64,000 nt of DNA from a virus, in IMG/VR virus record IMGVR_UViG_3300031576_000005, positions 1-64,000 of that record; one strand, given 5' to 3'. A model generated the notes under the pieces. The model saw only the letters and a list, made by a program, of their open reading frames with translations. It made no database searches and had not been told where the DNA came from. Below, in pieces: positions 1 through 64,000 of this stretch; positions within the stretch are counted from its first letter, which is position 1, and every line of letters begins with the position of its first letter. The position numbers and the translations under genes are program-made.

Positions 1-155
1 CGCGCGTTCCCAGAAACCTGTGCGTCTTCTCCAACATAAGCAGTATCATCTACTTTTGCTGTGTAAAAAACCCAACCACCCCCGTTGGGGTGTTGGTGCC
101 ATTGGTCGGGGGCGGTAGATGGAAAAAGTTTAATAACTTCTTGGATAGTCTTCAT
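1..155 (-). CDS. Hexapeptide-repeat (left-handed beta-helix) phage protein, runs off window edge
   Basis: Manual translation from ATG at 155: MKTIQEVIKLFPSTAPDQWHQHPNGGGWVFYTAKVDDTAYVGEDAQVSGNAR...; HxNGGGWV followed by AxVxGxA repeats. Confidence 0.7.
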   Translation of the reverse strand, partial: MKTIQEVIKLFPSTAPDQWHQHPNGGGWVFYTAKVDDTAYVGEDAQVSGNA

Positions 156-187
156 AATTTATAGATTATTTTATTTTATATCAAATA

Positions 188-349
188 TCAACAAAATAGA
201 ATTACGTGTTTTGTATTATTTATGTTGTTAGTTTCTTCTCTTATAATAGATATATCGCAATACCCACCTAAATCACAATAAAACACTTCCACGTCCCCTA
301 ATTCACTTTGTTGATATTTTAATTGCCGAATTAATTCTGAGATTTTCAT
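188..349 (-). CDS. Hypothetical protein (start moved to MKISELIRQL at 349)
   Basis: The N-terminal extension of the track ORF overlaps a tRNA-like fold; MKISELI.QL..GD.EV is a common small phage protein start. Confidence 0.6.
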   Translation of the reverse strand: MKISELIRQLKYQQSELGDVEVFYCDLGGYCDISIIREETNNINNTKHVILFC

Positions 350-375
350 TTTTATAATTTTAGTTAAATAAGTCA

Positions 376-444
376 AACTGTATATGGGAATTGAACCCAT
401 ATTCCTTGCTTGATTCAAGGTTCTACCATTTGAAATAATACAGT
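376..444 (-). tRNA. Degenerate tRNA-like element, central loop triplet UCA (pseudo-tRNA)
   Basis: Acceptor ACTGTAT/ATACAGT; D-loop AATGGTA; anticodon stem CCTTG/CAAGG with 7-nt loop AATCAAG; T-arm ATGGG-TTCAATT-CCCAT; lacks U33 and encoded CCA. Confidence 0.5.
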
Positions 445-461
445 TTAACAAAATCATCTAT

Positions 462-767
462 TTAAAATAAGTTTGGTTTGGCATTATCTAAAATTCGTTT
501 AAGTTCCCCAAAAGCCCCGTTAGTGAAATCATGGTTGTTTTTTATATCTACAGAGTGTTTACTTTCTTTATTCTTATTATCTATCAATATTGATTTATTT
601 GCAAGACTTTTTCTATATTTTAAGACTAACTTGGCTGCTTGTTTAAGCTTTTCTCCACTCCACTCTATTGATACCCATTCTAGATAATCTATGGGCAAAA
701 TCTCAAGAGGACAATTTTTATGGTTGCCGTGGGGCATTTTAAATAATCTGGCTTGATTGAGAGTCAT
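462..767 (-). CDS. DUF3820 / exodeoxyribonuclease-X C-terminal-like protein
   Basis: MPHGNHK..PL..LP.DYLEW resembles the MPFGKHKG...P..YL.W motif. Confidence 0.6.
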   Translation of the reverse strand: MTLNQARLFKMPHGNHKNCPLEILPIDYLEWVSIEWSGEKLKQAAKLVLKYRKSLANKSILIDNKNKESKHSVDIKNNHDFTNGAFGELKRILDNAKPNLF

Positions 768-1122
768 ATCAAATTACTACTATAAAAATGTGGTATTCGT
801 CAAATATGAAGAATTGGGGTTAAAAAATAAACTTAATTCGCCATATAAGACGTTTAAAATTTACTACAATATTTCACATACACCCCAATAAATAATACAA
901 CAACAGCCCATGCTGAAAGCATGGCTAGGATTGATAGACTTGAGATTATAACTAAAAGTAATAATATGTTCATATTTAAAGGTTTACAGAATTTAGAAAG
1001 CTAATAGTTTGATATAAGAAAACACTAATGAGGCCAAATAGTCCATGAAGGAAAACAGCATATGAAACGGCTAAGCATAATATAACTAATGTAAAATATA
1101 GATATTTATTCATATTTAATAA

Positions 1123-1368
1123 TTACCATTTTATAATATAACAATTCTCTCCATTTTCTTCCAGCGAATAACCAAGTTGTTTAAATTTTTGGATTAAATA
1201 ATCTCTAACTCCTTTCTTATATTTACCAAAATAACATGAAATATAAAAATTTTCTTCCAAAGCCGCTGTTTTGATATCCCGTAGATAGGAATCTAAGACA
1301 TATTTAGCTCCTACATGGTCTCTAATTAATTTTCTAGCACTATAAGCATTCATTAATACTTTTTTCAT
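1123..1368 (-). CDS. Hypothetical protein
   Basis: ORF in leftward early block. Confidence 0.65.
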   Translation of the reverse strand: MKKVLMNAYSARKLIRDHVGAKYVLDSYLRDIKTAALEENFYISCYFGKYKKGVRDYLIQKFKQLGYSLEENGENCYIIKW

Positions 1369-1380
1369 ATATTAAAAATT

Positions 1381-1614
1381 TCAGTTAATTCCGTCGATTA
1401 AATATTTATCCAAATTCCTTTTGGGTTTTTCAATGATGACGGACCATCTTTCTGCTTTGGTTTCTTTAACTTTCGTGTAGCAACCAGTTCCGTTATCAAA
1501 AACTTCTAGATGTCCTTTGTGGGTATCTATATAAACTATTTCCCAACCAACGCTACTATAATACCAGTATAACCCTTCTTTTTTTGGTAAATGTTTAGCA
1601 AAAGGAATTTTCAT
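1381..1614 (-). CDS. Hypothetical protein
   Basis: ORF in leftward block; LP...GLYWY pattern seen in small phage proteins. Confidence 0.65.
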   Translation of the reverse strand: MKIPFAKHLPKKEGLYWYYSSVGWEIVYIDTHKGHLEVFDNGTGCYTKVKETKAERWSVIIEKPKRNLDKYLIDGIN

Positions 1615-2051
1615 ATATTAAGAATAATATTAAAACTAAAGAAAAGCAAGCATAAAATACAGACATATATTTTAATTTCTTGTATTCATATTTTTGTCCA
1701 AATCCAATATACAAATTTAGAAAGCCAAAGTATTCTTGGTTTTCTATTAGTTGAAGCTAGAACTATTTCTCCATTAGTTTTATTCAAAATAGTAAAAGTC
1801 AATCAGTCCTTAGAAACCGGTGGTAATGTAATATACAAAGGAGATTCGTTGGCTTGATTTTCTTTAGGAGTCATATTTTTATAAATTTTGCAATTTTATA
1901 ACTTGTTGTCTCAGTTTATTAATGTTTAATTCTGGTTCTATGCCAAACTTATGACCATTTCTTTTTGCCCTTTTTGATAATCTTTTTCTATGTTTGTGAA
2001 ATAAATTTAATAAAAACTTCCTTTCATAAAATTCATTTTCATTCATAGACA

Positions 2052-2255
2052 TTATATATTATTCATCTTATTTTTTATAATCCGTCTAACATAAATAGTG
2101 GGGCGAAACCAAGGTACTTTCCTCCACATAAAATCAATATATCCTGGGTCGTTAAATTCATTTATAACATCTCCCACAGAATATCCTTCATATTTTCCTC
2201 TTGTAAAGACATATGACATCGTGCATCGGCCTTTTTTATCCTTATATGGTTCCAT
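2052..2255 (-). CDS. DUF3820-like protein
   Basis: FTRGKYEG.SV.DV...D.GYI.F motif. Confidence 0.5.
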   Translation of the reverse strand: MEPYKDKKGRCTMSYVFTRGKYEGYSVGDVINEFNDPGYIDFMWRKVPWFRPTIYVRRIIKNKMNNI

Positions 2256-2277
2256 TTTTTAATTTAATTGTTAATAT

Positions 2278-2409
2278 TTATTTTGGGTTTATTACTTCTC
2301 TTGGGAAGTTTGGTGGTTCGTGGCTATTCCAATTTTGGTCTATATTTTGATTTGTTGTCTCACATCCTGATAATAGTATTAATGTAAAGATAAGTAAAGT
2401 TATTTTCAT
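2278..2409 (-). CDS. Small lipoprotein (43 aa, below ORF-track cutoff)
   Basis: MKITLLIFTLILLSGC ETTNQ...: basic N-terminus, hydrophobic core, lipobox LSGC. Confidence 0.65.
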   Translation of the reverse strand: MKITLLIFTLILLSGCETTNQNIDQNWNSHEPPNFPREVINPK

Positions 2410-2463
2410 ATATTTAATTTTCCTATAATTTTTTGAACATCATTAAAATCCGTATTTTCCGCA

Positions 2464-2745
2464 TCATTCGCCGTGGTATTGAAAAAGCACCGCGTTACAG
2501 TGGCAATGCACGGCACCTATAGTCATTCCAGTTTTGTGGTTGTGATGTAAATGTATAGGCCATTCAAAAAAATTCTTAGGGAATAACAGTTTATTTATAT
2601 TATTTACCATAACATCATCCGAGGCTTTTTCCGTCAACGGATTGCCACAGTAATAGCATAATCCTTCTTGCAATCGCACATATTCTTCGCGCACTTTCTT
2701 ACGCTCAGTGTAATGAATTTTATTATAGTTTACGGGTAGTTTCAT
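2464..2745 (-). CDS. Small endonuclease VII-like / HNH zinc-binding protein
   Basis: Q.GLCYYC...HLHHNH.TG...GAVHCHCN motif. Confidence 0.7.
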   Translation of the reverse strand: MKLPVNYNKIHYTERKKVREEYVRLQEGLCYYCGNPLTEKASDDVMVNNINKLLFPKNFFEWPIHLHHNHKTGMTIGAVHCHCNAVLFQYHGE

Positions 2746-2894
2746 GATTACCTATTGTTTGACTTTCATATTTATATATTTAATTCGAGGCTAAATGTTT
2801 CCGCTGTTAAATTACGTCAAAAAATATCTCTTTAGTATTGAAATATTAGCCTATTTATATACTAATGTCAATATAGATTCGAGGCCAACATTAA

Positions 2895-3164
2895 TTATTT
2901 ATTGATATTTATGTGGTTTCTAATTTTATATACTAATTTAAAACCAAATGGTTTTACCGATTTTCTTGTATCAAAATTAAAGAGAAAATGCTCAACTTTG
3001 GGAGGAATAAAACATTGTATATCATCAACCCATATCCCAAAAGTAAAGACTTCTACATTCTTTGTTTTTACCCGTTCTCCAATAGCTAAAGCTATTGGGC
3101 ATTTTTGACAGTCTCCAATTTTACCTTTAGATATATGTCTATGATTTACCTTGATATATGTCAT
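2895..3164 (-). CDS. Hypothetical protein, paralog of 3646-3882
   Basis: I.V..RHISKG...CPIALAI.E..KT.NVEV.TFGI...VKPF.FKL is shared with 3646-3882. Confidence 0.7.
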   Translation of the reverse strand: MTYIKVNHRHISKGKIGDCQKCPIALAIGERVKTKNVEVFTFGIWVDDIQCFIPPKVEHFLFNFDTRKSVKPFGFKLVYKIRNHININK

Positions 3165-3186
3165 TTTTCCTCTTTTCTATAGTTTA

Positions 3187-3284
3187 TGGGAGCGCTCTGG
3201 ACTTGCGAGCATTTTACCAAACGATGACTTTACGGATGGAGAGTTGCGCCAGAATTATCACGCTCTAGGTTTTCACCGCTCCCA
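3187..3284 (-). ncRNA. Structured tRNA-like intergenic element
   Basis: GC-rich closing stem TGGGAGCG/CGCTCCCA and inner TCTGG/CCAGA stem in an AT-rich intergenic gap. Confidence 0.4.
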
Positions 3285-3363
3285 AAAATCAAAGATAATT
3301 CTATACCCTTCTTGCACCACAAAACCATATTCAGAATATTTAACGATTCTTATATTTTTCATA

Positions 3364-3642
3364 CTATATTCTATATTTTTCCATATTTTTTGGTATTGGT
3401 ACGGTTAATGGTAGTTTTAGAAATTGAGTATGATAATGCCCCATATAACAGCCTATAATCTGAACAAAATAAAATTTTTTGCTTATAGCAAGCTCTAAAT
3501 ATTCATTTACTCCATAAAAAAGTAGCGCATCTCTAAGTATTCGGTCTTCCTTATTTTTATATAAAAACCGCAATGCTTCAATATTATACAAAACCCTATA
3601 TTTATTCTTAAGTGGTGTCTTACTGTATTTGGTTATTTTCAT
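3364..3642 (-). CDS. Hypothetical protein
   Basis: ORF in leftward block. Confidence 0.55.
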   Translation of the reverse strand: MKITKYSKTPLKNKYRVLYNIEALRFLYKNKEDRILRDALLFYGVNEYLELAISKKFYFVQIIGCYMGHYHTQFLKLPLTVPIPKNMEKYRI

Positions 3643-3645
3643 ATT

Positions 3646-3882
3646 TTATGTATTTAATTTAAAATTAAATGGTTTAACTTTCCTCTTATTATCAAATTCA
3701 AATATAAAGAATTTAACTCTTCTAGGAATGGGATGGTATATACTATCAATATAAATGCCAAATGTATAAACTTCTATATTGTTTGTTTTAAATTTTTCTT
3801 TCAGGGATATTGCCACAGGACAATGAGATGCTTCTCTATGCATACCATTAGATATGTGCTTACTCGTGACATTAATGTTCAT
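3646..3882 (-). CDS. Hypothetical protein, paralog of 2895-3164
   Basis: Shared HIS.G....CPVA.S/A and VKPF.FKL motifs. Confidence 0.7.
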   Translation of the reverse strand: MNINVTSKHISNGMHREASHCPVAISLKEKFKTNNIEVYTFGIYIDSIYHPIPRRVKFFIFEFDNKRKVKPFNFKLNT

Positions 3883-4110
3883 ATATTTTTATATGCTTAA
3901 TCAGTTTAATAGATGTTTTATCATTTTTCTTTCGAAACTTTAATTTCAATTAAACCTTTGTTCCATTTCGTGCTTGGTTTGAAGAAGCTAATTTTATCAA
4001 AGTAAAGCCCGTGATTTTTACCAGTATCCATAACAACAACTACCTCTGGTGTATTATCAAGGCATTTACCTAAAGCATTATACAATTCTTTAATCGTCAT
4101 TTTTATATAA

Positions 4111-4353
4111 TTATTTATAAATTTCCTCTGAAAAGAAAGACTTTGGTGACTTCCAGAATTTTAAAACTATCAGTAGGAAACTAACCTTTTCAAATTCTTC
4201 ATATCTCCATTTCCATTCTCTATGATTATCAATATCTTCTAAAGATTTAATATGTATAGAGTTTAAAATTTGCATTGTTGCATGATTCACAAGGAAAACT
4301 CGCCAAATACCTAGAAACGGAGTGATTAGGAATAAAAGTTGTAGATAGTTCAT
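4111..4353 (-). CDS. Hypothetical membrane protein
   Basis: Hydrophobic N-terminus. Confidence 0.6.
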   Translation of the reverse strand: MNYLQLLFLITPFLGIWRVFLVNHATMQILNSIHIKSLEDIDNHREWKWRYEEFEKVSFLLIVLKFWKSPKSFFSEEIYK

Positions 4354-4373
4354 ATTCTTATATATTTATATAA

Positions 4374-4565
4374 TTATTCAAAGTTATATAATATTCCCTC
4401 GCTCTTTAATTTATTATCTACTATTGTAATACTAATAGAATTCCCGTCTTCATAAGCTTTTGTGAATTCTTCAAGAGAGAAGTTTAATAGCTTTACATTA
4501 TTGTCTTTATTATTAAGGTACTGCAAAGCTAAATCGTTAGTTAATACTAATTCGTTATTATTCAT
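4374..4565 (-). CDS. Hypothetical protein
   Basis: ORF in leftward block. Confidence 0.55.
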   Translation of the reverse strand: MNNNELVLTNDLALQYLNNKDNNVKLLNFSLEEFTKAYEDGNSISITIVDNKLKSEGILYNFE

Positions 4566-4594
4566 ATTTTTATATATTTAATTATTCCATGGTT

Positions 4595-4804
4595 TCAGAA
4601 TTTTGTTTCAATAACTTTTTTTGCTTGGTCTGGCATGGTAATAATACATAATCCCACGGAGATTATGAAACAAAAGATAAGCACAATATAAGGGGTTAGT
4701 AATAACATTACATTGTCATATGTCCATTCCTTCAAAACAGCTAAAAAATAAATTAGTGGCGATAATAAAACTATAATACCGAAAACTATGGATAAGATGC
4801 TCAT
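4595..4804 (-). CDS. Small two-TM membrane protein
   Basis: Two long hydrophobic stretches. Confidence 0.6.
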   Translation of the reverse strand: MSILSIVFGIIVLLSPLIYFLAVLKEWTYDNVMLLLTPYIVLIFCFIISVGLCIITMPDQAKKVIETKF

Positions 4805-5051
4805 ATTGTATGGATTCTATTTTTTTGGAGTTTTTTGTTAATTTTTATCTGCGCTTTTTCTATTTTGATTCATTACCATAATAATATTAAATATATAAAA
4901 TGTCAAATTATTAATTTACATATAATTTATTGCATTAAAACCGTTGTTATTCATTATATGCTATGATTAGTGGTATTGTTATTAGTGTTGATATTAATAA
5001 AGATAATATTAAAATAATTGAAAGTATCATAATTTAAATATATTTATTTCA

Positions 5052-5252
5052 TTAACCCCTATGCTCAAGATATGCTAATATAGCTTGGTGTAGCTCGGTG
5101 GCGTCGTCATAATAGAAAGTGAATGGAGTGCTATCATGTTTCATACACACCTCTAAATGTTTAAGTGTACCATTGACTAATTTATAGCGTTGAAAATAAA
5201 TAACGCAAGACAGGTCTAGCATTATTGTTTTATCTTTATTAATGTATGTCAT
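5052..5252 (-). CDS. Hypothetical protein
   Basis: ORF in leftward block. Confidence 0.6.
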   Translation of the reverse strand: MTYINKDKTIMLDLSCVIYFQRYKLVNGTLKHLEVCMKHDSTPFTFYYDDATELHQAILAYLEHRG

Positions 5253-5433
5253 AATATTTATTTGTAACTTTAACTTGTGTATCTGCTATAGTGAAAAGGT
5301 TACTATTTTTGGTTCAAATTAGTTTTTATATATTTAGGTTCATCTTAAAATATTAAACAGTACAGTTAAATAAACCACAAAAATGATTGTGAGCATAGCT
5401 ATAATTGTATTGTCGTACATATTTGATTGAATG

Positions 5434-5449
5434 TGTTCCACGTGGAACA
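5434..5449. promoter_or_regulatory. parS: parS centromere-like site (ParB-binding palindrome)
   Basis: Perfect 16-bp palindrome TGTTCCACGTGGAACA matching the bacterial chromosomal parS consensus TGTTNCACGTGNAACA. Confidence 0.75.
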
Positions 5450-5704
5450 TTTTATCTTCCAAAACAACAAGCAATAAAGAATGCTATTAATGCTAATAAT
5501 AATAAGTCTATAATATTTAATTGTTAAGTTTGGCGTCGGGCTGATAGTTTTACCTGGCCGCGACCAGAAAGTTTACTTATTGCGTTTTTGATTAATCTTT
5601 TTTCTACATAAAATTGAACATTGTGTTTTTTCTCAATCTTTTCAAGCTTGTCAAGTTCTTTTTGTAATTTACTTACGATTTTTTCTAGTGTATTCATACA
5701 AAAC

Positions 5705-6028
5705 TTAAGAAGTTTTTCTACGTCTTGAGTCCTCTGCTAACATTTCTAATACAATCGAGGCCATAGTTCTATTGAAGTTCCAACCATCGTTGACATCATC
5801 TATTTTATTAATATAGTATTCTAAATCATCTAAATTATATTTAGATAAATTCTTATAATCCTTTATAAAGGGTTTTAATGGCTTTGTGGAGCGTTTTAAT
5901 GGATTGGCGTTGATGCTATAGGATTTTATCTTAAATACTATTTTAGGCTTATCCTGGTGAGAATGTGGGGCTTTCTTATTAGAACTCATAAATCTATCGG
6001 ACAATGGGTTCCTCTTTATATTCCACAC
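5705..6028 (-). CDS. Hypothetical protein (start uncertain)
   Basis: ORF; overlaps upstream gene, so true start may be the internal MSSNKK. Confidence 0.5.
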   Translation of the reverse strand: MWNIKRNPLSDRFMSSNKKAPHSHQDKPKIVFKIKSYSINANPLKRSTKPLKPFIKDYKNLSKYNLDDLEYYINKIDDVNDGWNFNRTMASIVLEMLAEDSRRRKTS

Positions 6029-6176
6029 ATTTAAAAGCTTTTAGCTTTTCCTGGAGTTGCCCCGCATCAAACCACCTTCGTATAATAGACATGTCTGTCT
6101 TATTATATATTTTATCAGCCCCCTCTGTTAAATATTCAAAATATTCATCACTTGTCATTTCGGTTATAGTTTTCAT
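5994..6176 (-). CDS. Hypothetical protein
   Basis: ORF in leftward block. Confidence 0.6.
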   Translation of the reverse strand: MKTITEMTSDEYFEYLTEGADKIYNKTDMSIIRRWFDAGQLQEKLKAFKCVEYKEEPIVR

Positions 6177-6179
6177 AAA

Positions 6180-6452
6180 TTAATATCTATAATAAATATT
6201 ACAAACATTTCCGCAACAATGTAACTCTTCATTAAAACGACACTTATAACTAAATCTATTTAATTGATTCCAAATATAAACGTGTGGTCTTTTTGCCCAA
6301 GGAACATTATCCCCATTAGCAACTCTCGTGTATACCCTAAACTCATGATTGTTTATAAATTCAACCCTTACGGTCGCATCATTATGTTCATTCCTATTAT
6401 ATTCTGCTACCGCTCTACCAACTAAATTTTGAATTGAGTTTTCAGTTTTCAT
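6180..6452 (-). CDS. Hypothetical protein
   Basis: ORF in leftward block. Confidence 0.6.
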   Translation of the reverse strand: MKTENSIQNLVGRAVAEYNRNEHNDATVRVEFINNHEFRVYTRVANGDNVPWAKRPHVYIWNQLNRFSYKCRFNEELHCCGNVCNIYYRY

Positions 6453-6894
6453 ATTTTATTTCTTCTAAATCGAATTTATAGTGTCCCAATAGGGCTTCAG
6501 CTTTATCAACGGCTTCTCTTGTATTGTCGGCCTCCACAATCAATTCTTTGCCTTCATTGTATTCACCGCCCCAACAAACAGCTTTATATTTCATATGATT
6601 ATATTACTTTCATTTTTATATATTATCAAGCTTTATTTTAGCTTTTGAAATATTATCTTAGATTATGAAGATATTTGAGGGTTTATAAATAGTTGTTGAA
6701 AGTTGAAACATTATCTGCTATCTATTATTTAGGGTCTTCAGGATTTTAATTTCGCGGCTATTGCCATTCTTTGGTAAGAGCTTCGCTTTTTCTATTAAGG
6801 AAAGTTTTTTATTTATTCAATAAGAGTGTTAGCCTCAAAAATATAATTTAAAATAGTACTTGAAAAGTCAGAAATAAAAGACTATATATATTAT

Positions 6895-7047
6895 ATGAAG
6901 CCATTAAACAATTATCTTTTTTCTTTAATAATTCTTAATTTGTCGCTCCTGTTTACAAAGCACAAGATGGAAAGTTTGAGTTTCTTGATGTTAAGTTTCT
7001 GTTTGTGTTTTGGAAACATTCCATGTATGACGACAAATGGTAATTAG
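6895..7047 (+). CDS. Putative small hydrophobic peptide (50 aa) on the opposite strand
   Basis: TTGAAA(6860)-N17-TATATA(6883) then ATG 6 nt later; MKPLNNYLFSLIILNLSLLF... Confidence 0.35.
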   Translation: MKPLNNYLFSLIILNLSLLFTKHKMESLSFLMLSFCLCFGNIPCMTTNGN

Positions 7048-7161
7048 TATTTAGCTTGAGTGAGTGTTATGTTTGTGTTTCCTGGTCTCAGTCTGAGATA
7101 TGTTTGTTGATTGTGTGAGATAGTGTGTCTTCATAAGATTATGTTAAACTATATAATATAA

Positions 7162-7404
7162 TTAGTTTCCTAAAATTAGTTGCGCGATTTCGTGCTCCGC
7201 GCAAGCCTTTTCTTCGTCTGTCAATTCGAGGCTAGGGAATTCTTTGCAGGTATGAAAAAGATAAGCGCAATACCAGCCCTTACCTAAAATTTTAGTTTCA
7301 ATTTTTTCTCCCCTATCATACCAAGTTTCACATACAACATCAACTTCAATATCACTAGCAAAGTCTCGATTTAAATATGTGGTAACTGATTTTTGCATTA
7401 TCAT
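7162..7404 (-). CDS. Hypothetical protein
   Basis: ORF in leftward block. Confidence 0.6.
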   Translation of the reverse strand: MIMQKSVTTYLNRDFASDIEVDVVCETWYDRGEKIETKILGKGWYCAYLFHTCKEFPSLELTDEEKACAEHEIAQLILGN

Positions 7405-7416
7405 AAACTTAAGCGT

Positions 7417-7650
7417 TTAATTTTTAGACATCCATTCATTAGCCTCTTCCATATCTTTTGTGATATGCACCACTATTCGATTATGAGAAATTAAATATCC
7501 CATTTTAGATTTATGTACTTCATAGTATCCGTCATCGTCTTTGTGTACCTTCTTAAGATTTGATACGTGTTTAATTGGTTCGGCTTCTTTTCTAAAGAAA
7601 GACAATATCCAATTCCAAAATAATAATAAGTATTTTTTAATAATTTTCAT
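7417..7650 (-). CDS. Hypothetical protein
   Basis: ORF in leftward block. Confidence 0.6.
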   Translation of the reverse strand: MKIIKKYLLLFWNWILSFFRKEAEPIKHVSNLKKVHKDDDGYYEVHKSKMGYLISHNRIVVHITKDMEEANEWMSKN

Positions 7651-7662
7651 GTAAGTTACTTA

Positions 7663-7860
7663 TTAATTATCGTGGCTGTCTAACCCACCGAAGTATTCTT
7701 GGTTCGGCGACACTGTATAAACATCTTTATTAACATCATAGTTAATATCCCCGCCAAGCAAATCTTCTGCTAGGCAGGCCAAGTCATCACAATCTAGCTC
7801 CAATATAACATCTTGGATACCTTGTAATAATTGTTTTTCTGTTACTGTAAATTTATGCAT
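7663..7860 (-). CDS. Hypothetical acidic protein
   Basis: ORF tightly coupled to neighbour. Confidence 0.6.
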   Translation of the reverse strand: MHKFTVTEKQLLQGIQDVILELDCDDLACLAEDLLGGDINYDVNKDVYTVSPNQEYFGGLDSHDN

Positions 7861-7861
7861 A

Positions 7862-8134
7862 TTAATTAAAATCCCCTAATACATTTTTATAGATTTGAAT
7901 AGTGATATATTCTCCACAATCGCTTTTTAAAAGAAAATTATTGCTAATAATTTTCACTTCATTAATAGATTTGTGAGAAAACTTATATATAACATTATTA
8001 ACACTCTCGATTTCTAAAACTACATCTTCATCTTCTGGTGAATCATTGTAGTATAAAACGGTTTGATGTCCCATTTTCATTACTGCGCATTGGTCTAATG
8101 CGTCTAGGAATTTTTCTTTTATATTTTCATTCAT
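7862..8134 (-). CDS. Hypothetical protein
   Basis: ORF in leftward block. Confidence 0.65.
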   Translation of the reverse strand: MNENIKEKFLDALDQCAVMKMGHQTVLYYNDSPEDEDVVLEIESVNNVIYKFSHKSINEVKIISNNFLLKSDCGEYITIQIYKNVLGDFN

Positions 8135-8160
8135 AATTTAAACATATATTAATTATTAAA

Positions 8161-8442
8161 CTAATACAACCTTAATTGCAATGATTCCGTTATCTTTTTA
8201 AACTTCTCCGCCACTTCTAGAAGCTCAGTTTTAAGTAGTTGAGTATCAATACTTTCTCTTAAAACAACCAGAATACTAGCCCTTTTTTCGTCATTGAACG
8301 ATAAAATCTCTGGCTTTCTTCCCGTATAGTCTAATATTTTTTCTCGTTCCAGGCCAATACTATCTGCTATCTTTTTTTCAAGTCTCTTGAGCTTCGAGTA
8401 TCTCTCGAGAGTTTTAACCAAAGTTGGAGTTAGTTGTTTCAT
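8161..8442 (-). CDS. Hypothetical protein
   Basis: ORF; RESIDTQLLK.E..EVAEKF resembles a recurrent small phage protein family. Confidence 0.65.
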   Translation of the reverse strand: MKQLTPTLVKTLERYSKLKRLEKKIADSIGLEREKILDYTGRKPEILSFNDEKRASILVVLRESIDTQLLKTELLEVAEKFKKITESLQLRLY

Positions 8443-8443
8443 A

Positions 8444-8632
8444 TTATTTTAGTGTTATTCTTACAGTTGGTCTTAATAATTTTTTCTTTAGTTCGAGACA
8501 ATATTTTAGTCCTTTAGAGTCTACCGCCTCGATAAACTCTTTCTTAGTACACAAGTAGCCCCATTCTTCTCGTGACATAGTTTGAGCAAACACTTTTTGT
8601 GTTTCGCAATCCATTCTAAGGTTTTGTGTCAT
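8444..8632 (-). CDS. Hypothetical protein
   Basis: ORF tightly coupled to neighbour. Confidence 0.55.
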   Translation of the reverse strand: MTQNLRMDCETQKVFAQTMSREEWGYLCTKKEFIEAVDSKGLKYCLELKKKLLRPTVRITLK

Positions 8633-8664
8633 AATGTATTATTTTTTTAAGTTTAATATTTATT

Positions 8665-9042
8665 TTATCCCAGTACATCCTCAAGGAATTCATTCCAATA
8701 TTGTTTTGATTGTCTTTTTTTACAAGTTTTCTTTCCAAGTCTAGCCCGGATATGATAAGCCGTTAGTATTGTTACATGTAACATCTTTGCCATTACCCAA
8801 TTAGGAACCTCGTTCCAATGTGGATAATCTTTCCAGCCTGAAGCGTCTATCGGTTTTCTTCCTCTACTTAATGGCCTATTCGCTAACACCTTATGTTTTA
8901 ACTGTTGTAATGGTACGCGATAACTATTAGTAGCGCGACAAGCTACATCAAATAGTTTATTATCGTTTATTTGTGTTTTATTAATAATAACACCACACAA
9001 CCCCTGTTTTGATAATTTTACTTGTTGTCCTATAATATTCAT
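8665..9042 (-). CDS. Hypothetical basic protein, possible C-terminal HTH
   Basis: NWVMAKMLHVTILTAYHIRARLG is HTH-like. Confidence 0.55.
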   Translation of the reverse strand: MNIIGQQVKLSKQGLCGVIINKTQINDNKLFDVACRATNSYRVPLQQLKHKVLANRPLSRGRKPIDASGWKDYPHWNEVPNWVMAKMLHVTILTAYHIRARLGKKTCKKRQSKQYWNEFLEDVLG

Positions 9043-9176
9043 ATATTCCTTATTTTTAATTGTTATTGTGTAATACTGGTTTCCATATATCGTATACTAT
9101 TATTTTAATATTCCATCCATTATTTCTACAACCACGCACCAAAATGATAAAAATATAATTATTTTAAAAATTAAAT

Positions 9177-9467
9177 TCATATTATTGAAGTTTTAATAAA
9201 ACAATCTTCTAATATCACATTCCACTTTAAGTTGTCAATAGCTTCTTCAAAGTCACCGTTTTCAACGGTTTCCTCGAAAACTCTGCCAGTGACATCGTGA
9301 ACACATTCCAAAACAACGTCAATTCTTTTTACGTCATTAGGGTAGTATGTCCCATTGCCTCGCTTTCCCACTTTACGCAAGGCATGACCTAGCGCGTAAT
9401 CTTGTTGCTCATCAAGTAGTGGTAATATTGGTGACAATAGTTGTCTTAATCCATTAGATAGTCTCAT
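9177..9467 (-). CDS. Hypothetical protein
   Basis: ORF in leftward block. Confidence 0.6.
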   Translation of the reverse strand: MRLSNGLRQLLSPILPLLDEQQDYALGHALRKVGKRGNGTYYPNDVKRIDVVLECVHDVTGRVFEETVENGDFEEAIDNLKWNVILEDCFIKTSII

Positions 9468-9840
9468 ATTTTTTTCTTTCTAATTTATGTTGATTATTGA
9501 AGTAGTTTTCTAATCTTGGTTTGCATCTACTCCATTCTTCGGAATGGTCTTGATAGTATCCTATAGAGCACGATTCAAGTTGTAAAGGTTTATTTTTATG
9601 TATTAACGAATCATTAGCTTTTATAAATTTATATAAATTAATATTATTCTTTTTGTATATTTTCAATATCCTACGTAAATCACAATTTTTACAGGTAAAG
9701 CTTTCAACGCAACCCTCTGATATTTCGTGATTAAGTAGCCAAGCTAAATTCTCAAAAAGTTTTTTATCATCTTCATTAGGATTATCAAGCATGGAAAGTC
9801 TTGAACGCCTACCTAGTTTTTCTATTCTTAGTGTTGTCAT
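9454..9840 (-). CDS. Hypothetical protein
   Basis: ORF overlapping both neighbours. Confidence 0.6.
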   Translation of the reverse strand: MTTLRIEKLGRRSRLSMLDNPNEDDKKLFENLAWLLNHEISEGCVESFTCKNCDLRRILKIYKKNNINLYKFIKANDSLIHKNKPLQLESCSIGYYQDHSEEWSRCKPRLENYFNNQHKLERKKYETI

Positions 9841-10073
9841 ATTTTATGGTTTATTAATTGTTTTAGCTCATTTTTAATACGTCTCGCCGTTTCACCCCGC
9901 CATGTTGTGGAGTTGCAGAGGAAATAGGACACGACACTTTTAGCATCATCACAACCAAACATGTCATTGGTTGATTTGAGCGATTCCATTGCTTCGAGAT
10001 AAGGCAATGCTCCAAAATAAACTTTTGTCCAATTTAATCTAATTTCGGCAGCGATGACATCAAGTGTTCTCAT
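9837..10073 (-). CDS. Conserved phage hypothetical protein
   Basis: IA.EI...W.KVYFGA.PYL.AM...YFL.N...WRGE.ARRIK.EL pattern recognised from phage early genes. Confidence 0.7.
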   Translation of the reverse strand: MRTLDVIAAEIRLNWTKVYFGALPYLEAMESLKSTNDMFGCDDAKSVVSYFLCNSTTWRGETARRIKNELKQLINHKI

Positions 10074-10099
10074 ATTATTAATTGTTTTTTTAGTTTTTA

Positions 10100-10282
10100 T
10101 TAGTTCTTTAGCTTTCCAACATATCCACTAAATCTTTTCCATCTCTCGGGAAAGTTTTTAATAAGTTGTTTTAAATCTTTATTAGTTAGCGGGTTTACCT
10201 TATCTTTTATTAATTCTATAAAGTGTTCATTCTGTTTGGCTAGTTTATTATGTGAATTATAGAACATTTGGAATTGATTCAT
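10100..10282 (-). CDS. Hypothetical protein
   Basis: ORF in leftward block. Confidence 0.6.
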   Translation of the reverse strand: MNQFQMFYNSHNKLAKQNEHFIELIKDKVNPLTNKDLKQLIKNFPERWKRFSGYVGKLKN

Positions 10283-10992
10283 ATGGTTTTTTCTATTTTT
10301 TTATAGCTCGTTCCGTGTGCTTTAAAAGCCACGATTATGTTTCTTTGTTTCGAACACAATTGACAACTTGAGCATGTTGTCTTTTCCCTAGTTTGCGCTG
10401 GGCAAACAATAAATCGATTGCCCTCTGGTGTCAATCCCTTTTCTCCCTTAAAGTCATGAGCAACTACTGCTACAACCGGAGCAATATTTAAAGCTTTTAG
10501 TTTATCGGCATGAATCAAATTATTACCAGACAAATTAATTGTAAATCCCCGTTTATTAGCTTGTTTGATATATTCTCTATTATTACTAGCGAATTTACTT
10601 TGTTCGTCTAAAACCGGTTTATGCGAATATGTATATCCTAGTTTACCTTTATTGACTTTTACAAGACTTTCTAGCATTCTTTTATTAATTCTATTATCTT
10701 TCCCGGCCAAATCCCCGGCAATATTATGACGCCAAAACACTCCTTTTGGAAGACTTTGAACATTTTTGATAAATTCTTTCCAAGATGTTCCATAAGAGAA
10801 TTTTTCTTTTCCTCTTTTCATAAACCCTCTATCTAAAGCTTGCCAAATAAAATTCAACGGCCCTTGTGCAGCATAGCAACCATTATTTTTAAACGGACAA
10901 CTCGAAGGACAAGTCGAACTATTAGACATGCTAACAGGAATTGCTCCAACTTTGACATTAGAACTTTTTAAAGTTAAAGTAAAATTATTCAT
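10279..10992 (-). CDS. Cys-rich phage protein (Gp88-like / radical-SAM-like Fe-S protein)
   Basis: TCPxxCPF....CYA, WRHNIAGD, YTYSH and C-terminal CPAQ...TCxxCxLC...AH motifs; start moved to MNNFTL. Confidence 0.6.
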   Translation of the reverse strand: MNNFTLTLKSSNVKVGAIPVSMSNSSTCPSSCPFKNNGCYAAQGPLNFIWQALDRGFMKRGKEKFSYGTSWKEFIKNVQSLPKGVFWRHNIAGDLAGKDNRINKRMLESLVKVNKGKLGYTYSHKPVLDEQSKFASNNREYIKQANKRGFTINLSGNNLIHADKLKALNIAPVVAVVAHDFKGEKGLTPEGNRFIVCPAQTREKTTCSSCQLCSKQRNIIVAFKAHGTSYKKIEKTI

Positions 10993-11086
10993 TAGACAAA
11001 TATATATAATTCTTAAAGCTGTCAACCATTACATACCAGACAGATAAAGTAAATAATAATTTTGTAATCATATTAATTTTTATATA

Positions 11087-11533
11087 TTAATTTATTAATA
11101 AACCACTTTCTTTTAAACTTTTATAGCTTTCTCCATTAGAGGAAACTATTACATGGTCAAGCAATGGAATGCCTAAAAGCTTTCCGGCTTCTTGCATATC
11201 TCTTGTAGTGCTAATATCGTCACTACTTGGCGTAGGGTCTCCACTTGGATGATTATGTATTAGGATAATTTGAATGCCAGAATATGCAATCGCTGGTCGA
11301 AAAACTTCTCTGGCATGGCATAATGTTTCATTCACTATGCCTACAGAAACAATACTATGAGCCTTTACCTTTAACTTACTATTAAGGATTAGGACAACCA
11401 AACTTTCTTTTTCCTCGTCAAAGTCTTCTTTTATAGCAATATTTTCTTTCCAATATTTTACTGCAATTTGTGGCATGTCAGCAATATATTCCACACAATT
11501 TTCTCTAATTATTTTAACGATTATTTCTTTCAT
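11087..11533 (-). CDS. radC: RadC-like JAB/MPN domain protein
   Basis: E...HAREVFRPAI...HNHPSGDPTPSSDD...LLDHVIV signature. Confidence 0.92.
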   Translation of the reverse strand: MKEIIVKIIRENCVEYIADMPQIAVKYWKENIAIKEDFDEEKESLVVLILNSKLKVKAHSIVSVGIVNETLCHAREVFRPAIAYSGIQIILIHNHPSGDPTPSSDDISTTRDMQEAGKLLGIPLLDHVIVSSNGESYKSLKESGLLIN

Positions 11534-11982
11534 AAGCTTATATTATATAGAATTAGAATTTTGTCAATATACTTTTATTACAGCATCAAAAACGTCTACT
11601 GCGATAGTCCAGAATCCTATTAGGATAATAATTTTAAATATAAAGTTAGTCATAATCTTTTTTAGTAAAGGTTTTCTATAAAGTAATCTTCTAATCCCAT
11701 TTTTCTATTCTTAATGTAATTTGCATATTAAAAAATGTTAAATTCTTTTAGTTGTTTGGTAGTATAGAGTTTACCTTGTCCATTAGTAAACCTGATTAAA
11801 TGTAAGCTTTCCCATACAAAGCCATAATTATAAACTATATATTTTATTTTCATTTTTGGGAGGGTTTTCTAGTTTTTTTGTTTTAGGTTTTTTAAAAAAT
11901 CAATGTAATTTTTCAACGGGATATAATGTTTTTGATATATTAATAGGTTCCATATTTTTGTTTTTCTAAGAGACAAAATGTC

Positions 11983-12185
11983 TCAATTTTGCATTACAAT
12001 CTCCTGGATACCGTGATTATAGATACCGGTATTAGGATGCCCGCCGCAAGAATGAGTTAATCGATACAATTTTTTTTCGCCAGCTCAATATTTTTGTGAG
12101 CAGATACAATCCGCGCAATTTCCGGAGTGCCATCCGCAAAATGATTGCCGGTATACACTACTATCCGATATTCAGTTTTATTCAT
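11983..12185 (-). pseudogene. Small gene apparently frameshifted at an A8 tract
   Basis: MNKTEYRIVV...ELAKK stops 4 codons after A8 (T8 at 12070-12077); one extra A gives a 67-aa product ending at 11983. Confidence 0.35.
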
Positions 12186-12212
12186 ATTTTTTATTTTATT
12201 TATATTCATATT

Positions 12213-12461
12213 TTAATTTTCGTAGTCAAAGCACTGATTAAGTACTTCGTTTTTCAATTCTTTTTGTGTTCCGTGCCAAGGTAAAGAGATTGCAGCATGA
12301 GGGGAAGAGCATCCTTGAAAGTAATCAGAAGAGCAAATATCCATTAGTTGAATTTTACGATTGATATATGCATAAGATTCGCAATAGTGATTGTCTTCTG
12401 TACATCCATTAAGAGAGCAAATCTCTTTGCTACGTTCTTTAAGGTACTTTGATAATGTCAT
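12213..12461 (-). CDS. Hypothetical protein
   Basis: ORF in leftward block. Confidence 0.6.
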   Translation of the reverse strand: MTLSKYLKERSKEICSLNGCTEDNHYCESYAYINRKIQLMDICSSDYFQGCSSPHAAISLPWHGTQKELKNEVLNQCFDYEN

Positions 12462-12463
12462 AA

Positions 12464-12988
12464 TTAATTGATAGTTAAGGTTTTACCGTTTAATTTCATA
12501 CTTTCAACTTGCAATGGTGTCAATTCATATTGTCGCATTTTGCCAAGTCTGCCAAGCTTTCGAAGTTTGTTTTTTTCAATAGTCTTTTCAGAAGAGTTGA
12601 CAAGTTTAAACTCCCCTTGCTTAATAGTAGTCTTTTGTATGATATATCCTATTAGGTGAAAATTTCCTGTTTCCTTGTGTCGTTTTAACCCCTTTATGTC
12701 TGTTTCCTCGTATACATCTAAACAAGTATAGTTTTCGTTTTCCCCGGCGGGTTTTTTATACGATTCTATTAGCTCATTACAAGCTACTAGCTTAATGCCA
12801 GATAGTCTAGGTTGAAGGATAAGAAGTTTTTGTAGGTCTTTTTCCTTGGCTTTTTCGTAGGATGCACCAAGTAAAATAGTATGTTTAGCCACTTCCCCGG
12901 TTTTCTTACTCGTATAAGTAAGAGACACGAACCGGGGTTTTTGATTTTTTGCGACTTCTTCTATTGCGTTGAATAATTTTTGATTCAT
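12464..12988 (-). CDS. Hypothetical protein
   Basis: 174-aa ORF. Confidence 0.75.
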   Translation of the reverse strand: MNQKLFNAIEEVAKNQKPRFVSLTYTSKKTGEVAKHTILLGASYEKAKEKDLQKLLILQPRLSGIKLVACNELIESYKKPAGENENYTCLDVYEETDIKGLKRHKETGNFHLIGYIIQKTTIKQGEFKLVNSSEKTIEKNKLRKLGRLGKMRQYELTPLQVESMKLNGKTLTIN

Positions 12989-13027
12989 TTGATAAATATT
13001 TTAGTTGAAATTTTCTTTCGATGTGAC

Positions 13028-13264
13028 TTAGATAGATTCTCCCGACCGGGAGTTGATACCGAGGCCAAAATAATGTTGTGGCCATTCACGACACACTAAC
13101 CCCATGCTAAACATGGGTTTCTTTTCGTACACTGGAAAAGATAATTTTTTCCCGCCTAACGAGCGGGCAAATGCTATGCTCTCATAATCGGAGCATCCTA
13201 CCTTTTCTCGTATATCCCTAGGGATATACACTAACGATTTTTTTAATATATCTATATAATTCAT
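13028..13264 (-). CDS. Hypothetical protein, first gene of leftward block
   Basis: ORF downstream of a putative leftward promoter at about 13305-13333. Confidence 0.55.
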   Translation of the reverse strand: MNYIDILKKSLVYIPRDIREKVGCSDYESIAFARSLGGKKLSFPVYEKKPMFSMGLVCREWPQHYFGLGINSRSGESI

Positions 13265-13439
13265 ATTTTTTTCATTTTATTTTATTAATCCCTCTGACAC
13301 CATGACTCTACCATATCCAGATGAGCACTCAAGATATTTTTTAATTAATTTGTATATATATTTTTATCATTTTCATTTATTTGTTTGACATCTCGGAATC
13401 AATTCAGGTAATCCCAAAGCGATTTTAAAAAAATAAATC

Positions 13440-13468
13440 TTGACAACCCTACCCTATTTTTATATAAT
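13440..13468 (+). promoter_or_regulatory. Perfect sigma70 consensus promoter
   Basis: TTGACA(13440-13445)-17 nt-TATAAT(13463-13468). Confidence 0.75.
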
Positions 13469-14012
13469 TTCAAAAAAATTTTTGTTGAATTTAGGGCGGG
13501 GAGCTTAACATACAACCAAAAAACAAAATTCAAATATATATATTTATTCAAACTAACAAATAAAAAACCCTCCCTATAATCTCTATCAATTTATAACTAT
13601 TTATATCCACTTATACTCCAAACCATGTATAAATCACTATAATGCCTTATATATCTGACGCTATCCTATATAGTGTCAGGTATACCAGACTTTGTAAACA
13701 AAGCCACCCTATTAATCGTAAAATTTTGAAATACCGATTCAAAGCTATTAAACTGATTAAAAAAAATCACCCACCACTATAGGTGGTAGTATATTTTAAT
13801 CTATCAAAAAATATATAAAATTAAAATCAAACTAAAAAAGTGTGTTTTTCACATATAGGAACATCAATTTTAATAAAAACTGAACACCACTATAGGTAGT
13901 GGTTTATAATGACACCCACGCTATTAATTAAGAAAATTTCATCAGGCCGAGGCCAAATTATAAAAGTCTCAAAAAATACCCCACTAACTATTTATTATAG
14001 ACATATTTTTTT

Positions 14013-14019
14013 AGTGTAA
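14013..14019 (+). promoter_or_regulatory. Putative phage late promoter core AGTGTAA (copy upstream of methyltransferase)
   Basis: AGTGTAA-N8-ATG; same motif at 11 other gene-proximal positions. Confidence 0.65.
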
Positions 14020-14027
14020 ATATTAAC

Positions 14028-14661
14028 ATGAATATAATTCAGATTGGGTCAAATAATGGGAAAGACCATGTTTTTGATTTTGTAAGCAAAAATGCTAATA
14101 AAATTAATAAATTAATTCTCGTAGATGCCCTACAAGAATGTATAGAAGAGACAAAAATACAATACAAAGATTTTCCTTTCGCCCAATTTATTCATTGTTG
14201 CGTTTCTAATCATAACGAAGAATTTCAAACCTTTTTTAAACCAAATAACCAACGAACTAATGTTAGTTCTACTAATCGCGACCAATTAATTAAACATTGC
14301 GAAAATGATATTTTAGAAATCAAAGTCCCATCTCAACATATTAATGATATAATTAAGATGGCCGCGGATTCAGAGAGAGAGAGAGAGAGTAGATAGGCTT
14401 TATATTGACGCAGAGGGGTTGGATTGCGATATAATATTAGCAATTGATTTTGATTTATATAATATAGATTATATTCAATTCGAAGGGGGACATTGTGATG
14501 GACCTCATGCTAATGGAGGTTCAAAATATGATTCAATAATAAAACTATTAATTTCTCATGGTTTTAAAATACAAAATATTCCACATCACGACACAATTGC
14601 TATAAAAAATCATTTAGACTGGAAAGATTTTGTCGACGAATTAAAAGTAATTGTTCTCTAA
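14028..14661 (+). pseudogene. FkbM-family SAM-dependent methyltransferase, frameshifted at an (AG)9 tract (possibly phase-OFF)
   Basis: N-half IQIGSNNG.DHV...LVDA; C-half in +1 frame VDRLYIDAEGLDCDII...IQFE; (AG)10 or (AG)7 gives one 211/209-aa ORF. Confidence 0.8.
14372..14389 (+). repeat. (AG)9 simple sequence repeat
   Basis: agagagagagagagagag inside the methyltransferase, exactly at the frame break. Confidence 0.95.
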
Positions 14662-14719
14662 TTTTTAATTTATCACATATTAGCACAAGGGGAGATAGAG
14701 CATCTCTTTTTGAAATCAC

Positions 14720-14781
14720 TCCCGAACGGGAAGTATTTGACCAAAAGGACGTTAAATCTCTAATTTATTCCCGAACGGGAA
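14720..14781. repeat. Two copies of palindrome TCCCGAACGGGA (putative operators)
   Basis: At 14720-14731 and 14769-14780, just upstream of a sigma70 promoter. Confidence 0.6.
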
Positions 14782-14792
14782 AATTTTAATAG

Positions 14793-14821
14793 TTGACAAC
14801 AACGAAGTATCGTGATATATT
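14793..14821 (+). promoter_or_regulatory. Sigma70 promoter with extended -10
   Basis: TTGACA-N17-TATATT with TGn; ATG 6 nt downstream. Confidence 0.65.
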
Positions 14822-14827
14822 GAATAT

Positions 14828-14996
14828 ATGAATAATTACGACGAACTTAATAAAAAATTAGATGAACTAAAAAAACACATTGGTTCATATGCAGAACGAT
14901 ATTAAGGATTTACATAATAAAATAGATACCATATATCCACCGGCACCGGTGGGATGTAAGCGGATAAAAAAGATTTTACAACCATCAACTATTTGA
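14828..14996 (+). pseudogene. Small coiled-coil gene frameshifted at A7
   Basis: MNNYDELNKKLDELK|NTLVHMQNDIKDLHNKID... joins if one A of 14869-14875 is removed. Confidence 0.4.
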
Positions 14997-15049
14997 TTAG
15001 AAATAATAAAATAGATTAAACGTAACTTAATCTGTCTATCGTCTTTCAA

Positions 15050-15253
15050 TCAATTGCGATTAGCTCCAAAGTCAGTCTTAATTTCTTCTACAGTTTCTTT
15101 CTCACTAATTATTCTTATTTTTTTAGCCCCCGGATGTAACCTTTTTATTGCGGCTATACAAGATTTCTTATTTTTTGAAGACGTAATACCTTCTACTAAA
15201 TTTGTCTTATCTTTCGGGCTACCCTTCCAGAAACAAAAATAATAGAACTTCAT
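15050..15253 (-). CDS. Hypothetical protein
   Basis: Leftward mini-operon. Confidence 0.6.
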   Translation of the reverse strand: MKFYYFCFWKGSPKDKTNLVEGITSSKNKKSCIAAIKRLHPGAKKIRIISEKETVEEIKTDFGANRN

Positions 15254-15266
15254 AAATCTTACATAA

Positions 15267-15449
15267 TTAAATTCTTTGTAAATCTTTAGAATAAATAGCT
15301 GCGCCCCAATAATTTATATATAAGAAGCAATAAACTCCCTCTTTTTCTTTTATAGTTTCGGGTATATTTTCTAAAACAATATATCTGCTAGTGCGGCAGA
15401 TTACTCCCCCGCATATTCTATATATTAAATAATTAAAAAATGCCTTCAT
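15267..15449 (-). CDS. Hypothetical protein
   Basis: Leftward mini-operon. Confidence 0.5.
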   Translation of the reverse strand: MKAFFNYLIYRICGGVICRTSRYIVLENIPETIKEKEGVYCFLYINYWGAAIYSKDLQRI

Positions 15450-15454
15450 TCTAT

Positions 15455-15706
15455 CTATTTTCTTTTCTTAAGATTTTTAACCTTCTTCCTTGGTTTGCGG
15501 CTTTTCTTTTCTAAATCTTTAAATGTTTTCACGATATTATCTTTCGTTTCTTGGGTAAAGTCCAAATCAGTAATTATACTTTGTTCGTCCATCTTTTGGA
15601 ACTCTAATTCTCTTTTATACATATCATATAAATCCCCCCACCACTTAAGCGGTAGCCCAGATTTAATTTCTTGAAAACAAAACCGACCAAATTTAAATAT
15701 ATTCAT
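15455..15706 (-). CDS. Hypothetical protein
   Basis: Leftward mini-operon. Confidence 0.6.
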   Translation of the reverse strand: MNIFKFGRFCFQEIKSGLPLKWWGDLYDMYKRELEFQKMDEQSIITDLDFTQETKDNIVKTFKDLEKKSRKPRKKVKNLKKRK

Positions 15707-15731
15707 TTTAATCCTTTTAATTTATTTACTA

Positions 15732-15926
15732 TTACATCCAAAATTTCTTTTTATCTCCATTTTCCCATCTTTGGTATTTATGATTTTTAACCTCTTCTTT
15801 AGGAGGTTCTTCCACTTCGGGATACCCTAGATGACTTGCAGTACAGTCTTCGTAACAACGTGCGTTGTGTATATGTCCAGTTTCGGTATCCTCACAATAT
15901 GTTCTTGTGTATCCGTTAGATACCAT
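15732..15926 (-). CDS. Hypothetical protein
   Basis: Leftward mini-operon. Confidence 0.55.
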   Translation of the reverse strand: MVSNGYTRTYCEDTETGHIHNARCYEDCTASHLGYPEVEEPPKEEVKNHKYQRWENGDKKKFWM

Positions 15927-15927
15927 A

Positions 15928-16221
15928 TTATTCCTTATTTGGCTTCTTTTTAAACGTTTCCTTCGGAATCACATACATACCTTTGAAAACATCGCTAATG
16001 TATACATTCGGCGTTCCACGCCATTCTTCTAGTTCTGGTATTTCTTTCATGGTATCTTCCCCGACAAAAATCCAATCCCCCGCTTCTAAATCATATCCCT
16101 GGTCTTTAGCCAGCCAAACAAAGAAATTAATATCCGAACTAATCTCCAAGTCATTATTTGTTAATAATTTTTGTGGCTTTCCAGACATGCAATCTTTTAA
16201 GAATTTTAGTCGATTTACCAT
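15928..16221 (-). CDS. Hypothetical protein
   Basis: First gene of mini-operon; AGTGTAA-N8-ATG upstream on the minus strand. Confidence 0.7.
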   Translation of the reverse strand: MVNRLKFLKDCMSGKPQKLLTNNDLEISSDINFFVWLAKDQGYDLEAGDWIFVGEDTMKEIPELEEWRGTPNVYISDVFKGMYVIPKETFKKKPNKE

Positions 16222-16229
16222 AATATATC

Positions 16230-16270
16230 TTACACTCTAATATAATAGCAGAAATATTCTATAAAATCAA
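16230..16270 (-). promoter_or_regulatory. Tandem leftward promoters: sigma70 type plus late motif
   Basis: Minus strand TTGATT-N17-(TGC)TATTAT at 16270-16242 and AGTGTAA at 16236-16230. Confidence 0.55.
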
Positions 16271-16398
16271 TGAAGAAAATAATTAAATATATAAAAATAG
16301 TGTAAAAGCATATACGGATAATTATTGTTGAAAAGTACGACCATACCTGATAGTATAAAGGTAAAGGTATGTTAAGATAAATTTAAATTAGGAGTTTT

Positions 16399-16866
16399 AT
16401 GGATATAAAGTATTGTAATTCATGTGGACAGGATAATGTTTTATCTGCCAAATTCTGTATGGCCTGTCGTTTAGGATTCCCAGATATCATAGTTAAGGTT
16501 TCAAATAAGCCACATCTAAAAAAGCAGGTAAGTAAATATAATAAAATAGAAGTAGATGATTCTGAAAAGTTAGGAGAGGGGGATGAATCAGATGCGGATA
16601 TTGATTTAGTTTGTGGATATTTCGACGACCCAAATGCTCAAATGGATTTTGCTAGCAGTTTGATTGATAGGGTTATTAGCGATAATGTCCCTTCTATTAG
16701 AGAACGTGCTATAAAAATTCAAGATGTTATAGCTACCGCCAAAAAGACAGAGGGCAAAAGAGATTCAGGATTAGGAAAAATTTCAACACAAAAAGATGCT
16801 AAGAAAATAGCTGAACAAATGTTTAAATCAACAGAATCTACTAGAATTATTGAAGGCAAAGAATAA
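16399..16866 (+). CDS. Zinc-ribbon protein
   Basis: YCNSCG...AKFCMAC; AGGAG SD upstream. Confidence 0.75.
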   Translation: MDIKYCNSCGQDNVLSAKFCMACRLGFPDIIVKVSNKPHLKKQVSKYNKIEVDDSEKLGEGDESDADIDLVCGYFDDPNAQMDFASSLIDRVISDNVPSIRERAIKIQDVIATAKKTEGKRDSGLGKISTQKDAKKIAEQMFKSTESTRIIEGKE

Positions 16867-16868
16867 TT

Positions 16869-17474
16869 ATGATACTTTGTCTTGATTTTTTAAATACATA
16901 CGACGAAAAGCCAAGTGTTATTAAAAGTTTGGTAAAATGTGATGATTGTAGTAAAGAGAGAGTTATAAAAAAAATTAATGCCGTTAGGGGAAGTAACTTT
17001 TGCACTTCTTGTCGTCAAAAAGGAGAAAGACATGGTCTTTATGGCAAACGTGGAGAAAAAAGTCCTAACTACGGTTCTCATCGCTCCGAAGAAACTTGCG
17101 AAAGAATACGCCTATCTCTCGTTGGTCTTTATATTGGAGAAAAACATCCTCGTTGGCGTAAGGATTTAACAAAAGAGGAACGTCAACTCAATAAAGACAG
17201 AAATTATAATCCTAAAAATCGAGAATTTAGAGAAGAGGTATATCTACGCGATAACAATACATGCTGTATTAGCGGTAGAAGAGGCGGTGATTTAGTTGTC
17301 CATCGTCTCTACAACTGGGCTAAATATCCAGAGCTTCGTTTTGATATAAATAACGGTATCACGATTTGTAAAGAGCTTCATCAAATTTTTCATAAAATTT
17401 ATGGAAATCACAACAATACGCCAGAACAGTTTGAGGAATTCAGAAAATATATTTTAGACATCTTAATATGGTAA
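16869..17474 (+). CDS. Zn-ribbon/NUMOD3/HNH homing-endonuclease-like protein (copy 1; HH changed to HR)
   Basis: SLVKCDDC..CTSC, one NUMOD3 repeat, C-terminal VHRLYNW...NNGITIC..LH..FH. Confidence 0.8.
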   Translation: MILCLDFLNTYDEKPSVIKSLVKCDDCSKERVIKKINAVRGSNFCTSCRQKGERHGLYGKRGEKSPNYGSHRSEETCERIRLSLVGLYIGEKHPRWRKDLTKEERQLNKDRNYNPKNREFREEVYLRDNNTCCISGRRGGDLVVHRLYNWAKYPELRFDINNGITICKELHQIFHKIYGNHNNTPEQFEEFRKYILDILIW

Positions 17475-18118
17475 CATTCGAGGAAAGCATACCTAAAATT
17501 AATAAAGTGATTTCGTTATATCGTAGCCGCTGGACATTACAACATTATAGCTATGAAGATATTTCTCAAGACATTTTATTACACATATATCATAAGTGGC
17601 ATCTTTACAATCAGGAGAAAAATTTGGAACCATGGATAGCTCGCCTAACTCAAAATTTTCTAAAAAACGAGATGAGGAATAAATATTATATCCATCAAAA
17701 GCCTTGCCTCCGTTGCCCAATGTATACTCAAGACGATGGTTGCAAATTATACGGGACTGTTTCTTCCAAATGCCGTCTGTATAAAAAATTTATTGAACAA
17801 AAATCAGAAGCATCAAATATTAATTTTCCCGTCTCCTATGAAACTTCCAGTTATGACTCATCTCAACCATTTAGTTGTACTCCTACTGAATTTACTCAAG
17901 GTCTAAATTTGATAATCTCCGGAATAGATAAAGAAGTATTTAATTTATTTTTTGCCTCCGGATTTTCAACTACAAAAATAGCAAGACACATACATATCAG
18001 CGGCCAGAATTTTAACGAACGATTTGAAATTGTTGAGGAGAGCCTAAAAAATACTCAACTCTTAGCAAGAGATGTTATAGAAGATAAGAAAATTTCGATG
18101 GGATTAAATTATGTCTAA
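17468..18118 (+). CDS. Phage-encoded RNA polymerase sigma factor (sigma70 region-2-like)
   Basis: YEDISQDILLHIYHKWHLYN...LEPWIARLTQNFLKNEMR region-2 pattern; C-terminal GFSTTKIARH HTH. Confidence 0.75.
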   Translation: MVTFEESIPKINKVISLYRSRWTLQHYSYEDISQDILLHIYHKWHLYNQEKNLEPWIARLTQNFLKNEMRNKYYIHQKPCLRCPMYTQDDGCKLYGTVSSKCRLYKKFIEQKSEASNINFPVSYETSSYDSSQPFSCTPTEFTQGLNLIISGIDKEVFNLFFASGFSTTKIARHIHISGQNFNERFEIVEESLKNTQLLARDVIEDKKISMGLNYV

Positions 18119-19058
18119 CGAAAAAGAAATCCTAACAGAAGAAGATAAAAAGTTCATAATCGACAATTATTCTAAGATGTCTGTTTATCAACTGGCTATT
18201 CGTCTTAATATCAAAACAGAGAATAGGAAGTGTCCTATTATTCTTGATTTTATTAAGAACTCCGGACTACAAATTACGCCAAACTCTCAACCCGTCTCTG
18301 CCGATGTTAAAGCCACGCCACTATCTCCAGAAGAAATCGTCAAATCAATCATTGAAGAAAAAAATATAGATGTAGACAATCCCGATGCAGAAATTGATTA
18401 TCAACAAGTAAGTATCGAAGAGTTTGCTAATGTTTTAAAAGAACTGCATATTTTTGTTAGGACTCCAATAAGTGAAAAAGAAAAGAAAGATATTACTTTT
18501 CTAATCAATCAAATGCAATCTAGGCGATATCTTTATAATTATAAGAGCTATAAGAAGAGGGAATACAAAGATTTATTTCGAGAGGAGTTCGTTCGCGCCC
18601 TTTATGGAAAAGGTGATATGCCGCAAGACGAGGTAAATGATTACATTGACGTATGCAATGAAATAGTTTTTCAATATGATATAAAATGTAAAATTCGTGA
18701 AATAGAAAAAATGAAAGACTCCCCCGGAAATAGCGTAGCACAAATTGTTGCATTTGATAGCTTAATTTTAAATCTAAATGACCAAAACACAAATTCAACA
18801 AAGCGAGCTGGTGAAATTAAAAAGACTCTTGGTGTTAATCGAGAGCAGAGATTAAAAGATAGTCGCCCACAAGGTCTGACCGTTTTAGCTCTTATTGAAG
18901 CCTTTCAGGATAATGAGAAACGAGCCGCGTTAATGAAACTTCAGGAAAATAAAGACAAAGAAATACGAGATACAATGCAAGTCTTAGATGAAATGGATGC
19001 AACCAAAGCCCTAATTCTTGGTGTGGGCATTGATGAAATTTTACAGGGTGGCTTATGA
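18111..19058 (+). CDS. Hypothetical helical protein, possible terminase small subunit
   Basis: N-terminal HTH-like segment, coiled coil, position upstream of TerL. Confidence 0.45.
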   Translation: MSNEKEILTEEDKKFIIDNYSKMSVYQLAIRLNIKTENRKCPIILDFIKNSGLQITPNSQPVSADVKATPLSPEEIVKSIIEEKNIDVDNPDAEIDYQQVSIEEFANVLKELHIFVRTPISEKEKKDITFLINQMQSRRYLYNYKSYKKREYKDLFREEFVRALYGKGDMPQDEVNDYIDVCNEIVFQYDIKCKIREIEKMKDSPGNSVAQIVAFDSLILNLNDQNTNSTKRAGEIKKTLGVNREQRLKDSRPQGLTVLALIEAFQDNEKRAALMKLQENKDKEIRDTMQVLDEMDATKALILGVGIDEILQGGL

Positions 19059-20032
19059 TAGTTTGTAAAGAATGTAATACGGCCTTCGAGAGCGAGAAAT
19101 CATTTCACGGACACTTACGTAAGCACAAGTTGCGAGTGAAGGATTATTATGAGAAATACTATCCAAAGATTTGTCTTTATACGGGTAAGAAATTAAATTG
19201 GAAGGAAGGTGATTCTCTAGAGAACTATCTGTTACGGGATTTTATAGATAAGACATCTTTAAATTTATATTTTGAAAATAAAGACAATTTAGAAGATAAG
19301 AAAAAACAATTGGTTAAAGAGTTAGATAAAGATTATTTAAAGCATAACATTCTTCCGTGTCAGGCTGAATTAGCATCGTTATCTTGCTCACCAAATTTTC
19401 TACATGTTCAAAATTATTTTGATATTCAAGATTTGATTAAAGAAAAAAAATATAAATCAAGATTCGAATATTTTTTCGATTATAACTCTAAACTTCCTTT
19501 AGAAAAAATAGATATTGATAGTTTTTGTATAAATATTGATAGTCGTGAAAAAAGTCCCTACAGATTCTATAATAGCATCGTTGGAAAATTAAATTTCGGG
19601 GATTATTGCATCGCGGGTTCCGGCTTTAACAATATATTTGTTGAGAGAAAGGCAGTCGGAGATTTTGGTTCCACGTTAGTTAGTGGTTATGAAAGATTTT
19701 GTCGTGAGTTAGACAGAGTAAGAGCAGAGAATAGCTATTTAATTATTTTGGTTGAATTTAATTTGCACGAACTCCATCGCCACCGATTTTTTGGTTACGC
19801 TAATAGCGCGATGATATCTCATCAGATGAGGAATATTTATAGGAATTATAGCGACGTTTGTCAATTTACTTTTGGTGGTACTAGAGAACAATGTGTTCAA
19901 TATGTTGTTGAATTTTTGGTTTGTGGGGATAGTTGCCGAAAATTAGATTTACAATTTTATATTGATTGTCACAAGAATAAATTTTGTAGCGTTGAGTTTA
20001 CAAAAAATGATTTAATTAAATTATATGAATGA
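19055..20032 (+). CDS. C2H2 zinc finger + ERCC4 (XPF/Mus81-type) nuclease
   Basis: CKEC...HGHLRKH; IDSRE...GDY...VERKAVGD ERCC4 motif. Confidence 0.8.
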   Translation: MIVCKECNTAFESEKSFHGHLRKHKLRVKDYYEKYYPKICLYTGKKLNWKEGDSLENYLLRDFIDKTSLNLYFENKDNLEDKKKQLVKELDKDYLKHNILPCQAELASLSCSPNFLHVQNYFDIQDLIKEKKYKSRFEYFFDYNSKLPLEKIDIDSFCINIDSREKSPYRFYNSIVGKLNFGDYCIAGSGFNNIFVERKAVGDFGSTLVSGYERFCRELDRVRAENSYLIILVEFNLHELHRHRFFGYANSAMISHQMRNIYRNYSDVCQFTFGGTREQCVQYVVEFLVCGDSCRKLDLQFYIDCHKNKFCSVEFTKNDLIKLYE

Positions 20033-20903
20033 CATGAATAATAAAAAAAATTGTACGTGTTGTAAATTAGAAAAGGATTTAGAGATGTTTTCTTTAAATA
20101 AAGGAAAAAAAACTGGTAGAAACTGTACTTGTAAAAAATGTGTTAGAGAAAAATTTCACATTAAATACGAAACTGACCCAGTTTATAAAGAAAAAGTTGA
20201 TAGATATAAAAGAGAATATTATATTCGACGTAAGAAACATATTTTAAATAAAGCTAAAAAACATTTTAAAAAAAATAAAAAAGAGATTAAATTAAAACAA
20301 AAAAAATATTATTTAAAAAATAGAGAAAGATTTTTAGATATATCTAAAGAATATAGGCTAGAGAATAAAGAAAAAATAAAACAACGAGATAAAAAATATC
20401 GAAAGAAAAACAGAAAAAAACTTCTTTTACAAGCCGCAAAATATCGTGAAAATAATAGAGAAAAGCTTAGAGCCGGATATAAAATATATAAGATTAATAA
20501 TAAAGAAAAAGTTAAAAAACGAAACAAAATATATAAACAGAAAAATCGAAAGCGTTTAAATAAATATGCTGTAAATAAAAGAAAAACAGATATTCAATTT
20601 TGTTTAAAATGTCGTCTTCGACAACAAGTATGTAAGGCATTAAGAGGTAATTCTAAATCAAAAACAACTTTAGAATTATTGGGATGTACTATCCAAGAAT
20701 TTAAAAAATATTTAGAATCTAAATTTCAACCAGGAATGACATGGGAAAATCGCGGACTTTTTGGTTGGCATATTGACCATATCCGGCCATGTAGTTCCTT
20801 CCTTCTAGAAAAACCATCCGAACAACGCAAATGTTTTCATTATACAAATTTACAACCTCTATAGGCCGAAGAAAATTTATCTAAAAGTAATAAAATTTTA
20901 TAA
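20025..20903 (+). pseudogene. Lys-rich HNH endonuclease with premature TAG at 20862-20864
   Basis: WHIDHIRPC...FHYTNLQPL*AEENLSKSNKIL; the family motif is NLQPLWAxENL, and the read-through frame ends 1 nt before the TerL ATG. Confidence 0.75.
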
Positions 20904-20904
20904 C

Positions 20905-22710
20905 ATGTTAATACATTCAAACTTCCAGATTTCTCCTTTTCGAAATAAGAAATATGACGTTCTTCTTAGAACCCCAGTGTTAGAACGCTCTGAAGCTGAA
21001 AGCGTATTATGTTATTATTTATTAAGAAATATAGATGCTTTTTGTTATTTTGTTTTGGGTTGTGAGATGTTACCTTTTCAATCTATAATTTTACGAACAT
21101 TGATTCGAAAGCCCTTTCCAATGTTAATTTTATCGCGTGGTGGAAGCAAAACCTGGAGTTTGGGAATTTATTCAGTGATTCGAGCTTGTATTACAAGTGG
21201 TTCTAAGGTGGTAATGGTCGGTTCTTCAAGGCGTCAAAGTAGATTTATATTCGAGGAGGCAAAAAAAGTTTATTATAATCCTAAAGCCTCCTTATTTCGA
21301 GAACTTGTTCCTAAGCCACCCACAGATTTGCCAGAGGCTTCAACTATGATAGTAAGAGGTACGGATAAACAATCTTTGATTGCCGCCTACCCTTTGGGTG
21401 CTGGTGAAAAAATTAGAGGGATTCGTAGTAGCCATTTAATAGTCGATGAATTCAACGTGGTCCCAAACGACATCTTTAACACTGTACTTAAACCCACTTC
21501 TGCTGTTTCTATTAATCCTGTCGATAAAGTAAAAAGAATAAAAAGAGAAAAAGAGCTAATAGATGCTGGCATTATTAGTTCTGATGACGCAACGGAATTT
21601 GATGATAACCAAATTATTATATCAAGTAGCGCTTCATATCAATTTACTTTTATGTACCAGCTTTATAAGGAATATAAGAAAATAATTTTAGAAGGAGCCG
21701 AATCACATGATAAAAAAGTAATAAAAAATGCTTCTAAATATTGTATAATACAGCTTGGCTGTGATAGTATAACAAAAGTAGCTCCGGGATATTTAGATGA
21801 ATCTAATTTAGAAAATGCTAGGTCGATGTTACCTTCGGACCGTTTCGATACAGAATATGGTGCTCAGTTCGTTAGCGATAGCGGTGGATTTATTAAGAGG
21901 TCTTTAATTGATTCTAGAAGTTTGAAGATTAATGAAGCCCCTATTGTTGAAATTAGTGCACAATCTGGTTATGTGTATATATTGTCCGCCGACCCTAGTT
22001 CAGGCGAAAACGAAAAAAATGATTTCTTTGGAATTGTTGTGATAAAATTAGATATGACCACACGCACGTCCTATATCGTTAACGCTTCCGCTTCATCTGG
22101 CAAAGGCTGGCCCTACTACGTCGCCCTAGTAAAAGAATATATGAATAATTTTAACCCCGTATACATAATCTCCGATGCTTTTGGTGGCGGGAGTCAAATG
22201 GCCTCGCTATTATGTAGTCCTGACTTCGCCAACAAAGAAAAAGGGGAGCGCCCACTTGTTTCTATAGATAAAGATGATATAAAAACCTATTGCCATGCTT
22301 CAAATAGAATCTTAAGGATGAACACCCCGACTAACCAATTTAACGAAGCCAGCAATACACATTTAAAATCTCTATTAGAACATAAAAAAATATGGTTTGC
22401 CGCGCCGATTGATGAAGCCACATATACTAAACATGATTCTAAATCTATAGAAAAGCTTGAAGAAGCTTCTGAAATGATAGAATTAGCAAAAAATCAAATA
22501 AGTTTAATTGTCGGAAGTCAAGGTTCAAATGGGCTAACGACCTTCAATATGCCAGAAAGTTTGGGTAAAATACATAAAAAAGAAAGAATGAGAAAAGATT
22601 TATATTCAGCCGCCTTGTTAGGAGCTTGGGGCGTAAAAGAATATCTTGATATTGTAGATGGGGGTAATCAGAAAACCACTACTTATTGCCCGGTTGTTCT
22701 TACAAGCTAA
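20905..22710 (+). CDS. terL: Terminase large subunit
   Basis: Walker A SRGGSKT, Walker B HLIVDE, coupling SSA, RNaseH-like SADP...ND...KDLYSA. Confidence 0.9.
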   Translation: MLIHSNFQISPFRNKKYDVLLRTPVLERSEAESVLCYYLLRNIDAFCYFVLGCEMLPFQSIILRTLIRKPFPMLILSRGGSKTWSLGIYSVIRACITSGSKVVMVGSSRRQSRFIFEEAKKVYYNPKASLFRELVPKPPTDLPEASTMIVRGTDKQSLIAAYPLGAGEKIRGIRSSHLIVDEFNVVPNDIFNTVLKPTSAVSINPVDKVKRIKREKELIDAGIISSDDATEFDDNQIIISSSASYQFTFMYQLYKEYKKIILEGAESHDKKVIKNASKYCIIQLGCDSITKVAPGYLDESNLENARSMLPSDRFDTEYGAQFVSDSGGFIKRSLIDSRSLKINEAPIVEISAQSGYVYILSADPSSGENEKNDFFGIVVIKLDMTTRTSYIVNASASSGKGWPYYVALVKEYMNNFNPVYIISDAFGGGSQMASLLCSPDFANKEKGERPLVSIDKDDIKTYCHASNRILRMNTPTNQFNEASNTHLKSLLEHKKIWFAAPIDEATYTKHDSKSIEKLEEASEMIELAKNQISLIVGSQGSNGLTTFNMPESLGKIHKKERMRKDLYSAALLGAWGVKEYLDIVDGGNQKTTTYCPVVLTS

Positions 22711-22714
22711 GCTG

Positions 22715-22740
22715 AAAAGTGTAAAATTTAATGTAAAAAT
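22715..22740 (+). repeat. 26-nt promoter repeat AAAAGTGTAAAATTTAATGTAAAAAT (second copy 27324-27349)
   Basis: Identical sequence upstream of 22747 and 27352. Confidence 0.85.
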
Positions 22741-22746
22741 TTTTTT

Positions 22747-25476
22747 ATGCGTGAACCGTTGCTTTCTTCAACAGGGAAGTTTTTCCCAATTTGGTCTGGT
22801 TTCGTTGACCCTTCATTAAGACCCGCTTTGATGATTGCAAGGGATGGGTCTGGATACAGACCCGTTGATATTGGTGAATTAGGTACTACGGCTATTGCTA
22901 GTGGTCTTAATGTTAATATTACCGGAATAGTTAATAATGAACAAGTTACACAAATTGCTGGCTCTGGAAATGTTGATACAGCTAATAAAGTTTTTGTTGA
23001 TTCTCAAGGTCGTTTCTTTACATTATCTTCGCAAACCGGAATTTGGTCTGTTGGTTTAACCGGTACTAATAATGTTACCTTAACCAATCCAGTTTCACAA
23101 GTTTCAATTACTGGTCAACCAATTAATGTAAACGCAGGACAAAGTGGAGCGTGGACAGTTTCTTTAACTGGTTCTAATAGTATAACCATTTCAAACCCAC
23201 AGACCCAGGTCGGAATCACAGGTCAACCCATAAATGTCAACGCGGGTCAAAGTGGTTCTTGGGGAGTTTTAGCGGCTCAAAGCGGAGCATTTACAGCCTC
23301 AGTTGCACAAAGTGGCGCGTGGTCATTTACAGAACTTAATCCTACAACAAAAGTAGGAATTACTGGAGTCACGGGTTTGGGTGCAGATGTAGTTCTCGCG
23401 GGCGGGTATAATTCGATTTCTACGATTATTACATCTGGAACATTAACCGCAACCATTAGCAATCCTATAAGTCAAGTTGGAATAACAGGGCAACCCATCA
23501 ACGTTAACGCCGGACAAAGCGGAGCTTGGAATGTGTTAGCCGCGCAAAGTGGCGCTTGGAGCACTACAAATTTAAACCCACAAACGATTGTTGGAATTAG
23601 TGGCACGACTGGCCTCGCCATACAAGTAATTTCTTCTAACGGATATAATTCGATTCCAGTAATGATTACGTCGGGAGATATTGAGCTTGGTTCTTTATCC
23701 GTCGCTCAAAGTGGTGCATGGTCTGTCTTAGCAGCGCAGAGTGGCACTTGGAATATAACAGATTTAAGCCCTCAAACGAAGGTGGGTATAACTGGCGTTA
23801 CTGGTCTAGGAGTAGATGTAGTTTCTGCTGGTGGATATAATTCTATACCAACTATCATTACGTCAGGAACTGTAACCGCAACACTCTCTAACGGGGCTAC
23901 TAAAGTTGGAATTACTGGTGTAACGGGATTGGGTGTAGATGTGACTTTAGCCGGCGGATACAATTCTTTGGCCTCGATTGTAACGTCTGGTTCTGTAACG
24001 GCTACAATTTCGAATCCCGTTTCTCAAGTTAGCATAACTGGTCAGCCAATAAACGTCAATGCTGGGCAGAGTGGAGCATGGAATGTCCTTGCCGCACAAA
24101 GTGGCGCTTTCAATGCTTTGGTAGCTCAAAGTGGAGCATGGAGCGTCACAACACTCAACCCACAAACAAAAGTTGGAATTACGGGGACAACCGGTTTAGG
24201 TGCTGATGTTGTGCTCGCAGGCGGATATAATTCTATTTCAACTATCGTTACTTCTGGAAATATTGATGCAAATCAAAAAGGCGCGTGGAATGTATCTTCC
24301 GCTCAAAGTGGAACATGGGGAGTTTTAGCGAGACAAAGCGGAGAATTTACGGCGTTAGTTGCACAAAGCGGCGCATGGTCTACTACGACATTGAATCCTC
24401 AAACGAAAGTGGGAATAACCGGAGTTACTGGTCTTGGAGTTGATTCAGCACTTACCAATGGATACAACTCTTTAGCTGTAATGATAACTTCTGGTAGTAC
24501 TACTGCCACAATTTCAAATCCACAGACTCAGGTCGGAATCACCGGTCAACCTATAAATGTTAACGCTGGACAATCTGGGACTTGGACAGTAAGTTTAACG
24601 GGTTCTAACTCTATAACGATTTCTAACCCTGGTACAAAAGTTGGAATAACTGGCGTCACTGGATTAGGTGCAGATGTCGTTTTAGCGGGGGGATACAATT
24701 CATTATCAGTTATTGTTCCTTCTGGAGCTGTTAATTCTACTCAACAAGGAGCTTGGAATGTTTCCTCTGCACAAAGCGGAGGATGGAACGTATTAGCCAA
24801 ACAAAGTGGAGAATTTACAGCTTTGGTGGCTCAGAGTGGCGCTTGGTCTTTCACACAACTTAATCCCCAAACTAAAGTCGGTATTACTGGGGCGAACGGT
24901 TCTGGAATAGATTCTCTTTTGGTTGGCAACTATAATTCTCTAACAGTTGCTATAACTTCTGGAGCTAGTAATACTACAAATTTTGGAATTACTGGAGTGA
25001 CTGGACTTGGTACAGATGTTGTCTTAGCTGGTGGATATAACTCTATTCCTGTAATAATTACATCAGGCTTACCTTCCCTAGCGTCTGGAATTTTATCTTC
25101 AGTTGGTATTAGTGGTTCGACTGGTTTGCTAGCTACAGTAACCGGAGCATACGGAACTAACGCATTATGTGTCGCCATAACCTCTGGCAATTCTTTTGTT
25201 CGTGGTAGTGGTGCTAATAGGGGTCACAGAATTACCACTAGTGGTGTTTCACAGCAAGTTGCCGCTGCGAATGCTAATCGAAGATATTTAAAAGTTCAAA
25301 ACATTGACGATACAAACATGTGGGTTAATTATGGTAGTGTAGCAAGTAGTGGAAGCGGTTCATTTATCATTTATCCAGCCGGTTCAGATGTTTATGAAGC
25401 GGGATTTATCGAAACAGGAAGTGTTAATGTTTTTGGGTTAGTTGCAGGAAAACAATATACAATAAAAGAAGCTTAA
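22747..25476 (+). CDS. Repeat-rich virion fibre/spike protein (S/T-G rich)
   Basis: Modules AQSGAW.V, NPxTKVGITGVTGLGxDVVLAGGYNS and QVxITGQPINVNAGQSG; N-terminus shared with 27352. Confidence 0.75.
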   Translation: MREPLLSSTGKFFPIWSGFVDPSLRPALMIARDGSGYRPVDIGELGTTAIASGLNVNITGIVNNEQVTQIAGSGNVDTANKVFVDSQGRFFTLSSQTGIWSVGLTGTNNVTLTNPVSQVSITGQPINVNAGQSGAWTVSLTGSNSITISNPQTQVGITGQPINVNAGQSGSWGVLAAQSGAFTASVAQSGAWSFTELNPTTKVGITGVTGLGADVVLAGGYNSISTIITSGTLTATISNPISQVGITGQPINVNAGQSGAWNVLAAQSGAWSTTNLNPQTIVGISGTTGLAIQVISSNGYNSIPVMITSGDIELGSLSVAQSGAWSVLAAQSGTWNITDLSPQTKVGITGVTGLGVDVVSAGGYNSIPTIITSGTVTATLSNGATKVGITGVTGLGVDVTLAGGYNSLASIVTSGSVTATISNPVSQVSITGQPINVNAGQSGAWNVLAAQSGAFNALVAQSGAWSVTTLNPQTKVGITGTTGLGADVVLAGGYNSISTIVTSGNIDANQKGAWNVSSAQSGTWGVLARQSGEFTALVAQSGAWSTTTLNPQTKVGITGVTGLGVDSALTNGYNSLAVMITSGSTTATISNPQTQVGITGQPINVNAGQSGTWTVSLTGSNSITISNPGTKVGITGVTGLGADVVLAGGYNSLSVIVPSGAVNSTQQGAWNVSSAQSGGWNVLAKQSGEFTALVAQSGAWSFTQLNPQTKVGITGANGSGIDSLLVGNYNSLTVAITSGASNTTNFGITGVTGLGTDVVLAGGYNSIPVIITSGLPSLASGILSSVGISGSTGLLATVTGAYGTNALCVAITSGNSFVRGSGANRGHRITTSGVSQQVAAANANRRYLKVQNIDDTNMWVNYGSVASSGSGSFIIYPAGSDVYEAGFIETGSVNVFGLVAGKQYTIKEA

Positions 25477-25477
25477 T

Positions 25478-27295
25478 ATGTCAAATAAAAAGCGACATAA
25501 TCAAAAAAATAATCACAGTATTACTAACTACGAGCCACAAACTCTTTTAGATATTGAGGGTTCTAATAATGATATAGAGTTAGCTAGAAAAATGTATCAA
25601 AAAGTTGCGGCTTCTTGTCTGCCCACCGGTTCTACTAGTTTTCGTGGTAACGCCGCCTATCGAGGTCAAGATATGGATAAGTATGGCGCTCTTGAAAATA
25701 GTTTCATGACGCCTAAAATGGCGATAAGATTATCTCAGGTTGTATATTATAAATTCGGATTAATTCGTCATGCCATAGACACTATGGCAGAATTCACGGT
25801 GAGTGAAGTAGACTTTCTTTCAAAGAAAAAGGCTGCTCGTGATGCTATGTTAGGATGGGCGTCGGGAGTTGGATTAAAGTCATTTTTAGACCAAGTTGCT
25901 CTTGAGTATTATCGCTCTGGAAACGTATATATCTATCGCTTCGAAAGTAGGATAAAAGATTCTGCTGTACGCGACCTAAATAATCTTTTCGGATTAAAAA
26001 CAAATAGTTCGGTGATGATTCCTACTAAATATACAATCATCGACCCAAATTTAGTAAATTTTGTTTCTGGGAATCTGTTTAATAATTATCTTTATCAGAT
26101 AGTGATTCCAGCTTCGGAGGCAAAACTAATTATCCAACAATATAAAAGCAAGCCAGAAGAACTACAACAGCTTCCTGTTGAATTTTCTGATGCTATTAAA
26201 AAATATCTTGGAGGAAATAGTTCTAGGGCGGGTGATTTAGTTGTCGCATTGAAGCCAGAAAATATTATTGTTTTATATCGAAAAAAACAACCATATGAAC
26301 CATATGCTTGGCCATTTTTATCTGGGGCATTTGACGATTTGGAATTTCGTCAAGAATTAAGAAATATGGATAAAGCTCTCTCTAGGGTAATTGCCAAAAT
26401 CCTTATTCATGTGGCGGTTGGTGATAAAGACCATATTCCTTCTCCAGAAGCTTTAGATGCAATTAGAAATAAACTTTCTAATGCTTCGACTAGTACATAT
26501 TTAATTACTGATGGCGCTGTAAAAATCAATCAATATTATCCTGATATTGCTAATATGCTAGACCCAAAGAAATACGAAGCAGTGAATAAAGATATATTAA
26601 CGGCGTTAGGGATTTCCGATGCGGTTTATGGCAACGGGGCTGGCAGTTTTTCTAATAATTTTCTTGGTATTAAAGTTTTGGTTGAAAGAATCGTTGATGG
26701 CCGCGACAAGATTTTAAAAGAATTTCTCATTCCAGAATGCAAAAGGATGAGCAAACTATTTAATTTTAAAACCGAAGTGAAGCCAGAAATTAAGGGAGCG
26801 GATTTAAATGATGAGAAAGAAATGGCTAAAATATATACTCGTCTTTATGAAGATGGAGTATTTTCTCCACAAAGTGTTATCGAAAGCATTCGAGATAGCC
26901 GGCTTCCTACTTACGACGAAGAAGTTGAACGACAACAAGAGGCAAAGGAACTCAAAGACCAAGGATTATTTGTTCCTTCGGCTAATCGTGGAGGCGATAG
27001 TCAGAAAAGCGGTCGTCCAACTGGCGAAAGTAATAAATCTCAAACGGGGCCTAAATCAACCACACCAAATGGTTCAAATGCTGTAATAATCCGTTCCTTT
27101 ACAAAAGAGGAACACGCGACTACAATTAATGAGGCGTTAAGCTATCTAAAATCAGAATTAAATATAAACAAATTCTCTAAAGAACAGAAAAAATTTGTAG
27201 AAAATGCTTGTACTGATTTTCTTTTAAAACAATCTTACAATCACAAAGATTTAACAGAATTTTTGAATCAAATCTATAACAAGACTACAAAATAG
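25478..27295 (+). CDS. Portal protein
   Basis: Position after TerL; AIDTMAEF, EYYRSGNVYIY, KKQPYEPYAWP, GRP near C-terminus. Confidence 0.8.
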   Translation: MSNKKRHNQKNNHSITNYEPQTLLDIEGSNNDIELARKMYQKVAASCLPTGSTSFRGNAAYRGQDMDKYGALENSFMTPKMAIRLSQVVYYKFGLIRHAIDTMAEFTVSEVDFLSKKKAARDAMLGWASGVGLKSFLDQVALEYYRSGNVYIYRFESRIKDSAVRDLNNLFGLKTNSSVMIPTKYTIIDPNLVNFVSGNLFNNYLYQIVIPASEAKLIIQQYKSKPEELQQLPVEFSDAIKKYLGGNSSRAGDLVVALKPENIIVLYRKKQPYEPYAWPFLSGAFDDLEFRQELRNMDKALSRVIAKILIHVAVGDKDHIPSPEALDAIRNKLSNASTSTYLITDGAVKINQYYPDIANMLDPKKYEAVNKDILTALGISDAVYGNGAGSFSNNFLGIKVLVERIVDGRDKILKEFLIPECKRMSKLFNFKTEVKPEIKGADLNDEKEMAKIYTRLYEDGVFSPQSVIESIRDSRLPTYDEEVERQQEAKELKDQGLFVPSANRGGDSQKSGRPTGESNKSQTGPKSTTPNGSNAVIIRSFTKEEHATTINEALSYLKSELNINKFSKEQKKFVENACTDFLLKQSYNHKDLTEFLNQIYNKTTK

Positions 27296-27351
27296 AAAAC
27301 TATATATTTCGAACTAATTCCCAAAAAGTGTAAAATTTAATGTAAAAATAT

Positions 27352-27822
27352 ATGCATTCTCCATTTATATCTAGCACTAGTCTATTTTTCCCTGTTTGGT
27401 CCGGTTTTTCCGACCCCTCTCTTAGACCAACCCTTATGGTCGCAAGGGATGGCTCTGGCTATCGACCGGTTGAAATTGCGGAATTTGGTGGCGATATCTT
27501 AATTAGTGGAATTACAGTCAGTAATAAGCCAGCGCTTCCCGTTTCTCAAGGAACCTACGGAATTTCTTTAACCGGAACTGGTAGTTTTAGCAATTATTCC
27601 AGCTCAATCCCAACCGCTACCGGCGCGGTTGTAAGTTTAAGTGTTGAACCACATTCTGATAATAATGATATTATATATTATGCGTTTAGTGGAAATGCTA
27701 CAACGGGTAATGCTTGGGAAATTAGGGGCGATAGAACATTTGAGATTGTTAATAACTCAAGTCTATTTTTTGCACAACGGACTTCTGGCCAAATAGTAAT
27801 GGTTCATTTTCAGACATTTTAA
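27352..27822 (+). CDS. Virion protein; N-terminal ~45 aa paralogous to 22747
   Basis: FFPVWSGFSDPSLRPTLMVARDGSGYRPVEI versus FFPIWSGFVDPSLRPALMIARDGSGYRPVDI. Confidence 0.75.
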   Translation: MHSPFISSTSLFFPVWSGFSDPSLRPTLMVARDGSGYRPVEIAEFGGDILISGITVSNKPALPVSQGTYGISLTGTGSFSNYSSSIPTATGAVVSLSVEPHSDNNDIIYYAFSGNATTGNAWEIRGDRTFEIVNNSSLFFAQRTSGQIVMVHFQTF

Positions 27823-27825
27823 TGT

Positions 27826-28335
27826 ATGCAAGGTTCTATAATTCCTACGACGGTTAATGCCGCAAAGGGCTTAAGAGTAAGCGGGACAACTGTTACTGTT
27901 TCGTCTGCCGCGCCTCCGTCGGCTGGACAAGTTTTAACAGCTTTAACATCTACTACGGCAAATTGGCAGACCCCATCGGCTGGCGGCGGTGGTTCTAGTT
28001 TTGCTAGCGGAATTAATGTTACTGGAAATGCTATTTTTAATAGCGGCGTTCAGTTTCATATTAATACGGTTACCGGAACTCCTTATACCGGTACGCAGAA
28101 TGATTATATTATTGCCGCAGCATTTCCTTCTGGTACATCTGGAGTGATTGTTTTGCCAAGCACACTAAATAATGGAACATTTTTTATTATTAAAGATGAT
28201 GTTGGTAGTGGATTAAGTTATAATATAACTATTAGCGGTTCTCCCAATATTGATGGAAGTGGTAATTTTATTATAAATTCTGACTATGAATCTATAAATG
28301 TTTACAAATCTACCAATGGATGGCGAATTGTTTAA
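27826..28335 (+). CDS. Short fibre-type virion protein with shared C-terminal domain
   Basis: GQVLT...ANWQTP motif; C-terminal LP...G..FIIKD...IDG...I...YES...W.IV. Confidence 0.7.
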   Translation: MQGSIIPTTVNAAKGLRVSGTTVTVSSAAPPSAGQVLTALTSTTANWQTPSAGGGGSSFASGINVTGNAIFNSGVQFHINTVTGTPYTGTQNDYIIAAAFPSGTSGVIVLPSTLNNGTFFIIKDDVGSGLSYNITISGSPNIDGSGNFIINSDYESINVYKSTNGWRIV

Positions 28336-28347
28336 ATATAAAATTTT

Positions 28348-31032
28348 ATGGCATTTAATAGAAAATTAGTTAAACAAGGTTCTTCTAATGGAGTATCTAT
28401 AGGAACTTCTTCAAGCGGAAGCGGCTCTTATTCTGTCTCAGTTGGTGCTAGCTCAGTTGCTTCTGCTGCTAGGACTATTGCAATTGGTGATACCGCTACA
28501 GCTTCCGCACAGCGAAGTACTGCAATTGGTCATACGGCAACTGCATCTGCCGCTTATTCTCTTGCGATTGGCTTTAGTACTACGGCAAGTTCTAATAATA
28601 ACATTGCTATAGGAAGGGGCGCATCTGCAACAACTAGTAGTGAGAATATTGCGATTGGTTTTTCTGCGAGTTGTGCTGGAGCAAATTCTTTAACAATAGG
28701 TGTATTATCAACTTGTGTTGCCAGTAACTCTATTTCAATTGGCCGCAATTCTTCCACCGGGAGTAATTCTTACAATATAGCATTAGGAGCATATAATACC
28801 ACCGCCGGCTCCTATGGGGTAGCTATTGGACATAAGAATGCCGCCGGTAGTCTTAATTCTATAGAAGTTGGTCGATATAATTTTTCTTCTTCAACATCTT
28901 TTGCGAATGTTGCCTTTGGGTTACTTAACAACCAAACAGGTGGTACGATTAATACATCAACCGGTGCTATTACGGGGTCTCCAGTTGTTGCTACAACTAT
29001 TGGCGTTCTTTCTATGGCCTTTGGTATTAACAATAGCGCTCAGGGTAATAGAAGTTTAGTAATGGGATATGCAAATACAGCGAGTAGTTATGATTCTGTT
29101 ACTATTGGTCAAAGTAATACTAATTCCCAATATAATTCTGTGATGATTGGCAGGCTGAACACTAATAGTGGAGCTGGTGGTAGCAATGAAGTTGTTATTG
29201 GAAATAGCAATACTTGGGGTGCGGTATCCACAAGTGTCGTAATAGGATATAGTAATACTAACACTGGAGCTGGAAATAATTCAATAACTATTGGAAATTC
29301 TAATACCACAACAGCAAGTAAGGTTCGTATTTTTGGTCTAAGTAATACGGGTGGAGGATTAGAATCCTTTACCTTCGGAAAAAGTAATGCGAATGATTCT
29401 ACGAGTTCTATAGTCGCTGGAACATCCAATACGGCAACTAGCAACGGAAATAAAAATAATATTTTCGGATATTCAAATTCTGTTAATAATGGAGATATTA
29501 ATACCGTCTGTGGAAGCTACAATAATGTTAATACTAAAAATAGCCAAATTTTTGGTATATATAATTTTGGCACATCAACCTCGCATTCAATTGTATCTAT
29601 TGGTATTTTGAATAACCAAACCGGTGGAACGATTAATACCAGTACTGGAGCTATTACTGGTGTTCCAGCCGTTGCTACTACAATCGGAAAACTTTCCATG
29701 GCTTTTGGTATTAACAATGATTCCGAGGGTGATAGAAGTTTAACTGTCGGCTATGCAAACTCATGTAGTAATTATGATTCTATAGCAATTGGCCAAGGAA
29801 ACGTAAGTACCGCCATTCAAAGCGTAATGATGGGGAGAAATAATACCGGTGGTGGAACGACAAATGTTGTTATTGGGGATACAAATGTTGGTGGCGTTGG
29901 TACGGGGGTAACAATCGTTGGGCGAACTAATAATATGAACGGATTCAATCGTTCTACTATTATTGGAAATAGTAATACAGACGCTGGAGGCGGTACAAAT
30001 TTACTACTTGGCTTTACGAACACATGTAGTGGTAATTATTCTCATGCGGTTGGAAATAATAACACCATAAATAGTGTTAACGGTGGTAATCATGCGTTTG
30101 GTGCTCTTAACGTTATTACCGCCGGTAATAATAATTCATTATTTGGTCGTGGTAATTCAATCGCTGCTGGTAACGCTTCTACTATTATTGGATTTGCTAA
30201 TACGGCAGATACTGCAAATAGTAATATTTTTGGAAATCAGAATATTGTTACCAACGGTCCATCTGTAGTAGCCGGCTATAGTAATTCTTCAGACGGAAAT
30301 CGTTCTTGTATTTTTGGGGGCAATAATAATAATGATGGTACAGATAATCTTTTAATGGGTTATTTTAATACTGGAATTTCGGCCGCTGGACAAGGTACGG
30401 CTATAGGGCAAGCAAATAAAATAGGGGGTAACCAAAATTCGATTGCTTTGGGTCGATTTAATTTCGCTACTAAAAATGCTTGTATTGCTATTGGTATAAT
30501 GAACAATATCAATAGCGCTAGTAATTATATGACCGAAAATGGTCTTATTGCTAGCGGTGCTTCAAGCGAAGCTGCTACAATTGGCCAACGTTCGGTGGCC
30601 ATCGGGATAAACAACAACGTTCAAGCAAACAGATGTTGTGTTTTTGGTCAAGATATTACGGGTGACGTATCTGGAAGCATTCATATTGGTACAAACAATT
30701 TTGGAAAAATACAAATTAGTAATAGCGGTGTATTGGCGGCAAGTGGAACAATTGTTGCTTTAACTACAAAGACCGGCGCATATACTTTAACAGCAAGCGA
30801 TACTATTATTTTAGCTAACTCATCCGGCGCGGCTTTTGTTATTACCCTTCCTAGCACCACTGGAATTAATGGCAGAAAATATACTGTTAAGAAAATTGAT
30901 AGTAGTGCAAATGCAGTTACATTGAGTGGAATTCTTGGACAAACAATTGATGGGAATCCCACTTATGCAATTAGTGGGCAGTATGTTTCAACAGATATAG
31001 TATCAGATAATAACAATTGGTGGATAGTCTAA
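28348..31032 (+). CDS. Long adhesin-like fibre (YadA-head/Hep_Hag-type beta-roll repeats)
   Basis: ~14-aa ASAxxSxAIG / GxxNT repeats; duplicated NNQTGGTINTSTGAITG module; shared C-terminal domain. Confidence 0.75.
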   Translation: MAFNRKLVKQGSSNGVSIGTSSSGSGSYSVSVGASSVASAARTIAIGDTATASAQRSTAIGHTATASAAYSLAIGFSTTASSNNNIAIGRGASATTSSENIAIGFSASCAGANSLTIGVLSTCVASNSISIGRNSSTGSNSYNIALGAYNTTAGSYGVAIGHKNAAGSLNSIEVGRYNFSSSTSFANVAFGLLNNQTGGTINTSTGAITGSPVVATTIGVLSMAFGINNSAQGNRSLVMGYANTASSYDSVTIGQSNTNSQYNSVMIGRLNTNSGAGGSNEVVIGNSNTWGAVSTSVVIGYSNTNTGAGNNSITIGNSNTTTASKVRIFGLSNTGGGLESFTFGKSNANDSTSSIVAGTSNTATSNGNKNNIFGYSNSVNNGDINTVCGSYNNVNTKNSQIFGIYNFGTSTSHSIVSIGILNNQTGGTINTSTGAITGVPAVATTIGKLSMAFGINNDSEGDRSLTVGYANSCSNYDSIAIGQGNVSTAIQSVMMGRNNTGGGTTNVVIGDTNVGGVGTGVTIVGRTNNMNGFNRSTIIGNSNTDAGGGTNLLLGFTNTCSGNYSHAVGNNNTINSVNGGNHAFGALNVITAGNNNSLFGRGNSIAAGNASTIIGFANTADTANSNIFGNQNIVTNGPSVVAGYSNSSDGNRSCIFGGNNNNDGTDNLLMGYFNTGISAAGQGTAIGQANKIGGNQNSIALGRFNFATKNACIAIGIMNNINSASNYMTENGLIASGASSEAATIGQRSVAIGINNNVQANRCCVFGQDITGDVSGSIHIGTNNFGKIQISNSGVLAASGTIVALTTKTGAYTLTASDTIILANSSGAAFVITLPSTTGINGRKYTVKKIDSSANAVTLSGILGQTIDGNPTYAISGQYVSTDIVSDNNNWWIV

Positions 31033-31036
31033 GTTT

Positions 31037-32248
31037 ATGGCACTTAATAATTATCCGATAATTCCGGGACAAAAAACAAATAATAACGCCCTGGTAATGA
31101 CAGATGTTGGTGGCGATAAAAGAGGGGACAATGCTATCGATATACAGAGTTCCCACATATCATCAAGAGTTGCTGCCGGTACTAATTCTATTTGTCTTGG
31201 GGTAGATAATCTAGCCAAATCGGAAGGTTCAATTTCTATTGGTGTCAATAATATTTCAACTGGTAATTATTCATTAGTTATAGGTGCTGGAAATACATGC
31301 TCTGGGGTTTATTCTCTAGTGTGTGGAAACTTCAATTCTACTAGTAACGATGTAGCTATTGCTTATGGACATGGTAATATCATCAACGGTATTCAATCAT
31401 CATGCTTTGGGGTTTCTAATACCGCGTCTGGAAGCTATTCGGTCTCTATTGGCAGAACAAACTCTACTGATTTTAGCTCCGCCGTAGCGATTGGACTCGG
31501 TAATATTTCGGCATCAGCATATAGTGCAGCCATTGGTGTCTCCAATACTTCTACCGGACCACAGTTAGCCGCATCTATTGGTTTAGCTAATTCGGCGGCA
31601 GGCGTTTACTCCGCCGCTTTTGGTGGTAGGAATAAAACCGCCGCAGATACACAACAAAAATTTGGATATTATAATTTTGGGTCGTCAACCTCAATATCTT
31701 CTATAGGTATTGGTATTGGTAATAATAGCCAACAAGTATCTGTCGATAAAAATACCGGAGTTGTTACTGTTGGGACTCCTGTTGCAGCTAGTAGCGTTGG
31801 AATTCGTTCAGTTGCTGTTGGTATTAATAATAATCCTAGTTCAAATAATTGTTCTGTTTTCGGCCAAGATATATCGGGAAATATAAGCGGATGTTGCATG
31901 ATTGGTCCAAATAATAATAGTAGAATGGTAATTTCTGGTAGTGGAACTGTTATTATGAGTGGAATGGCTTTGGCCACCACAACCGAGACCCTTAATTATA
32001 ACGCTAAAGCAAGCGATAGTTTAATTATAATGGATATTAATACGAGTCGTACTCTCCAACTACCCAATGCTATTGGCAATAAAGGACGTGTATATATAGT
32101 AAAAAATATTGGCACTTCTACAAGAACGGTAACCGTTAGTAGCGTAATTGGAGGTCAAACAATCGATGGAGCCGCATCAGATGTTATTAGCGGAAATTAT
32201 TTAGTCCGAACGTATATTTCAGATAATAGCAATTGGTTCACAATTTAA
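31037..32248 (+). CDS. Adhesin-like fibre, paralog of 28348
   Basis: RGDNAIDIQ, G..N.ASG.YS repeats; shared C-terminal ...GQTIDG...SDNSNW domain. Confidence 0.75.
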   Translation: MALNNYPIIPGQKTNNNALVMTDVGGDKRGDNAIDIQSSHISSRVAAGTNSICLGVDNLAKSEGSISIGVNNISTGNYSLVIGAGNTCSGVYSLVCGNFNSTSNDVAIAYGHGNIINGIQSSCFGVSNTASGSYSVSIGRTNSTDFSSAVAIGLGNISASAYSAAIGVSNTSTGPQLAASIGLANSAAGVYSAAFGGRNKTAADTQQKFGYYNFGSSTSISSIGIGIGNNSQQVSVDKNTGVVTVGTPVAASSVGIRSVAVGINNNPSSNNCSVFGQDISGNISGCCMIGPNNNSRMVISGSGTVIMSGMALATTTETLNYNAKASDSLIIMDINTSRTLQLPNAIGNKGRVYIVKNIGTSTRTVTVSSVIGGQTIDGAASDVISGNYLVRTYISDNSNWFTI

Positions 32249-32270
32249 TTCAACAAAAAAAGGAAATAAA

Positions 32271-32507
32271 ATGATTAATATAATTCAACAAAAAGAAACT
32301 ATTCTAACAGTAGATGAGATTACGGTAGAAAGAACTGTAGATATGCCTAGTAATAGAATATGCCACGCATATATCGTAGGATATCCTCGACCCATAGTTC
32401 TATGGTCCGACGCCGATTATGACGCCATTGGTCAATGGACTGATATCGACGTAACTAATAGGCTTAATGCTTTTGCGACAAGCGGGATAACCCCTTTCAA
32501 ACTCTAA
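32271..32507 (+). CDS. Small fibre-associated protein
   Basis: LW..ADYDAIGQWTD.DV..RL; AAGGA SD. Confidence 0.65.
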   Translation: MINIIQQKETILTVDEITVERTVDMPSNRICHAYIVGYPRPIVLWSDADYDAIGQWTDIDVTNRLNAFATSGITPFKL

Positions 32508-32508
32508 T

Positions 32509-32781
32509 ATGTCGTACATCAATCCTTCTATTGGGAGGGTTAATATTCCTGATGGTTCGGGGAAAGGTATGGGACTAGCTACTTTAGTGAGCGGAGGAGC
32601 TACTGTAATTCATAGTCTTATAACCAATAATACTCGAATTATGGTTACTCCACAAACAGGAGTTCTTAATTCTGGATTTGTTTGGGTGGACAATAGAACA
32701 GCCGGAGTATCTTTTCATATTGCGTCGTCAAATCCATCGGACGGTAGAGAGGTGGCTTGGTTTCTATTCGAGCCAGTCTAA
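32509..32781 (+). CDS. Small beta-sandwich (H-type-lectin-like fibre-tip) protein
   Basis: ATLVSG.ATV......I.VT...RTAGVSF.I.S...D...VAW pattern. Confidence 0.55.
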   Translation: MSYINPSIGRVNIPDGSGKGMGLATLVSGGATVIHSLITNNTRIMVTPQTGVLNSGFVWVDNRTAGVSFHIASSNPSDGREVAWFLFEPV

Positions 32782-32792
32782 AAAAATAGTTG

Positions 32793-32821
32793 TTGCAATC
32801 AGTCTGAGTATCTGATATAGT
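32793..32821 (+). promoter_or_regulatory. Sigma70 promoter with extended -10 for sulfotransferase
   Basis: TTGCAA-N17-TATAGT with TGn. Confidence 0.6.
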
Positions 32822-32848
32822 ATATTTGAACACTATAAATATATTTAT

Positions 32849-33676
32849 ATGAAAATTATCTTTAATTCTTCTCTTCCACGCAGCGGTTCAACTTTGGTTC
32901 AAAATATTTTAGGCCAGAATCCCGCATTCTATGTATCTCCAACCAGCGGTACGCTGGAGTTGCTTTATGGAGCTAGAGCTAATTATACCGACTGCCAAGA
33001 ATTCAAGGCGCAGGATAGTGATTTAATGGCTAAAGGATTCTCTGGATTCTGTCTTGGTGGTTTAGAAGGATGGTACAAAAATATTACAGACAAACAAGTT
33101 ATAATTGACAAAAGCCGTGGGTGGATTGGATATTGTGAATTTATTGAAAAATTTATAAAAAACCCAAAGTATATCGTATGCGTTAGAGATTTACGTTCAA
33201 TTTTAGCTAGTATGGAACGACTTTATCGAGAAAATATGGATAAAGTCGATAAAATGGAGGTACCCGCGCAACTTGAGGGAATCACCGTGCACCAAAGGAT
33301 AGCAAAATGGATGAGTTCTCCGCCCGTCGGACTTGCGACACTTCGAATTTATGATGCCATTCATAGAGGAAACATAAAAAATATGTGTGTGATTCGCTAC
33401 GAGGATTTGTTAAGCGAGCCAGAGAAGGTACTTGCCCATCTTTATGAATATTTAGAAGAACCTCTTTTTTTACATGACTTAAAAAATATTCCTCAAATTA
33501 CTCAAGAGCGTGATTCGGAATATGGCGTGTATGGGAATCATGTGATTCGTAATACTCTTTCTAAGCCAGAAACCGACCATTATAAACTTCTTGGAGAAAC
33601 GGCTGGAGCAAATATCATTTCTCAAAATAAGTGGTTTTTCGATTATTTTTATGCTGCGGGTAGCCGATTTTACTAA
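32849..33676 (+). CDS. PAPS-dependent sulfotransferase family protein
   Basis: 5'-PSB loop SLPRSGSTL; DKSRGW; 3'-PB VRDLRSILAS; RYEDL. Confidence 0.88.
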   Translation: MKIIFNSSLPRSGSTLVQNILGQNPAFYVSPTSGTLELLYGARANYTDCQEFKAQDSDLMAKGFSGFCLGGLEGWYKNITDKQVIIDKSRGWIGYCEFIEKFIKNPKYIVCVRDLRSILASMERLYRENMDKVDKMEVPAQLEGITVHQRIAKWMSSPPVGLATLRIYDAIHRGNIKNMCVIRYEDLLSEPEKVLAHLYEYLEEPLFLHDLKNIPQITQERDSEYGVYGNHVIRNTLSKPETDHYKLLGETAGANIISQNKWFFDYFYAAGSRFY

Positions 33677-33678
33677 AA

Positions 33679-34449
33679 ATGTCTATAGTTTCTTTAAATT
33701 ATATTTTAAATTTTATAGATAAAAACGGAATACGTCATCACTCAAAAAGCCTGGTTTCATGCGAGCATCCTTCTCATGTAGGCGAAAAAGAAAGACTGAT
33801 ATATAAAAGTGATGCTGTTAAGGGTTTGGGAATAAAATATTGTCGTTCGTGTTGTGTTAAAGGCAAGAGTCCTTCGGAGGAATCTCGTAAGAAAATGAGT
33901 CTAGCTCAAAGAGGAAAGATAGTCTCTCAAGAAGCTCGTGATAAAATGTCAAAATCTCATATTGGAAAACATGACGGAGAAAAGAATAGTTTTTATGGTA
34001 AACATCATTCGGAAGAAACTAAACGAAAGATTAGAGAATCTAATAAAGGTGAGAAAAGCTCTCTTTACGGGACGCATCATTCAGTTGAATGGCGTGAAAA
34101 AATAGGTTTATCGCAAAAAGGAGAGAAAAATCATCGATGGCGTCAAGATTTAACACAAGCAGAAAGAGAAGACAATAAAAATAGAACTCGAAATCCCAAA
34201 ACTTTAGAATTTCGACAATTAATTTACAAACGCGACAATTGGACTTGTCAAATTACGGGACCGAAAAATATTAAACTAGCAGTTCACCATCTCTACAATT
34301 GGGCAGACCATCCAGACAAACGTTTCGACCCCAACAACGGTATCACCATCTCCGAAGCCTATCACAAGCTCTTCCACAAGATTTACGGTAAACGCCACAA
34401 TACCCCAGAACAATTCGAAGAATTTAAACGTAATATATTAAGTCTTTAA
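33679..34449 (+). CDS. Zn-ribbon/NUMOD3/HNH endonuclease (copy 2)
   Basis: Four NUMOD3 repeats; VHHLYNW...NNGITI...H..FH. Confidence 0.85.
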   Translation: MSIVSLNYILNFIDKNGIRHHSKSLVSCEHPSHVGEKERLIYKSDAVKGLGIKYCRSCCVKGKSPSEESRKKMSLAQRGKIVSQEARDKMSKSHIGKHDGEKNSFYGKHHSEETKRKIRESNKGEKSSLYGTHHSVEWREKIGLSQKGEKNHRWRQDLTQAEREDNKNRTRNPKTLEFRQLIYKRDNWTCQITGPKNIKLAVHHLYNWADHPDKRFDPNNGITISEAYHKLFHKIYGKRHNTPEQFEEFKRNILSL

Positions 34450-34531
34450 TATATATAAATTCTTTAGTGTCGCTATAGTTCCGCCGGTCAGTGTCTAAAA
34501 AAGTGTAATATCTATCAGAGATATTGCGCTT

Positions 34532-34837
34532 ATGTCATCCAAGGGTACTAAAAATATAATTACTGATGCGGAAACGTTAAAAGACCTCATTTATGAGGTT
34601 CATAGCCCATCTTTAAAGAAGATTTCGCGTACTTTGATATTAGGTAATCTTGGCATCATCTTGGCCATGTCCTGGGGAATAATTACAGACCATTTCGTAG
34701 TAAAAAACCTAGTATCTATCACAAGTATTCATTCAACGCAAATTGATGGATTAAATAATAGAACTACTAGTAACGAAAAAGCCCTTGCTGCGGATGATGC
34801 TCGCATTAAGAATATAGAAAATAATAGAAAAAGATAA
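34532..34837 (+). CDS. Single-TM plus coiled-coil protein (holin-like?)
   Basis: TM LILGNLGIILAMSWGII followed by coiled coil; late motif at 34502. Confidence 0.45.
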   Translation: MSSKGTKNIITDAETLKDLIYEVHSPSLKKISRTLILGNLGIILAMSWGIITDHFVVKNLVSITSIHSTQIDGLNNRTTSNEKALAADDARIKNIENNRKR

Positions 34838-34838
34838 T

Positions 34839-35279
34839 ATGAAAAAAATTGAAGCTAACTTTAAAAAACTTGAACTAAAAGATTTAAATTTAATTATTGC
34901 CGAGGCTTTACCAGTTAAGCTTCCCGTCCCTGATTCGGCTCAATCTAAGCCAACCGATTATTATTATACTAAAGATGAACTTGAAGGTGTTTTTCGAAAA
35001 TTATACACCGATGTAACCGATGTTATTCATAATGTTCACGCCAATCATATGAGTGATTATCAAAATTTAATAGACCAAATTAATGATTGTATGGAAACAC
35101 ACGATACCGGCCACCTTCCAGCAATGCATAAAGGACAAATTAAAGCAATGTTAAAATCTGCTGGTATTTGTGACGACTTTGATGATGAAAAACAACCAAT
35201 ATCTCGCGCTCCCGCTCGCGTATATTCGAGCGATTCAGACAAAACTTCTTTCGCAAAGATTGAAATTAAAGTTAAGTAA
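34839..35279 (+). CDS. Hypothetical head-module protein
   Basis: ORF coupled to protease gene (TAAtATG). Confidence 0.65.
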   Translation: MKKIEANFKKLELKDLNLIIAEALPVKLPVPDSAQSKPTDYYYTKDELEGVFRKLYTDVTDVIHNVHANHMSDYQNLIDQINDCMETHDTGHLPAMHKGQIKAMLKSAGICDDFDDEKQPISRAPARVYSSDSDKTSFAKIEIKVK

Positions 35280-35280
35280 T

Positions 35281-36777
35281 ATGGAGAAGAAGCAAAGAGT
35301 TATTCATATAGAAGGTAGTGACTTAAAACTCATTCGTCATCCGAAGAGAGAGTTGGTGGCTTGTGCTAGCGAAATAGGAATACAAGAAGCCTATGCAAAA
35401 TTATTCCCTAAAGACCCTAAAAAAGATATTCTCTATTTTAGTGGGATTAGCTTCACTATAGGCAATATCAACAAAAATGATTGTATTATCCTTCCAGACG
35501 AAGGTATGTCAATGTATAAGACAGGGATTTCCTCTCCTCTTGATATAGAGCATGAACGAGAGCGAATAGTTGGTTTTTGTGTTAATACATACTTATCAAA
35601 CATAAACAATAATAAAATCTTAGACGAAGAGCAAGCACAGGAAATTCTTGGCGGTAAAGGTATGGTGAATGTTGGCGTTGTTATGGGAGCGTGGAAAATT
35701 AATGCACAAGAAGCTACTGAATTATTACTCGAAAATTTTGACGAAAACTCTGCCAATTTTAATAAAATTAAACTTTCTTTCGAATGTTACTTTAGTGATT
35801 TTTCTTTCTTTTTATCCAATGGACGAGCTAATTATCCAGATGGACAATTAATATCTAGCGGCGAAGATAATATTGACGCTGACAAAATGTTCGATGCCTT
35901 AAAAATAAACGGTGGAAATGGTGTCTGGCAAGGTAATCGTATATCAATAGCCCCCCATAAATCCTTTATCGGCGGTAATGCAATTACCCTTGCTCCAGCC
36001 AACGAATTTAGTCATTTGGTATCAAAAAAGGAAGATGAAAGCATTTTAATCCATGTTTCTACCGAATCTAAAACTACAGAAATAGAAAAAAGTGTAAATA
36101 TAAACACAGGAGACATTATTATGCCCGAACCCCTTAAAGATACAAAAAGTGAAATTGCAGTTGAAGCAGCCGTCGCTCCAATATTAGTTGATAAAGACAT
36201 GGCTGATAAACTTCAATCTGAACTGAATATTAAGCTTTCTGAGCTTAGCGCAAAAGAGAACAAAGTCACAGAACTTACAGCAAGTGTTGATGCACTGAAA
36301 AAAGAAAATGAAGAGATTAAAGAAAAACTTATCAAAGCCGAAGAAATGGCTAAAAAGATTCAAGAGTTTCTTGACAAAGAAATTGAAGCTCGTAAAATCG
36401 CTGAAGCAAAAGAAGTCGCCATGGCACAAAAACAATTGGTAGCATCTAGGCTTGGTAAAATTAGTGAATTCATTGAAATCACAGATAATAACCGAGCATT
36501 GCTTGAAAAAGAATGCGCCGATGCTTCTGATGAAGATTTTAATAGGAAACTTGATTTTTATAAGAGTATTTCAAAGAGCGTTCAAGCTAGCATAGAACCT
36601 TCTAATGATAAAGATGTTAAGGCAACTATTGAAGATGTAGTGGCTGATACAGGGAAAGACACAAAAAGTGTAAATATTCATGCGGCAGCACCAAGTGAAT
36701 CATTAAAAGACCAATTTGCGAGGGCATTTAATATTAAAGCTCTCGGATATACAGATAAAAGATTAGTTAACGAGTAA
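35281..36777 (+). CDS. Prohead protease fused to coiled-coil scaffold
   Basis: N.ND...DIEH.R.RIVG...SFEC...PAN protease-like half plus acidic coiled coil; start moved to 35281. Confidence 0.75.
   Translation: MEKKQRVIHIEGSDLKLIRHPKRELVACASEIGIQEAYAKLFPKDPKKDILYFSGISFTIGNINKNDCIILPDEGMSMYKTGISSPLDIEHERERIVGFCVNTYLSNINNNKILDEEQAQEILGGKGMVNVGVVMGAWKINAQEATELLLENFDENSANFNKIKLSFECYFSDFSFFLSNGRANYPDGQLISSGEDNIDADKMFDALKINGGNGVWQGNRISIAPHKSFIGGNAITLAPANEFSHLVSKKEDESILIHVSTESKTTEIEKSVNINTGDIIMPEPLKDTKSEIAVEAAVAPILVDKDMADKLQSELNIKLSELSAKENKVTELTASVDALKKENEEIKEKLIKAEEMAKKIQEFLDKEIEARKIAEAKEVAMAQKQLVASRLGKISEFIEITDNNRALLEKECADASDEDFNRKLDFYKSISKSVQASIEPSNDKDVKATIEDVVADTGKDTKSVNIHAAAPSESLKDQFARAFNIKALGYTDKRLVNE
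36121..36777 (+). CDS. Nested in-frame scaffold protein (internal start)
   Basis: Late motif at 36091, AGGAGA SD, then ATG (MPEPLKD...). Confidence 0.6.
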   Translation: MPEPLKDTKSEIAVEAAVAPILVDKDMADKLQSELNIKLSELSAKENKVTELTASVDALKKENEEIKEKLIKAEEMAKKIQEFLDKEIEARKIAEAKEVAMAQKQLVASRLGKISEFIEITDNNRALLEKECADASDEDFNRKLDFYKSISKSVQASIEPSNDKDVKATIEDVVADTGKDTKSVNIHAAAPSESLKDQFARAFNIKALGYTDKRLVNE

Positions 36778-36796
36778 TATAAACAGGAGAAAATAA

Positions 36797-37336
36797 ATGA
36801 ATTTAAAGCCATTTCGTAGTTACGAAGAAGCAAGTGTAATTAACCTATATTCCCTTGCAGAAGCCTCTGGTAATGCTGGAGATATGGTACAGTTCCAATC
36901 TTGGAATCCAACCGATTCTGATGGTTATGATTCTAATCAGAACTTAGCACCATTTGCAGGAATGACAATTCCTCGATATGTCGACAAAGCCAAAGTCGCT
37001 CTTGTCACATCTGGAAATACAGCAATCGCGGCCGGTGCATTACTGTGGGATGTTCGTGCTAACGACGCTCTTGGCCGACCTCTAATTTATGACGCACAAC
37101 GTTGGAATGAATTGCAAGTTGTCTATTCTGGACAAACTGTACCAATTCTCAAACGTGGTATTGTGATAGTAAGTGGCTACGAAGGAACAGCGGCTGCTGG
37201 TTCAGGCATTGCTGCTGGAGATAGTACCGCTGGCGCATGGAAAGTTGTTGGACCCGCCGTTACCCCAAATTGTGGTAAATGGCTCTCTCAATCTGGCTCG
37301 GATGGATATGCCGTAGCATTCTTAGATGTACGATAA
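36797..37336 (+). CDS. Capsid decoration/cement protein
   Basis: Between scaffold and MCP; AGGAGA SD; beta-tulip-like G.V.V.G pattern. Confidence 0.65.
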   Translation: MNLKPFRSYEEASVINLYSLAEASGNAGDMVQFQSWNPTDSDGYDSNQNLAPFAGMTIPRYVDKAKVALVTSGNTAIAAGALLWDVRANDALGRPLIYDAQRWNELQVVYSGQTVPILKRGIVIVSGYEGTAAAGSGIAAGDSTAGAWKVVGPAVTPNCGKWLSQSGSDGYAVAFLDVR

Positions 37337-37358
37337 TTTATAAAATAAAGGATATCAA

Positions 37359-38438
37359 ATGAAAGTAGTTATTAACGCAACTCCCGAACAAATTGAGCTT
37401 TTAAAGCTAACTGGTTCTCGTGACCGCAGTAAAGCATGGCCAGCGATGGAAGCCTTCGCTGCTATTCTATCACCTGTAGTCCAAGTTGTGCTTGATAAGC
37501 TTTCTACAGTTCGTAGCATGTACACTGTAAAAACTCTCGGAGAAAATGACAATGCGGAATTCCCATTGGACATCTTCTTCAATGAAAAAGATAACGATAT
37601 TCGAGTGCATTTTCAACCTCGTCCAGGTGGAATGCCTTCTTCGTTTCTTTCAGACCTTCAAACAGCTATCGTGCCTACAGCAATGTATCAAGCCGAAGTT
37701 TCTTGGCAGAATAAGTTTGCCCGAAATGGTCGCTTAGATGTAATTGCTTCCTATATCCATAAATTAGGTCAGGCTTTAATTCGTAAAGAGGAAATTAATG
37801 GTTGGGGCGTTGCTCTTAATGCTGCTGCTGTTGGTAGCACGAACGGTTTGTCACACACCGTTACTTCTACCACAACTGATGGTATATTCCATTTAGACCT
37901 TCTCAATCAAATGTTGAATCGCGCAAAACGCATCAATACTTCGATTGACCAAGGAACAGCTTCTAATGCTCCACAAGGACTAACGGATATTTTCCTTTCT
38001 GTTGAAGCTATGTCAGATGTTCGCTCATTTAGTTATAATGGTATCAACGTTCGAGGTGCGATTGTTACTACTCCAGCCGCTGGAGATTCGACCATCGCAT
38101 TACCAGACGACCTTCGTAAACAAATCTTAGCTGGTGCCGGAATGCCTAGCTTATTTGGTTTAAATCTCCATGAGATGAACGAATTCGGTGTTAACTTCAG
38201 TTATAACATTCTCTTCAAGAGTTTCTATACTGGAACATTCGTTCAAACCGCCGATGAAGTTGTTATCGGTGTTGATATGTCTCGTGATTCTAACGTAATG
38301 CCCGCTAAAGGTGACTTACAAATCGTAAATGACATATTTAATAACCGTAGCGATAAATCTGGTGTTCTTGCACAGGAAGATATTGGTTTCGCTGTGCTTG
38401 ATAATCGCGCGTTAATCGCAGGAATTATCGATGGTTAA
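37359..38438 (+). CDS. Major capsid protein (HK97-fold)
   Basis: Size, position, followed by terminator; ARNGRLDVI...KEE..GW and GFAVLDNR C-terminus. Confidence 0.8.
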   Translation: MKVVINATPEQIELLKLTGSRDRSKAWPAMEAFAAILSPVVQVVLDKLSTVRSMYTVKTLGENDNAEFPLDIFFNEKDNDIRVHFQPRPGGMPSSFLSDLQTAIVPTAMYQAEVSWQNKFARNGRLDVIASYIHKLGQALIRKEEINGWGVALNAAAVGSTNGLSHTVTSTTTDGIFHLDLLNQMLNRAKRINTSIDQGTASNAPQGLTDIFLSVEAMSDVRSFSYNGINVRGAIVTTPAAGDSTIALPDDLRKQILAGAGMPSLFGLNLHEMNEFGVNFSYNILFKSFYTGTFVQTADEVVIGVDMSRDSNVMPAKGDLQIVNDIFNNRSDKSGVLAQEDIGFAVLDNRALIAGIIDG

Positions 38439-38458
38439 TAATATCTAATAAAATATAA

Positions 38459-38494
38459 AAAAAAGAGCCGCATTCGCAGGTTTGCGGCTTTTTT
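38459..38494 (+). terminator. Rho-independent terminator after MCP
   Basis: AGCCGCA...TGCGGCT stem with T-tract and upstream A-tract. Confidence 0.8.
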
Positions 38495-38503
38495 GTTTTC
38501 TAG

Positions 38504-38532
38504 TTGAAACATATCAATAAAACTGCTATAAT
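38504..38532 (+). promoter_or_regulatory. Sigma70 promoter with extended -10
   Basis: TTGAAA-N17-TATAAT with TGn. Confidence 0.7.
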
Positions 38533-38549
38533 AAGGTAAAAGGAATAAT

Positions 38550-38876
38550 ATGGAAAAAAATAAAGTAGTATCTATTACAGGAAAAGAAGACAAAGAAGTC
38601 GAGGCTAAGGATTTGAACGAAGTAATCAGTGGGAAAAAGGCTAATAAATTTTCTAAATACCCCACTAAAGAAATTTATAAAAAGGCTTTATATGAAATGA
38701 CTCATATTGAGCTTTGCGATGAATTGATGCGTTTGGGACATCATGCTAGTTGCGAAAAGGAATTTTGTCGAAATAAATGTCTGGCTTTATATGAAGCCGC
38801 TCAGAAGCCAAGAACAGTAACATATCCCGCTCAAAAGAATGTGAGCTTGGAAGATATTATTAGAGAGAACAAATAA
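38550..38876 (+). CDS. Hypothetical protein
   Basis: ORF with AAGGA SD behind its own promoter. Confidence 0.7.
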   Translation: MEKNKVVSITGKEDKEVEAKDLNEVISGKKANKFSKYPTKEIYKKALYEMTHIELCDELMRLGHHASCEKEFCRNKCLALYEAAQKPRTVTYPAQKNVSLEDIIRENK

Positions 38877-38984
38877 GTTGGTACGTCTAGAAAAAGGTGG
38901 AAGAGGGATTATAGTGTAATATTAATGGAATACCGCGTATTTTTTATGCGTGATATATTATTTAAATATTAACATTTCTATATT

Positions 38985-39479
38985 ATGTGTAGCGATACTT
39001 CTGGATACATTTCGAACATTCTTCTCGCGGTTGGCGATGAAGCAAATTTGGTTTATACGTCAGGAACTGTCAATCAACTCATTTTTGCTAAACTGCCTAT
39101 GCTCAATGGTCTCATGGGGACATGTTTTTCTGGTGACTCTACCGTTGGTTGCATAACTCCCTCTATTTCGGGAACCGTATATCAATCGATATTGGAGCTT
39201 TTAATTTCTAAAGAATTGACTAAACGCTCTATGTATACGGCAAGCAGAACATTCACCCTAACTTCGTTCAAAGAAGGGGATAGTTCAGTAAATGTGTCAG
39301 ACCAATCAAAATATTTACATGAATTATACAAACAATTACAAAGCGAATTCGATAGGATTGTGAATCAAACAAAATATTCAATAGCGTCTAATGCGGTTAC
39401 TACAGTTATTGGAACAGACGCCAGTATTCAAGAAACTATTCCATATATTCAATATGGGCGTTATTATCCGAACTATTAG
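38985..39479 (+). CDS. Head-tail adaptor-like protein
   Basis: Position; S.KEGDSSV motif typical of adaptors. Confidence 0.6.
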   Translation: MCSDTSGYISNILLAVGDEANLVYTSGTVNQLIFAKLPMLNGLMGTCFSGDSTVGCITPSISGTVYQSILELLISKELTKRSMYTASRTFTLTSFKEGDSSVNVSDQSKYLHELYKQLQSEFDRIVNQTKYSIASNAVTTVIGTDASIQETIPYIQYGRYYPNY

Positions 39480-39493
39480 ACCGAGATTAGATT

Positions 39494-40291
39494 ATGATAT
39501 TGAAAATTGAATTCGAACGAAGAAAATCTGGGGTAGAAAAACATAAGAGATGGTTCTCTTTGGTAAAATGTGATGATTGTGGAGAGGAAAGGACAATATT
39601 AAAACGTGATGCGATTGCGGGAAAAGGCGATGAATTTTGTGCTAATTGTTCTAGAAAAGGAAAAAGAAATGCTAATTATGGGAAAACACATTCCATAGAA
39701 ATTCGTCAAAAAATAAGCGAATCTCTAGCTGGGGAAAATCATCCAATGTTTGGTAAACGTCACAGTAAAGAAACATGCGAAAAAATAGCCAAATCTTTAA
39801 TTGGAAAAAATTGCGGAGAGGAAAATCATAATTTCGGTAAAAATTTTTCTGAAGAATGGCGTGAAAAAATAGGTGCATCCCATAGGGGGGAAAAGTGTTA
39901 TAATTACGGAAAACATCTTTCCGAAGAAACTCGTCAAAAGCTAAGTTTATGCCACAAAGGAGAAAAAAATTATAATTGGAGATTCGATTTAACTCAGGAA
40001 GAAAGAGAAAATAATAAAAATAGACGATATAATCCCAAAACCCAAGAATTCCGAAAATTAGTTTTAGCACGAGATAATTATACCGACCAAATTACTGGGA
40101 AAAGAGGCGGAAAATTAATTGTTCATCATCTTTACAATTGGGAGGATTATCCCGACAAAAGATTTAACATAAACAACGGTGTTACAATCTCCGAGGCTTA
40201 CCATATTTTATTTCATAAAATCTATGGATATAGATATAATACACCCGAACAGTTCGAGGAATTCAAACAAAATATTTTAAACTTTAATTAA
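39494..40291 (+). CDS. Zn-ribbon/NUMOD3/HNH endonuclease (copy 3)
   Basis: Four NUMOD3 repeats; VHHLYNW...NNGVTI. Confidence 0.85.
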   Translation: MILKIEFERRKSGVEKHKRWFSLVKCDDCGEERTILKRDAIAGKGDEFCANCSRKGKRNANYGKTHSIEIRQKISESLAGENHPMFGKRHSKETCEKIAKSLIGKNCGEENHNFGKNFSEEWREKIGASHRGEKCYNYGKHLSEETRQKLSLCHKGEKNYNWRFDLTQEERENNKNRRYNPKTQEFRKLVLARDNYTDQITGKRGGKLIVHHLYNWEDYPDKRFNINNGVTISEAYHILFHKIYGYRYNTPEQFEEFKQNILNFN

Positions 40292-40852
40292 ATGAGTTAT
40301 CCCGCTATCCCTATAAATGCGATTGTTTCTAAATACAAAGAAGCTTTTGACTGGCTGCATTCGGGAACATCCAGACAAATCATAGTTATGGTTGAGCCGC
40401 TACGTAGCGGTTGTTTAAATCACTCAGGCTGGGACCCGATTCTTAAAAAGGCTTTTCCGGTTTATAACTCTGGTAATCCGTTTTCTCAAACATCACCAAC
40501 CGTCATTCCTTCATTCAATATCAGTGGCACACTCAACATACCCTTCAGCGGAGGTGTAGAATGTCCAGTCTGTAATGGAAATGGATTTTTGTTATCTCCA
40601 TCTTCGGGTATAATAAATGCAAGAATCCAATGGAGAAACCAAGATACAGATTTTGATGTAGAAAAAGCAAAATTAAAATCAGATGAATTTTCTGTCCGCA
40701 TAAAAGTTACTGGTTCCGTTGATGCAGCACTTGTAGATAGGAATACTCGCGTAATTATTGATGGTCGTTCTTGCCTAATGGTGAAACAAGGAGTCCCTGT
40801 AGGACTCAGAGATATTCATTCGTATTATTATTACTTTAAAGATTTACAATAA
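40292..40852 (+). CDS. Head closure/neck protein with CxxCxGxG motif
   Basis: CPVCNGNG; position in neck block. Confidence 0.55.
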   Translation: MSYPAIPINAIVSKYKEAFDWLHSGTSRQIIVMVEPLRSGCLNHSGWDPILKKAFPVYNSGNPFSQTSPTVIPSFNISGTLNIPFSGGVECPVCNGNGFLLSPSSGIINARIQWRNQDTDFDVEKAKLKSDEFSVRIKVTGSVDAALVDRNTRVIIDGRSCLMVKQGVPVGLRDIHSYYYYFKDLQ

Positions 40853-40853
40853 T

Positions 40854-41528
40854 ATGGGAAGCATCAACACAGTATCAATATCAAGAAAAGCTCGTGCGGC
40901 CTTGGACAAGGGCACAAAAGTAAACGAGATAAAATCTTTATTAAAAGATAAAGCTTTTGTCGCGGCACAACGAATTACGAAAGACCTTCAAGCAGAATTT
41001 AATGAACATGTAGTAACCCAAGAGCTAAAAAATCCTGGAAATAATCAAAGTGATATTCCTGGTTTTCCAAAAAGTAGCCTTGGAGTATATGGAAATTTAG
41101 CATCTTTTCTAGGTCTTCCGCCATCGAAAGTAAGTCGGGAGCTAGAAGTAATGAGAGCGTTATTTTCTTCATTTACAATTAATGTAATAAGAAAACAAAC
41201 CGGGCAATTTGAAGTTAATATTTCTTATCCTCCTTTAAAAACTTTTTATGGAGTCACTCCTCCGCCAGAAGGAGCTTACCCAATATCTTGGCTCCAAGGA
41301 ATAGAAAAGGCGGCTATTCAAAATTTTAGCCAATTTATTTTTAAGAAAAAAGGCAGTTCAAGTTCTAGAAGTGGTAAAGGATTTCAGGTTGATGATAGAA
41401 TTACTTTAAGAAAAACCCCTAGCATGATGCCAGAAATTCCTTATATCAAAGATATATACCAAAGAATATTAGAAGACACGGGCCGAGCTAAGTCAACACT
41501 TGGGAAAATTATAAAAAGCAAATTCTAA
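40854..41528 (+). CDS. Putative neck/tail-completion protein
   Basis: Basic protein in neck block; SWLQGIE...SRSG.G. Confidence 0.5.
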   Translation: MGSINTVSISRKARAALDKGTKVNEIKSLLKDKAFVAAQRITKDLQAEFNEHVVTQELKNPGNNQSDIPGFPKSSLGVYGNLASFLGLPPSKVSRELEVMRALFSSFTINVIRKQTGQFEVNISYPPLKTFYGVTPPPEGAYPISWLQGIEKAAIQNFSQFIFKKKGSSSSRSGKGFQVDDRITLRKTPSMMPEIPYIKDIYQRILEDTGRAKSTLGKIIKSKF

Positions 41529-42398
41529 ATGAGAACAAGCTATTGGGAAGACATAAAGCAAAGTTTATATAATTTATATGACCATAAATTATTAGAGCAA
41601 GGCGCTTATGTTAATATAACGGGTGGCCAAAAGGACTTTAAAGGGAGAAATATTTCTAAATTCTATCCAGTTATAGACAATGAATTATATTCTGTTTCTG
41701 GACATATTTGGCAGTCGGCATTTCATAATTTTGTGTATGAAAGTGGTGTTGTTAATAAACCAACCCCGATTGTCGCATCGGGCGTATATGTTAATGGCGT
41801 CTTTACACCAAAAAGCAATTCTTTACATATAGACTATATAAACGGACGAGTAATATTTGATACGGCTATTTCAACCTCAAGTACCGTACAAGGTGATTTT
41901 AGTTATAAGGAATATAGTTTTGTTCGACCTGATAATGATAGAGCATTTAAAAATCAAACTAAATATAGTATTAATTCTAATGTAGATGTTGACCCATTTC
42001 CAGCTATTCCCTATTCTATATATTTACCAGCTATTATTATAGAAATAGAAGGAGCAGATGAAAAGGGGTTCCAATTTGGCGGGACTACAGAAACACTACC
42101 AACCCTTAAATTAACCGTTATTGGCGACCATCAAGGACAGGTCGAAAACATAGCTAGCGTGCTTTCTTCTACCTCTACAAAGGATTTACCAGTAGTTGCG
42201 GCCAACCTGGGGCCAAAGTTTAATTTTTTCTATGATTTAACTGATAATTACTCATTTTATCAATGGTGCAAGCTAAGTGAGAACTTTGCCCTTATAAAAA
42301 GTGTAAAATATACTAGGATTTTTAACTCTACAACAGAAAAAGAGGAACCCTCTCTATTTGGTGGGAGTATAATAATAGAAATTTCAGCAATTAGATAA
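41529..42398 (+). CDS. Putative tail terminator/neck protein
   Basis: IDYINGRVIF; LPAIIIE...FQFGG; directly before tail tube. Confidence 0.55.
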   Translation: MRTSYWEDIKQSLYNLYDHKLLEQGAYVNITGGQKDFKGRNISKFYPVIDNELYSVSGHIWQSAFHNFVYESGVVNKPTPIVASGVYVNGVFTPKSNSLHIDYINGRVIFDTAISTSSTVQGDFSYKEYSFVRPDNDRAFKNQTKYSINSNVDVDPFPAIPYSIYLPAIIIEIEGADEKGFQFGGTTETLPTLKLTVIGDHQGQVENIASVLSSTSTKDLPVVAANLGPKFNFFYDLTDNYSFYQWCKLSENFALIKSVKYTRIFNSTTEKEEPSLFGGSIIIEISAIR

Positions 42399-42411
42399 CA
42401 GGAGAACTACC

Positions 42412-43461
42412 ATGGCACGTAATCGTATTATATATCAATCTCAGGGGCTTTTCGTAGGACCAACGGGAGCTTTACCATCTGGAGTATCACTTTCTGGAAT
42501 TCAACGAGTTCAGTCCATTACACATACTGAAACTATTAATCGAACAGATGTTAACCAATTTGGTAAATTAGCTCGTATTGATAGCGTTCAAATTGCTCCG
42601 CCTACTGTTAGTCTAAATTTTGAGTGTTTGCTTGTTAATGCTATTAATGCTAATAGACTTGGTTTTATTACTGATGGTAGCGTGTCTTGTATTTCTAACA
42701 TTTTGTCTGGTGTTACGGATGTTAAAAATTATTACATCGCTCTAGCCGCCGAAGGTTCTGATTTAGTTGGAACAACTGGCGCTGGCGCATTTGGTTTTGG
42801 CAATGGGTTTATCTCAAATGCAACTTACCGTGGTGCTGTTGGTGCTTTGGCTACAGAAGCCTATACTGTTGATGCTTTGAATTATCGTACCTACTTATTA
42901 AGTTCTGGTAATGTTCCAACCGTGGACCAAAGCACAGGATTAAATGTCACGGGCGTTAACTTTATTATTCCTACCGCAACAACTGGTACAACTACTAGCG
43001 TTTCTGCATTACAACCAGGCGATATTTCCTTAGCCTTGACAGATACTCTTGGTTTTGCTTCTGGTAATTTGCATATTCAAAATTTTGAAGTAACCGTTCC
43101 TCTCGCGCGAGAAGATATTAGCCAGCTTGGAACACGTTTTGCATTTGCTAAAGTTATTACATTTCCAGTAAATGTAACGGCAACGTTTAGTTGTGTTGCT
43201 GGTGATATCGCGGCATCAAACCTAGCCGATAAACTTTGTGCAGATAATCCTATTGATTTAACTATTACTCTAAAAAATCCTGATTGTAGTGGGCTTGGTG
43301 CTACAGCTATTAAATTTACCCTTAAAGGGACTAAATTAGATAGCTCAAACTATAATTCTACGATAGGAGCAAATAGTACCGTAGATTTCAACTATAGTAC
43401 ACAAATAGGTGGGCCGGAAGATGTTACAATAGGCCTCTTTGTTTCTGGCGTTTCAGTATAA
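42412..43461 (+). CDS. Major tail (tube) protein
   Basis: MARNRIIYQSQ..., RVQS, RED..QLG; AGGAGA SD; late motif at 42300; terminator downstream. Confidence 0.75.
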   Translation: MARNRIIYQSQGLFVGPTGALPSGVSLSGIQRVQSITHTETINRTDVNQFGKLARIDSVQIAPPTVSLNFECLLVNAINANRLGFITDGSVSCISNILSGVTDVKNYYIALAAEGSDLVGTTGAGAFGFGNGFISNATYRGAVGALATEAYTVDALNYRTYLLSSGNVPTVDQSTGLNVTGVNFIIPTATTGTTTSVSALQPGDISLALTDTLGFASGNLHIQNFEVTVPLAREDISQLGTRFAFAKVITFPVNVTATFSCVAGDIAASNLADKLCADNPIDLTITLKNPDCSGLGATAIKFTLKGTKLDSSNYNSTIGANSTVDFNYSTQIGGPEDVTIGLFVSGVSV

Positions 43462-43488
43462 AGCAAAATTAATTCACAAATATAAAAG

Positions 43489-43520
43489 AGACCCTCCAAT
43501 CGAAAGATTGGGGGTTTTTT
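43489..43520 (+). terminator. Rho-independent terminator after tail tube
   Basis: ACCCTCCAATC-GAAA-GATTGGGGGT stem-loop followed by T-tract. Confidence 0.8.
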
Positions 43521-43525
43521 ATTTG

Positions 43526-43554
43526 TTGAAAATTACAATCAATCATGATATAAT
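43526..43554 (+). promoter_or_regulatory. Sigma70 promoter (leaderless) for HNH copy 4
   Basis: TTGAAA-N17-TATAAT with TGn; ATG 7 nt later. Confidence 0.7.
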
Positions 43555-43561
43555 ATAAAAC

Positions 43562-44206
43562 ATGAGCGTTATTTTTTTAGATTATTGTAGAGGACATATA
43601 AAGGGAAGAAATCTAATAATGTCATTAGTTAGATGCGATAATTGTTTTAGGGATAGGTTAGTTGAGAAACATAATATATTAAAGAATCATGGCGTTAATC
43701 ATTGTCGTGATTGTTCTAGGATTATTCTTTTTAAATATAGAAATCCATCTACTATTAATCCAAAATTTGGTAAACACAATCCAATGTTTGGTAGGGTGGG
43801 AATAGAACATCCGGGACATCGTTTGAATAGAACTAAAGAAAGTTTAGAGAAAATGGCCAAAAATAGAAGTGGTAGTAAAAATTGGAGATGGGATGAAACT
43901 ATATCCGACCAAGATAGACTTAAAAATAATTACGGAAGAGATAAGAACAAATTAAGGTTTTGGAGAGTGGATGTTTTTATTAAAGATGGTTATACTTGTC
44001 AAATCTCTAACATCAAAGGATGCCGTTTGGTGGCTCATCATATTTTTAACTATAAAGATTATCCCGAAAAAAGATTTGATGTTAATAATGGCATGGCTAT
44101 CGCACGAGAATTACATGAGTTATTTCATATGATTTATGGCAAAAGACACAACAATTTAGAACAATTCCTAGAATTTAAACAATATATCCAAGAAATTTTA
44201 GCATAA
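43562..44206 (+). CDS. Zn-ribbon/HNH endonuclease (copy 4)
   Basis: SLVRCDNC..CRDC; AHHIFNY...NNGMAI...H..FH. Confidence 0.85.
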   Translation: MSVIFLDYCRGHIKGRNLIMSLVRCDNCFRDRLVEKHNILKNHGVNHCRDCSRIILFKYRNPSTINPKFGKHNPMFGRVGIEHPGHRLNRTKESLEKMAKNRSGSKNWRWDETISDQDRLKNNYGRDKNKLRFWRVDVFIKDGYTCQISNIKGCRLVAHHIFNYKDYPEKRFDVNNGMAIARELHELFHMIYGKRHNNLEQFLEFKQYIQEILA

Positions 44207-44240
44207 TATAGTGTAATATATATAAAGGAATAAGGCAATA

Positions 44241-44555
44241 ATGGATAACACATCAGCAAAAATCTTTCTCTCTAAAGATGTACAAGATTCTTTTAAAGAG
44301 ATACAAAAAGCTTTTTTTGGAATCATAGATGATTTACGCGCGAGCGATGCAGACCATTTAGAACATCTTAAAACCATATTACAAGATGATACACTAGCAA
44401 ATACTTTTCAACTCTTTCAAGAAAATCGCAATAAATCTATTAGAAAAAAAGTATTAGATACAATGGGTGATGAGGGAAGAAAATTAGCAACAAAGCTAGA
44501 CGACTATCAAATTAATTTTGCTCAAGATATTGAGATAAAGGCAACAATAAAATAA
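44241..44555 (+). CDS. Hypothetical tail-module protein
   Basis: Late motif at 44210 upstream. Confidence 0.65.
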   Translation: MDNTSAKIFLSKDVQDSFKEIQKAFFGIIDDLRASDADHLEHLKTILQDDTLANTFQLFQENRNKSIRKKVLDTMGDEGRKLATKLDDYQINFAQDIEIKATIK

Positions 44556-44567
44556 AGGAAAAGGAAT

Positions 44568-45206
44568 ATGAAAGTAGTACATACATTTAAAATTAAAAAT
44601 GGCGATAAGGAACTAGAATTTAGTTTCATCGAGGCGTCTAAAGGCGTAATCCGTGAAGGAGAGATGGTATACGCAAAAAAATATGCCGAATGCTTGCGAG
44701 CAGGACTTCTGTCAAATGCAGAGGCTTTAAAACTTTCCAATCAAAATGGCGGTGTGTTTACAGACGAGGAAAAAGATGATTACGTAAAATCGCTTGGAGA
44801 ATTTTTATCTAAGGACAAGGAGATGCAAGATTTAAAGGCCAAAAACGAGGATACTAAATTAGTCGAGGAACAAATAAAAGTTATTAAAGATAAAATACTT
44901 TTTTATCAAAACAAAAATGACTCAATTTTTGAATTTTGTTCAGAATCAAAATCTAGAGATGCGGTACTGTTGCACTATGCATTTTCATTAACTATGTTAG
45001 ATGGTAAACCCTATTTCCCCGGTAAAAATCACGCAGAACGAACTAAGTCTTATGATGAAAATTCGGATGCTATTAAAGATGAAATTTTGAAACGTAGTAT
45101 CTGGTATGCTACGGCTTTATTTTATAATATTCAAGATATCGATGCAAAATACCCAGAGGATACTTTGGAGATTGCATCCACCGCTCCAGAAACACAAAAA
45201 GCTTAA
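44568..45206 (+). CDS. Putative tail assembly chaperone
   Basis: Between tail tube and tape measure; helical. Confidence 0.55.
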   Translation: MKVVHTFKIKNGDKELEFSFIEASKGVIREGEMVYAKKYAECLRAGLLSNAEALKLSNQNGGVFTDEEKDDYVKSLGEFLSKDKEMQDLKAKNEDTKLVEEQIKVIKDKILFYQNKNDSIFEFCSESKSRDAVLLHYAFSLTMLDGKPYFPGKNHAERTKSYDENSDAIKDEILKRSIWYATALFYNIQDIDAKYPEDTLEIASTAPETQKA

Positions 45207-45230
45207 TTTTATTTAAGTTAGAAACTGGAG

Positions 45231-45260
45231 AAAAACCCCCGCGATAGGGGGTTTTATTTT
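45231..45260 (+). terminator. GC hairpin with T-tract directly before HNH copy 5
   Basis: AAAACCCCC-GCGATA-GGGGGTTTT. Confidence 0.75.
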
Positions 45261-45263
45261 TAT

Positions 45264-45878
45264 ATGTCAATTATTATTGAAAAATATGAGAAAAGAGTAT
45301 CTAGTAAGAGAGAGGTATGGTTTTCTTTAGTTGAGTGTGAACACCCTTTGCACGTAGGAGAGAGGAAAAGAATAATAAGAAAAGATAATGCTTTAAAATG
45401 CGGCGGGATTAAATACTGTGGTTCTTGTAGTCGGGGTGGAGAAAAACATCCGTGTTTCGGTAAACATCTTTCTAAAGAAATGCGTGAAAAATTAAGTTTA
45501 GCGAATAGTGGGGAAAAAAATTGTCATTATGGAAAGCGTGGCAAAGAAACGTCTCGATGGCGAGACGATTTAACGCAAGAAGAACGGGAATTAAACAAGG
45601 ATAGAAGTTATAATCCTAAAAATCGTGAGTGGCGAGAAATGGTTTTTAAGCGGGATAATTGGAGATGTCTTTTCTCCGGACGAAAAGGCGTTAAACTTGA
45701 AGCTCATCATCTATATAACTGGGCGGATTATCCAGAAAAAAGATTCGATATAAAGAATGGTATCACATTATGTAAGGAGATACATAAATTATTCCATAAA
45801 AGATACAGATATCGCAACAACACACCCGAACAATTCGAAGAATTTAAATTATGGTATACATATGATTACCAAATCTAG
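45264..45878 (+). CDS. Zn-ribbon/NUMOD3/HNH endonuclease (copy 5)
   Basis: One NUMOD3; AHHLYNW...KNGITLC..IH..FH. Confidence 0.85.
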   Translation: MSIIIEKYEKRVSSKREVWFSLVECEHPLHVGERKRIIRKDNALKCGGIKYCGSCSRGGEKHPCFGKHLSKEMREKLSLANSGEKNCHYGKRGKETSRWRDDLTQEERELNKDRSYNPKNREWREMVFKRDNWRCLFSGRKGVKLEAHHLYNWADYPEKRFDIKNGITLCKEIHKLFHKRYRYRNNTPEQFEEFKLWYTYDYQI

Positions 45879-45881
45879 TAT

Positions 45882-46805
45882 ATGGAATATAACGCCGAAG
45901 TTATAGATTTTACCTATAATAACATCCTTAACAACTTCACCCCTTTTGTCCTTGACGGAGTCTTGTATCTCGGTAAACATGTCTCTTCCGCCGATTTATT
46001 TTCTGCTAATTCGCATCTTCTATTGATAAAAAAAAATCTACAGTCTAATGGAGTTTTAAGCGAGTATGACATCATGAAAGATGCCATAGAAAAAGGTGTC
46101 TGGAGTCATGCTAAGAATCTAGAAATTCAAAATCTTAGAAATGATATTAAAAGAAAAGCTGAGGTTGTACCAAAATTAGTTCTTCCTAGTCAAAAAAAGC
46201 AGGTCGAGGCTGAGATTAAAATATTATCTAAAAAAATTTCTGATATAGAAAATGAAAAATCGGGATTTCTTACCCATTCCTTAGAAAGACAGTTACAATC
46301 AGAAAAATTAGATTATATTTGTTTTTTATCTATATATAAAGAAAATAAAGAAAGATTATGGCGTTCTTATGAAGATTTCTTAAATGAATCAACTGATTTT
46401 TCAAATAAGATTACCAAATTATATTTCTCTGTAATAAATGAAATGTCTAACTCTCTTATTCGGGCTATAGCCAGAGTTACTGATGCTCGATATAAATTAA
46501 AGATAGCTGGTACCAAATCTCCCGAAGATATTTCTATAGTTTTTCTAGAACTCCGTCAATGGTGTGACTTTTATAACTCTATTTATGAGTTAGATGACCG
46601 ACCCGCCCCTAATATTATCGAAGACGACATTAAACTAGATGGTTGGCTTTCAGCTAGGAAAGCTAAAAACGATATTATGAAAAGTGTAAATACCAGTGAA
46701 GGTGCGACTTCTTTTGGTGGTATTGTAGGTACAAAAGAAGATGTAGAAGCCTTTGGCGGGGTTTCTAGAGACCAGATTATAAGTTTAGCAAAGGAACAAG
46801 GATAA
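45882..46805 (+). CDS. Putative tail chaperone-like protein
   Basis: Immediately upstream of tape measure; IIEDD..LDGWL. Confidence 0.5.
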   Translation: MEYNAEVIDFTYNNILNNFTPFVLDGVLYLGKHVSSADLFSANSHLLLIKKNLQSNGVLSEYDIMKDAIEKGVWSHAKNLEIQNLRNDIKRKAEVVPKLVLPSQKKQVEAEIKILSKKISDIENEKSGFLTHSLERQLQSEKLDYICFLSIYKENKERLWRSYEDFLNESTDFSNKITKLYFSVINEMSNSLIRAIARVTDARYKLKIAGTKSPEDISIVFLELRQWCDFYNSIYELDDRPAPNIIEDDIKLDGWLSARKAKNDIMKSVNTSEGATSFGGIVGTKEDVEAFGGVSRDQIISLAKEQG

Positions 46806-46806
46806 T

Positions 46807-49800
46807 ATGGCAGAAGGAGATTTAAGGTTATCGGTCGTTTATGATGTAAATGATTCAGACCTCCAACGGAAGGTCGCCCAATCTCGCGCCCTTGCCGAAA
46901 GAACTTTTGGTTCACTTAAGGTTGGTTCCCCTAATTTAACAGATTTTAATCGTGGTATCTCTAACGCAAGAGGTAACTTTAATCAGCTCACCGAAGCCTC
47001 AGATGACTTCGGAGACAGCTTAGAACGTGGTTTACGTCGTATTACAGCCCTTTCCATAGCGAGTGCCGCTCTCTTTGGTATTGCGAGAGCTTTTACAGCG
47101 TCTATCACCGCCGCCAAAGAATTAGAGAAGAATTTACAGAATATTAATGTTATTTTGAATTTGCCAAGCGACCAATTAGCCAAATTTGGTAATGATTTAT
47201 TTAATGTTGCTAGAAATACCAAACAATCTTTTGAAGACGTGGCTAAAGCCGCAACAGAATTTTCTCGCCAGGGTTTGGGAGTAGAGGAAACATTAAAACG
47301 TACTCAAGCCGCCCTTATTCTTGTTAATTTGGCTGGCGTTAGCGCGACCCAGGGTACGGAAGCTATTACCGCCGCCATTAACTCCTTTTCTAAAGAAAGT
47401 CTTTCGGCTATTGATATTGTTAATAAGTTAGTTGCTGTTGATGCTAAGTTTGCAGTAAGTTCAGCGGATTTGGCCGAAGCTATTACTCGCGTAGGTTCAA
47501 CGGCTCAAGATGCTGGTGTTGATTTTAATCGTTTGCTCTCGATTGTAACGTCTACACAACAAATTACTCAACGTGGTGGCGCTGTTATTGGTAACGCATT
47601 AAAAACAATCTTTCAAAGAATTCAAAGACCCGAAGTTCTCGAACAATTAGAGCGATTAGGTATTCAAGTTAGAGAAACCGATAGAGTTACAGGGCAATAT
47701 ACCGGAAATCTTTTGTCTGCCGATAAAGTATTAAGACAACTTGGTGTCACTTTTAAGGATTTAAATCAAGAACAAAGGGCACAAGTATCAGAACTAGTTG
47801 GTGGTGTCCTTCAAGGCAACATTTTAAGAGGTGTTTTAAATGGACTCGCTTTTGACCAAGCAGCCTACGAGACAGCATTAAAATCAACCGACGAGGCCAT
47901 TCGACGAAATGCTCTTTTATTAGAAACTCAAGACGCAAAACTCAAACAAGTAGGAACTAGCCTCCAACAACTTGGCGCTAACGTAGGTAAAGTTGGTCTT
48001 GGTGATTTTATCAATGATTTATTAGGTGGTTTAACAACTCAAACAGGTGGAATAACCTCAAATTTACTTGGGGGATTATTAAAGAATTTGTCTGGCCAGG
48101 GTAGTGAAATTGGCAATGAATTTGGCAAAGTATTTATTAAGGGTTTTTCTGATATTTTACTTGGACCTGGCTTACTTACTGTTGGCATTATTGGAATTAG
48201 AATAGTCCAACAACTAAAGAAGTTTACAGAAAAAAGCCTTGGCGGGCTTTCTCCCTTTAGTGAAAAAGATGCTGCCATCCAGCAACAAATTGGTAAATTT
48301 ATCGGTGACCAATTTCAAAAAATCCAGGCTATTAACGCATCTACCGCTGATAAGATTACTAAAGAAGAACAAATACTTAATCTATTTAGGGCACAGAATG
48401 TTCAACTAGCAGAACAGAATGCTTTAGCAGCCTCTACAGCCGCGATATTAACAAAAGGAGGCGTTGGTAGAACTATCGTCAGGTCTACTGGTGGACCAAA
48501 AATTCGTAATGCCGCAGATGGCGTTACAGAAGCTTTTGTAAGAGAAAATAATGCAATTTCAAAAGGTGTCGGTGGTGCGACATCAAGTGCTAAGCCAGTT
48601 TTTTTACCCAATTTTAAATTTAATGCAGGAATGGGTATTGTTGCGAATACTGATGAATTTTTAGTGCCAAATCACGCGGGGTCTGGAATGCCAGCCATAT
48701 TTAATAAGGATATGGTTCGGAAGTTTGGACTTCCAAACGGCGCGAGAAGAATAAGCGCTGCGGAAGGAGTTGCGGCACCCCCACCGGAACTAACTGGATT
48801 ATTCACTCCAGAAGGCGGGGCATTTCTTAATGTTAGAGCCTCAACAACCGCTGGTTTTGCTCTAAGAGCTTTAATAGGTCAAAAAATAGAAAACATTACT
48901 CCCGAAAATAATCCATTCGAAGGCACTCTTCAAGATGTATTAAAAAGAAACAAAAAAATAATAAGAGAAATTCTTAAAGAAAAGAAATCCTTATTTTCTT
49001 TTGTTCGTGGTAAACCCCGTATGATACGTGGCTTAGCTTCTGGTTTTATCCCTAATTTTCCAACCGGTTTGGAAGGATTAACTGGCTTATTTACTCCAGA
49101 ACCAACTGATTTTGGTGGGAAGATTGGTTTGGGAAATATTAGGGACAAAAGAATATTGGCTACCCCATTAAGAAAAATATTAAGAGAAAGAGGGGTTAAA
49201 GACCCATTTGAAGGTAGTATTCAAGATGTTTTAAAAAGAAATAAACCCATCGCTAGACAATTATTAAGAGAGGGAAAGGGTTTATTTTCTCTTGTCCGTG
49301 GAAGACCTCAAATTATACAAGATTTAGCGCATGGATATATTCCAAATACGGCGGATGGTTTTCCTCTTACAAAAGAGCAAATCGCACAATTGGATGCTCT
49401 TTTAAAACAAGTTCAACAGAAAGGGACACAAGGACAAACATTCACAGGCTCACAACAAATAATTCCACGAACCGTTACATTACAAAGTAAGCCGGTCGGC
49501 GGTCCTATAAAACCCTTAACTCCCGCAACGGTACAAATTCCTACAATAGCAAGCGTCAAACAACAACAATTTGGACCACAAGGAATTACGTTAGGAAGTT
49601 TGCCAAATCAACCATCTGGATTACCACTACCCAACCTACCACAATTATCACAAATACGTGCTACCAGCAAGGAAGTATTATCTGGAACAGGGCTGGCTAC
49701 AGTCAAAAAAGCGACTAAAGCCTTTGGTGAAGTCGGCGATGTAAGTCAAGAATTAAAAAGAACGATTGAACTCCAGACAAGAACAATCCATAATAGTATA

Positions 49801-52800
49801 GATGTTTTAAATAGCAGTAATACTTCCGAAAAACAAAAAGCCGCCGCTACAAGAGTTTTGACGCGCACTACAACATCGCTTAAAGAAAACATCTCAAAAA
49901 CAAAAACAATTGGCGGCACAGAATCTTTTCAACAATTAATAAGCTCTCGTTCCACCGCTCCAGTAGAGAAAGAATCTTTAAAAGGGGTTGAAAATGCGTT
50001 AATTTCTAATACCAATGCTCAAAAACTTCAGGCTAGTATACAGAGAAGCAGAGACGTTAAAGAAATAACCGCCACTAGAATTGATGAAATCAATGCAACT
50101 CTAGCAAGAAATGCCGAAGCTAGAAATTTAGGGAGAACTCCCTCTAATTTTGCTAAAACAATTGAGACCGCAGTAAATAATCCTATTTTACGTTTAGAAA
50201 AAGCTTTAATTAGTAAAGGTCTAACTCTTTCTCCATCAACTATAAGTAAATTTGGTGGGGCTGGGACAGCCTTAGCATTTGCCGCTCCTTTTGCAATTGA
50301 AGGGGCTGGTGCTTTGCTTACATCGGGTGAGCGAGACCAAGTGACACGAGAAAGAAAACAAAGAGGTTTTAGTACTGCCGCGACAGCCGCATCTACAGCG
50401 GGTCTATTAGCAAGCGTTGCTCCCGCATTAGGCCCAATCGGTGGAACCGTCGCATTGGGAGCCGCTGGTATTGTTGCGGCTGGTGGAGCACTTAAAGGTT
50501 TTTTTGAAGGGACTACCGATAGTGCCGAAGACACCGCTAAAAGAGTAAACAATCTAGCGAGCGAAACACAACAACGAATTCAAGCGGCACAAAGTTCTTT
50601 GGGTGGACTAGCAAGAATTCAACAATTAAGAGAAGAAAAAGCGAGACCAGAAGATATTACGGGATTTATCAAAGAAGCTTTACGAGCGGCTCAAACTATA
50701 GAAAGCCCAGGAGTTCGGGGTCAAGTAAAAAATTTATTGTTACAGCCAAGCTTTGCACAAGCCGATTTAGATAAATTAAATACAAGCATACAAAAATTTA
50801 GCGAATCAGAACAAAGAAAATTAGTAACAAGCGCACCTAATGTTACAGATGTTTTTAATAAAGTTTTTGACGAACTAAAAACAACTAGAACGTTTTTGCC
50901 TCGGCTTGGAAAAACCGTTGAAGCCAGAGAGGGTTTAAATCAAGCCACCGTTAATGCGCTTACAGAAATAGCTCAAGCGAATTTAGAGAGAGGAACTCCG
51001 GAAGAAACAGCTAAAGCAATTGGAGGCCAGATAGCAAAAATTCAAGGTGTTTCTCCTCAAATTAGTAAACTTTTAAGCGGCGCTCAAATTGGACAATTTC
51101 AAGCATTAGGTGGGCCGGCAGATGAATTTGTTATTCAGGCCAACGAACAACAACAACAATTAAGAGAAGATATCATAAGCGCCCTTTCTCAAGGATTGAC
51201 GAAAGGCCAAGTTCAAGGGGCGCAAAAGGGATTCGATATTATACGAACTTCACAAGATATTCAGGAAGTTAATGATGCTATTTTCAATGTTGGAGAAGTT
51301 GCTAAAGCTACAGTTCCAGGACTTCAAAATGCGGCTGAAGCCAACTTAAAGCTTAAGAAATCTCAACAAGAATATGTTAAATCTATCGATTTGGGAAACG
51401 TAATTCTGGAAAGAAGCACAAAACTTCAATTAGAAAATTTAAAAGCTCGTGGCCAGTTTGATGTATCTAGAGTTCAGGCATTATCAGCACAACAAGGAGT
51501 CATACAATTAAGAAGACAGGCTGGTGCTGGCGAAAGCGAACTACAAAATAGAGCACTTCAAGACGCAATAAAAAATTTACCAATCGATATAGCTCAAGAA
51601 CAAAAAGAGGCCGCTCAATCTCAAGCCGCTTCGTTCGCCAAATTTGCAGACTCTCAATCCACTCTTACAACCTTTAAAACAAAATTAAACGACCCAAATG
51701 CTGAAAAACTTCTAAAAATTATAAAGAGTCTTAACGGCGCCAACAACCTTGATGAAACAAGCGCGACAATTCAAAGTCTTATTAAAGAACTTACTGTTTT
51801 AGCTGGAAAAAGTGGTATTACAGATAATGAGTTAGCTGATTTAACCAAAGGATTGGGCAAGTTTAATTCGGACGTTGAACTCATCAATGAAACACTTAAA
51901 AACAACGCCGCGCTACAAGGAGCAAAACTTCAGGCTGAACAAGAACAAGGGGTTAACGCTCGATTGTCTTTTCTGTCTCCTGAGTTCGCTAATATTGCTA
52001 AACTTCAAAGTCAAGCTCGATTTGTTGGAGGTCAACCTGCGTTTGGTCCAGAAGAAAGAGGCCAAAGGTCTCAGGAAACATTGGGAATATTGAATGCCGT
52101 TAGTGAGTTGGCTGCAAAAACTAAAGTTGAAACTCCAGGAGTAGCTAAAGCTATAGAAGAAGTAACCAAACAAGGAAGGGCAATAGATGTTGAATTAGTG
52201 GATAAACTTATAACACAGATTTCTACGGGTGGGGCATTTCAAGGTTCTGAAGAAGCTCTTAAAACTTTAAGAGAGATTAGAGACGCTCAACTCAATCAAC
52301 AAAAAATACAAAATAATTTACCACAAGTTGAACAAATTCAAGCGGCTGGAAAAGCTAGAGGAATAGATATTTCGGTAGAGGATGCTATTAAATTATTAGA
52401 TGCAAAAACTCAAGAGCTTGAATCCGCTGCAACGAAAGCATTATCCGAACGACTTAATGTGCAACGTGGCGGAGAAATTAATTTTAGCACACCAACACCA
52501 ACCGAACTTGCCATAGAAGATATTAAAAAATTAGACATATTTAAACCATTCACTACGGCCACAGAGCTAGTTTCAAAAACAGCCGAAGATTTTAATACCG
52601 GAAGATTTGTAGAATCTGTAGATAGACTTAGTGTTTTAGCAACAGATGGTATTCCCCTTACTATTAAAGGTGAAAAAATTGAAATAGGTTCTAATTTTGC
52701 GATTAAAGTCGAAGGAAGTGATGAATTATCAAAAACCGTGGCTGAAATAGTTAATAATACTGTAATAGATGCTTTGGGCGCATCCGATATTAATCAAAAG

Positions 52801-52872
52801 CTTTCTGATATTTTTGCTCGCATTGTTTTATTAGAAAATGGTTTAGGGAAACCACGACCACCAACTACCTAA
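46807..52872 (+). CDS. Tape measure protein
   Basis: 2021 aa, Ala/Gln-rich; TP901-type core (EFSRQGL...DAKFAVSSADLAEAI.RVGS.A...GNALKTIF.RI); hydrophobic TM-like segments. Confidence 0.9.
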   Translation: MAEGDLRLSVVYDVNDSDLQRKVAQSRALAERTFGSLKVGSPNLTDFNRGISNARGNFNQLTEASDDFGDSLERGLRRITALSIASAALFGIARAFTASITAAKELEKNLQNINVILNLPSDQLAKFGNDLFNVARNTKQSFEDVAKAATEFSRQGLGVEETLKRTQAALILVNLAGVSATQGTEAITAAINSFSKESLSAIDIVNKLVAVDAKFAVSSADLAEAITRVGSTAQDAGVDFNRLLSIVTSTQQITQRGGAVIGNALKTIFQRIQRPEVLEQLERLGIQVRETDRVTGQYTGNLLSADKVLRQLGVTFKDLNQEQRAQVSELVGGVLQGNILRGVLNGLAFDQAAYETALKSTDEAIRRNALLLETQDAKLKQVGTSLQQLGANVGKVGLGDFINDLLGGLTTQTGGITSNLLGGLLKNLSGQGSEIGNEFGKVFIKGFSDILLGPGLLTVGIIGIRIVQQLKKFTEKSLGGLSPFSEKDAAIQQQIGKFIGDQFQKIQAINASTADKITKEEQILNLFRAQNVQLAEQNALAASTAAILTKGGVGRTIVRSTGGPKIRNAADGVTEAFVRENNAISKGVGGATSSAKPVFLPNFKFNAGMGIVANTDEFLVPNHAGSGMPAIFNKDMVRKFGLPNGARRISAAEGVAAPPPELTGLFTPEGGAFLNVRASTTAGFALRALIGQKIENITPENNPFEGTLQDVLKRNKKIIREILKEKKSLFSFVRGKPRMIRGLASGFIPNFPTGLEGLTGLFTPEPTDFGGKIGLGNIRDKRILATPLRKILRERGVKDPFEGSIQDVLKRNKPIARQLLREGKGLFSLVRGRPQIIQDLAHGYIPNTADGFPLTKEQIAQLDALLKQVQQKGTQGQTFTGSQQIIPRTVTLQSKPVGGPIKPLTPATVQIPTIASVKQQQFGPQGITLGSLPNQPSGLPLPNLPQLSQIRATSKEVLSGTGLATVKKATKAFGEVGDVSQELKRTIELQTRTIHNSIDVLNSSNTSEKQKAAATRVLTRTTTSLKENISKTKTIGGTESFQQLISSRSTAPVEKESLKGVENALISNTNAQKLQASIQRSRDVKEITATRIDEINATLARNAEARNLGRTPSNFAKTIETAVNNPILRLEKALISKGLTLSPSTISKFGGAGTALAFAAPFAIEGAGALLTSGERDQVTRERKQRGFSTAATAASTAGLLASVAPALGPIGGTVALGAAGIVAAGGALKGFFEGTTDSAEDTAKRVNNLASETQQRIQAAQSSLGGLARIQQLREEKARPEDITGFIKEALRAAQTIESPGVRGQVKNLLLQPSFAQADLDKLNTSIQKFSESEQRKLVTSAPNVTDVFNKVFDELKTTRTFLPRLGKTVEAREGLNQATVNALTEIAQANLERGTPEETAKAIGGQIAKIQGVSPQISKLLSGAQIGQFQALGGPADEFVIQANEQQQQLREDIISALSQGLTKGQVQGAQKGFDIIRTSQDIQEVNDAIFNVGEVAKATVPGLQNAAEANLKLKKSQQEYVKSIDLGNVILERSTKLQLENLKARGQFDVSRVQALSAQQGVIQLRRQAGAGESELQNRALQDAIKNLPIDIAQEQKEAAQSQAASFAKFADSQSTLTTFKTKLNDPNAEKLLKIIKSLNGANNLDETSATIQSLIKELTVLAGKSGITDNELADLTKGLGKFNSDVELINETLKNNAALQGAKLQAEQEQGVNARLSFLSPEFANIAKLQSQARFVGGQPAFGPEERGQRSQETLGILNAVSELAAKTKVETPGVAKAIEEVTKQGRAIDVELVDKLITQISTGGAFQGSEEALKTLREIRDAQLNQQKIQNNLPQVEQIQAAGKARGIDISVEDAIKLLDAKTQELESAATKALSERLNVQRGGEINFSTPTPTELAIEDIKKLDIFKPFTTATELVSKTAEDFNTGRFVESVDRLSVLATDGIPLTIKGEKIEIGSNFAIKVEGSDELSKTVAEIVNNTVIDALGASDINQKLSDIFARIVLLENGLGKPRPPTT

Positions 52873-52874
52873 TT

Positions 52875-54467
52875 ATGGCTACTATTAAATATGGTGCTTT
52901 AAATTTGGTGCCATCACCAGAACTCGGATTAACTCTTGAATCCAAATTTGTTGGAGCAGATATTCGATATTCTTTAAGTAAAGTCTATTCACTTAGAGGA
53001 ACGATTCTTTCTAATCAAACTAGTGGCTTTTCCGGTATCTATATCAAACAAAATGATATTATTACTGGCTTCCAACCAAACTATCTGCCATTTGAAGTTA
53101 ATGGTGTTATAGTTGGATACCCACAAATAAAGTCAATTGCTTTTGATAATAGTAATTATTTACTCAAGAATGCTTATAACATTCAGTTGGAAATCCTTGA
53201 TAGCGGAAATCCCTTTCAGTTTACAGGAGCGAACTATGGATTTACTGGAGTTACGGGGTTATTTCATAATATAGAATCGATAAGCGAAAGCCTAGATTAT
53301 TCGACAGACTTCAGAACCTATAGCTATACCCATTCCGTTGATTTAACATATCGTAGTGGATTTAATATTGACCCATTATTAAATGCGAAATTGATATCAT
53401 CGGGTATTTTAAATAATAAAACAGCTTTTCCGTTTATAACATCGGGTGGTATTTCGGGCGTTAAGACATATGAAGAAAGAACGGATGTGTTTGGTGGAGA
53501 ATACAGTGTTACTGAAAAATTCCAAGGAACTACTGGGAACCTGGCTTATACTCATCTTTTTTCTCTTGCGTTGAATCTTGACAATAATGGGATTACTACT
53601 GTTTCTCAGAACGGCGAAGTGGTTGGTTATGACCCAAATAAATACCTTCAGGCGAAGTCTGGATATACAATAGAAATTACGGGGGCTTATAATAATTGTA
53701 ACACTTTATATGCTAGAAGTTCTCCTTTTAACTTAAACACAACATATCTTACTGACAATAGGATAGATGATATAAACCTTGGTAAAATCACTTATAGTCG
53801 TTCATTTAGTGATGAGACGGGTGTATCAAATTTTAGATGGCAATACTCGCACTCTATGGAGCTTGATGAAAATTATATTAGGCTTTCTGAGAATGGGAAT
53901 ATTTTAGGATTAGACCATGCGAGCACCAGATTTGCTACTTCAAGCGGTGGATGGAATACTGTGAAAACTGGTATATCAGAACGACTTTTCGCACAGTACT
54001 CAGGGTATAACCAGACGGGAATAATTTACCCCATAAGTCGCACGCAAACTTTCGACCGTTTCAATGGTGGAATCACATACAATTATGAGTACTCTAATAA
54101 GGGAATTTTCAATCAAACAAGTGGAATAAAATCACATAATACCACAATATCAGATAGCGTCGTGACTCACGCCGTCGCGAGTTTTAATATCGTAAATTCA
54201 TCCGTGATAGTCCAAGACCTAGAAACCACGAGGCCCGGTACTAGAAGCGTGTCCTCAGACATCGTATATTTAAGAGAAACACCTACTACAGGGTTTTTAC
54301 AATTTACTACTAATCTTTTGAATTCTCACCGTCCTACAGGTGTAGATTTTATAGACCCATTTCTCGAAAGATTGAGCTTGAATCATTCTCCATTATCGAA
54401 TAATATAAGGGTGGATGCTAGCTATAATTTTAGGGGTCTCCGCACAATTTCAGGTTTCGACCTTTAA
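52875..54467 (+). CDS. Tail-tip/baseplate protein, paralog of 55368
   Basis: After TMP; repeated NG.I.G...ITY..SF domains. Confidence 0.65.
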   Translation: MATIKYGALNLVPSPELGLTLESKFVGADIRYSLSKVYSLRGTILSNQTSGFSGIYIKQNDIITGFQPNYLPFEVNGVIVGYPQIKSIAFDNSNYLLKNAYNIQLEILDSGNPFQFTGANYGFTGVTGLFHNIESISESLDYSTDFRTYSYTHSVDLTYRSGFNIDPLLNAKLISSGILNNKTAFPFITSGGISGVKTYEERTDVFGGEYSVTEKFQGTTGNLAYTHLFSLALNLDNNGITTVSQNGEVVGYDPNKYLQAKSGYTIEITGAYNNCNTLYARSSPFNLNTTYLTDNRIDDINLGKITYSRSFSDETGVSNFRWQYSHSMELDENYIRLSENGNILGLDHASTRFATSSGGWNTVKTGISERLFAQYSGYNQTGIIYPISRTQTFDRFNGGITYNYEYSNKGIFNQTSGIKSHNTTISDSVVTHAVASFNIVNSSVIVQDLETTRPGTRSVSSDIVYLRETPTTGFLQFTTNLLNSHRPTGVDFIDPFLERLSLNHSPLSNNIRVDASYNFRGLRTISGFDL

Positions 54468-54481
54468 ATAAAAATAAACAT

Positions 54482-55375
54482 ATGATAATTTGTTTAAATT
54501 TTTTGAGTACATACGAAGAAGGGAAAAGGCATTATACAAAGAGTCTCGTTAAGTGTGATGACTGTGGCACCGAGAGAACAATAAGTAAGAGTCATGTTAA
54601 TGAAGGAATTGGCGTAAAATATTGCCGTATTTGTTCGCAAAGGGGAGATAGAAGTTGTCATAAAGGAAAACATCTAACCGAAGAACATAGAAAAAAAATA
54701 TCAAATTCTACCAAAGGAGAAAATCACTCATTTTTTGGAAAGCATCATTCTGAAGAAACTAAACAAAAACTCAGAGAAGCTAATCTTAATAAAGAAGTTT
54801 CCGAAGAAACTCGAAAAAAATTAAGTTTGGCATCCAGCGGAGAGAAAAATCCTAATTATGGTAAGAAACATTCTGAAGCGACTAAAGCAAAAATATCTTT
54901 AACCCACAAAGGGAAAATTATATCAGAAGAAAGCAAAAGAAAAATGTCTTTGGCAGCAAAAGGAAGGATATTTACAGAGGAACATAAACGCAAACTATCT
55001 ATTGCTCTTTCTAGCACTAACAATCCGAACTATGGGAAATATGGTGAAGAAAGTCCGAACTGGAACGAAAATTTAACGAAACAAGACAGAAAGGATAGAA
55101 GGGGTATTTTTGAATATAAAGATTGGTGCTTAAAAATTAAGCAGCGAGATAACTGGAAATGTCAAATTACCGAAGATGATATTGGCGGAAATTTAATAGC
55201 ACATCATTTTTATAATTGGACTTATTATCCAGAAAAACGCTTCGATATAAATAATGGCATTACGCTTAGAGAAGACATTCATATACTTTTTCATATGATT
55301 TTTGGTTGGAGACATAATACTACAGAACAATTCGAAATATTTAAACAATATATGGCGGAGGTATTAAATGTCTAA
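54482..55375 (+). CDS. Zn-ribbon/NUMOD3/HNH endonuclease (copy 6)
   Basis: Six NUMOD3 repeats; AHHFYNW...NNGITL. Confidence 0.85.
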   Translation: MIICLNFLSTYEEGKRHYTKSLVKCDDCGTERTISKSHVNEGIGVKYCRICSQRGDRSCHKGKHLTEEHRKKISNSTKGENHSFFGKHHSEETKQKLREANLNKEVSEETRKKLSLASSGEKNPNYGKKHSEATKAKISLTHKGKIISEESKRKMSLAAKGRIFTEEHKRKLSIALSSTNNPNYGKYGEESPNWNENLTKQDRKDRRGIFEYKDWCLKIKQRDNWKCQITEDDIGGNLIAHHFYNWTYYPEKRFDINNGITLREDIHILFHMIFGWRHNTTEQFEIFKQYMAEVLNV

Positions 55376-56981
55376 AATTTTTTACAACGGAATAAATATT
55401 TTTACGTCTCAACCCACGCCATTGGTATCTCGCACAATCGAGCCAATTTTTAGGAAAGATGGCAGACAGCTTGCTATGGTAGAAAAAATTTCTTTGGTGG
55501 GACAAATTACGGGATGCGATTTTTCCACCATATCAGGATTCCAGTCTGTTATTAGTTCTGGATTTAACAGAGACTTCGGGGATTTGCGTTTTGAAGATTA
55601 TAATTTTACTGGGACGGCATCTGGATGTAAAGTTTTAAGCGTTGATTTTCAGCAAGGCACAATGGTCGGCATCCAAAATTATACGATAAATCTCCAGTCT
55701 TATAATGAGTCGTTTTACGAGACAATCGGGATAATAGAAAAGAAAAATTCTTGGTCAATATCGCAAGAAGAAAATGGAAACACCAACATAACCCATGAAA
55801 TCTTCGCAAAGGGAGCGAATACAGGACCACAATATAACAATGCCTTCGATAAAGCAAAGAGCTTTGTTCTCTCACTAACTGGATTTAATCCACCGTCTTT
55901 ATTTCCTTTTTTTATTTCGGGGTTTTCAGGTTCCTTGGATTCGAGGTCAGAAAATATAAATCGCTTGGAGGGTACATACGGAATATCAGAATCTTATGTT
56001 GGTAGTAGTGGAAATAAAATCTCGCAAGAAACAACTATTAATTTAACCTCCGGAAATGATGGAATTATACAAGTAGATGTTAACGGAACTTTTCGTGGTG
56101 GAAAAAACGAAAATTTCGATATAGTTCGTACAGCATATTCGGGATTTGATGCTTTTGCCTACGTGACTGGAATGTATTTTGATTATAGAAAAGTCACGGG
56201 ACTTTTTTCGTTGCCACTTTCAAGCGGTTATACAGAGAATATACGCGACGGCTCAATCGATTTCAATATAAGTTTTAATGATTATCCGACTGTCAGATTT
56301 AAACACGTTCCCAGCATCCAAATCACATCAGGACAAGACGGTATTATCACAGCGTCATTAAACGGCGAAGTTCAAGGCTTGGGACGCCAACGGCCACTAA
56401 GATATGATAATGCATATAATTTTTTCACCGGTTTAAATATCTTCAATCTCGCCAATGAAGAATATAATATTTATGTAGGCACTGGCTATGGATATTCCCT
56501 CAATACATTTCCGCTATCTTCCGGTATTGGTATAGACCGATTCGGTGGTAAGATTACTTATAATGTAACATTTAATGATAAGCCGCTTGGCCTGAACTGT
56601 TCCGGAATTAAAAACTTTGACTATTCCGTTCGTAAAGAGTATGCCATGAGAGCACTAAGATTTGGGATGGTTCCGTATTCTGAATCAGGCGGATGCGTTC
56701 AAGATTTAAATTATGCCTCAAGAGCTACGATTTCCGTAAATGGAAATGTCTTATCAAATCCCTCGGTATTAAGAGCAAAAACCGCCGCACAACAATTTGT
56801 TAATTATAAATTTCGGTTGCAGTATATGCAAGGAAGAGATAATATGATATTAGACGGGGGTTCTATATCTGAAAATATAGATTCAAATTCAGCCACATTC
56901 GATTATAATATTTCATTTGATGAAGCCGCGCCAATTAATGCCGATGTGAGCTATACATTTATTACGGGGTTGACAATTTAA
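55368..56981 (+). CDS. Tail-tip/baseplate protein, paralog of 52875
   Basis: TSG.DGII...NG...G repeats; DRF.G.ITY shared with 52875. Confidence 0.65.
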   Translation: MSKIFYNGINIFTSQPTPLVSRTIEPIFRKDGRQLAMVEKISLVGQITGCDFSTISGFQSVISSGFNRDFGDLRFEDYNFTGTASGCKVLSVDFQQGTMVGIQNYTINLQSYNESFYETIGIIEKKNSWSISQEENGNTNITHEIFAKGANTGPQYNNAFDKAKSFVLSLTGFNPPSLFPFFISGFSGSLDSRSENINRLEGTYGISESYVGSSGNKISQETTINLTSGNDGIIQVDVNGTFRGGKNENFDIVRTAYSGFDAFAYVTGMYFDYRKVTGLFSLPLSSGYTENIRDGSIDFNISFNDYPTVRFKHVPSIQITSGQDGIITASLNGEVQGLGRQRPLRYDNAYNFFTGLNIFNLANEEYNIYVGTGYGYSLNTFPLSSGIGIDRFGGKITYNVTFNDKPLGLNCSGIKNFDYSVRKEYAMRALRFGMVPYSESGGCVQDLNYASRATISVNGNVLSNPSVLRAKTAAQQFVNYKFRLQYMQGRDNMILDGGSISENIDSNSATFDYNISFDEAAPINADVSYTFITGLTI

Positions 56982-56982
56982 T

Positions 56983-58533
56983 ATGAGTTCACAGGGGCTA
57001 CAATACATATTTAATAAGTTTGGCGGGGATTTAAACACCCTTCCAGTTCTTTATGATTTTTCCGTTTCTGGTAATTACGTCAACAATGTATCACAACAAG
57101 GTACAGGAAATCATCTTGGAATAATCAGTGGGTCTCAATCTCAATTCTGGGCAACTTCTGGCTCTGGCACTTTTTCTAATCACGTAGTCACAATTTCTGG
57201 AACTAGTGGATTAGTATTAAATGATTTCGCGGTTTTCTTGTGGGGCAATCGACAAAACAATGCAAGAGATAATGTTCTTTTCTCTTCAATAGAGGATTAT
57301 ATTTCGGGAATCGCTAGCGGCGGCCATGTTTTCATTAACCCCGCTAATAAATTAGTATTTCTATTCAAAACCTGCGTGGGAACGCAAAGTTATATCTCTG
57401 ATTTTAATGTAATTTCAGATTTTGCCGTTGGTGTTTCAAAAAGCAATAGCGTTTTAAATCTATATCAATATGATTATTACAACCAATCAATTGCCACTAA
57501 TAGTTTTACAATAAATAGATTCGCCGACTATTTTCCTATTAATCATTTTTCTATTGGATATGGGCCAAGTGGCGCAAACTTGATTAATAACCAATTTTAT
57601 AGCGGGTCTTTAAATACATTTTTATTAGTTTCGGGTGGAGTGAATAGCAATAATGCTCAATTAATCTTTTCTGGTCGATATGTTGAGACTCAAACCACAT
57701 CCCCCGCCACTATCTCTGGGAACGAATGTACGGGGCTTGTAACGCTTGGGGGTAGTACGACAGTGGTTAATCAATCCGTCATTCCCAGTGGAATGTTCTT
57801 TAAACAAGGTATCCTAATCTTTTCACAACCTCTTATTGCGACAGATTTAGTTCTTTTAGACTGTGCAACGACGGGGCAAAACCTTTTTAATCAAAAAACG
57901 CTAACAAATCCTGGTAATAGCTACAGTTTGGGTACATCCGTTTCTGCTAATATCGGTCTCTATCTTAATGGACAGAGGTTAATCAGTGGGGCAAGTAGCG
58001 TGACTGGGTCATTTTGTACCACTGGGACATTATTTCCCAAAGACTACGATATTGCAAATAAAATCAGTATTATTGGAATAAATAACTTAATTGCAACAGA
58101 TGTGTTGAAATATGATGTACAAAATGCTAATATACTGTTACAGACAGTATTAAGCAGCGGAACAGGGACATTTGCCGTTAGTAGTGCCTCTGGGATAGGA
58201 TACTATGTAAATGGAATAAGGAATTTAAACTTTGACCAAGTAGGGACTGGAATAACGCCACAAAGTAATTTAAACAATGGTGATGTTATACTAGTTGATT
58301 ATTTTAATAATGGATATATAAAAAACAATGTTATAGCAAGTACCAACCCCTATTTGGTTAGCGGGGGTTTCGTTGCAAATACTTCAATGGTTTATTTAAA
58401 TGGACAAAGGTTGTCTCTAAATGTAGATTATATAGAAATAAATTCTGGCGAATTCCCAGCTTTTACCTTTAAACCGATTTCATCAACTGCAATTTTTGAT
58501 GCATCAAACATAAATAATACTTGGAATATTTAG
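56983..58533 (+). CDS. Virion protein with LamG/concanavalin-like N-half and YLNGQRL repeats
   Basis: Y.NG.R repeats; S/T-G rich. Confidence 0.6.
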   Translation: MSSQGLQYIFNKFGGDLNTLPVLYDFSVSGNYVNNVSQQGTGNHLGIISGSQSQFWATSGSGTFSNHVVTISGTSGLVLNDFAVFLWGNRQNNARDNVLFSSIEDYISGIASGGHVFINPANKLVFLFKTCVGTQSYISDFNVISDFAVGVSKSNSVLNLYQYDYYNQSIATNSFTINRFADYFPINHFSIGYGPSGANLINNQFYSGSLNTFLLVSGGVNSNNAQLIFSGRYVETQTTSPATISGNECTGLVTLGGSTTVVNQSVIPSGMFFKQGILIFSQPLIATDLVLLDCATTGQNLFNQKTLTNPGNSYSLGTSVSANIGLYLNGQRLISGASSVTGSFCTTGTLFPKDYDIANKISIIGINNLIATDVLKYDVQNANILLQTVLSSGTGTFAVSSASGIGYYVNGIRNLNFDQVGTGITPQSNLNNGDVILVDYFNNGYIKNNVIASTNPYLVSGGFVANTSMVYLNGQRLSLNVDYIEINSGEFPAFTFKPISSTAIFDASNINNTWNI

Positions 58534-58537
58534 ATTT

Positions 58538-60607
58538 ATGAGTATAATTAAGGCTGGTAAAATATTAATTAATGGTTCGACCAACGTATTTGGTGGATTT
58601 GTTTATTCCGCGAGTTTTAACCATGAATATGGCCAAAGCCCATCTACTTTGAATTTGTCTGTAATTTCAAAAAGTAAAGAATATATTCCCGTTCAACTAT
58701 CCGCCACAATCCCCTACTCCATTAAAATCGGCGACGAAATAACGCTAAAGATGTATGCTACGGACTGGAGCATCAGCGATGGAACAGATGGTAGAACTCT
58801 TAGTATTGTTTTTGTTGATGGTCGGATTAAGATGAATAGAATTTGGGTGGCTCTGGTTGACTTTCCATGTGGAAGAAGTACTCTTGTAAGTCCTTCTTCT
58901 AGATTTGAAGGATTATCAAATCCAAGTATTGCCGATAATCCCAATATTATATTGCTTGGTGGTAAATTTAATCCATCCGCCGAACAGATTAATCAGTTTA
59001 CTGGTGTTAAAGAAGGCACTTCTCCAACGTTAACAAGCCCTACTAATCCATCTAATGGTGAACAGTTATTTTTATCTTATTCTTATGATGCTCTTCGTGA
59101 GAAATCTCCAATTACATTGCCGGTTATTCCAAATTCTACAAATATTTTTAGATTGAATACGGAAGCAACACTTTCAGAAGTATTCAGCCAATTTTGTGTG
59201 GCTTATGGTTTTACATGGTATTGGGATTATGATACCGATACACCATTATTACTAGATTTAAGAACACAAATAGATTTAGACGCTAACCTTTCAAATCAAT
59301 TAAGAGATATTCATTGTTTGAAATCTATATCTTTTGGAGAAAGCATTAAAGACCTAGAAACTCAAGGGGTTGTATTCTATAATGATACAAGTGTAGCCGT
59401 AGAAGAAACACAAATACCACAAAAGGTAATTTTTCCAGTTAAAAATTTTCTTACAGCGGGGGATTTCTTAACCTTTCCGTTAATTAGTAAATCTACGGTT
59501 GCTGGTGTAACAGTAGACCATATAGAAGCGGCTATTATGGCTACATGGGGAGAAGCTATTTACGAATCATATATTTTTGATAAATATTCCGGGGAAGATA
59601 TTAAAGCTGCAATTGAAATTTACGGATATAATATAATATCTAATCAGACCTTTGTTCAGATGAATAGCGCACAACAAGCAGCCGTTAAAACCAAATCAGA
59701 AAAAGATGTCTTTTTAAATGATGTAAGACTTATCCGTGTTCATCCTATTAATCAACAAAATTCTTTAAAAGACGCTCATTTTAGGATGGCGGATATTATA
59801 AAATCAAAACAAATTGGATTTTTATTCGCCCCATATAAAATAGAAGTAGAAGGAATCGACGTAAGTTTTATTAATCCAGATTTTGCAATAGATGAAACTC
59901 CTGGTGTTAGTGCTTTTTTAGAGGGTGGCAAAGCGGCTGATAGTTTTGGTTTAACTAAATTTGATGGGACGCGCAATTCTACGAGAATAAAAAGTCGAAC
60001 ATCATTATTTCTTCATATCGTAACATTTCCAAATTTAAAATTTACATTTGATGCTTTTGATAGCGCAAGCCCCCAAAGTTCTAGTCCGACTTTCAAACAA
60101 CAAAGAGATTGGCTAAGCAACGGACATGAATTTGACCCAGGCGGAGACCCAACCGATAGATTTTTTATGATTTATGGACAACCAAATACCCCGCCCGTTC
60201 CAAGGGTACAAGGCTTAATTGGATATGTAGCTGCTAATCCTCCAGATATTCAATCTAGTCCCTCCACAATAGCAGATAGCTATTCTTCAAAATATAAAAA
60301 ATCAATTTGCAATATTCCCGTGGTGAATGATTTATCTACAAGTTTTAGGATTTTGAGTTTAAGTAATGATGGTATATTATCCCCCGTTTCTGCCGTTGTA
60401 AATTCTGCCGTATCTCCAACAGTTCCATTTCGGACATTTTCTGTAGAAATTTATGGTCTCAACACCGGTCTAAATCTTACCCCACAAAAGGGGTTAGATA
60501 GTTTTAAAGTTGTAATGGGGGATGGTGGATATGAATCTTCGTATACGCTATCTTCTAAAAAAAGAATTCCATTAGATAATCGTATAGTAAAACAATTATT
60601 TATTTAA
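58538..60607 (+). CDS. Baseplate hub / Tal-like protein
   Basis: TLSEVFSQFC..YGFTWYWD pattern; position. Confidence 0.55.
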   Translation: MSIIKAGKILINGSTNVFGGFVYSASFNHEYGQSPSTLNLSVISKSKEYIPVQLSATIPYSIKIGDEITLKMYATDWSISDGTDGRTLSIVFVDGRIKMNRIWVALVDFPCGRSTLVSPSSRFEGLSNPSIADNPNIILLGGKFNPSAEQINQFTGVKEGTSPTLTSPTNPSNGEQLFLSYSYDALREKSPITLPVIPNSTNIFRLNTEATLSEVFSQFCVAYGFTWYWDYDTDTPLLLDLRTQIDLDANLSNQLRDIHCLKSISFGESIKDLETQGVVFYNDTSVAVEETQIPQKVIFPVKNFLTAGDFLTFPLISKSTVAGVTVDHIEAAIMATWGEAIYESYIFDKYSGEDIKAAIEIYGYNIISNQTFVQMNSAQQAAVKTKSEKDVFLNDVRLIRVHPINQQNSLKDAHFRMADIIKSKQIGFLFAPYKIEVEGIDVSFINPDFAIDETPGVSAFLEGGKAADSFGLTKFDGTRNSTRIKSRTSLFLHIVTFPNLKFTFDAFDSASPQSSSPTFKQQRDWLSNGHEFDPGGDPTDRFFMIYGQPNTPPVPRVQGLIGYVAANPPDIQSSPSTIADSYSSKYKKSICNIPVVNDLSTSFRILSLSNDGILSPVSAVVNSAVSPTVPFRTFSVEIYGLNTGLNLTPQKGLDSFKVVMGDGGYESSYTLSSKKRIPLDNRIVKQLFI

Positions 60608-60608
60608 T

Positions 60609-61058
60609 ATGCCACTATCCTCATCACCCACTCCTTTATCAAACACTATATCTCTTGGTGGAACGGGGGGGAATCCTTCTTTTAAAGTATCTAACTATAA
60701 TAAAACAACGACAGAAGCTACTATATTATATGGGACTTTAAATATAAACAGTCAATTTGTTGCTTCTAGTAAAACGATTGGTGCAGAATCTAAAATTTTT
60801 GCAGCATTAGGTAGCTTTATATATTTACAGATTAATAAAATTTTCAGTAGAACGGAAACGCCGACTATAGAATTTTTTAATTCTTTTGATTCTCCAGACC
60901 AACAGACAAAGGCTGATGGAACACCAACTGGAAAAAAAATTGAAGTTCCCGCGGCTCCATTTCCAAGTATTATCTGCCTCGCTTTTATTGACAATGACGG
61001 CAAAATATTTGACTTGAGGCCAGCCTGGGTTATTAATGTATTTTCATTTTTAGGATAA
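60609..61058 (+). CDS. Hypothetical tail protein
   Basis: ORF coupled in late operon. Confidence 0.6.
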   Translation: MPLSSSPTPLSNTISLGGTGGNPSFKVSNYNKTTTEATILYGTLNINSQFVASSKTIGAESKIFAALGSFIYLQINKIFSRTETPTIEFFNSFDSPDQQTKADGTPTGKKIEVPAAPFPSIICLAFIDNDGKIFDLRPAWVINVFSFLG

Positions 61059-61074
61059 TGCAATTTAAAATAAT

Positions 61075-63810
61075 ATGATAGCTATAGGTACTAACACATC
61101 ATTAAATAGATATATTCCTGTTCAAAGTGGGAATTACAGTGTTAGCACGCAATTCAATGTAAATAATACAAATACTAAATTTGATATCTTATTGTCTGGA
61201 CGCGGAAAAATCAGTCTTGGCCTCGGCTTTGAAAGTGGTAATATTTACTCCTCTGGAAATAATAAAGTATATTTTGACGGCATCTCAAGTAATACCAATT
61301 CTAACGTTGTTTCGTTAATTGTCAGTTCCACCGGTTTTGATGTTTATGTGAATAGTTCTCCCGTTTTAGTTTCTCAAGCGAAATCTACGGGTAATCTAGA
61401 AAAAATATTTTTTATAGGAAATTCCGGAACTTTTACGGGAACATGTGCTACCACAATATTTGGAAATCCTCCAAATGTTATTATTGCAGATGTGCTACAG
61501 AATTTTGTTTTACCTAGACAATCTCTTATTAATACTGGGCTTACTTTAATTAATACATCAAATGTGGATTCTAGAATTTTAGCCGCCACAATATATAGTT
61601 TGCAAAGTGGCAGTATAATTCAATCGCTTCTACCAGTTCTAATAAAAGGCGGAGAACAAAAAGTAGTTCCCTTTTCTGGTCAATATTTAATATCGGGGAC
61701 GCAACAACCACTTTTGCTAAGTTATTCTACAGATTTTGATGTTGATTTTATTAACTCAACAATTATTCCTACAGAGTTCTCTGGTAAAGGAATTAGGGTT
61801 ACACAACAAACGGCGGCAACTTCTTTAAATTCTAGCGGCGAAGGAACTGTTCTAGTTGAAAATACTGGAACTGTATCTTCTCCTATAACTCCAGTTATAT
61901 TATCCAGCGGTATTTTAATTGGATTTTCGGGATATAACCTTAGAGCTTTCAGAAATATCATTGGTGGTTCGGGAATTGCTTCTGATATTGTAACTGGGGA
62001 TTTCAATACAAAAAAATTCTTTAATCTTCAAACAACTTATCCATTCTTTTTTTCTGATAGACTTACGTCTTCTAAGAGCGATTTTTATTTAGTTCAGAAT
62101 AATATATCTAGTGTCCCAACTTTTGGTATTAGTGGCTCTGGTGCTCACGATGCTTTTAGCACAATTATTAATCCTAATCACGCGGGGCGAGCTTTAGGAT
62201 TTTTTAAATCTACGGCATTGGGACATTCATTTAAAGCTCCTTATGATTTTATAACGACCTATGTTAAACTTCCGTTGCGAGGACAAGGCGACCATTTTTA
62301 TCAGGAATCTGGCAGTCATATTTTTTGGCAGAAGCATCTTAATTTTAGCCCCGCCGATAGAGTCGGAGTTTACATTATAAGTGGCACCGGAATTAATACA
62401 TCCGGAGCACTAGCCAATGGTTGGATAAATTGTTCTGGTAATATTCGTAATTTTGGCTTTTGGAGTCATGCAAGGCAAGCAAATAATCAGGGTAATTTTT
62501 CTAGTACATTTGCAACTGGTTTTGATATACAGCATTTTGAGCTTGATAAGCCAGTTCTTTTTCAGTCGGGAATTAGCTATACAATTTTATTAAGTGGTAG
62601 CGGCACCTGGATGAATCAGGAGGTAAGTGGCCAGCGATATATTACGTGGCAAGGACTATATAGCCATCCGAATGTTGGTTATTACCTAAATGTACCGATA
62701 GGACCATTTCATTCTGGTAATGGAACGGGGTTTTGTGTTTCTAATACTATCCACGCTCCTTATTATAGGGGAATGGGATATCAAACATATCAACCCAACT
62801 CAGCGGCAGAAGCACCGATTGGTGATGATAATTTTGGTGGAACCGCGCCGATAACTGGCGTTCTATATTCGGGAATAATGAATGTACAACGATTTCGCGT
62901 TGCAGAAGATTTTATGCCAAATCAAGTAAGTCTAAATTTTGTGGCAGACGACACGACTGGGACATACGGAGGACAGCTTTATTCTTTTAGGGGTTATGAT
63001 GCTAGATTAGTCACTTTTATATGTACTTCCTCTGGAACTCACGATGATTTTCCTGATTTTACCGCGATTATTTGTAGTGGAAGCAGAGCACATAGCGGAT
63101 TTTATCAACACGATATTACGACAAATGTAAATAGAAATGTTTCTTGGGTACAAGAAAGAATGTTTGAGCTTAATAAAACAGCTCTTCTATCTGGTAATAA
63201 AAATTATTGGTTGGTTTTGAGTGGATTGAATTATCCCACGATTAAAGATTCTGGTGTTCAGGCCGATTACATTCCGGTGGTAAGATTTAGTCATAATTTT
63301 GTAGAGCCAGATGTTTATTACGGATTTAATCTTATTAGTGGCAAAAAACTTATTGCGCTTCGTGATGCTGGAATTTTTTATAGCGGAAACCCAAGTTTAT
63401 CTTCGGGAAATTTATTCAGTACACAGCGATTAACTTTTGATAATTGGATTCAACACAGAATATTTGGTGATGCGGTAAGCGCTTCTGGAATAAGACGCCA
63501 AGAATACGAACTTCCAATGACTATGTGCTTTGAATTTGGAATTAATACGATAAAATATAAGATATGGGACACAAATCCCGTTTCTGGTGTAATTAACGAA
63601 TTTCTTCCAGGGCTTGGATATCAATATAATAAATATCAAACAAGTCAACTTTTCACTATACAGGAAGATTTACCAATCGACCTTCCGGCTGGCGAAGGGG
63701 TGGTTCTAAATCTTACTTATAATGGATTACAGGGATATTTAGATTATGGATTACTTTCTATTCCAGAATTTAACTTTACTGGCTTTGTTTCTGGTTTTAC
63801 ATCTGTCTAA
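61075..63810 (+). CDS. Large tail/receptor-binding virion protein (S/T-G rich)
   Basis: Beta-rich; two related domains (FEL.K..L.SG..Y...LSG). Confidence 0.65.
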   Translation: MIAIGTNTSLNRYIPVQSGNYSVSTQFNVNNTNTKFDILLSGRGKISLGLGFESGNIYSSGNNKVYFDGISSNTNSNVVSLIVSSTGFDVYVNSSPVLVSQAKSTGNLEKIFFIGNSGTFTGTCATTIFGNPPNVIIADVLQNFVLPRQSLINTGLTLINTSNVDSRILAATIYSLQSGSIIQSLLPVLIKGGEQKVVPFSGQYLISGTQQPLLLSYSTDFDVDFINSTIIPTEFSGKGIRVTQQTAATSLNSSGEGTVLVENTGTVSSPITPVILSSGILIGFSGYNLRAFRNIIGGSGIASDIVTGDFNTKKFFNLQTTYPFFFSDRLTSSKSDFYLVQNNISSVPTFGISGSGAHDAFSTIINPNHAGRALGFFKSTALGHSFKAPYDFITTYVKLPLRGQGDHFYQESGSHIFWQKHLNFSPADRVGVYIISGTGINTSGALANGWINCSGNIRNFGFWSHARQANNQGNFSSTFATGFDIQHFELDKPVLFQSGISYTILLSGSGTWMNQEVSGQRYITWQGLYSHPNVGYYLNVPIGPFHSGNGTGFCVSNTIHAPYYRGMGYQTYQPNSAAEAPIGDDNFGGTAPITGVLYSGIMNVQRFRVAEDFMPNQVSLNFVADDTTGTYGGQLYSFRGYDARLVTFICTSSGTHDDFPDFTAIICSGSRAHSGFYQHDITTNVNRNVSWVQERMFELNKTALLSGNKNYWLVLSGLNYPTIKDSGVQADYIPVVRFSHNFVEPDVYYGFNLISGKKLIALRDAGIFYSGNPSLSSGNLFSTQRLTFDNWIQHRIFGDAVSASGIRRQEYELPMTMCFEFGINTIKYKIWDTNPVSGVINEFLPGLGYQYNKYQTSQLFTIQEDLPIDLPAGEGVVLNLTYNGLQGYLDYGLLSIPEFNFTGFVSGFTSV

Positions 63811-63813
63811 TTT

Positions 63814-64000
63814 ATGGGACTACCAATAGGCTCTTCCGGATATATTTTAGCACAAAGTAGATTATCTGATTTTCAGGCAAATGTTGGTTCTGAAACCGAT
63901 AGCGAATTTCGAAATTACGACCTTTATTTTCTTTCTGGCATTATAGAAGGATTAAACGAAAGACGAAGTTTCATAAAAAATGCCGGTGTTGTAACTCGTT
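63814..64000 (+). CDS. Tail-module protein, truncated by window end
   Basis: MGLPIGSSGYILAQSRL... open to end of window. Confidence 0.55.
   Translation, partial: MGLPIGSSGYILAQSRLSDFQANVGSETDSEFRNYDLYFLSGIIEGLNERRSFIKNAGVVTR

Follow-up and report, generated by a model that had tools for sequence, protein, structure and literature searches.

At least five unrelated families of virion proteins in the phage described here place a serine or a threonine ahead of about half of their glycines, and these Ser/Thr–Gly (S/T-G) pairs are under purifying selection. Our analysis leads us to propose, tentatively, that the loops carrying the pairs are acceptor sites for O-glycosylation. An earlier note on this DNA had gone further, proposing S/T-G as the modification sequon of a proteoglycan-like phage coat with its own sulfotransferase and a switchable O-methyltransferase; a selected motif is borne out by composition, protein-level signal, hydroxyl specificity, conservation and a model-phage control, and the specific sulfated and methylated system is not.

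The phage and its virion proteins

The source is an uncultured siphovirus-like phage of 159 kb, and by the window we mean the 64,000-nucleotide stretch of it that was analysed. The features discussed are collected in Table 1; PHROGs gave a name to the portal only. The families concerned are the tail-tip proteins 52875/55368, 56983 and 61075, the repeat fibres 22747 and 67185, and the neck-region protein 40292. Gene 22747 lies between the terminase and the portal, is missing from both relatives considered below, and encodes a protein with a weak match to the PRD1 P5 spike; a DNA tandem repeat was looked for in this gene and none was found.

Table 1. Features discussed, with [ST]G pairs observed and expected for each protein
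Coordinates	Strand	Feature	Observed	Expected	Statistic
14028..14661	+	Two overlapping frames, 122 aa and ~102 aa, split at (AG)9
22747..25476	+	909-aa fibre-like protein, degenerate internal repeats, [ST]G in each repeat	70	32.0	z 8.1
27352..27822	+	156 aa; first 56 residues 64% identical to 22747	9	3.5
28348..32248	+	Two fibre-like S/T/G-rich paralogues (28348, 894 aa; 31037, 403 aa); internal negative control	26; 11	30.8; 11.4	O/E 0.84; 0.97
32849..33676	+	PAPS-type sulfotransferase, PF13469/PF00685
40292..40852	+	186 aa; within head-tail joining gene block	8	2.0	z 4.7
42412..43461	+	Putative tail tube, 349 aa; weak DUF2001 match	12	7.0	p 0.03, O/E 1.7
52875..54467	+	530 aa; immediately after tape measure; paralogue of 55368	23	9.5	z 5.2
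55368..56981	+	537 aa; paralogue of 52875	22	9.5	z 4.7
56983..58533	+	516-aa tail-tip protein, enriched	26	10.4	z 5.9
58538..60607	+	689-aa tail protein, [ST]G-depleted	3	8.0
61075..63810	+	911-aa tail-tip protein, enriched	49	17.8	z 8.6
67185-69299		Repeat fibre just beyond the window, strong excess	62	24.5

An excess of S/T-G pairs in a discrete set of proteins

The hand counts of the earlier note were reproduced for 52875, the tail tube, 40292, the decoration protein (6 in 179 residues), the major capsid protein (MCP; 3 in 359 residues) and 58538, and the portal, given there as about 7, has a raw count of 8. Composition was corrected for with 2000 shuffles of each protein, comparing [ST]G pairs observed with those expected, which rules out a composition artefact as the cause of the excess. 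What outlives the correction is a discrete set, 22747, 40292, 52875, 55368, 56983, 61075 and 67185, with observed/expected ratios (O/E) of 2.2–4.0, the highest within the window being that of 40292; across the remaining genome O/E is about 1. The frequent SG and TG dipeptides noted earlier in 22747, 55368, 56983 and 61075 are thus a strong excess after shuffling as well. The claim that the outer virion proteins share the excess holds for six window proteins; it is marginal in the tail tube, where the sites are dispersed, and in the decoration protein (6 against 2.4 expected, p 0.02), and absent from the fibres 28348 and 31037. The excess is likewise only marginal in 27352 and 27826, moderate in size in the former. 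Neither the tape measure protein (TMP; 20 against 25.1) nor the MCP (O/E 0.82) shows any. The bias is thus missing from the MCP and from those S/T/G-rich fibres that are most exposed, and the idea of a coat over the whole particle does not hold.

The proteins of the set had been called unrelated, and mostly they are, the exceptions being the paralogues 52875/55368 and the N-terminus common to 22747 and 27352. No profile–profile relation was found by hhalign among the 52875/55368, 56983 and 61075 families, and, the pair 52875/55368 apart, BLASTP and hhalign ruled out hidden paralogy of the enriched families. As a full explanation, internal repeats apply to 22747 and not to 52875, 55368, 56983, 61075 or 40292. 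Virion proteins of the same operon outside the enriched set are neutral or depleted (58538 family, 5 against 14.4, P 0.004).

Nature of the signal and selection on the sites

The signal is directional and hydroxyl-specific: SG occurs 88 times against 28.8 expected and TG 40 times against 20.4, GS falls below expectation (16 against 29), and AG, PG, DG and NG are at or below theirs. In the enriched proteins 48% of glycines are preceded by Ser or Thr, against 13% in the remaining genome. S/T-G is encoded by more than 25 different codon pairs, and other frames and other proteins are unaffected; a DNA-level motif or a codon-pair bias was rejected on these grounds, and the signal lies at the level of the protein. 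Next to the pairs I/L/V/F and N/T are over-represented, D/E are not. Longer sequons ([ST]G[ST], [ST]GxT) gained nothing over the dipeptide; an SGxG preference was not found, the third and fourth positions contributing nothing beyond the pair itself.

Across homologues the Ser/Thr of S/T-G stays Ser/Thr at 105 of 120 sites, against 201 of 353 for other Ser/Thr residues (p 3e-10), a specific retention not found in TMP or 58538. All six 56983 homologues retain an O/E of 2.2–3.5, down to 29% identity, and sites turn over among them at a steady density, 36 of the 68 site columns being singletons. The model of 56983 is confident only at residues 80–230, a beta-sandwich in which the sites lie at strand/loop boundaries; for 52875 the Atlas model is of poor quality and yields no fold assignment.

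A generic property of tail proteins was ruled out by a control of 41 proteins from lambda, T5 and T4, in which the bias is absent (maximum z 3.3) and the enriched turn pair is [DN]G, not [ST]G (lambda J, T5 pb3).

The lineage is represented by relatives on contigs of ~85–160 kb. In relative A the orthologues of the enriched proteins have O/E 2.3–2.8 (61075 orthologue, 44 against 16.2) and the 58538 orthologue has 2 pairs against 6.4 expected. The 40292 excess is retained in relatives A and B, and the tail tube stands at O/E 1.3–1.4 in the relatives. On a distant contig, L002, the tail genes are S/T-G-rich (O/E 3.2–3.5).

The sulfotransferase and the ORF at 14028

That 32849 encodes a sulfotransferase, as the earlier note had it, is confirmed by PF13469 (62.6 bits against a cut-off of 27, E 8e-17) and PF00685 (32.2 bits against 22), and a six-frame search agrees. 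PAPS sulfotransferases are recognised by a 5'-phosphosulfate loop, P-K/R-x-G-S/T-T, and by a 3'-phosphate-binding Arg…Ser. Seven homologues show no variation in the corresponding loop here, P10-R-S-G-S-T-L16, or in R113/S121; among solved structures the CurM sulfotransferase comes nearest (E 0.0017), and the match to NoeE is weak. Relative B carries a sulfotransferase in its late operon after the fibre genes, as here. In relative A none was found at the syntenic site or in ~50 kb of the structural/replication block.

Because relative A lacks a syntenic copy yet shows the same bias, the enzyme is uncoupled from S/T-G; the earlier note had itself named such a relative as grounds for giving up the link. 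Relative B, with the sulfotransferase, is no more biased than relative A without it. No APS kinase was found, and a cellular homologue stands on its own among housekeeping genes. The sulfotransferase is a strain-variable accessory gene unneeded for the S/T-G feature and should be treated separately from it; at most it may decorate an S/T-G-linked glycan or a host glycan.

The other enzyme of the proposed system, a switchable FkbM methyltransferase at 14028, fares differently in its two parts. An (AG)9 tract at 14372–14389 does split the ORF; neither frame is closed within the tract, a one-base frame step gives an uninterrupted 210-aa product, and without one AG unit the two would become a single protein of ~210 aa. 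The sequence has the in-frame repeat and the ORF-restoring unit change expected of a phase-variable (slipped-strand) gene, which makes it a candidate for one. The methyltransferase identity is unsupported, split or fused: the 122-aa ORF has no Pfam or PHROG match, the read-through product has no PF05050 match even at E<=10, a six-frame search at E<=0.01 gives no PF05050 match at this site, and a profile built from the FkbM proteins of this genome, whose real genes lie at 104–107 kb, gives <=0.5 bits. As for the late promoter motif ascribed to it, a common 8-mer, AGTGTAAA, does occur upstream of 14028, 16399, 22747 and 27352; a related 9-mer is not above chance across the window (34 against 29.6 expected). 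The 14028 ORF is not demonstrably part of the S/T-G system.

Glycan genes elsewhere in the genome

The search of the remaining genome for glycosyltransferases that the earlier note had proposed did find them outside the window, as GT1, GT2 and GT9 enzymes, within a large glycan toolkit that also holds GDP-mannose dehydratase/epimerases, DegT, sugar C-methyltransferases, FkbM methyltransferases and a carbamoyltransferase. Of particular relevance is a GT1/GT9-like (heptosyltransferase-fold) gene pair at 78.5–83 kb, 12–30 kb from the enriched genes. The pair is conserved across the relatives: relatives A and B have the GT9-like protein, and L002 has the pair, on the opposite strand, within ~2 kb of the nearest enriched gene and ~6 kb of a farther one. 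The GT9-like gene and the bias thus occur together in one lineage and one distant fragment only, and the co-occurrence is therefore not phylogenetically independent; for a wider comparison no usable relatives were found in IMG/VR and none in INPHARED.

The model of the GT9-like protein (pLDDT 88) has WaaF, TibC and WaaC as its best matches. Foldseek gives WaaF 1psw at E 2e-5 and TibC 4rb4 at E 8e-5 with an rmsd of 4–6 A and 20% identity, for a superposition that covers only ~200 columns (TM ~0.33). Only LPS heptosyltransferase models match the product of 81882, at 20–36 bits, and the product of 112882-113793 reaches 23.3 bits against the Aah/TibC model TIGR04414, which has a cut-off of 200 bits. 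Four cysteines of the GT9-like protein, C146, C150, C155 and C161, are nearly invariant and follow the donor lobe.

The pair sits in the replication operon, and a GT1-type gene comes directly after each of the two SSB genes, which makes DNA or the host envelope equally plausible as glycosyltransferase targets. DNA hypermodification via a hydroxymethylase was set aside, no ThyA-like gene having been found, though glycosyltransferase genes follow both SSB genes.

Comparison with known systems

The autotransporter O-heptosyltransferases Aah and TibC (BAHT family), which act on AIDA-I and TibA and whose genes adjoin those of their substrates, are the closest parallel. Both there and, putatively, here a GT9 heptosyltransferase fold meets an all-beta surface protein with many serines in short inter-strand loops. 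TibC modifies Ser-313 of TibA in an N-S-G-G context, and its four-Cys iron finger, inserted in the C-lobe, is built on C339/342/358/370 (PMC4358343). The mapped N-S-G-G site and the presence of TibC among the top structural matches of the phage model are further likenesses, and the Cys cluster after the donor lobe may be another. However, the phage match to the family model (23 against 200 bits) comes from the second GT9-like gene only, the GT9 fold seems to be divided between two genes, the cysteines are not spaced as in the iron finger, and the phage substrates are not 19-residue beta-helix repeats and are enriched in Thr as well as Ser.

Mycobacteriophage glycosyltransferases glycosylate the virion, with glycans on C-terminal extensions of capsid and tail-tube subunits (Freeman et al. 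2023, PMC10527164, cited in PMC12619734). That system resembles ours, putatively, in phage enzymes decorating virion structural proteins. It differs in that the enrichment here leaves out the MCP and is marginal in the tube, and in that the dipeptide is dispersed in tail-tip proteins.

The eukaryotic glycosaminoglycan site is a Ser-Gly with acidic neighbours, used by a xylosyltransferase. The two have the Ser-Gly core in common, but the phage flanks are hydrophobic or Asn/Thr, the SGxG pattern is missing, Thr is enriched too, no xylosyltransferase-type enzyme was identified in the phage, and the link to sulfation fails in relative A. The parallel drawn in the earlier note is not sustained.

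What the S/T-G pairs may be

If the pairs are glycosylation sites, they would occupy very short loops that link beta-strands and be O-glycosylated by phage glycosyltransferases in the assembled or assembling tail tip. The best candidate enzyme would be the conserved GT1/GT9-like pair, possibly fed by the phage pathway at 87–123 kb with a sugar that is deoxy, aminated, C/O-methylated and carbamoylated. The analogy we work from is with Aah/TibC, which have a GT9 fold and hyper-heptosylate serines in the strand-loop-strand elements of autotransporters. Weighing for it are a protein-level, directional and hydroxyl-specific signal, purifying selection, its presence in unrelated families and the glycan toolkit. 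Weighing against it are the lack of bias in the MCP and in the fibres with most exposure, 28348 and 31037, the GT9-like score far below the Aah/TibC cut-off, the enrichment of Thr, whereas TibC modifies serine only, and a positional conservation that suits a structural role equally well.

Such a role is itself a serious candidate, if not a probable one: S/T-G would close tight beta-hairpins or beta-bulges in all-beta tail-tip folds and stay unmodified, the side-chain hydroxyl capping the backbone and the glycine adopting a left-handed conformation, while the glycan genes served host-surface or DNA modification. In type I turns with a G1 bulge and in ST-turn hairpin loops a small polar residue precedes Gly at the strand junction, a general preference that includes Asp/Asn-Gly. 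The directionality found here (SG, not GS) is of this kind, as are the hydrophobic flanks and the strand/loop boundaries; Ser/Thr and Gly alike show strong conservation at individual positions, the bias is family-specific and not surface-wide, sparing fibres and MCP, and the glycosyltransferase genes adjoin SSB and replication genes. Yet generic turns favour D/N-G, as lambda J and T5 pb3 do, and here that pair shows no enrichment; one virion has the preference in five unrelated folds, the 41 model-phage proteins do not have it, and the share of glycines involved and the restriction to some virion proteins exceed ordinary turn statistics, as that control shows. Nor does fold geometry alone predict the depletion of the 58538 family or a turnover of sites at constant density. 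Some other function, such as phosphorylation, acylation or ADP-ribosylation, an assembly-chaperone motif or a loop contacting host polysaccharide, seems unlikely to us; selection and hydroxyl specificity apply to it equally and nothing links the sites specifically to sugar, but no other modification machinery seen comes near the glycan toolkit in size and, a weak argument, no kinase or other writer enzyme appears among 25 of the 76 Pfam families matched in a scan of 110 ORFs.

Least probable is the sulfated, O-methylated coat made by 32849 and a phase-variable FkbM at 14028, which relative A, identical in bias, has largely refuted already. The sulfotransferase is real, with its PAPS motifs intact and its place in the late operon shared by relative B, the (AG)9 tract does split the ORF, and FkbM enzymes exist elsewhere in the genome; against these stand the missing APS kinase and FkbM match, the housekeeping setting of a cellular homologue, a bias no stronger in relative B, which has the enzyme, and the want of acidic flanks, SGxG and enrichment in the MCP or exposed fibres.

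Returning to glycosylation, its fullest form, which we regard as conceivable but doubtful, is an aquatic phage lineage with an S/T-G turn sequon, a split GT1/GT9-like pair hyperglycosylating tail-tip proteins and fibres with a phage-made tailored sugar, strain-specific extras such as sulfation, and bare proteins that avoid the dipeptide.

Significance

If only a turn motif is involved, it would be an unusually strong, lineage-specific structural rule, useful for fold prediction. A lineage-wide S/T-G sequon would, if true, be the phage counterpart of autotransporter hyper-heptosylation. Should the pairs mark glycan attachment, these tail tips would be clad in a programmable coat of sugars with dozens of sites per protein, which would bear on host recognition, on shielding from proteases and antibodies and on the prediction of receptor-binding proteins from sequence, and would offer a simple sequence signature for glycosylated virions in metagenomes.

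Genome organisation

The IMG/VR virus record comprises 159,142 bp and is about 92 % complete; bases 1-64000 make up the window, in which G+C content is 29-39 %, and INPHARED contains no phage resembling this genome. Early genes occupy the minus strand to ~13 kb, and a long plus-strand block begins at ~16 kb (see table; open reading frames are named by their start coordinates). Two homing endonuclease genes with NUMOD3 and HNH domains lie in the window; one separates the tail-tip paralogues 52875 and 55368 and has no counterpart there in relative A, and the other is immediately 3' of the sulfotransferase gene 32849. Genome-wide there are ten NUMOD3-bearing ORFs, these two and eight among the 110 ORFs of the Pfam scan described below.

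Features of the phage genome (positions above 64000 lie beyond the window)
Feature	Position	Strand	Remarks
Terminase	plus-strand block from ~16 kb	+	weak Terminase_6 matches
22747	22747-25476		909 aa; between terminase and portal
Portal	plus-strand block	+	PHROG
Fibre-like genes and head genes	plus-strand block	+	
Homing endonuclease	33679-34449		NUMOD3+HNH
40292	40292-40852		small neck-region protein
Tail tube	plus-strand block	+	weakly DUF2001-like
Tape measure	plus-strand block	+	2021 aa; PF10145 on its orthologue
Large tail-tip genes	plus-strand block	+	in series
Homing endonuclease	54482-55375		NUMOD3+HNH
58538	58538-60607		family also at L003:11548-13521 and L002:2589-4148 (other contigs)
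DNA polymerase III alpha	73867-78205		split into PHP+NTPase, then finger+HhH; Dam-type N6-adenine methyltransferase gene between the pieces
SSB	78195-78503		GT1/GT4-type gene directly 3'
GT1 with intein	78505-81765	+	after SSB gene, replication block
GT9-like gene	81762-82952	+	after GT1, replication block
SSB	123323-123724		GT1/GT4-type gene directly 3'

A directional Ser/Thr-Gly bias

Every ORF was translated and its Ser-Gly and Thr-Gly pairs ([ST]G) were counted against 2000 shuffles per protein, an analysis then repeated genome-wide. An earlier note had reported an excess of these pairs in outer virion proteins, and its hand counts are accurate on recount. The excess holds for a discrete set, namely 22747, 40292, 52875, 55368, 56983, 61075 and, beyond the window, 67185-69299 (observed/expected, O/E, 2.2-4.0; z 4.7-8.6), but is only marginal in the tail tube and decoration protein that the note had included, as it is in 27352 and 27826. 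The major capsid protein (MCP), the tape measure and the Ser/Thr/Gly-rich fibre-like proteins 28348 and 31037 are at expectation, and the tail protein 58538 is below it.

In the five non-repetitive enriched proteins SG occurs 88 times against 28.8 expected and TG 40 times against 20.4, the reverse pair GS 16 times against 28.8, and AG, PG, DG, NG and IG are not above expectation. Ser or Thr precedes 48 % of their glycines as opposed to 13 % in the remaining genome, the sites are written with more than 25 codon pairs, and the flanks are hydrophobic or Asn/Thr; in the enriched proteins a third or fourth position brought no gain over the dipeptide. Given the directional excess, the hydroxyl residues and the many codon pairs, the signal lies at the protein level, runs in one direction and is specific for hydroxyl side chains. 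The protein 40292 also holds a C-P-V-C-N-G-N-G element, possibly half a zinc ribbon.

As 22747 is composed of degenerate protein repeats, its 70 sites are non-independent, and 52875 and 55368 are paralogues. Profile-profile comparison of the 52875/55368, 56983 and 61075 families found no relation, so that, judged from these profiles, at least five unrelated protein families share the bias. The weakly PRD1-P5-spike-like 22747 is missing from relatives A and B; its first 56 residues form an N-terminal module shared with 27352 (64 % identity), which suggests that the two may be alternative fibres with one docking module.

Conservation in relatives and a model-phage control

All six homologues of 56983, from 65 % down to 29 % identity, keep an O/E of 2.2-3.5, with four sites invariant and 36 of the 68 site columns seen in one sequence only. 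Of 56983 itself, residues 80-230 form a domain that models well. Sample SRR21686417 contains both relative A, a 133-kb Logan contig, and relative B. When orthologues of this phage and relative A are paired, the Ser/Thr of [ST]G stays Ser/Thr at 105 of 120 sites compared with 201 of 353 for other Ser/Thr (p 3e-10), and the Gly is retained at 108 of 120 compared with 96 of 130 comparison glycines; the same test gave no extra site retention in the tape measure or 58538. Relative A shows the enrichment in the corresponding orthologues and again a depletion in that of 58538, and the pooled 58538 family has 5 [ST]G against 14.4 expected (P 0.004). Strongly enriched genes (O/E 3.2-3.5) alternate with depleted ones in L002, a distant NCBI contig. 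Members of the 58538 family are interleaved with enriched genes, in a pattern as if the dipeptide were avoided.

The control set was drawn from lambda, T5 and T4, 41 proteins in all, covering those of baseplate, fibre, tube, sheath, capsid and portal as well as two enzymes. None exceeded z 3.3 for [ST]G, and the enriched turn pair, where there is any, is [DN]G; the bias is no generic property of phage tails.

The sulfotransferase and the 14028 gene

The 32849 product is a bona fide Sulfotransfer_3 protein by Pfam with invariant PAPS-binding motifs; no APS kinase was found in the phage. Its more than 1100 homologues are mostly ~50 % identical, some lying on contigs as long as 458 kb, and one cellular homologue is a solitary gene with housekeeping neighbours. 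In relative B (84.6 kb) the corresponding position is taken by an orthologue of 64 % identity. In relative A the fibre genes directly adjoin the gene for a 503-aa head-region protein and the enzyme is missing at the syntenic spot; tblastn gave no match over ~40 kb, the Pfam listing over a further 10 kb held none, and no protein of this contig is among the best 120 of the homologues. The earlier note had tied the bias to this enzyme. By the comparison it proposed, of relatives with and without the gene, the bias appears independent of the sulfotransferase, since it is equal in relative A, lacking the gene in the ~50 kb searched, and not higher in relative B. The sulfotransferase is best handled as a separate accessory gene.

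The same note read 14028 as a switchable FkbM methyltransferase. An (AG)9 tract (14372-14389) does sit where the open frames 14028-14396 and 14353-14661 overlap, and a one-base frame step there, equal to loss of one AG unit, yields an unbroken 210-aa product; the tract may act as a slipped-strand switch, or the frameshift may be fixed. The FkbM identity found no support, as no match to FkbM or to any other family was obtained for either half or for the fused product, the likeness being limited to short motifs; the real FkbM genes lie at 104-107 kb. Of its late promoter motif, a shared AGTGTAAA upstream element exists, but a related 9-mer is not enriched overall. In the intergenic stretch 5' of 14028 (13700-13930), short CCACCACTATAGGTGGTAG-like palindromes recur, at ~13771 and at 13886, and a CACCC..CTATTAAT element is present twice; these may serve in regulation or as terminators where early genes give way to late ones.

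Glycan genes

Scanning 110 further ORFs against Pfam, together with targeted six-frame searches, revealed GDP-mannose 4,6-dehydratase, epimerases, a DegT aminotransferase, sugar C-methyltransferases, FkbM methyltransferases and a carbamoyltransferase. The glycosyltransferases that the earlier note had suggested seeking beyond the window are present, of GT1, GT2 and GT9 type; most of the glycan genes are minus-strand genes between 87 and 123 kb.

The GT9-like protein recurs in relatives A, B and other large contigs, has a nearly invariant four-Cys cluster and gives a confident model (pLDDT 88) whose best matches, over ~200 residues only, are WaaF, TibC and WaaC. A second GT9-like gene matches the O-heptosyltransferases Aah/TibC weakly, far under cut-off. 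The GT1/GT9-like pair is kept in L002, there without the intein, which here is full and bears a LAGLIDADG domain. The last ~120 residues of GT1 resemble the N-lobe of a GT9 heptosyltransferase and the next gene opens with a GT9 donor lobe, suggesting a GT9 fold divided between two genes. With a glycosyltransferase gene following each SSB gene, some of these enzymes might instead be directed at DNA; no hydroxymethylase was found in the genome.

TibC hyper-heptosylates serines of strand-loop-strand elements in TibA, one mapped site being N-S-G-G (PMC4358343). Virion glycosylation is known in mycobacteriophages, where, as described in PMC12619734 (citing PMC10527164), the glycosylated parts are the C-terminal tails of the capsid and tail-tube subunits; here, unlike there, the MCP is unenriched and the tube borderline.

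What the bias may mean

We tentatively read [ST]G as putative O-glycosylation sites, at rather less than even confidence. The bias is specific for hydroxyl residues and marks several unrelated folds within one virion; the neighbouring 58538 family is depleted, sites turn over while their density stays constant, and the model phages do not share it. These findings speak for one selective agent common to certain virion proteins, for which a modification sequon would be a natural explanation, and the glycan toolkit would supply candidate writers. Against O-glycosylation, two GT1 genes adjoin SSB genes, albeit with no hydroxymethylase, and the bias is missing from exposed fibres and the MCP. The column-by-column conservation of sites suits a purely structural motif too, an explanation that is possible if somewhat more doubtful; some other function is unlikely. 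Least probable is the sulfated, methylated, proteoglycan-like coat of the earlier note: the sulfotransferase appears uncoupled from the bias in relatives A and B, and a coat over the particle does not agree with an unbiased MCP and unbiased exposed fibres.
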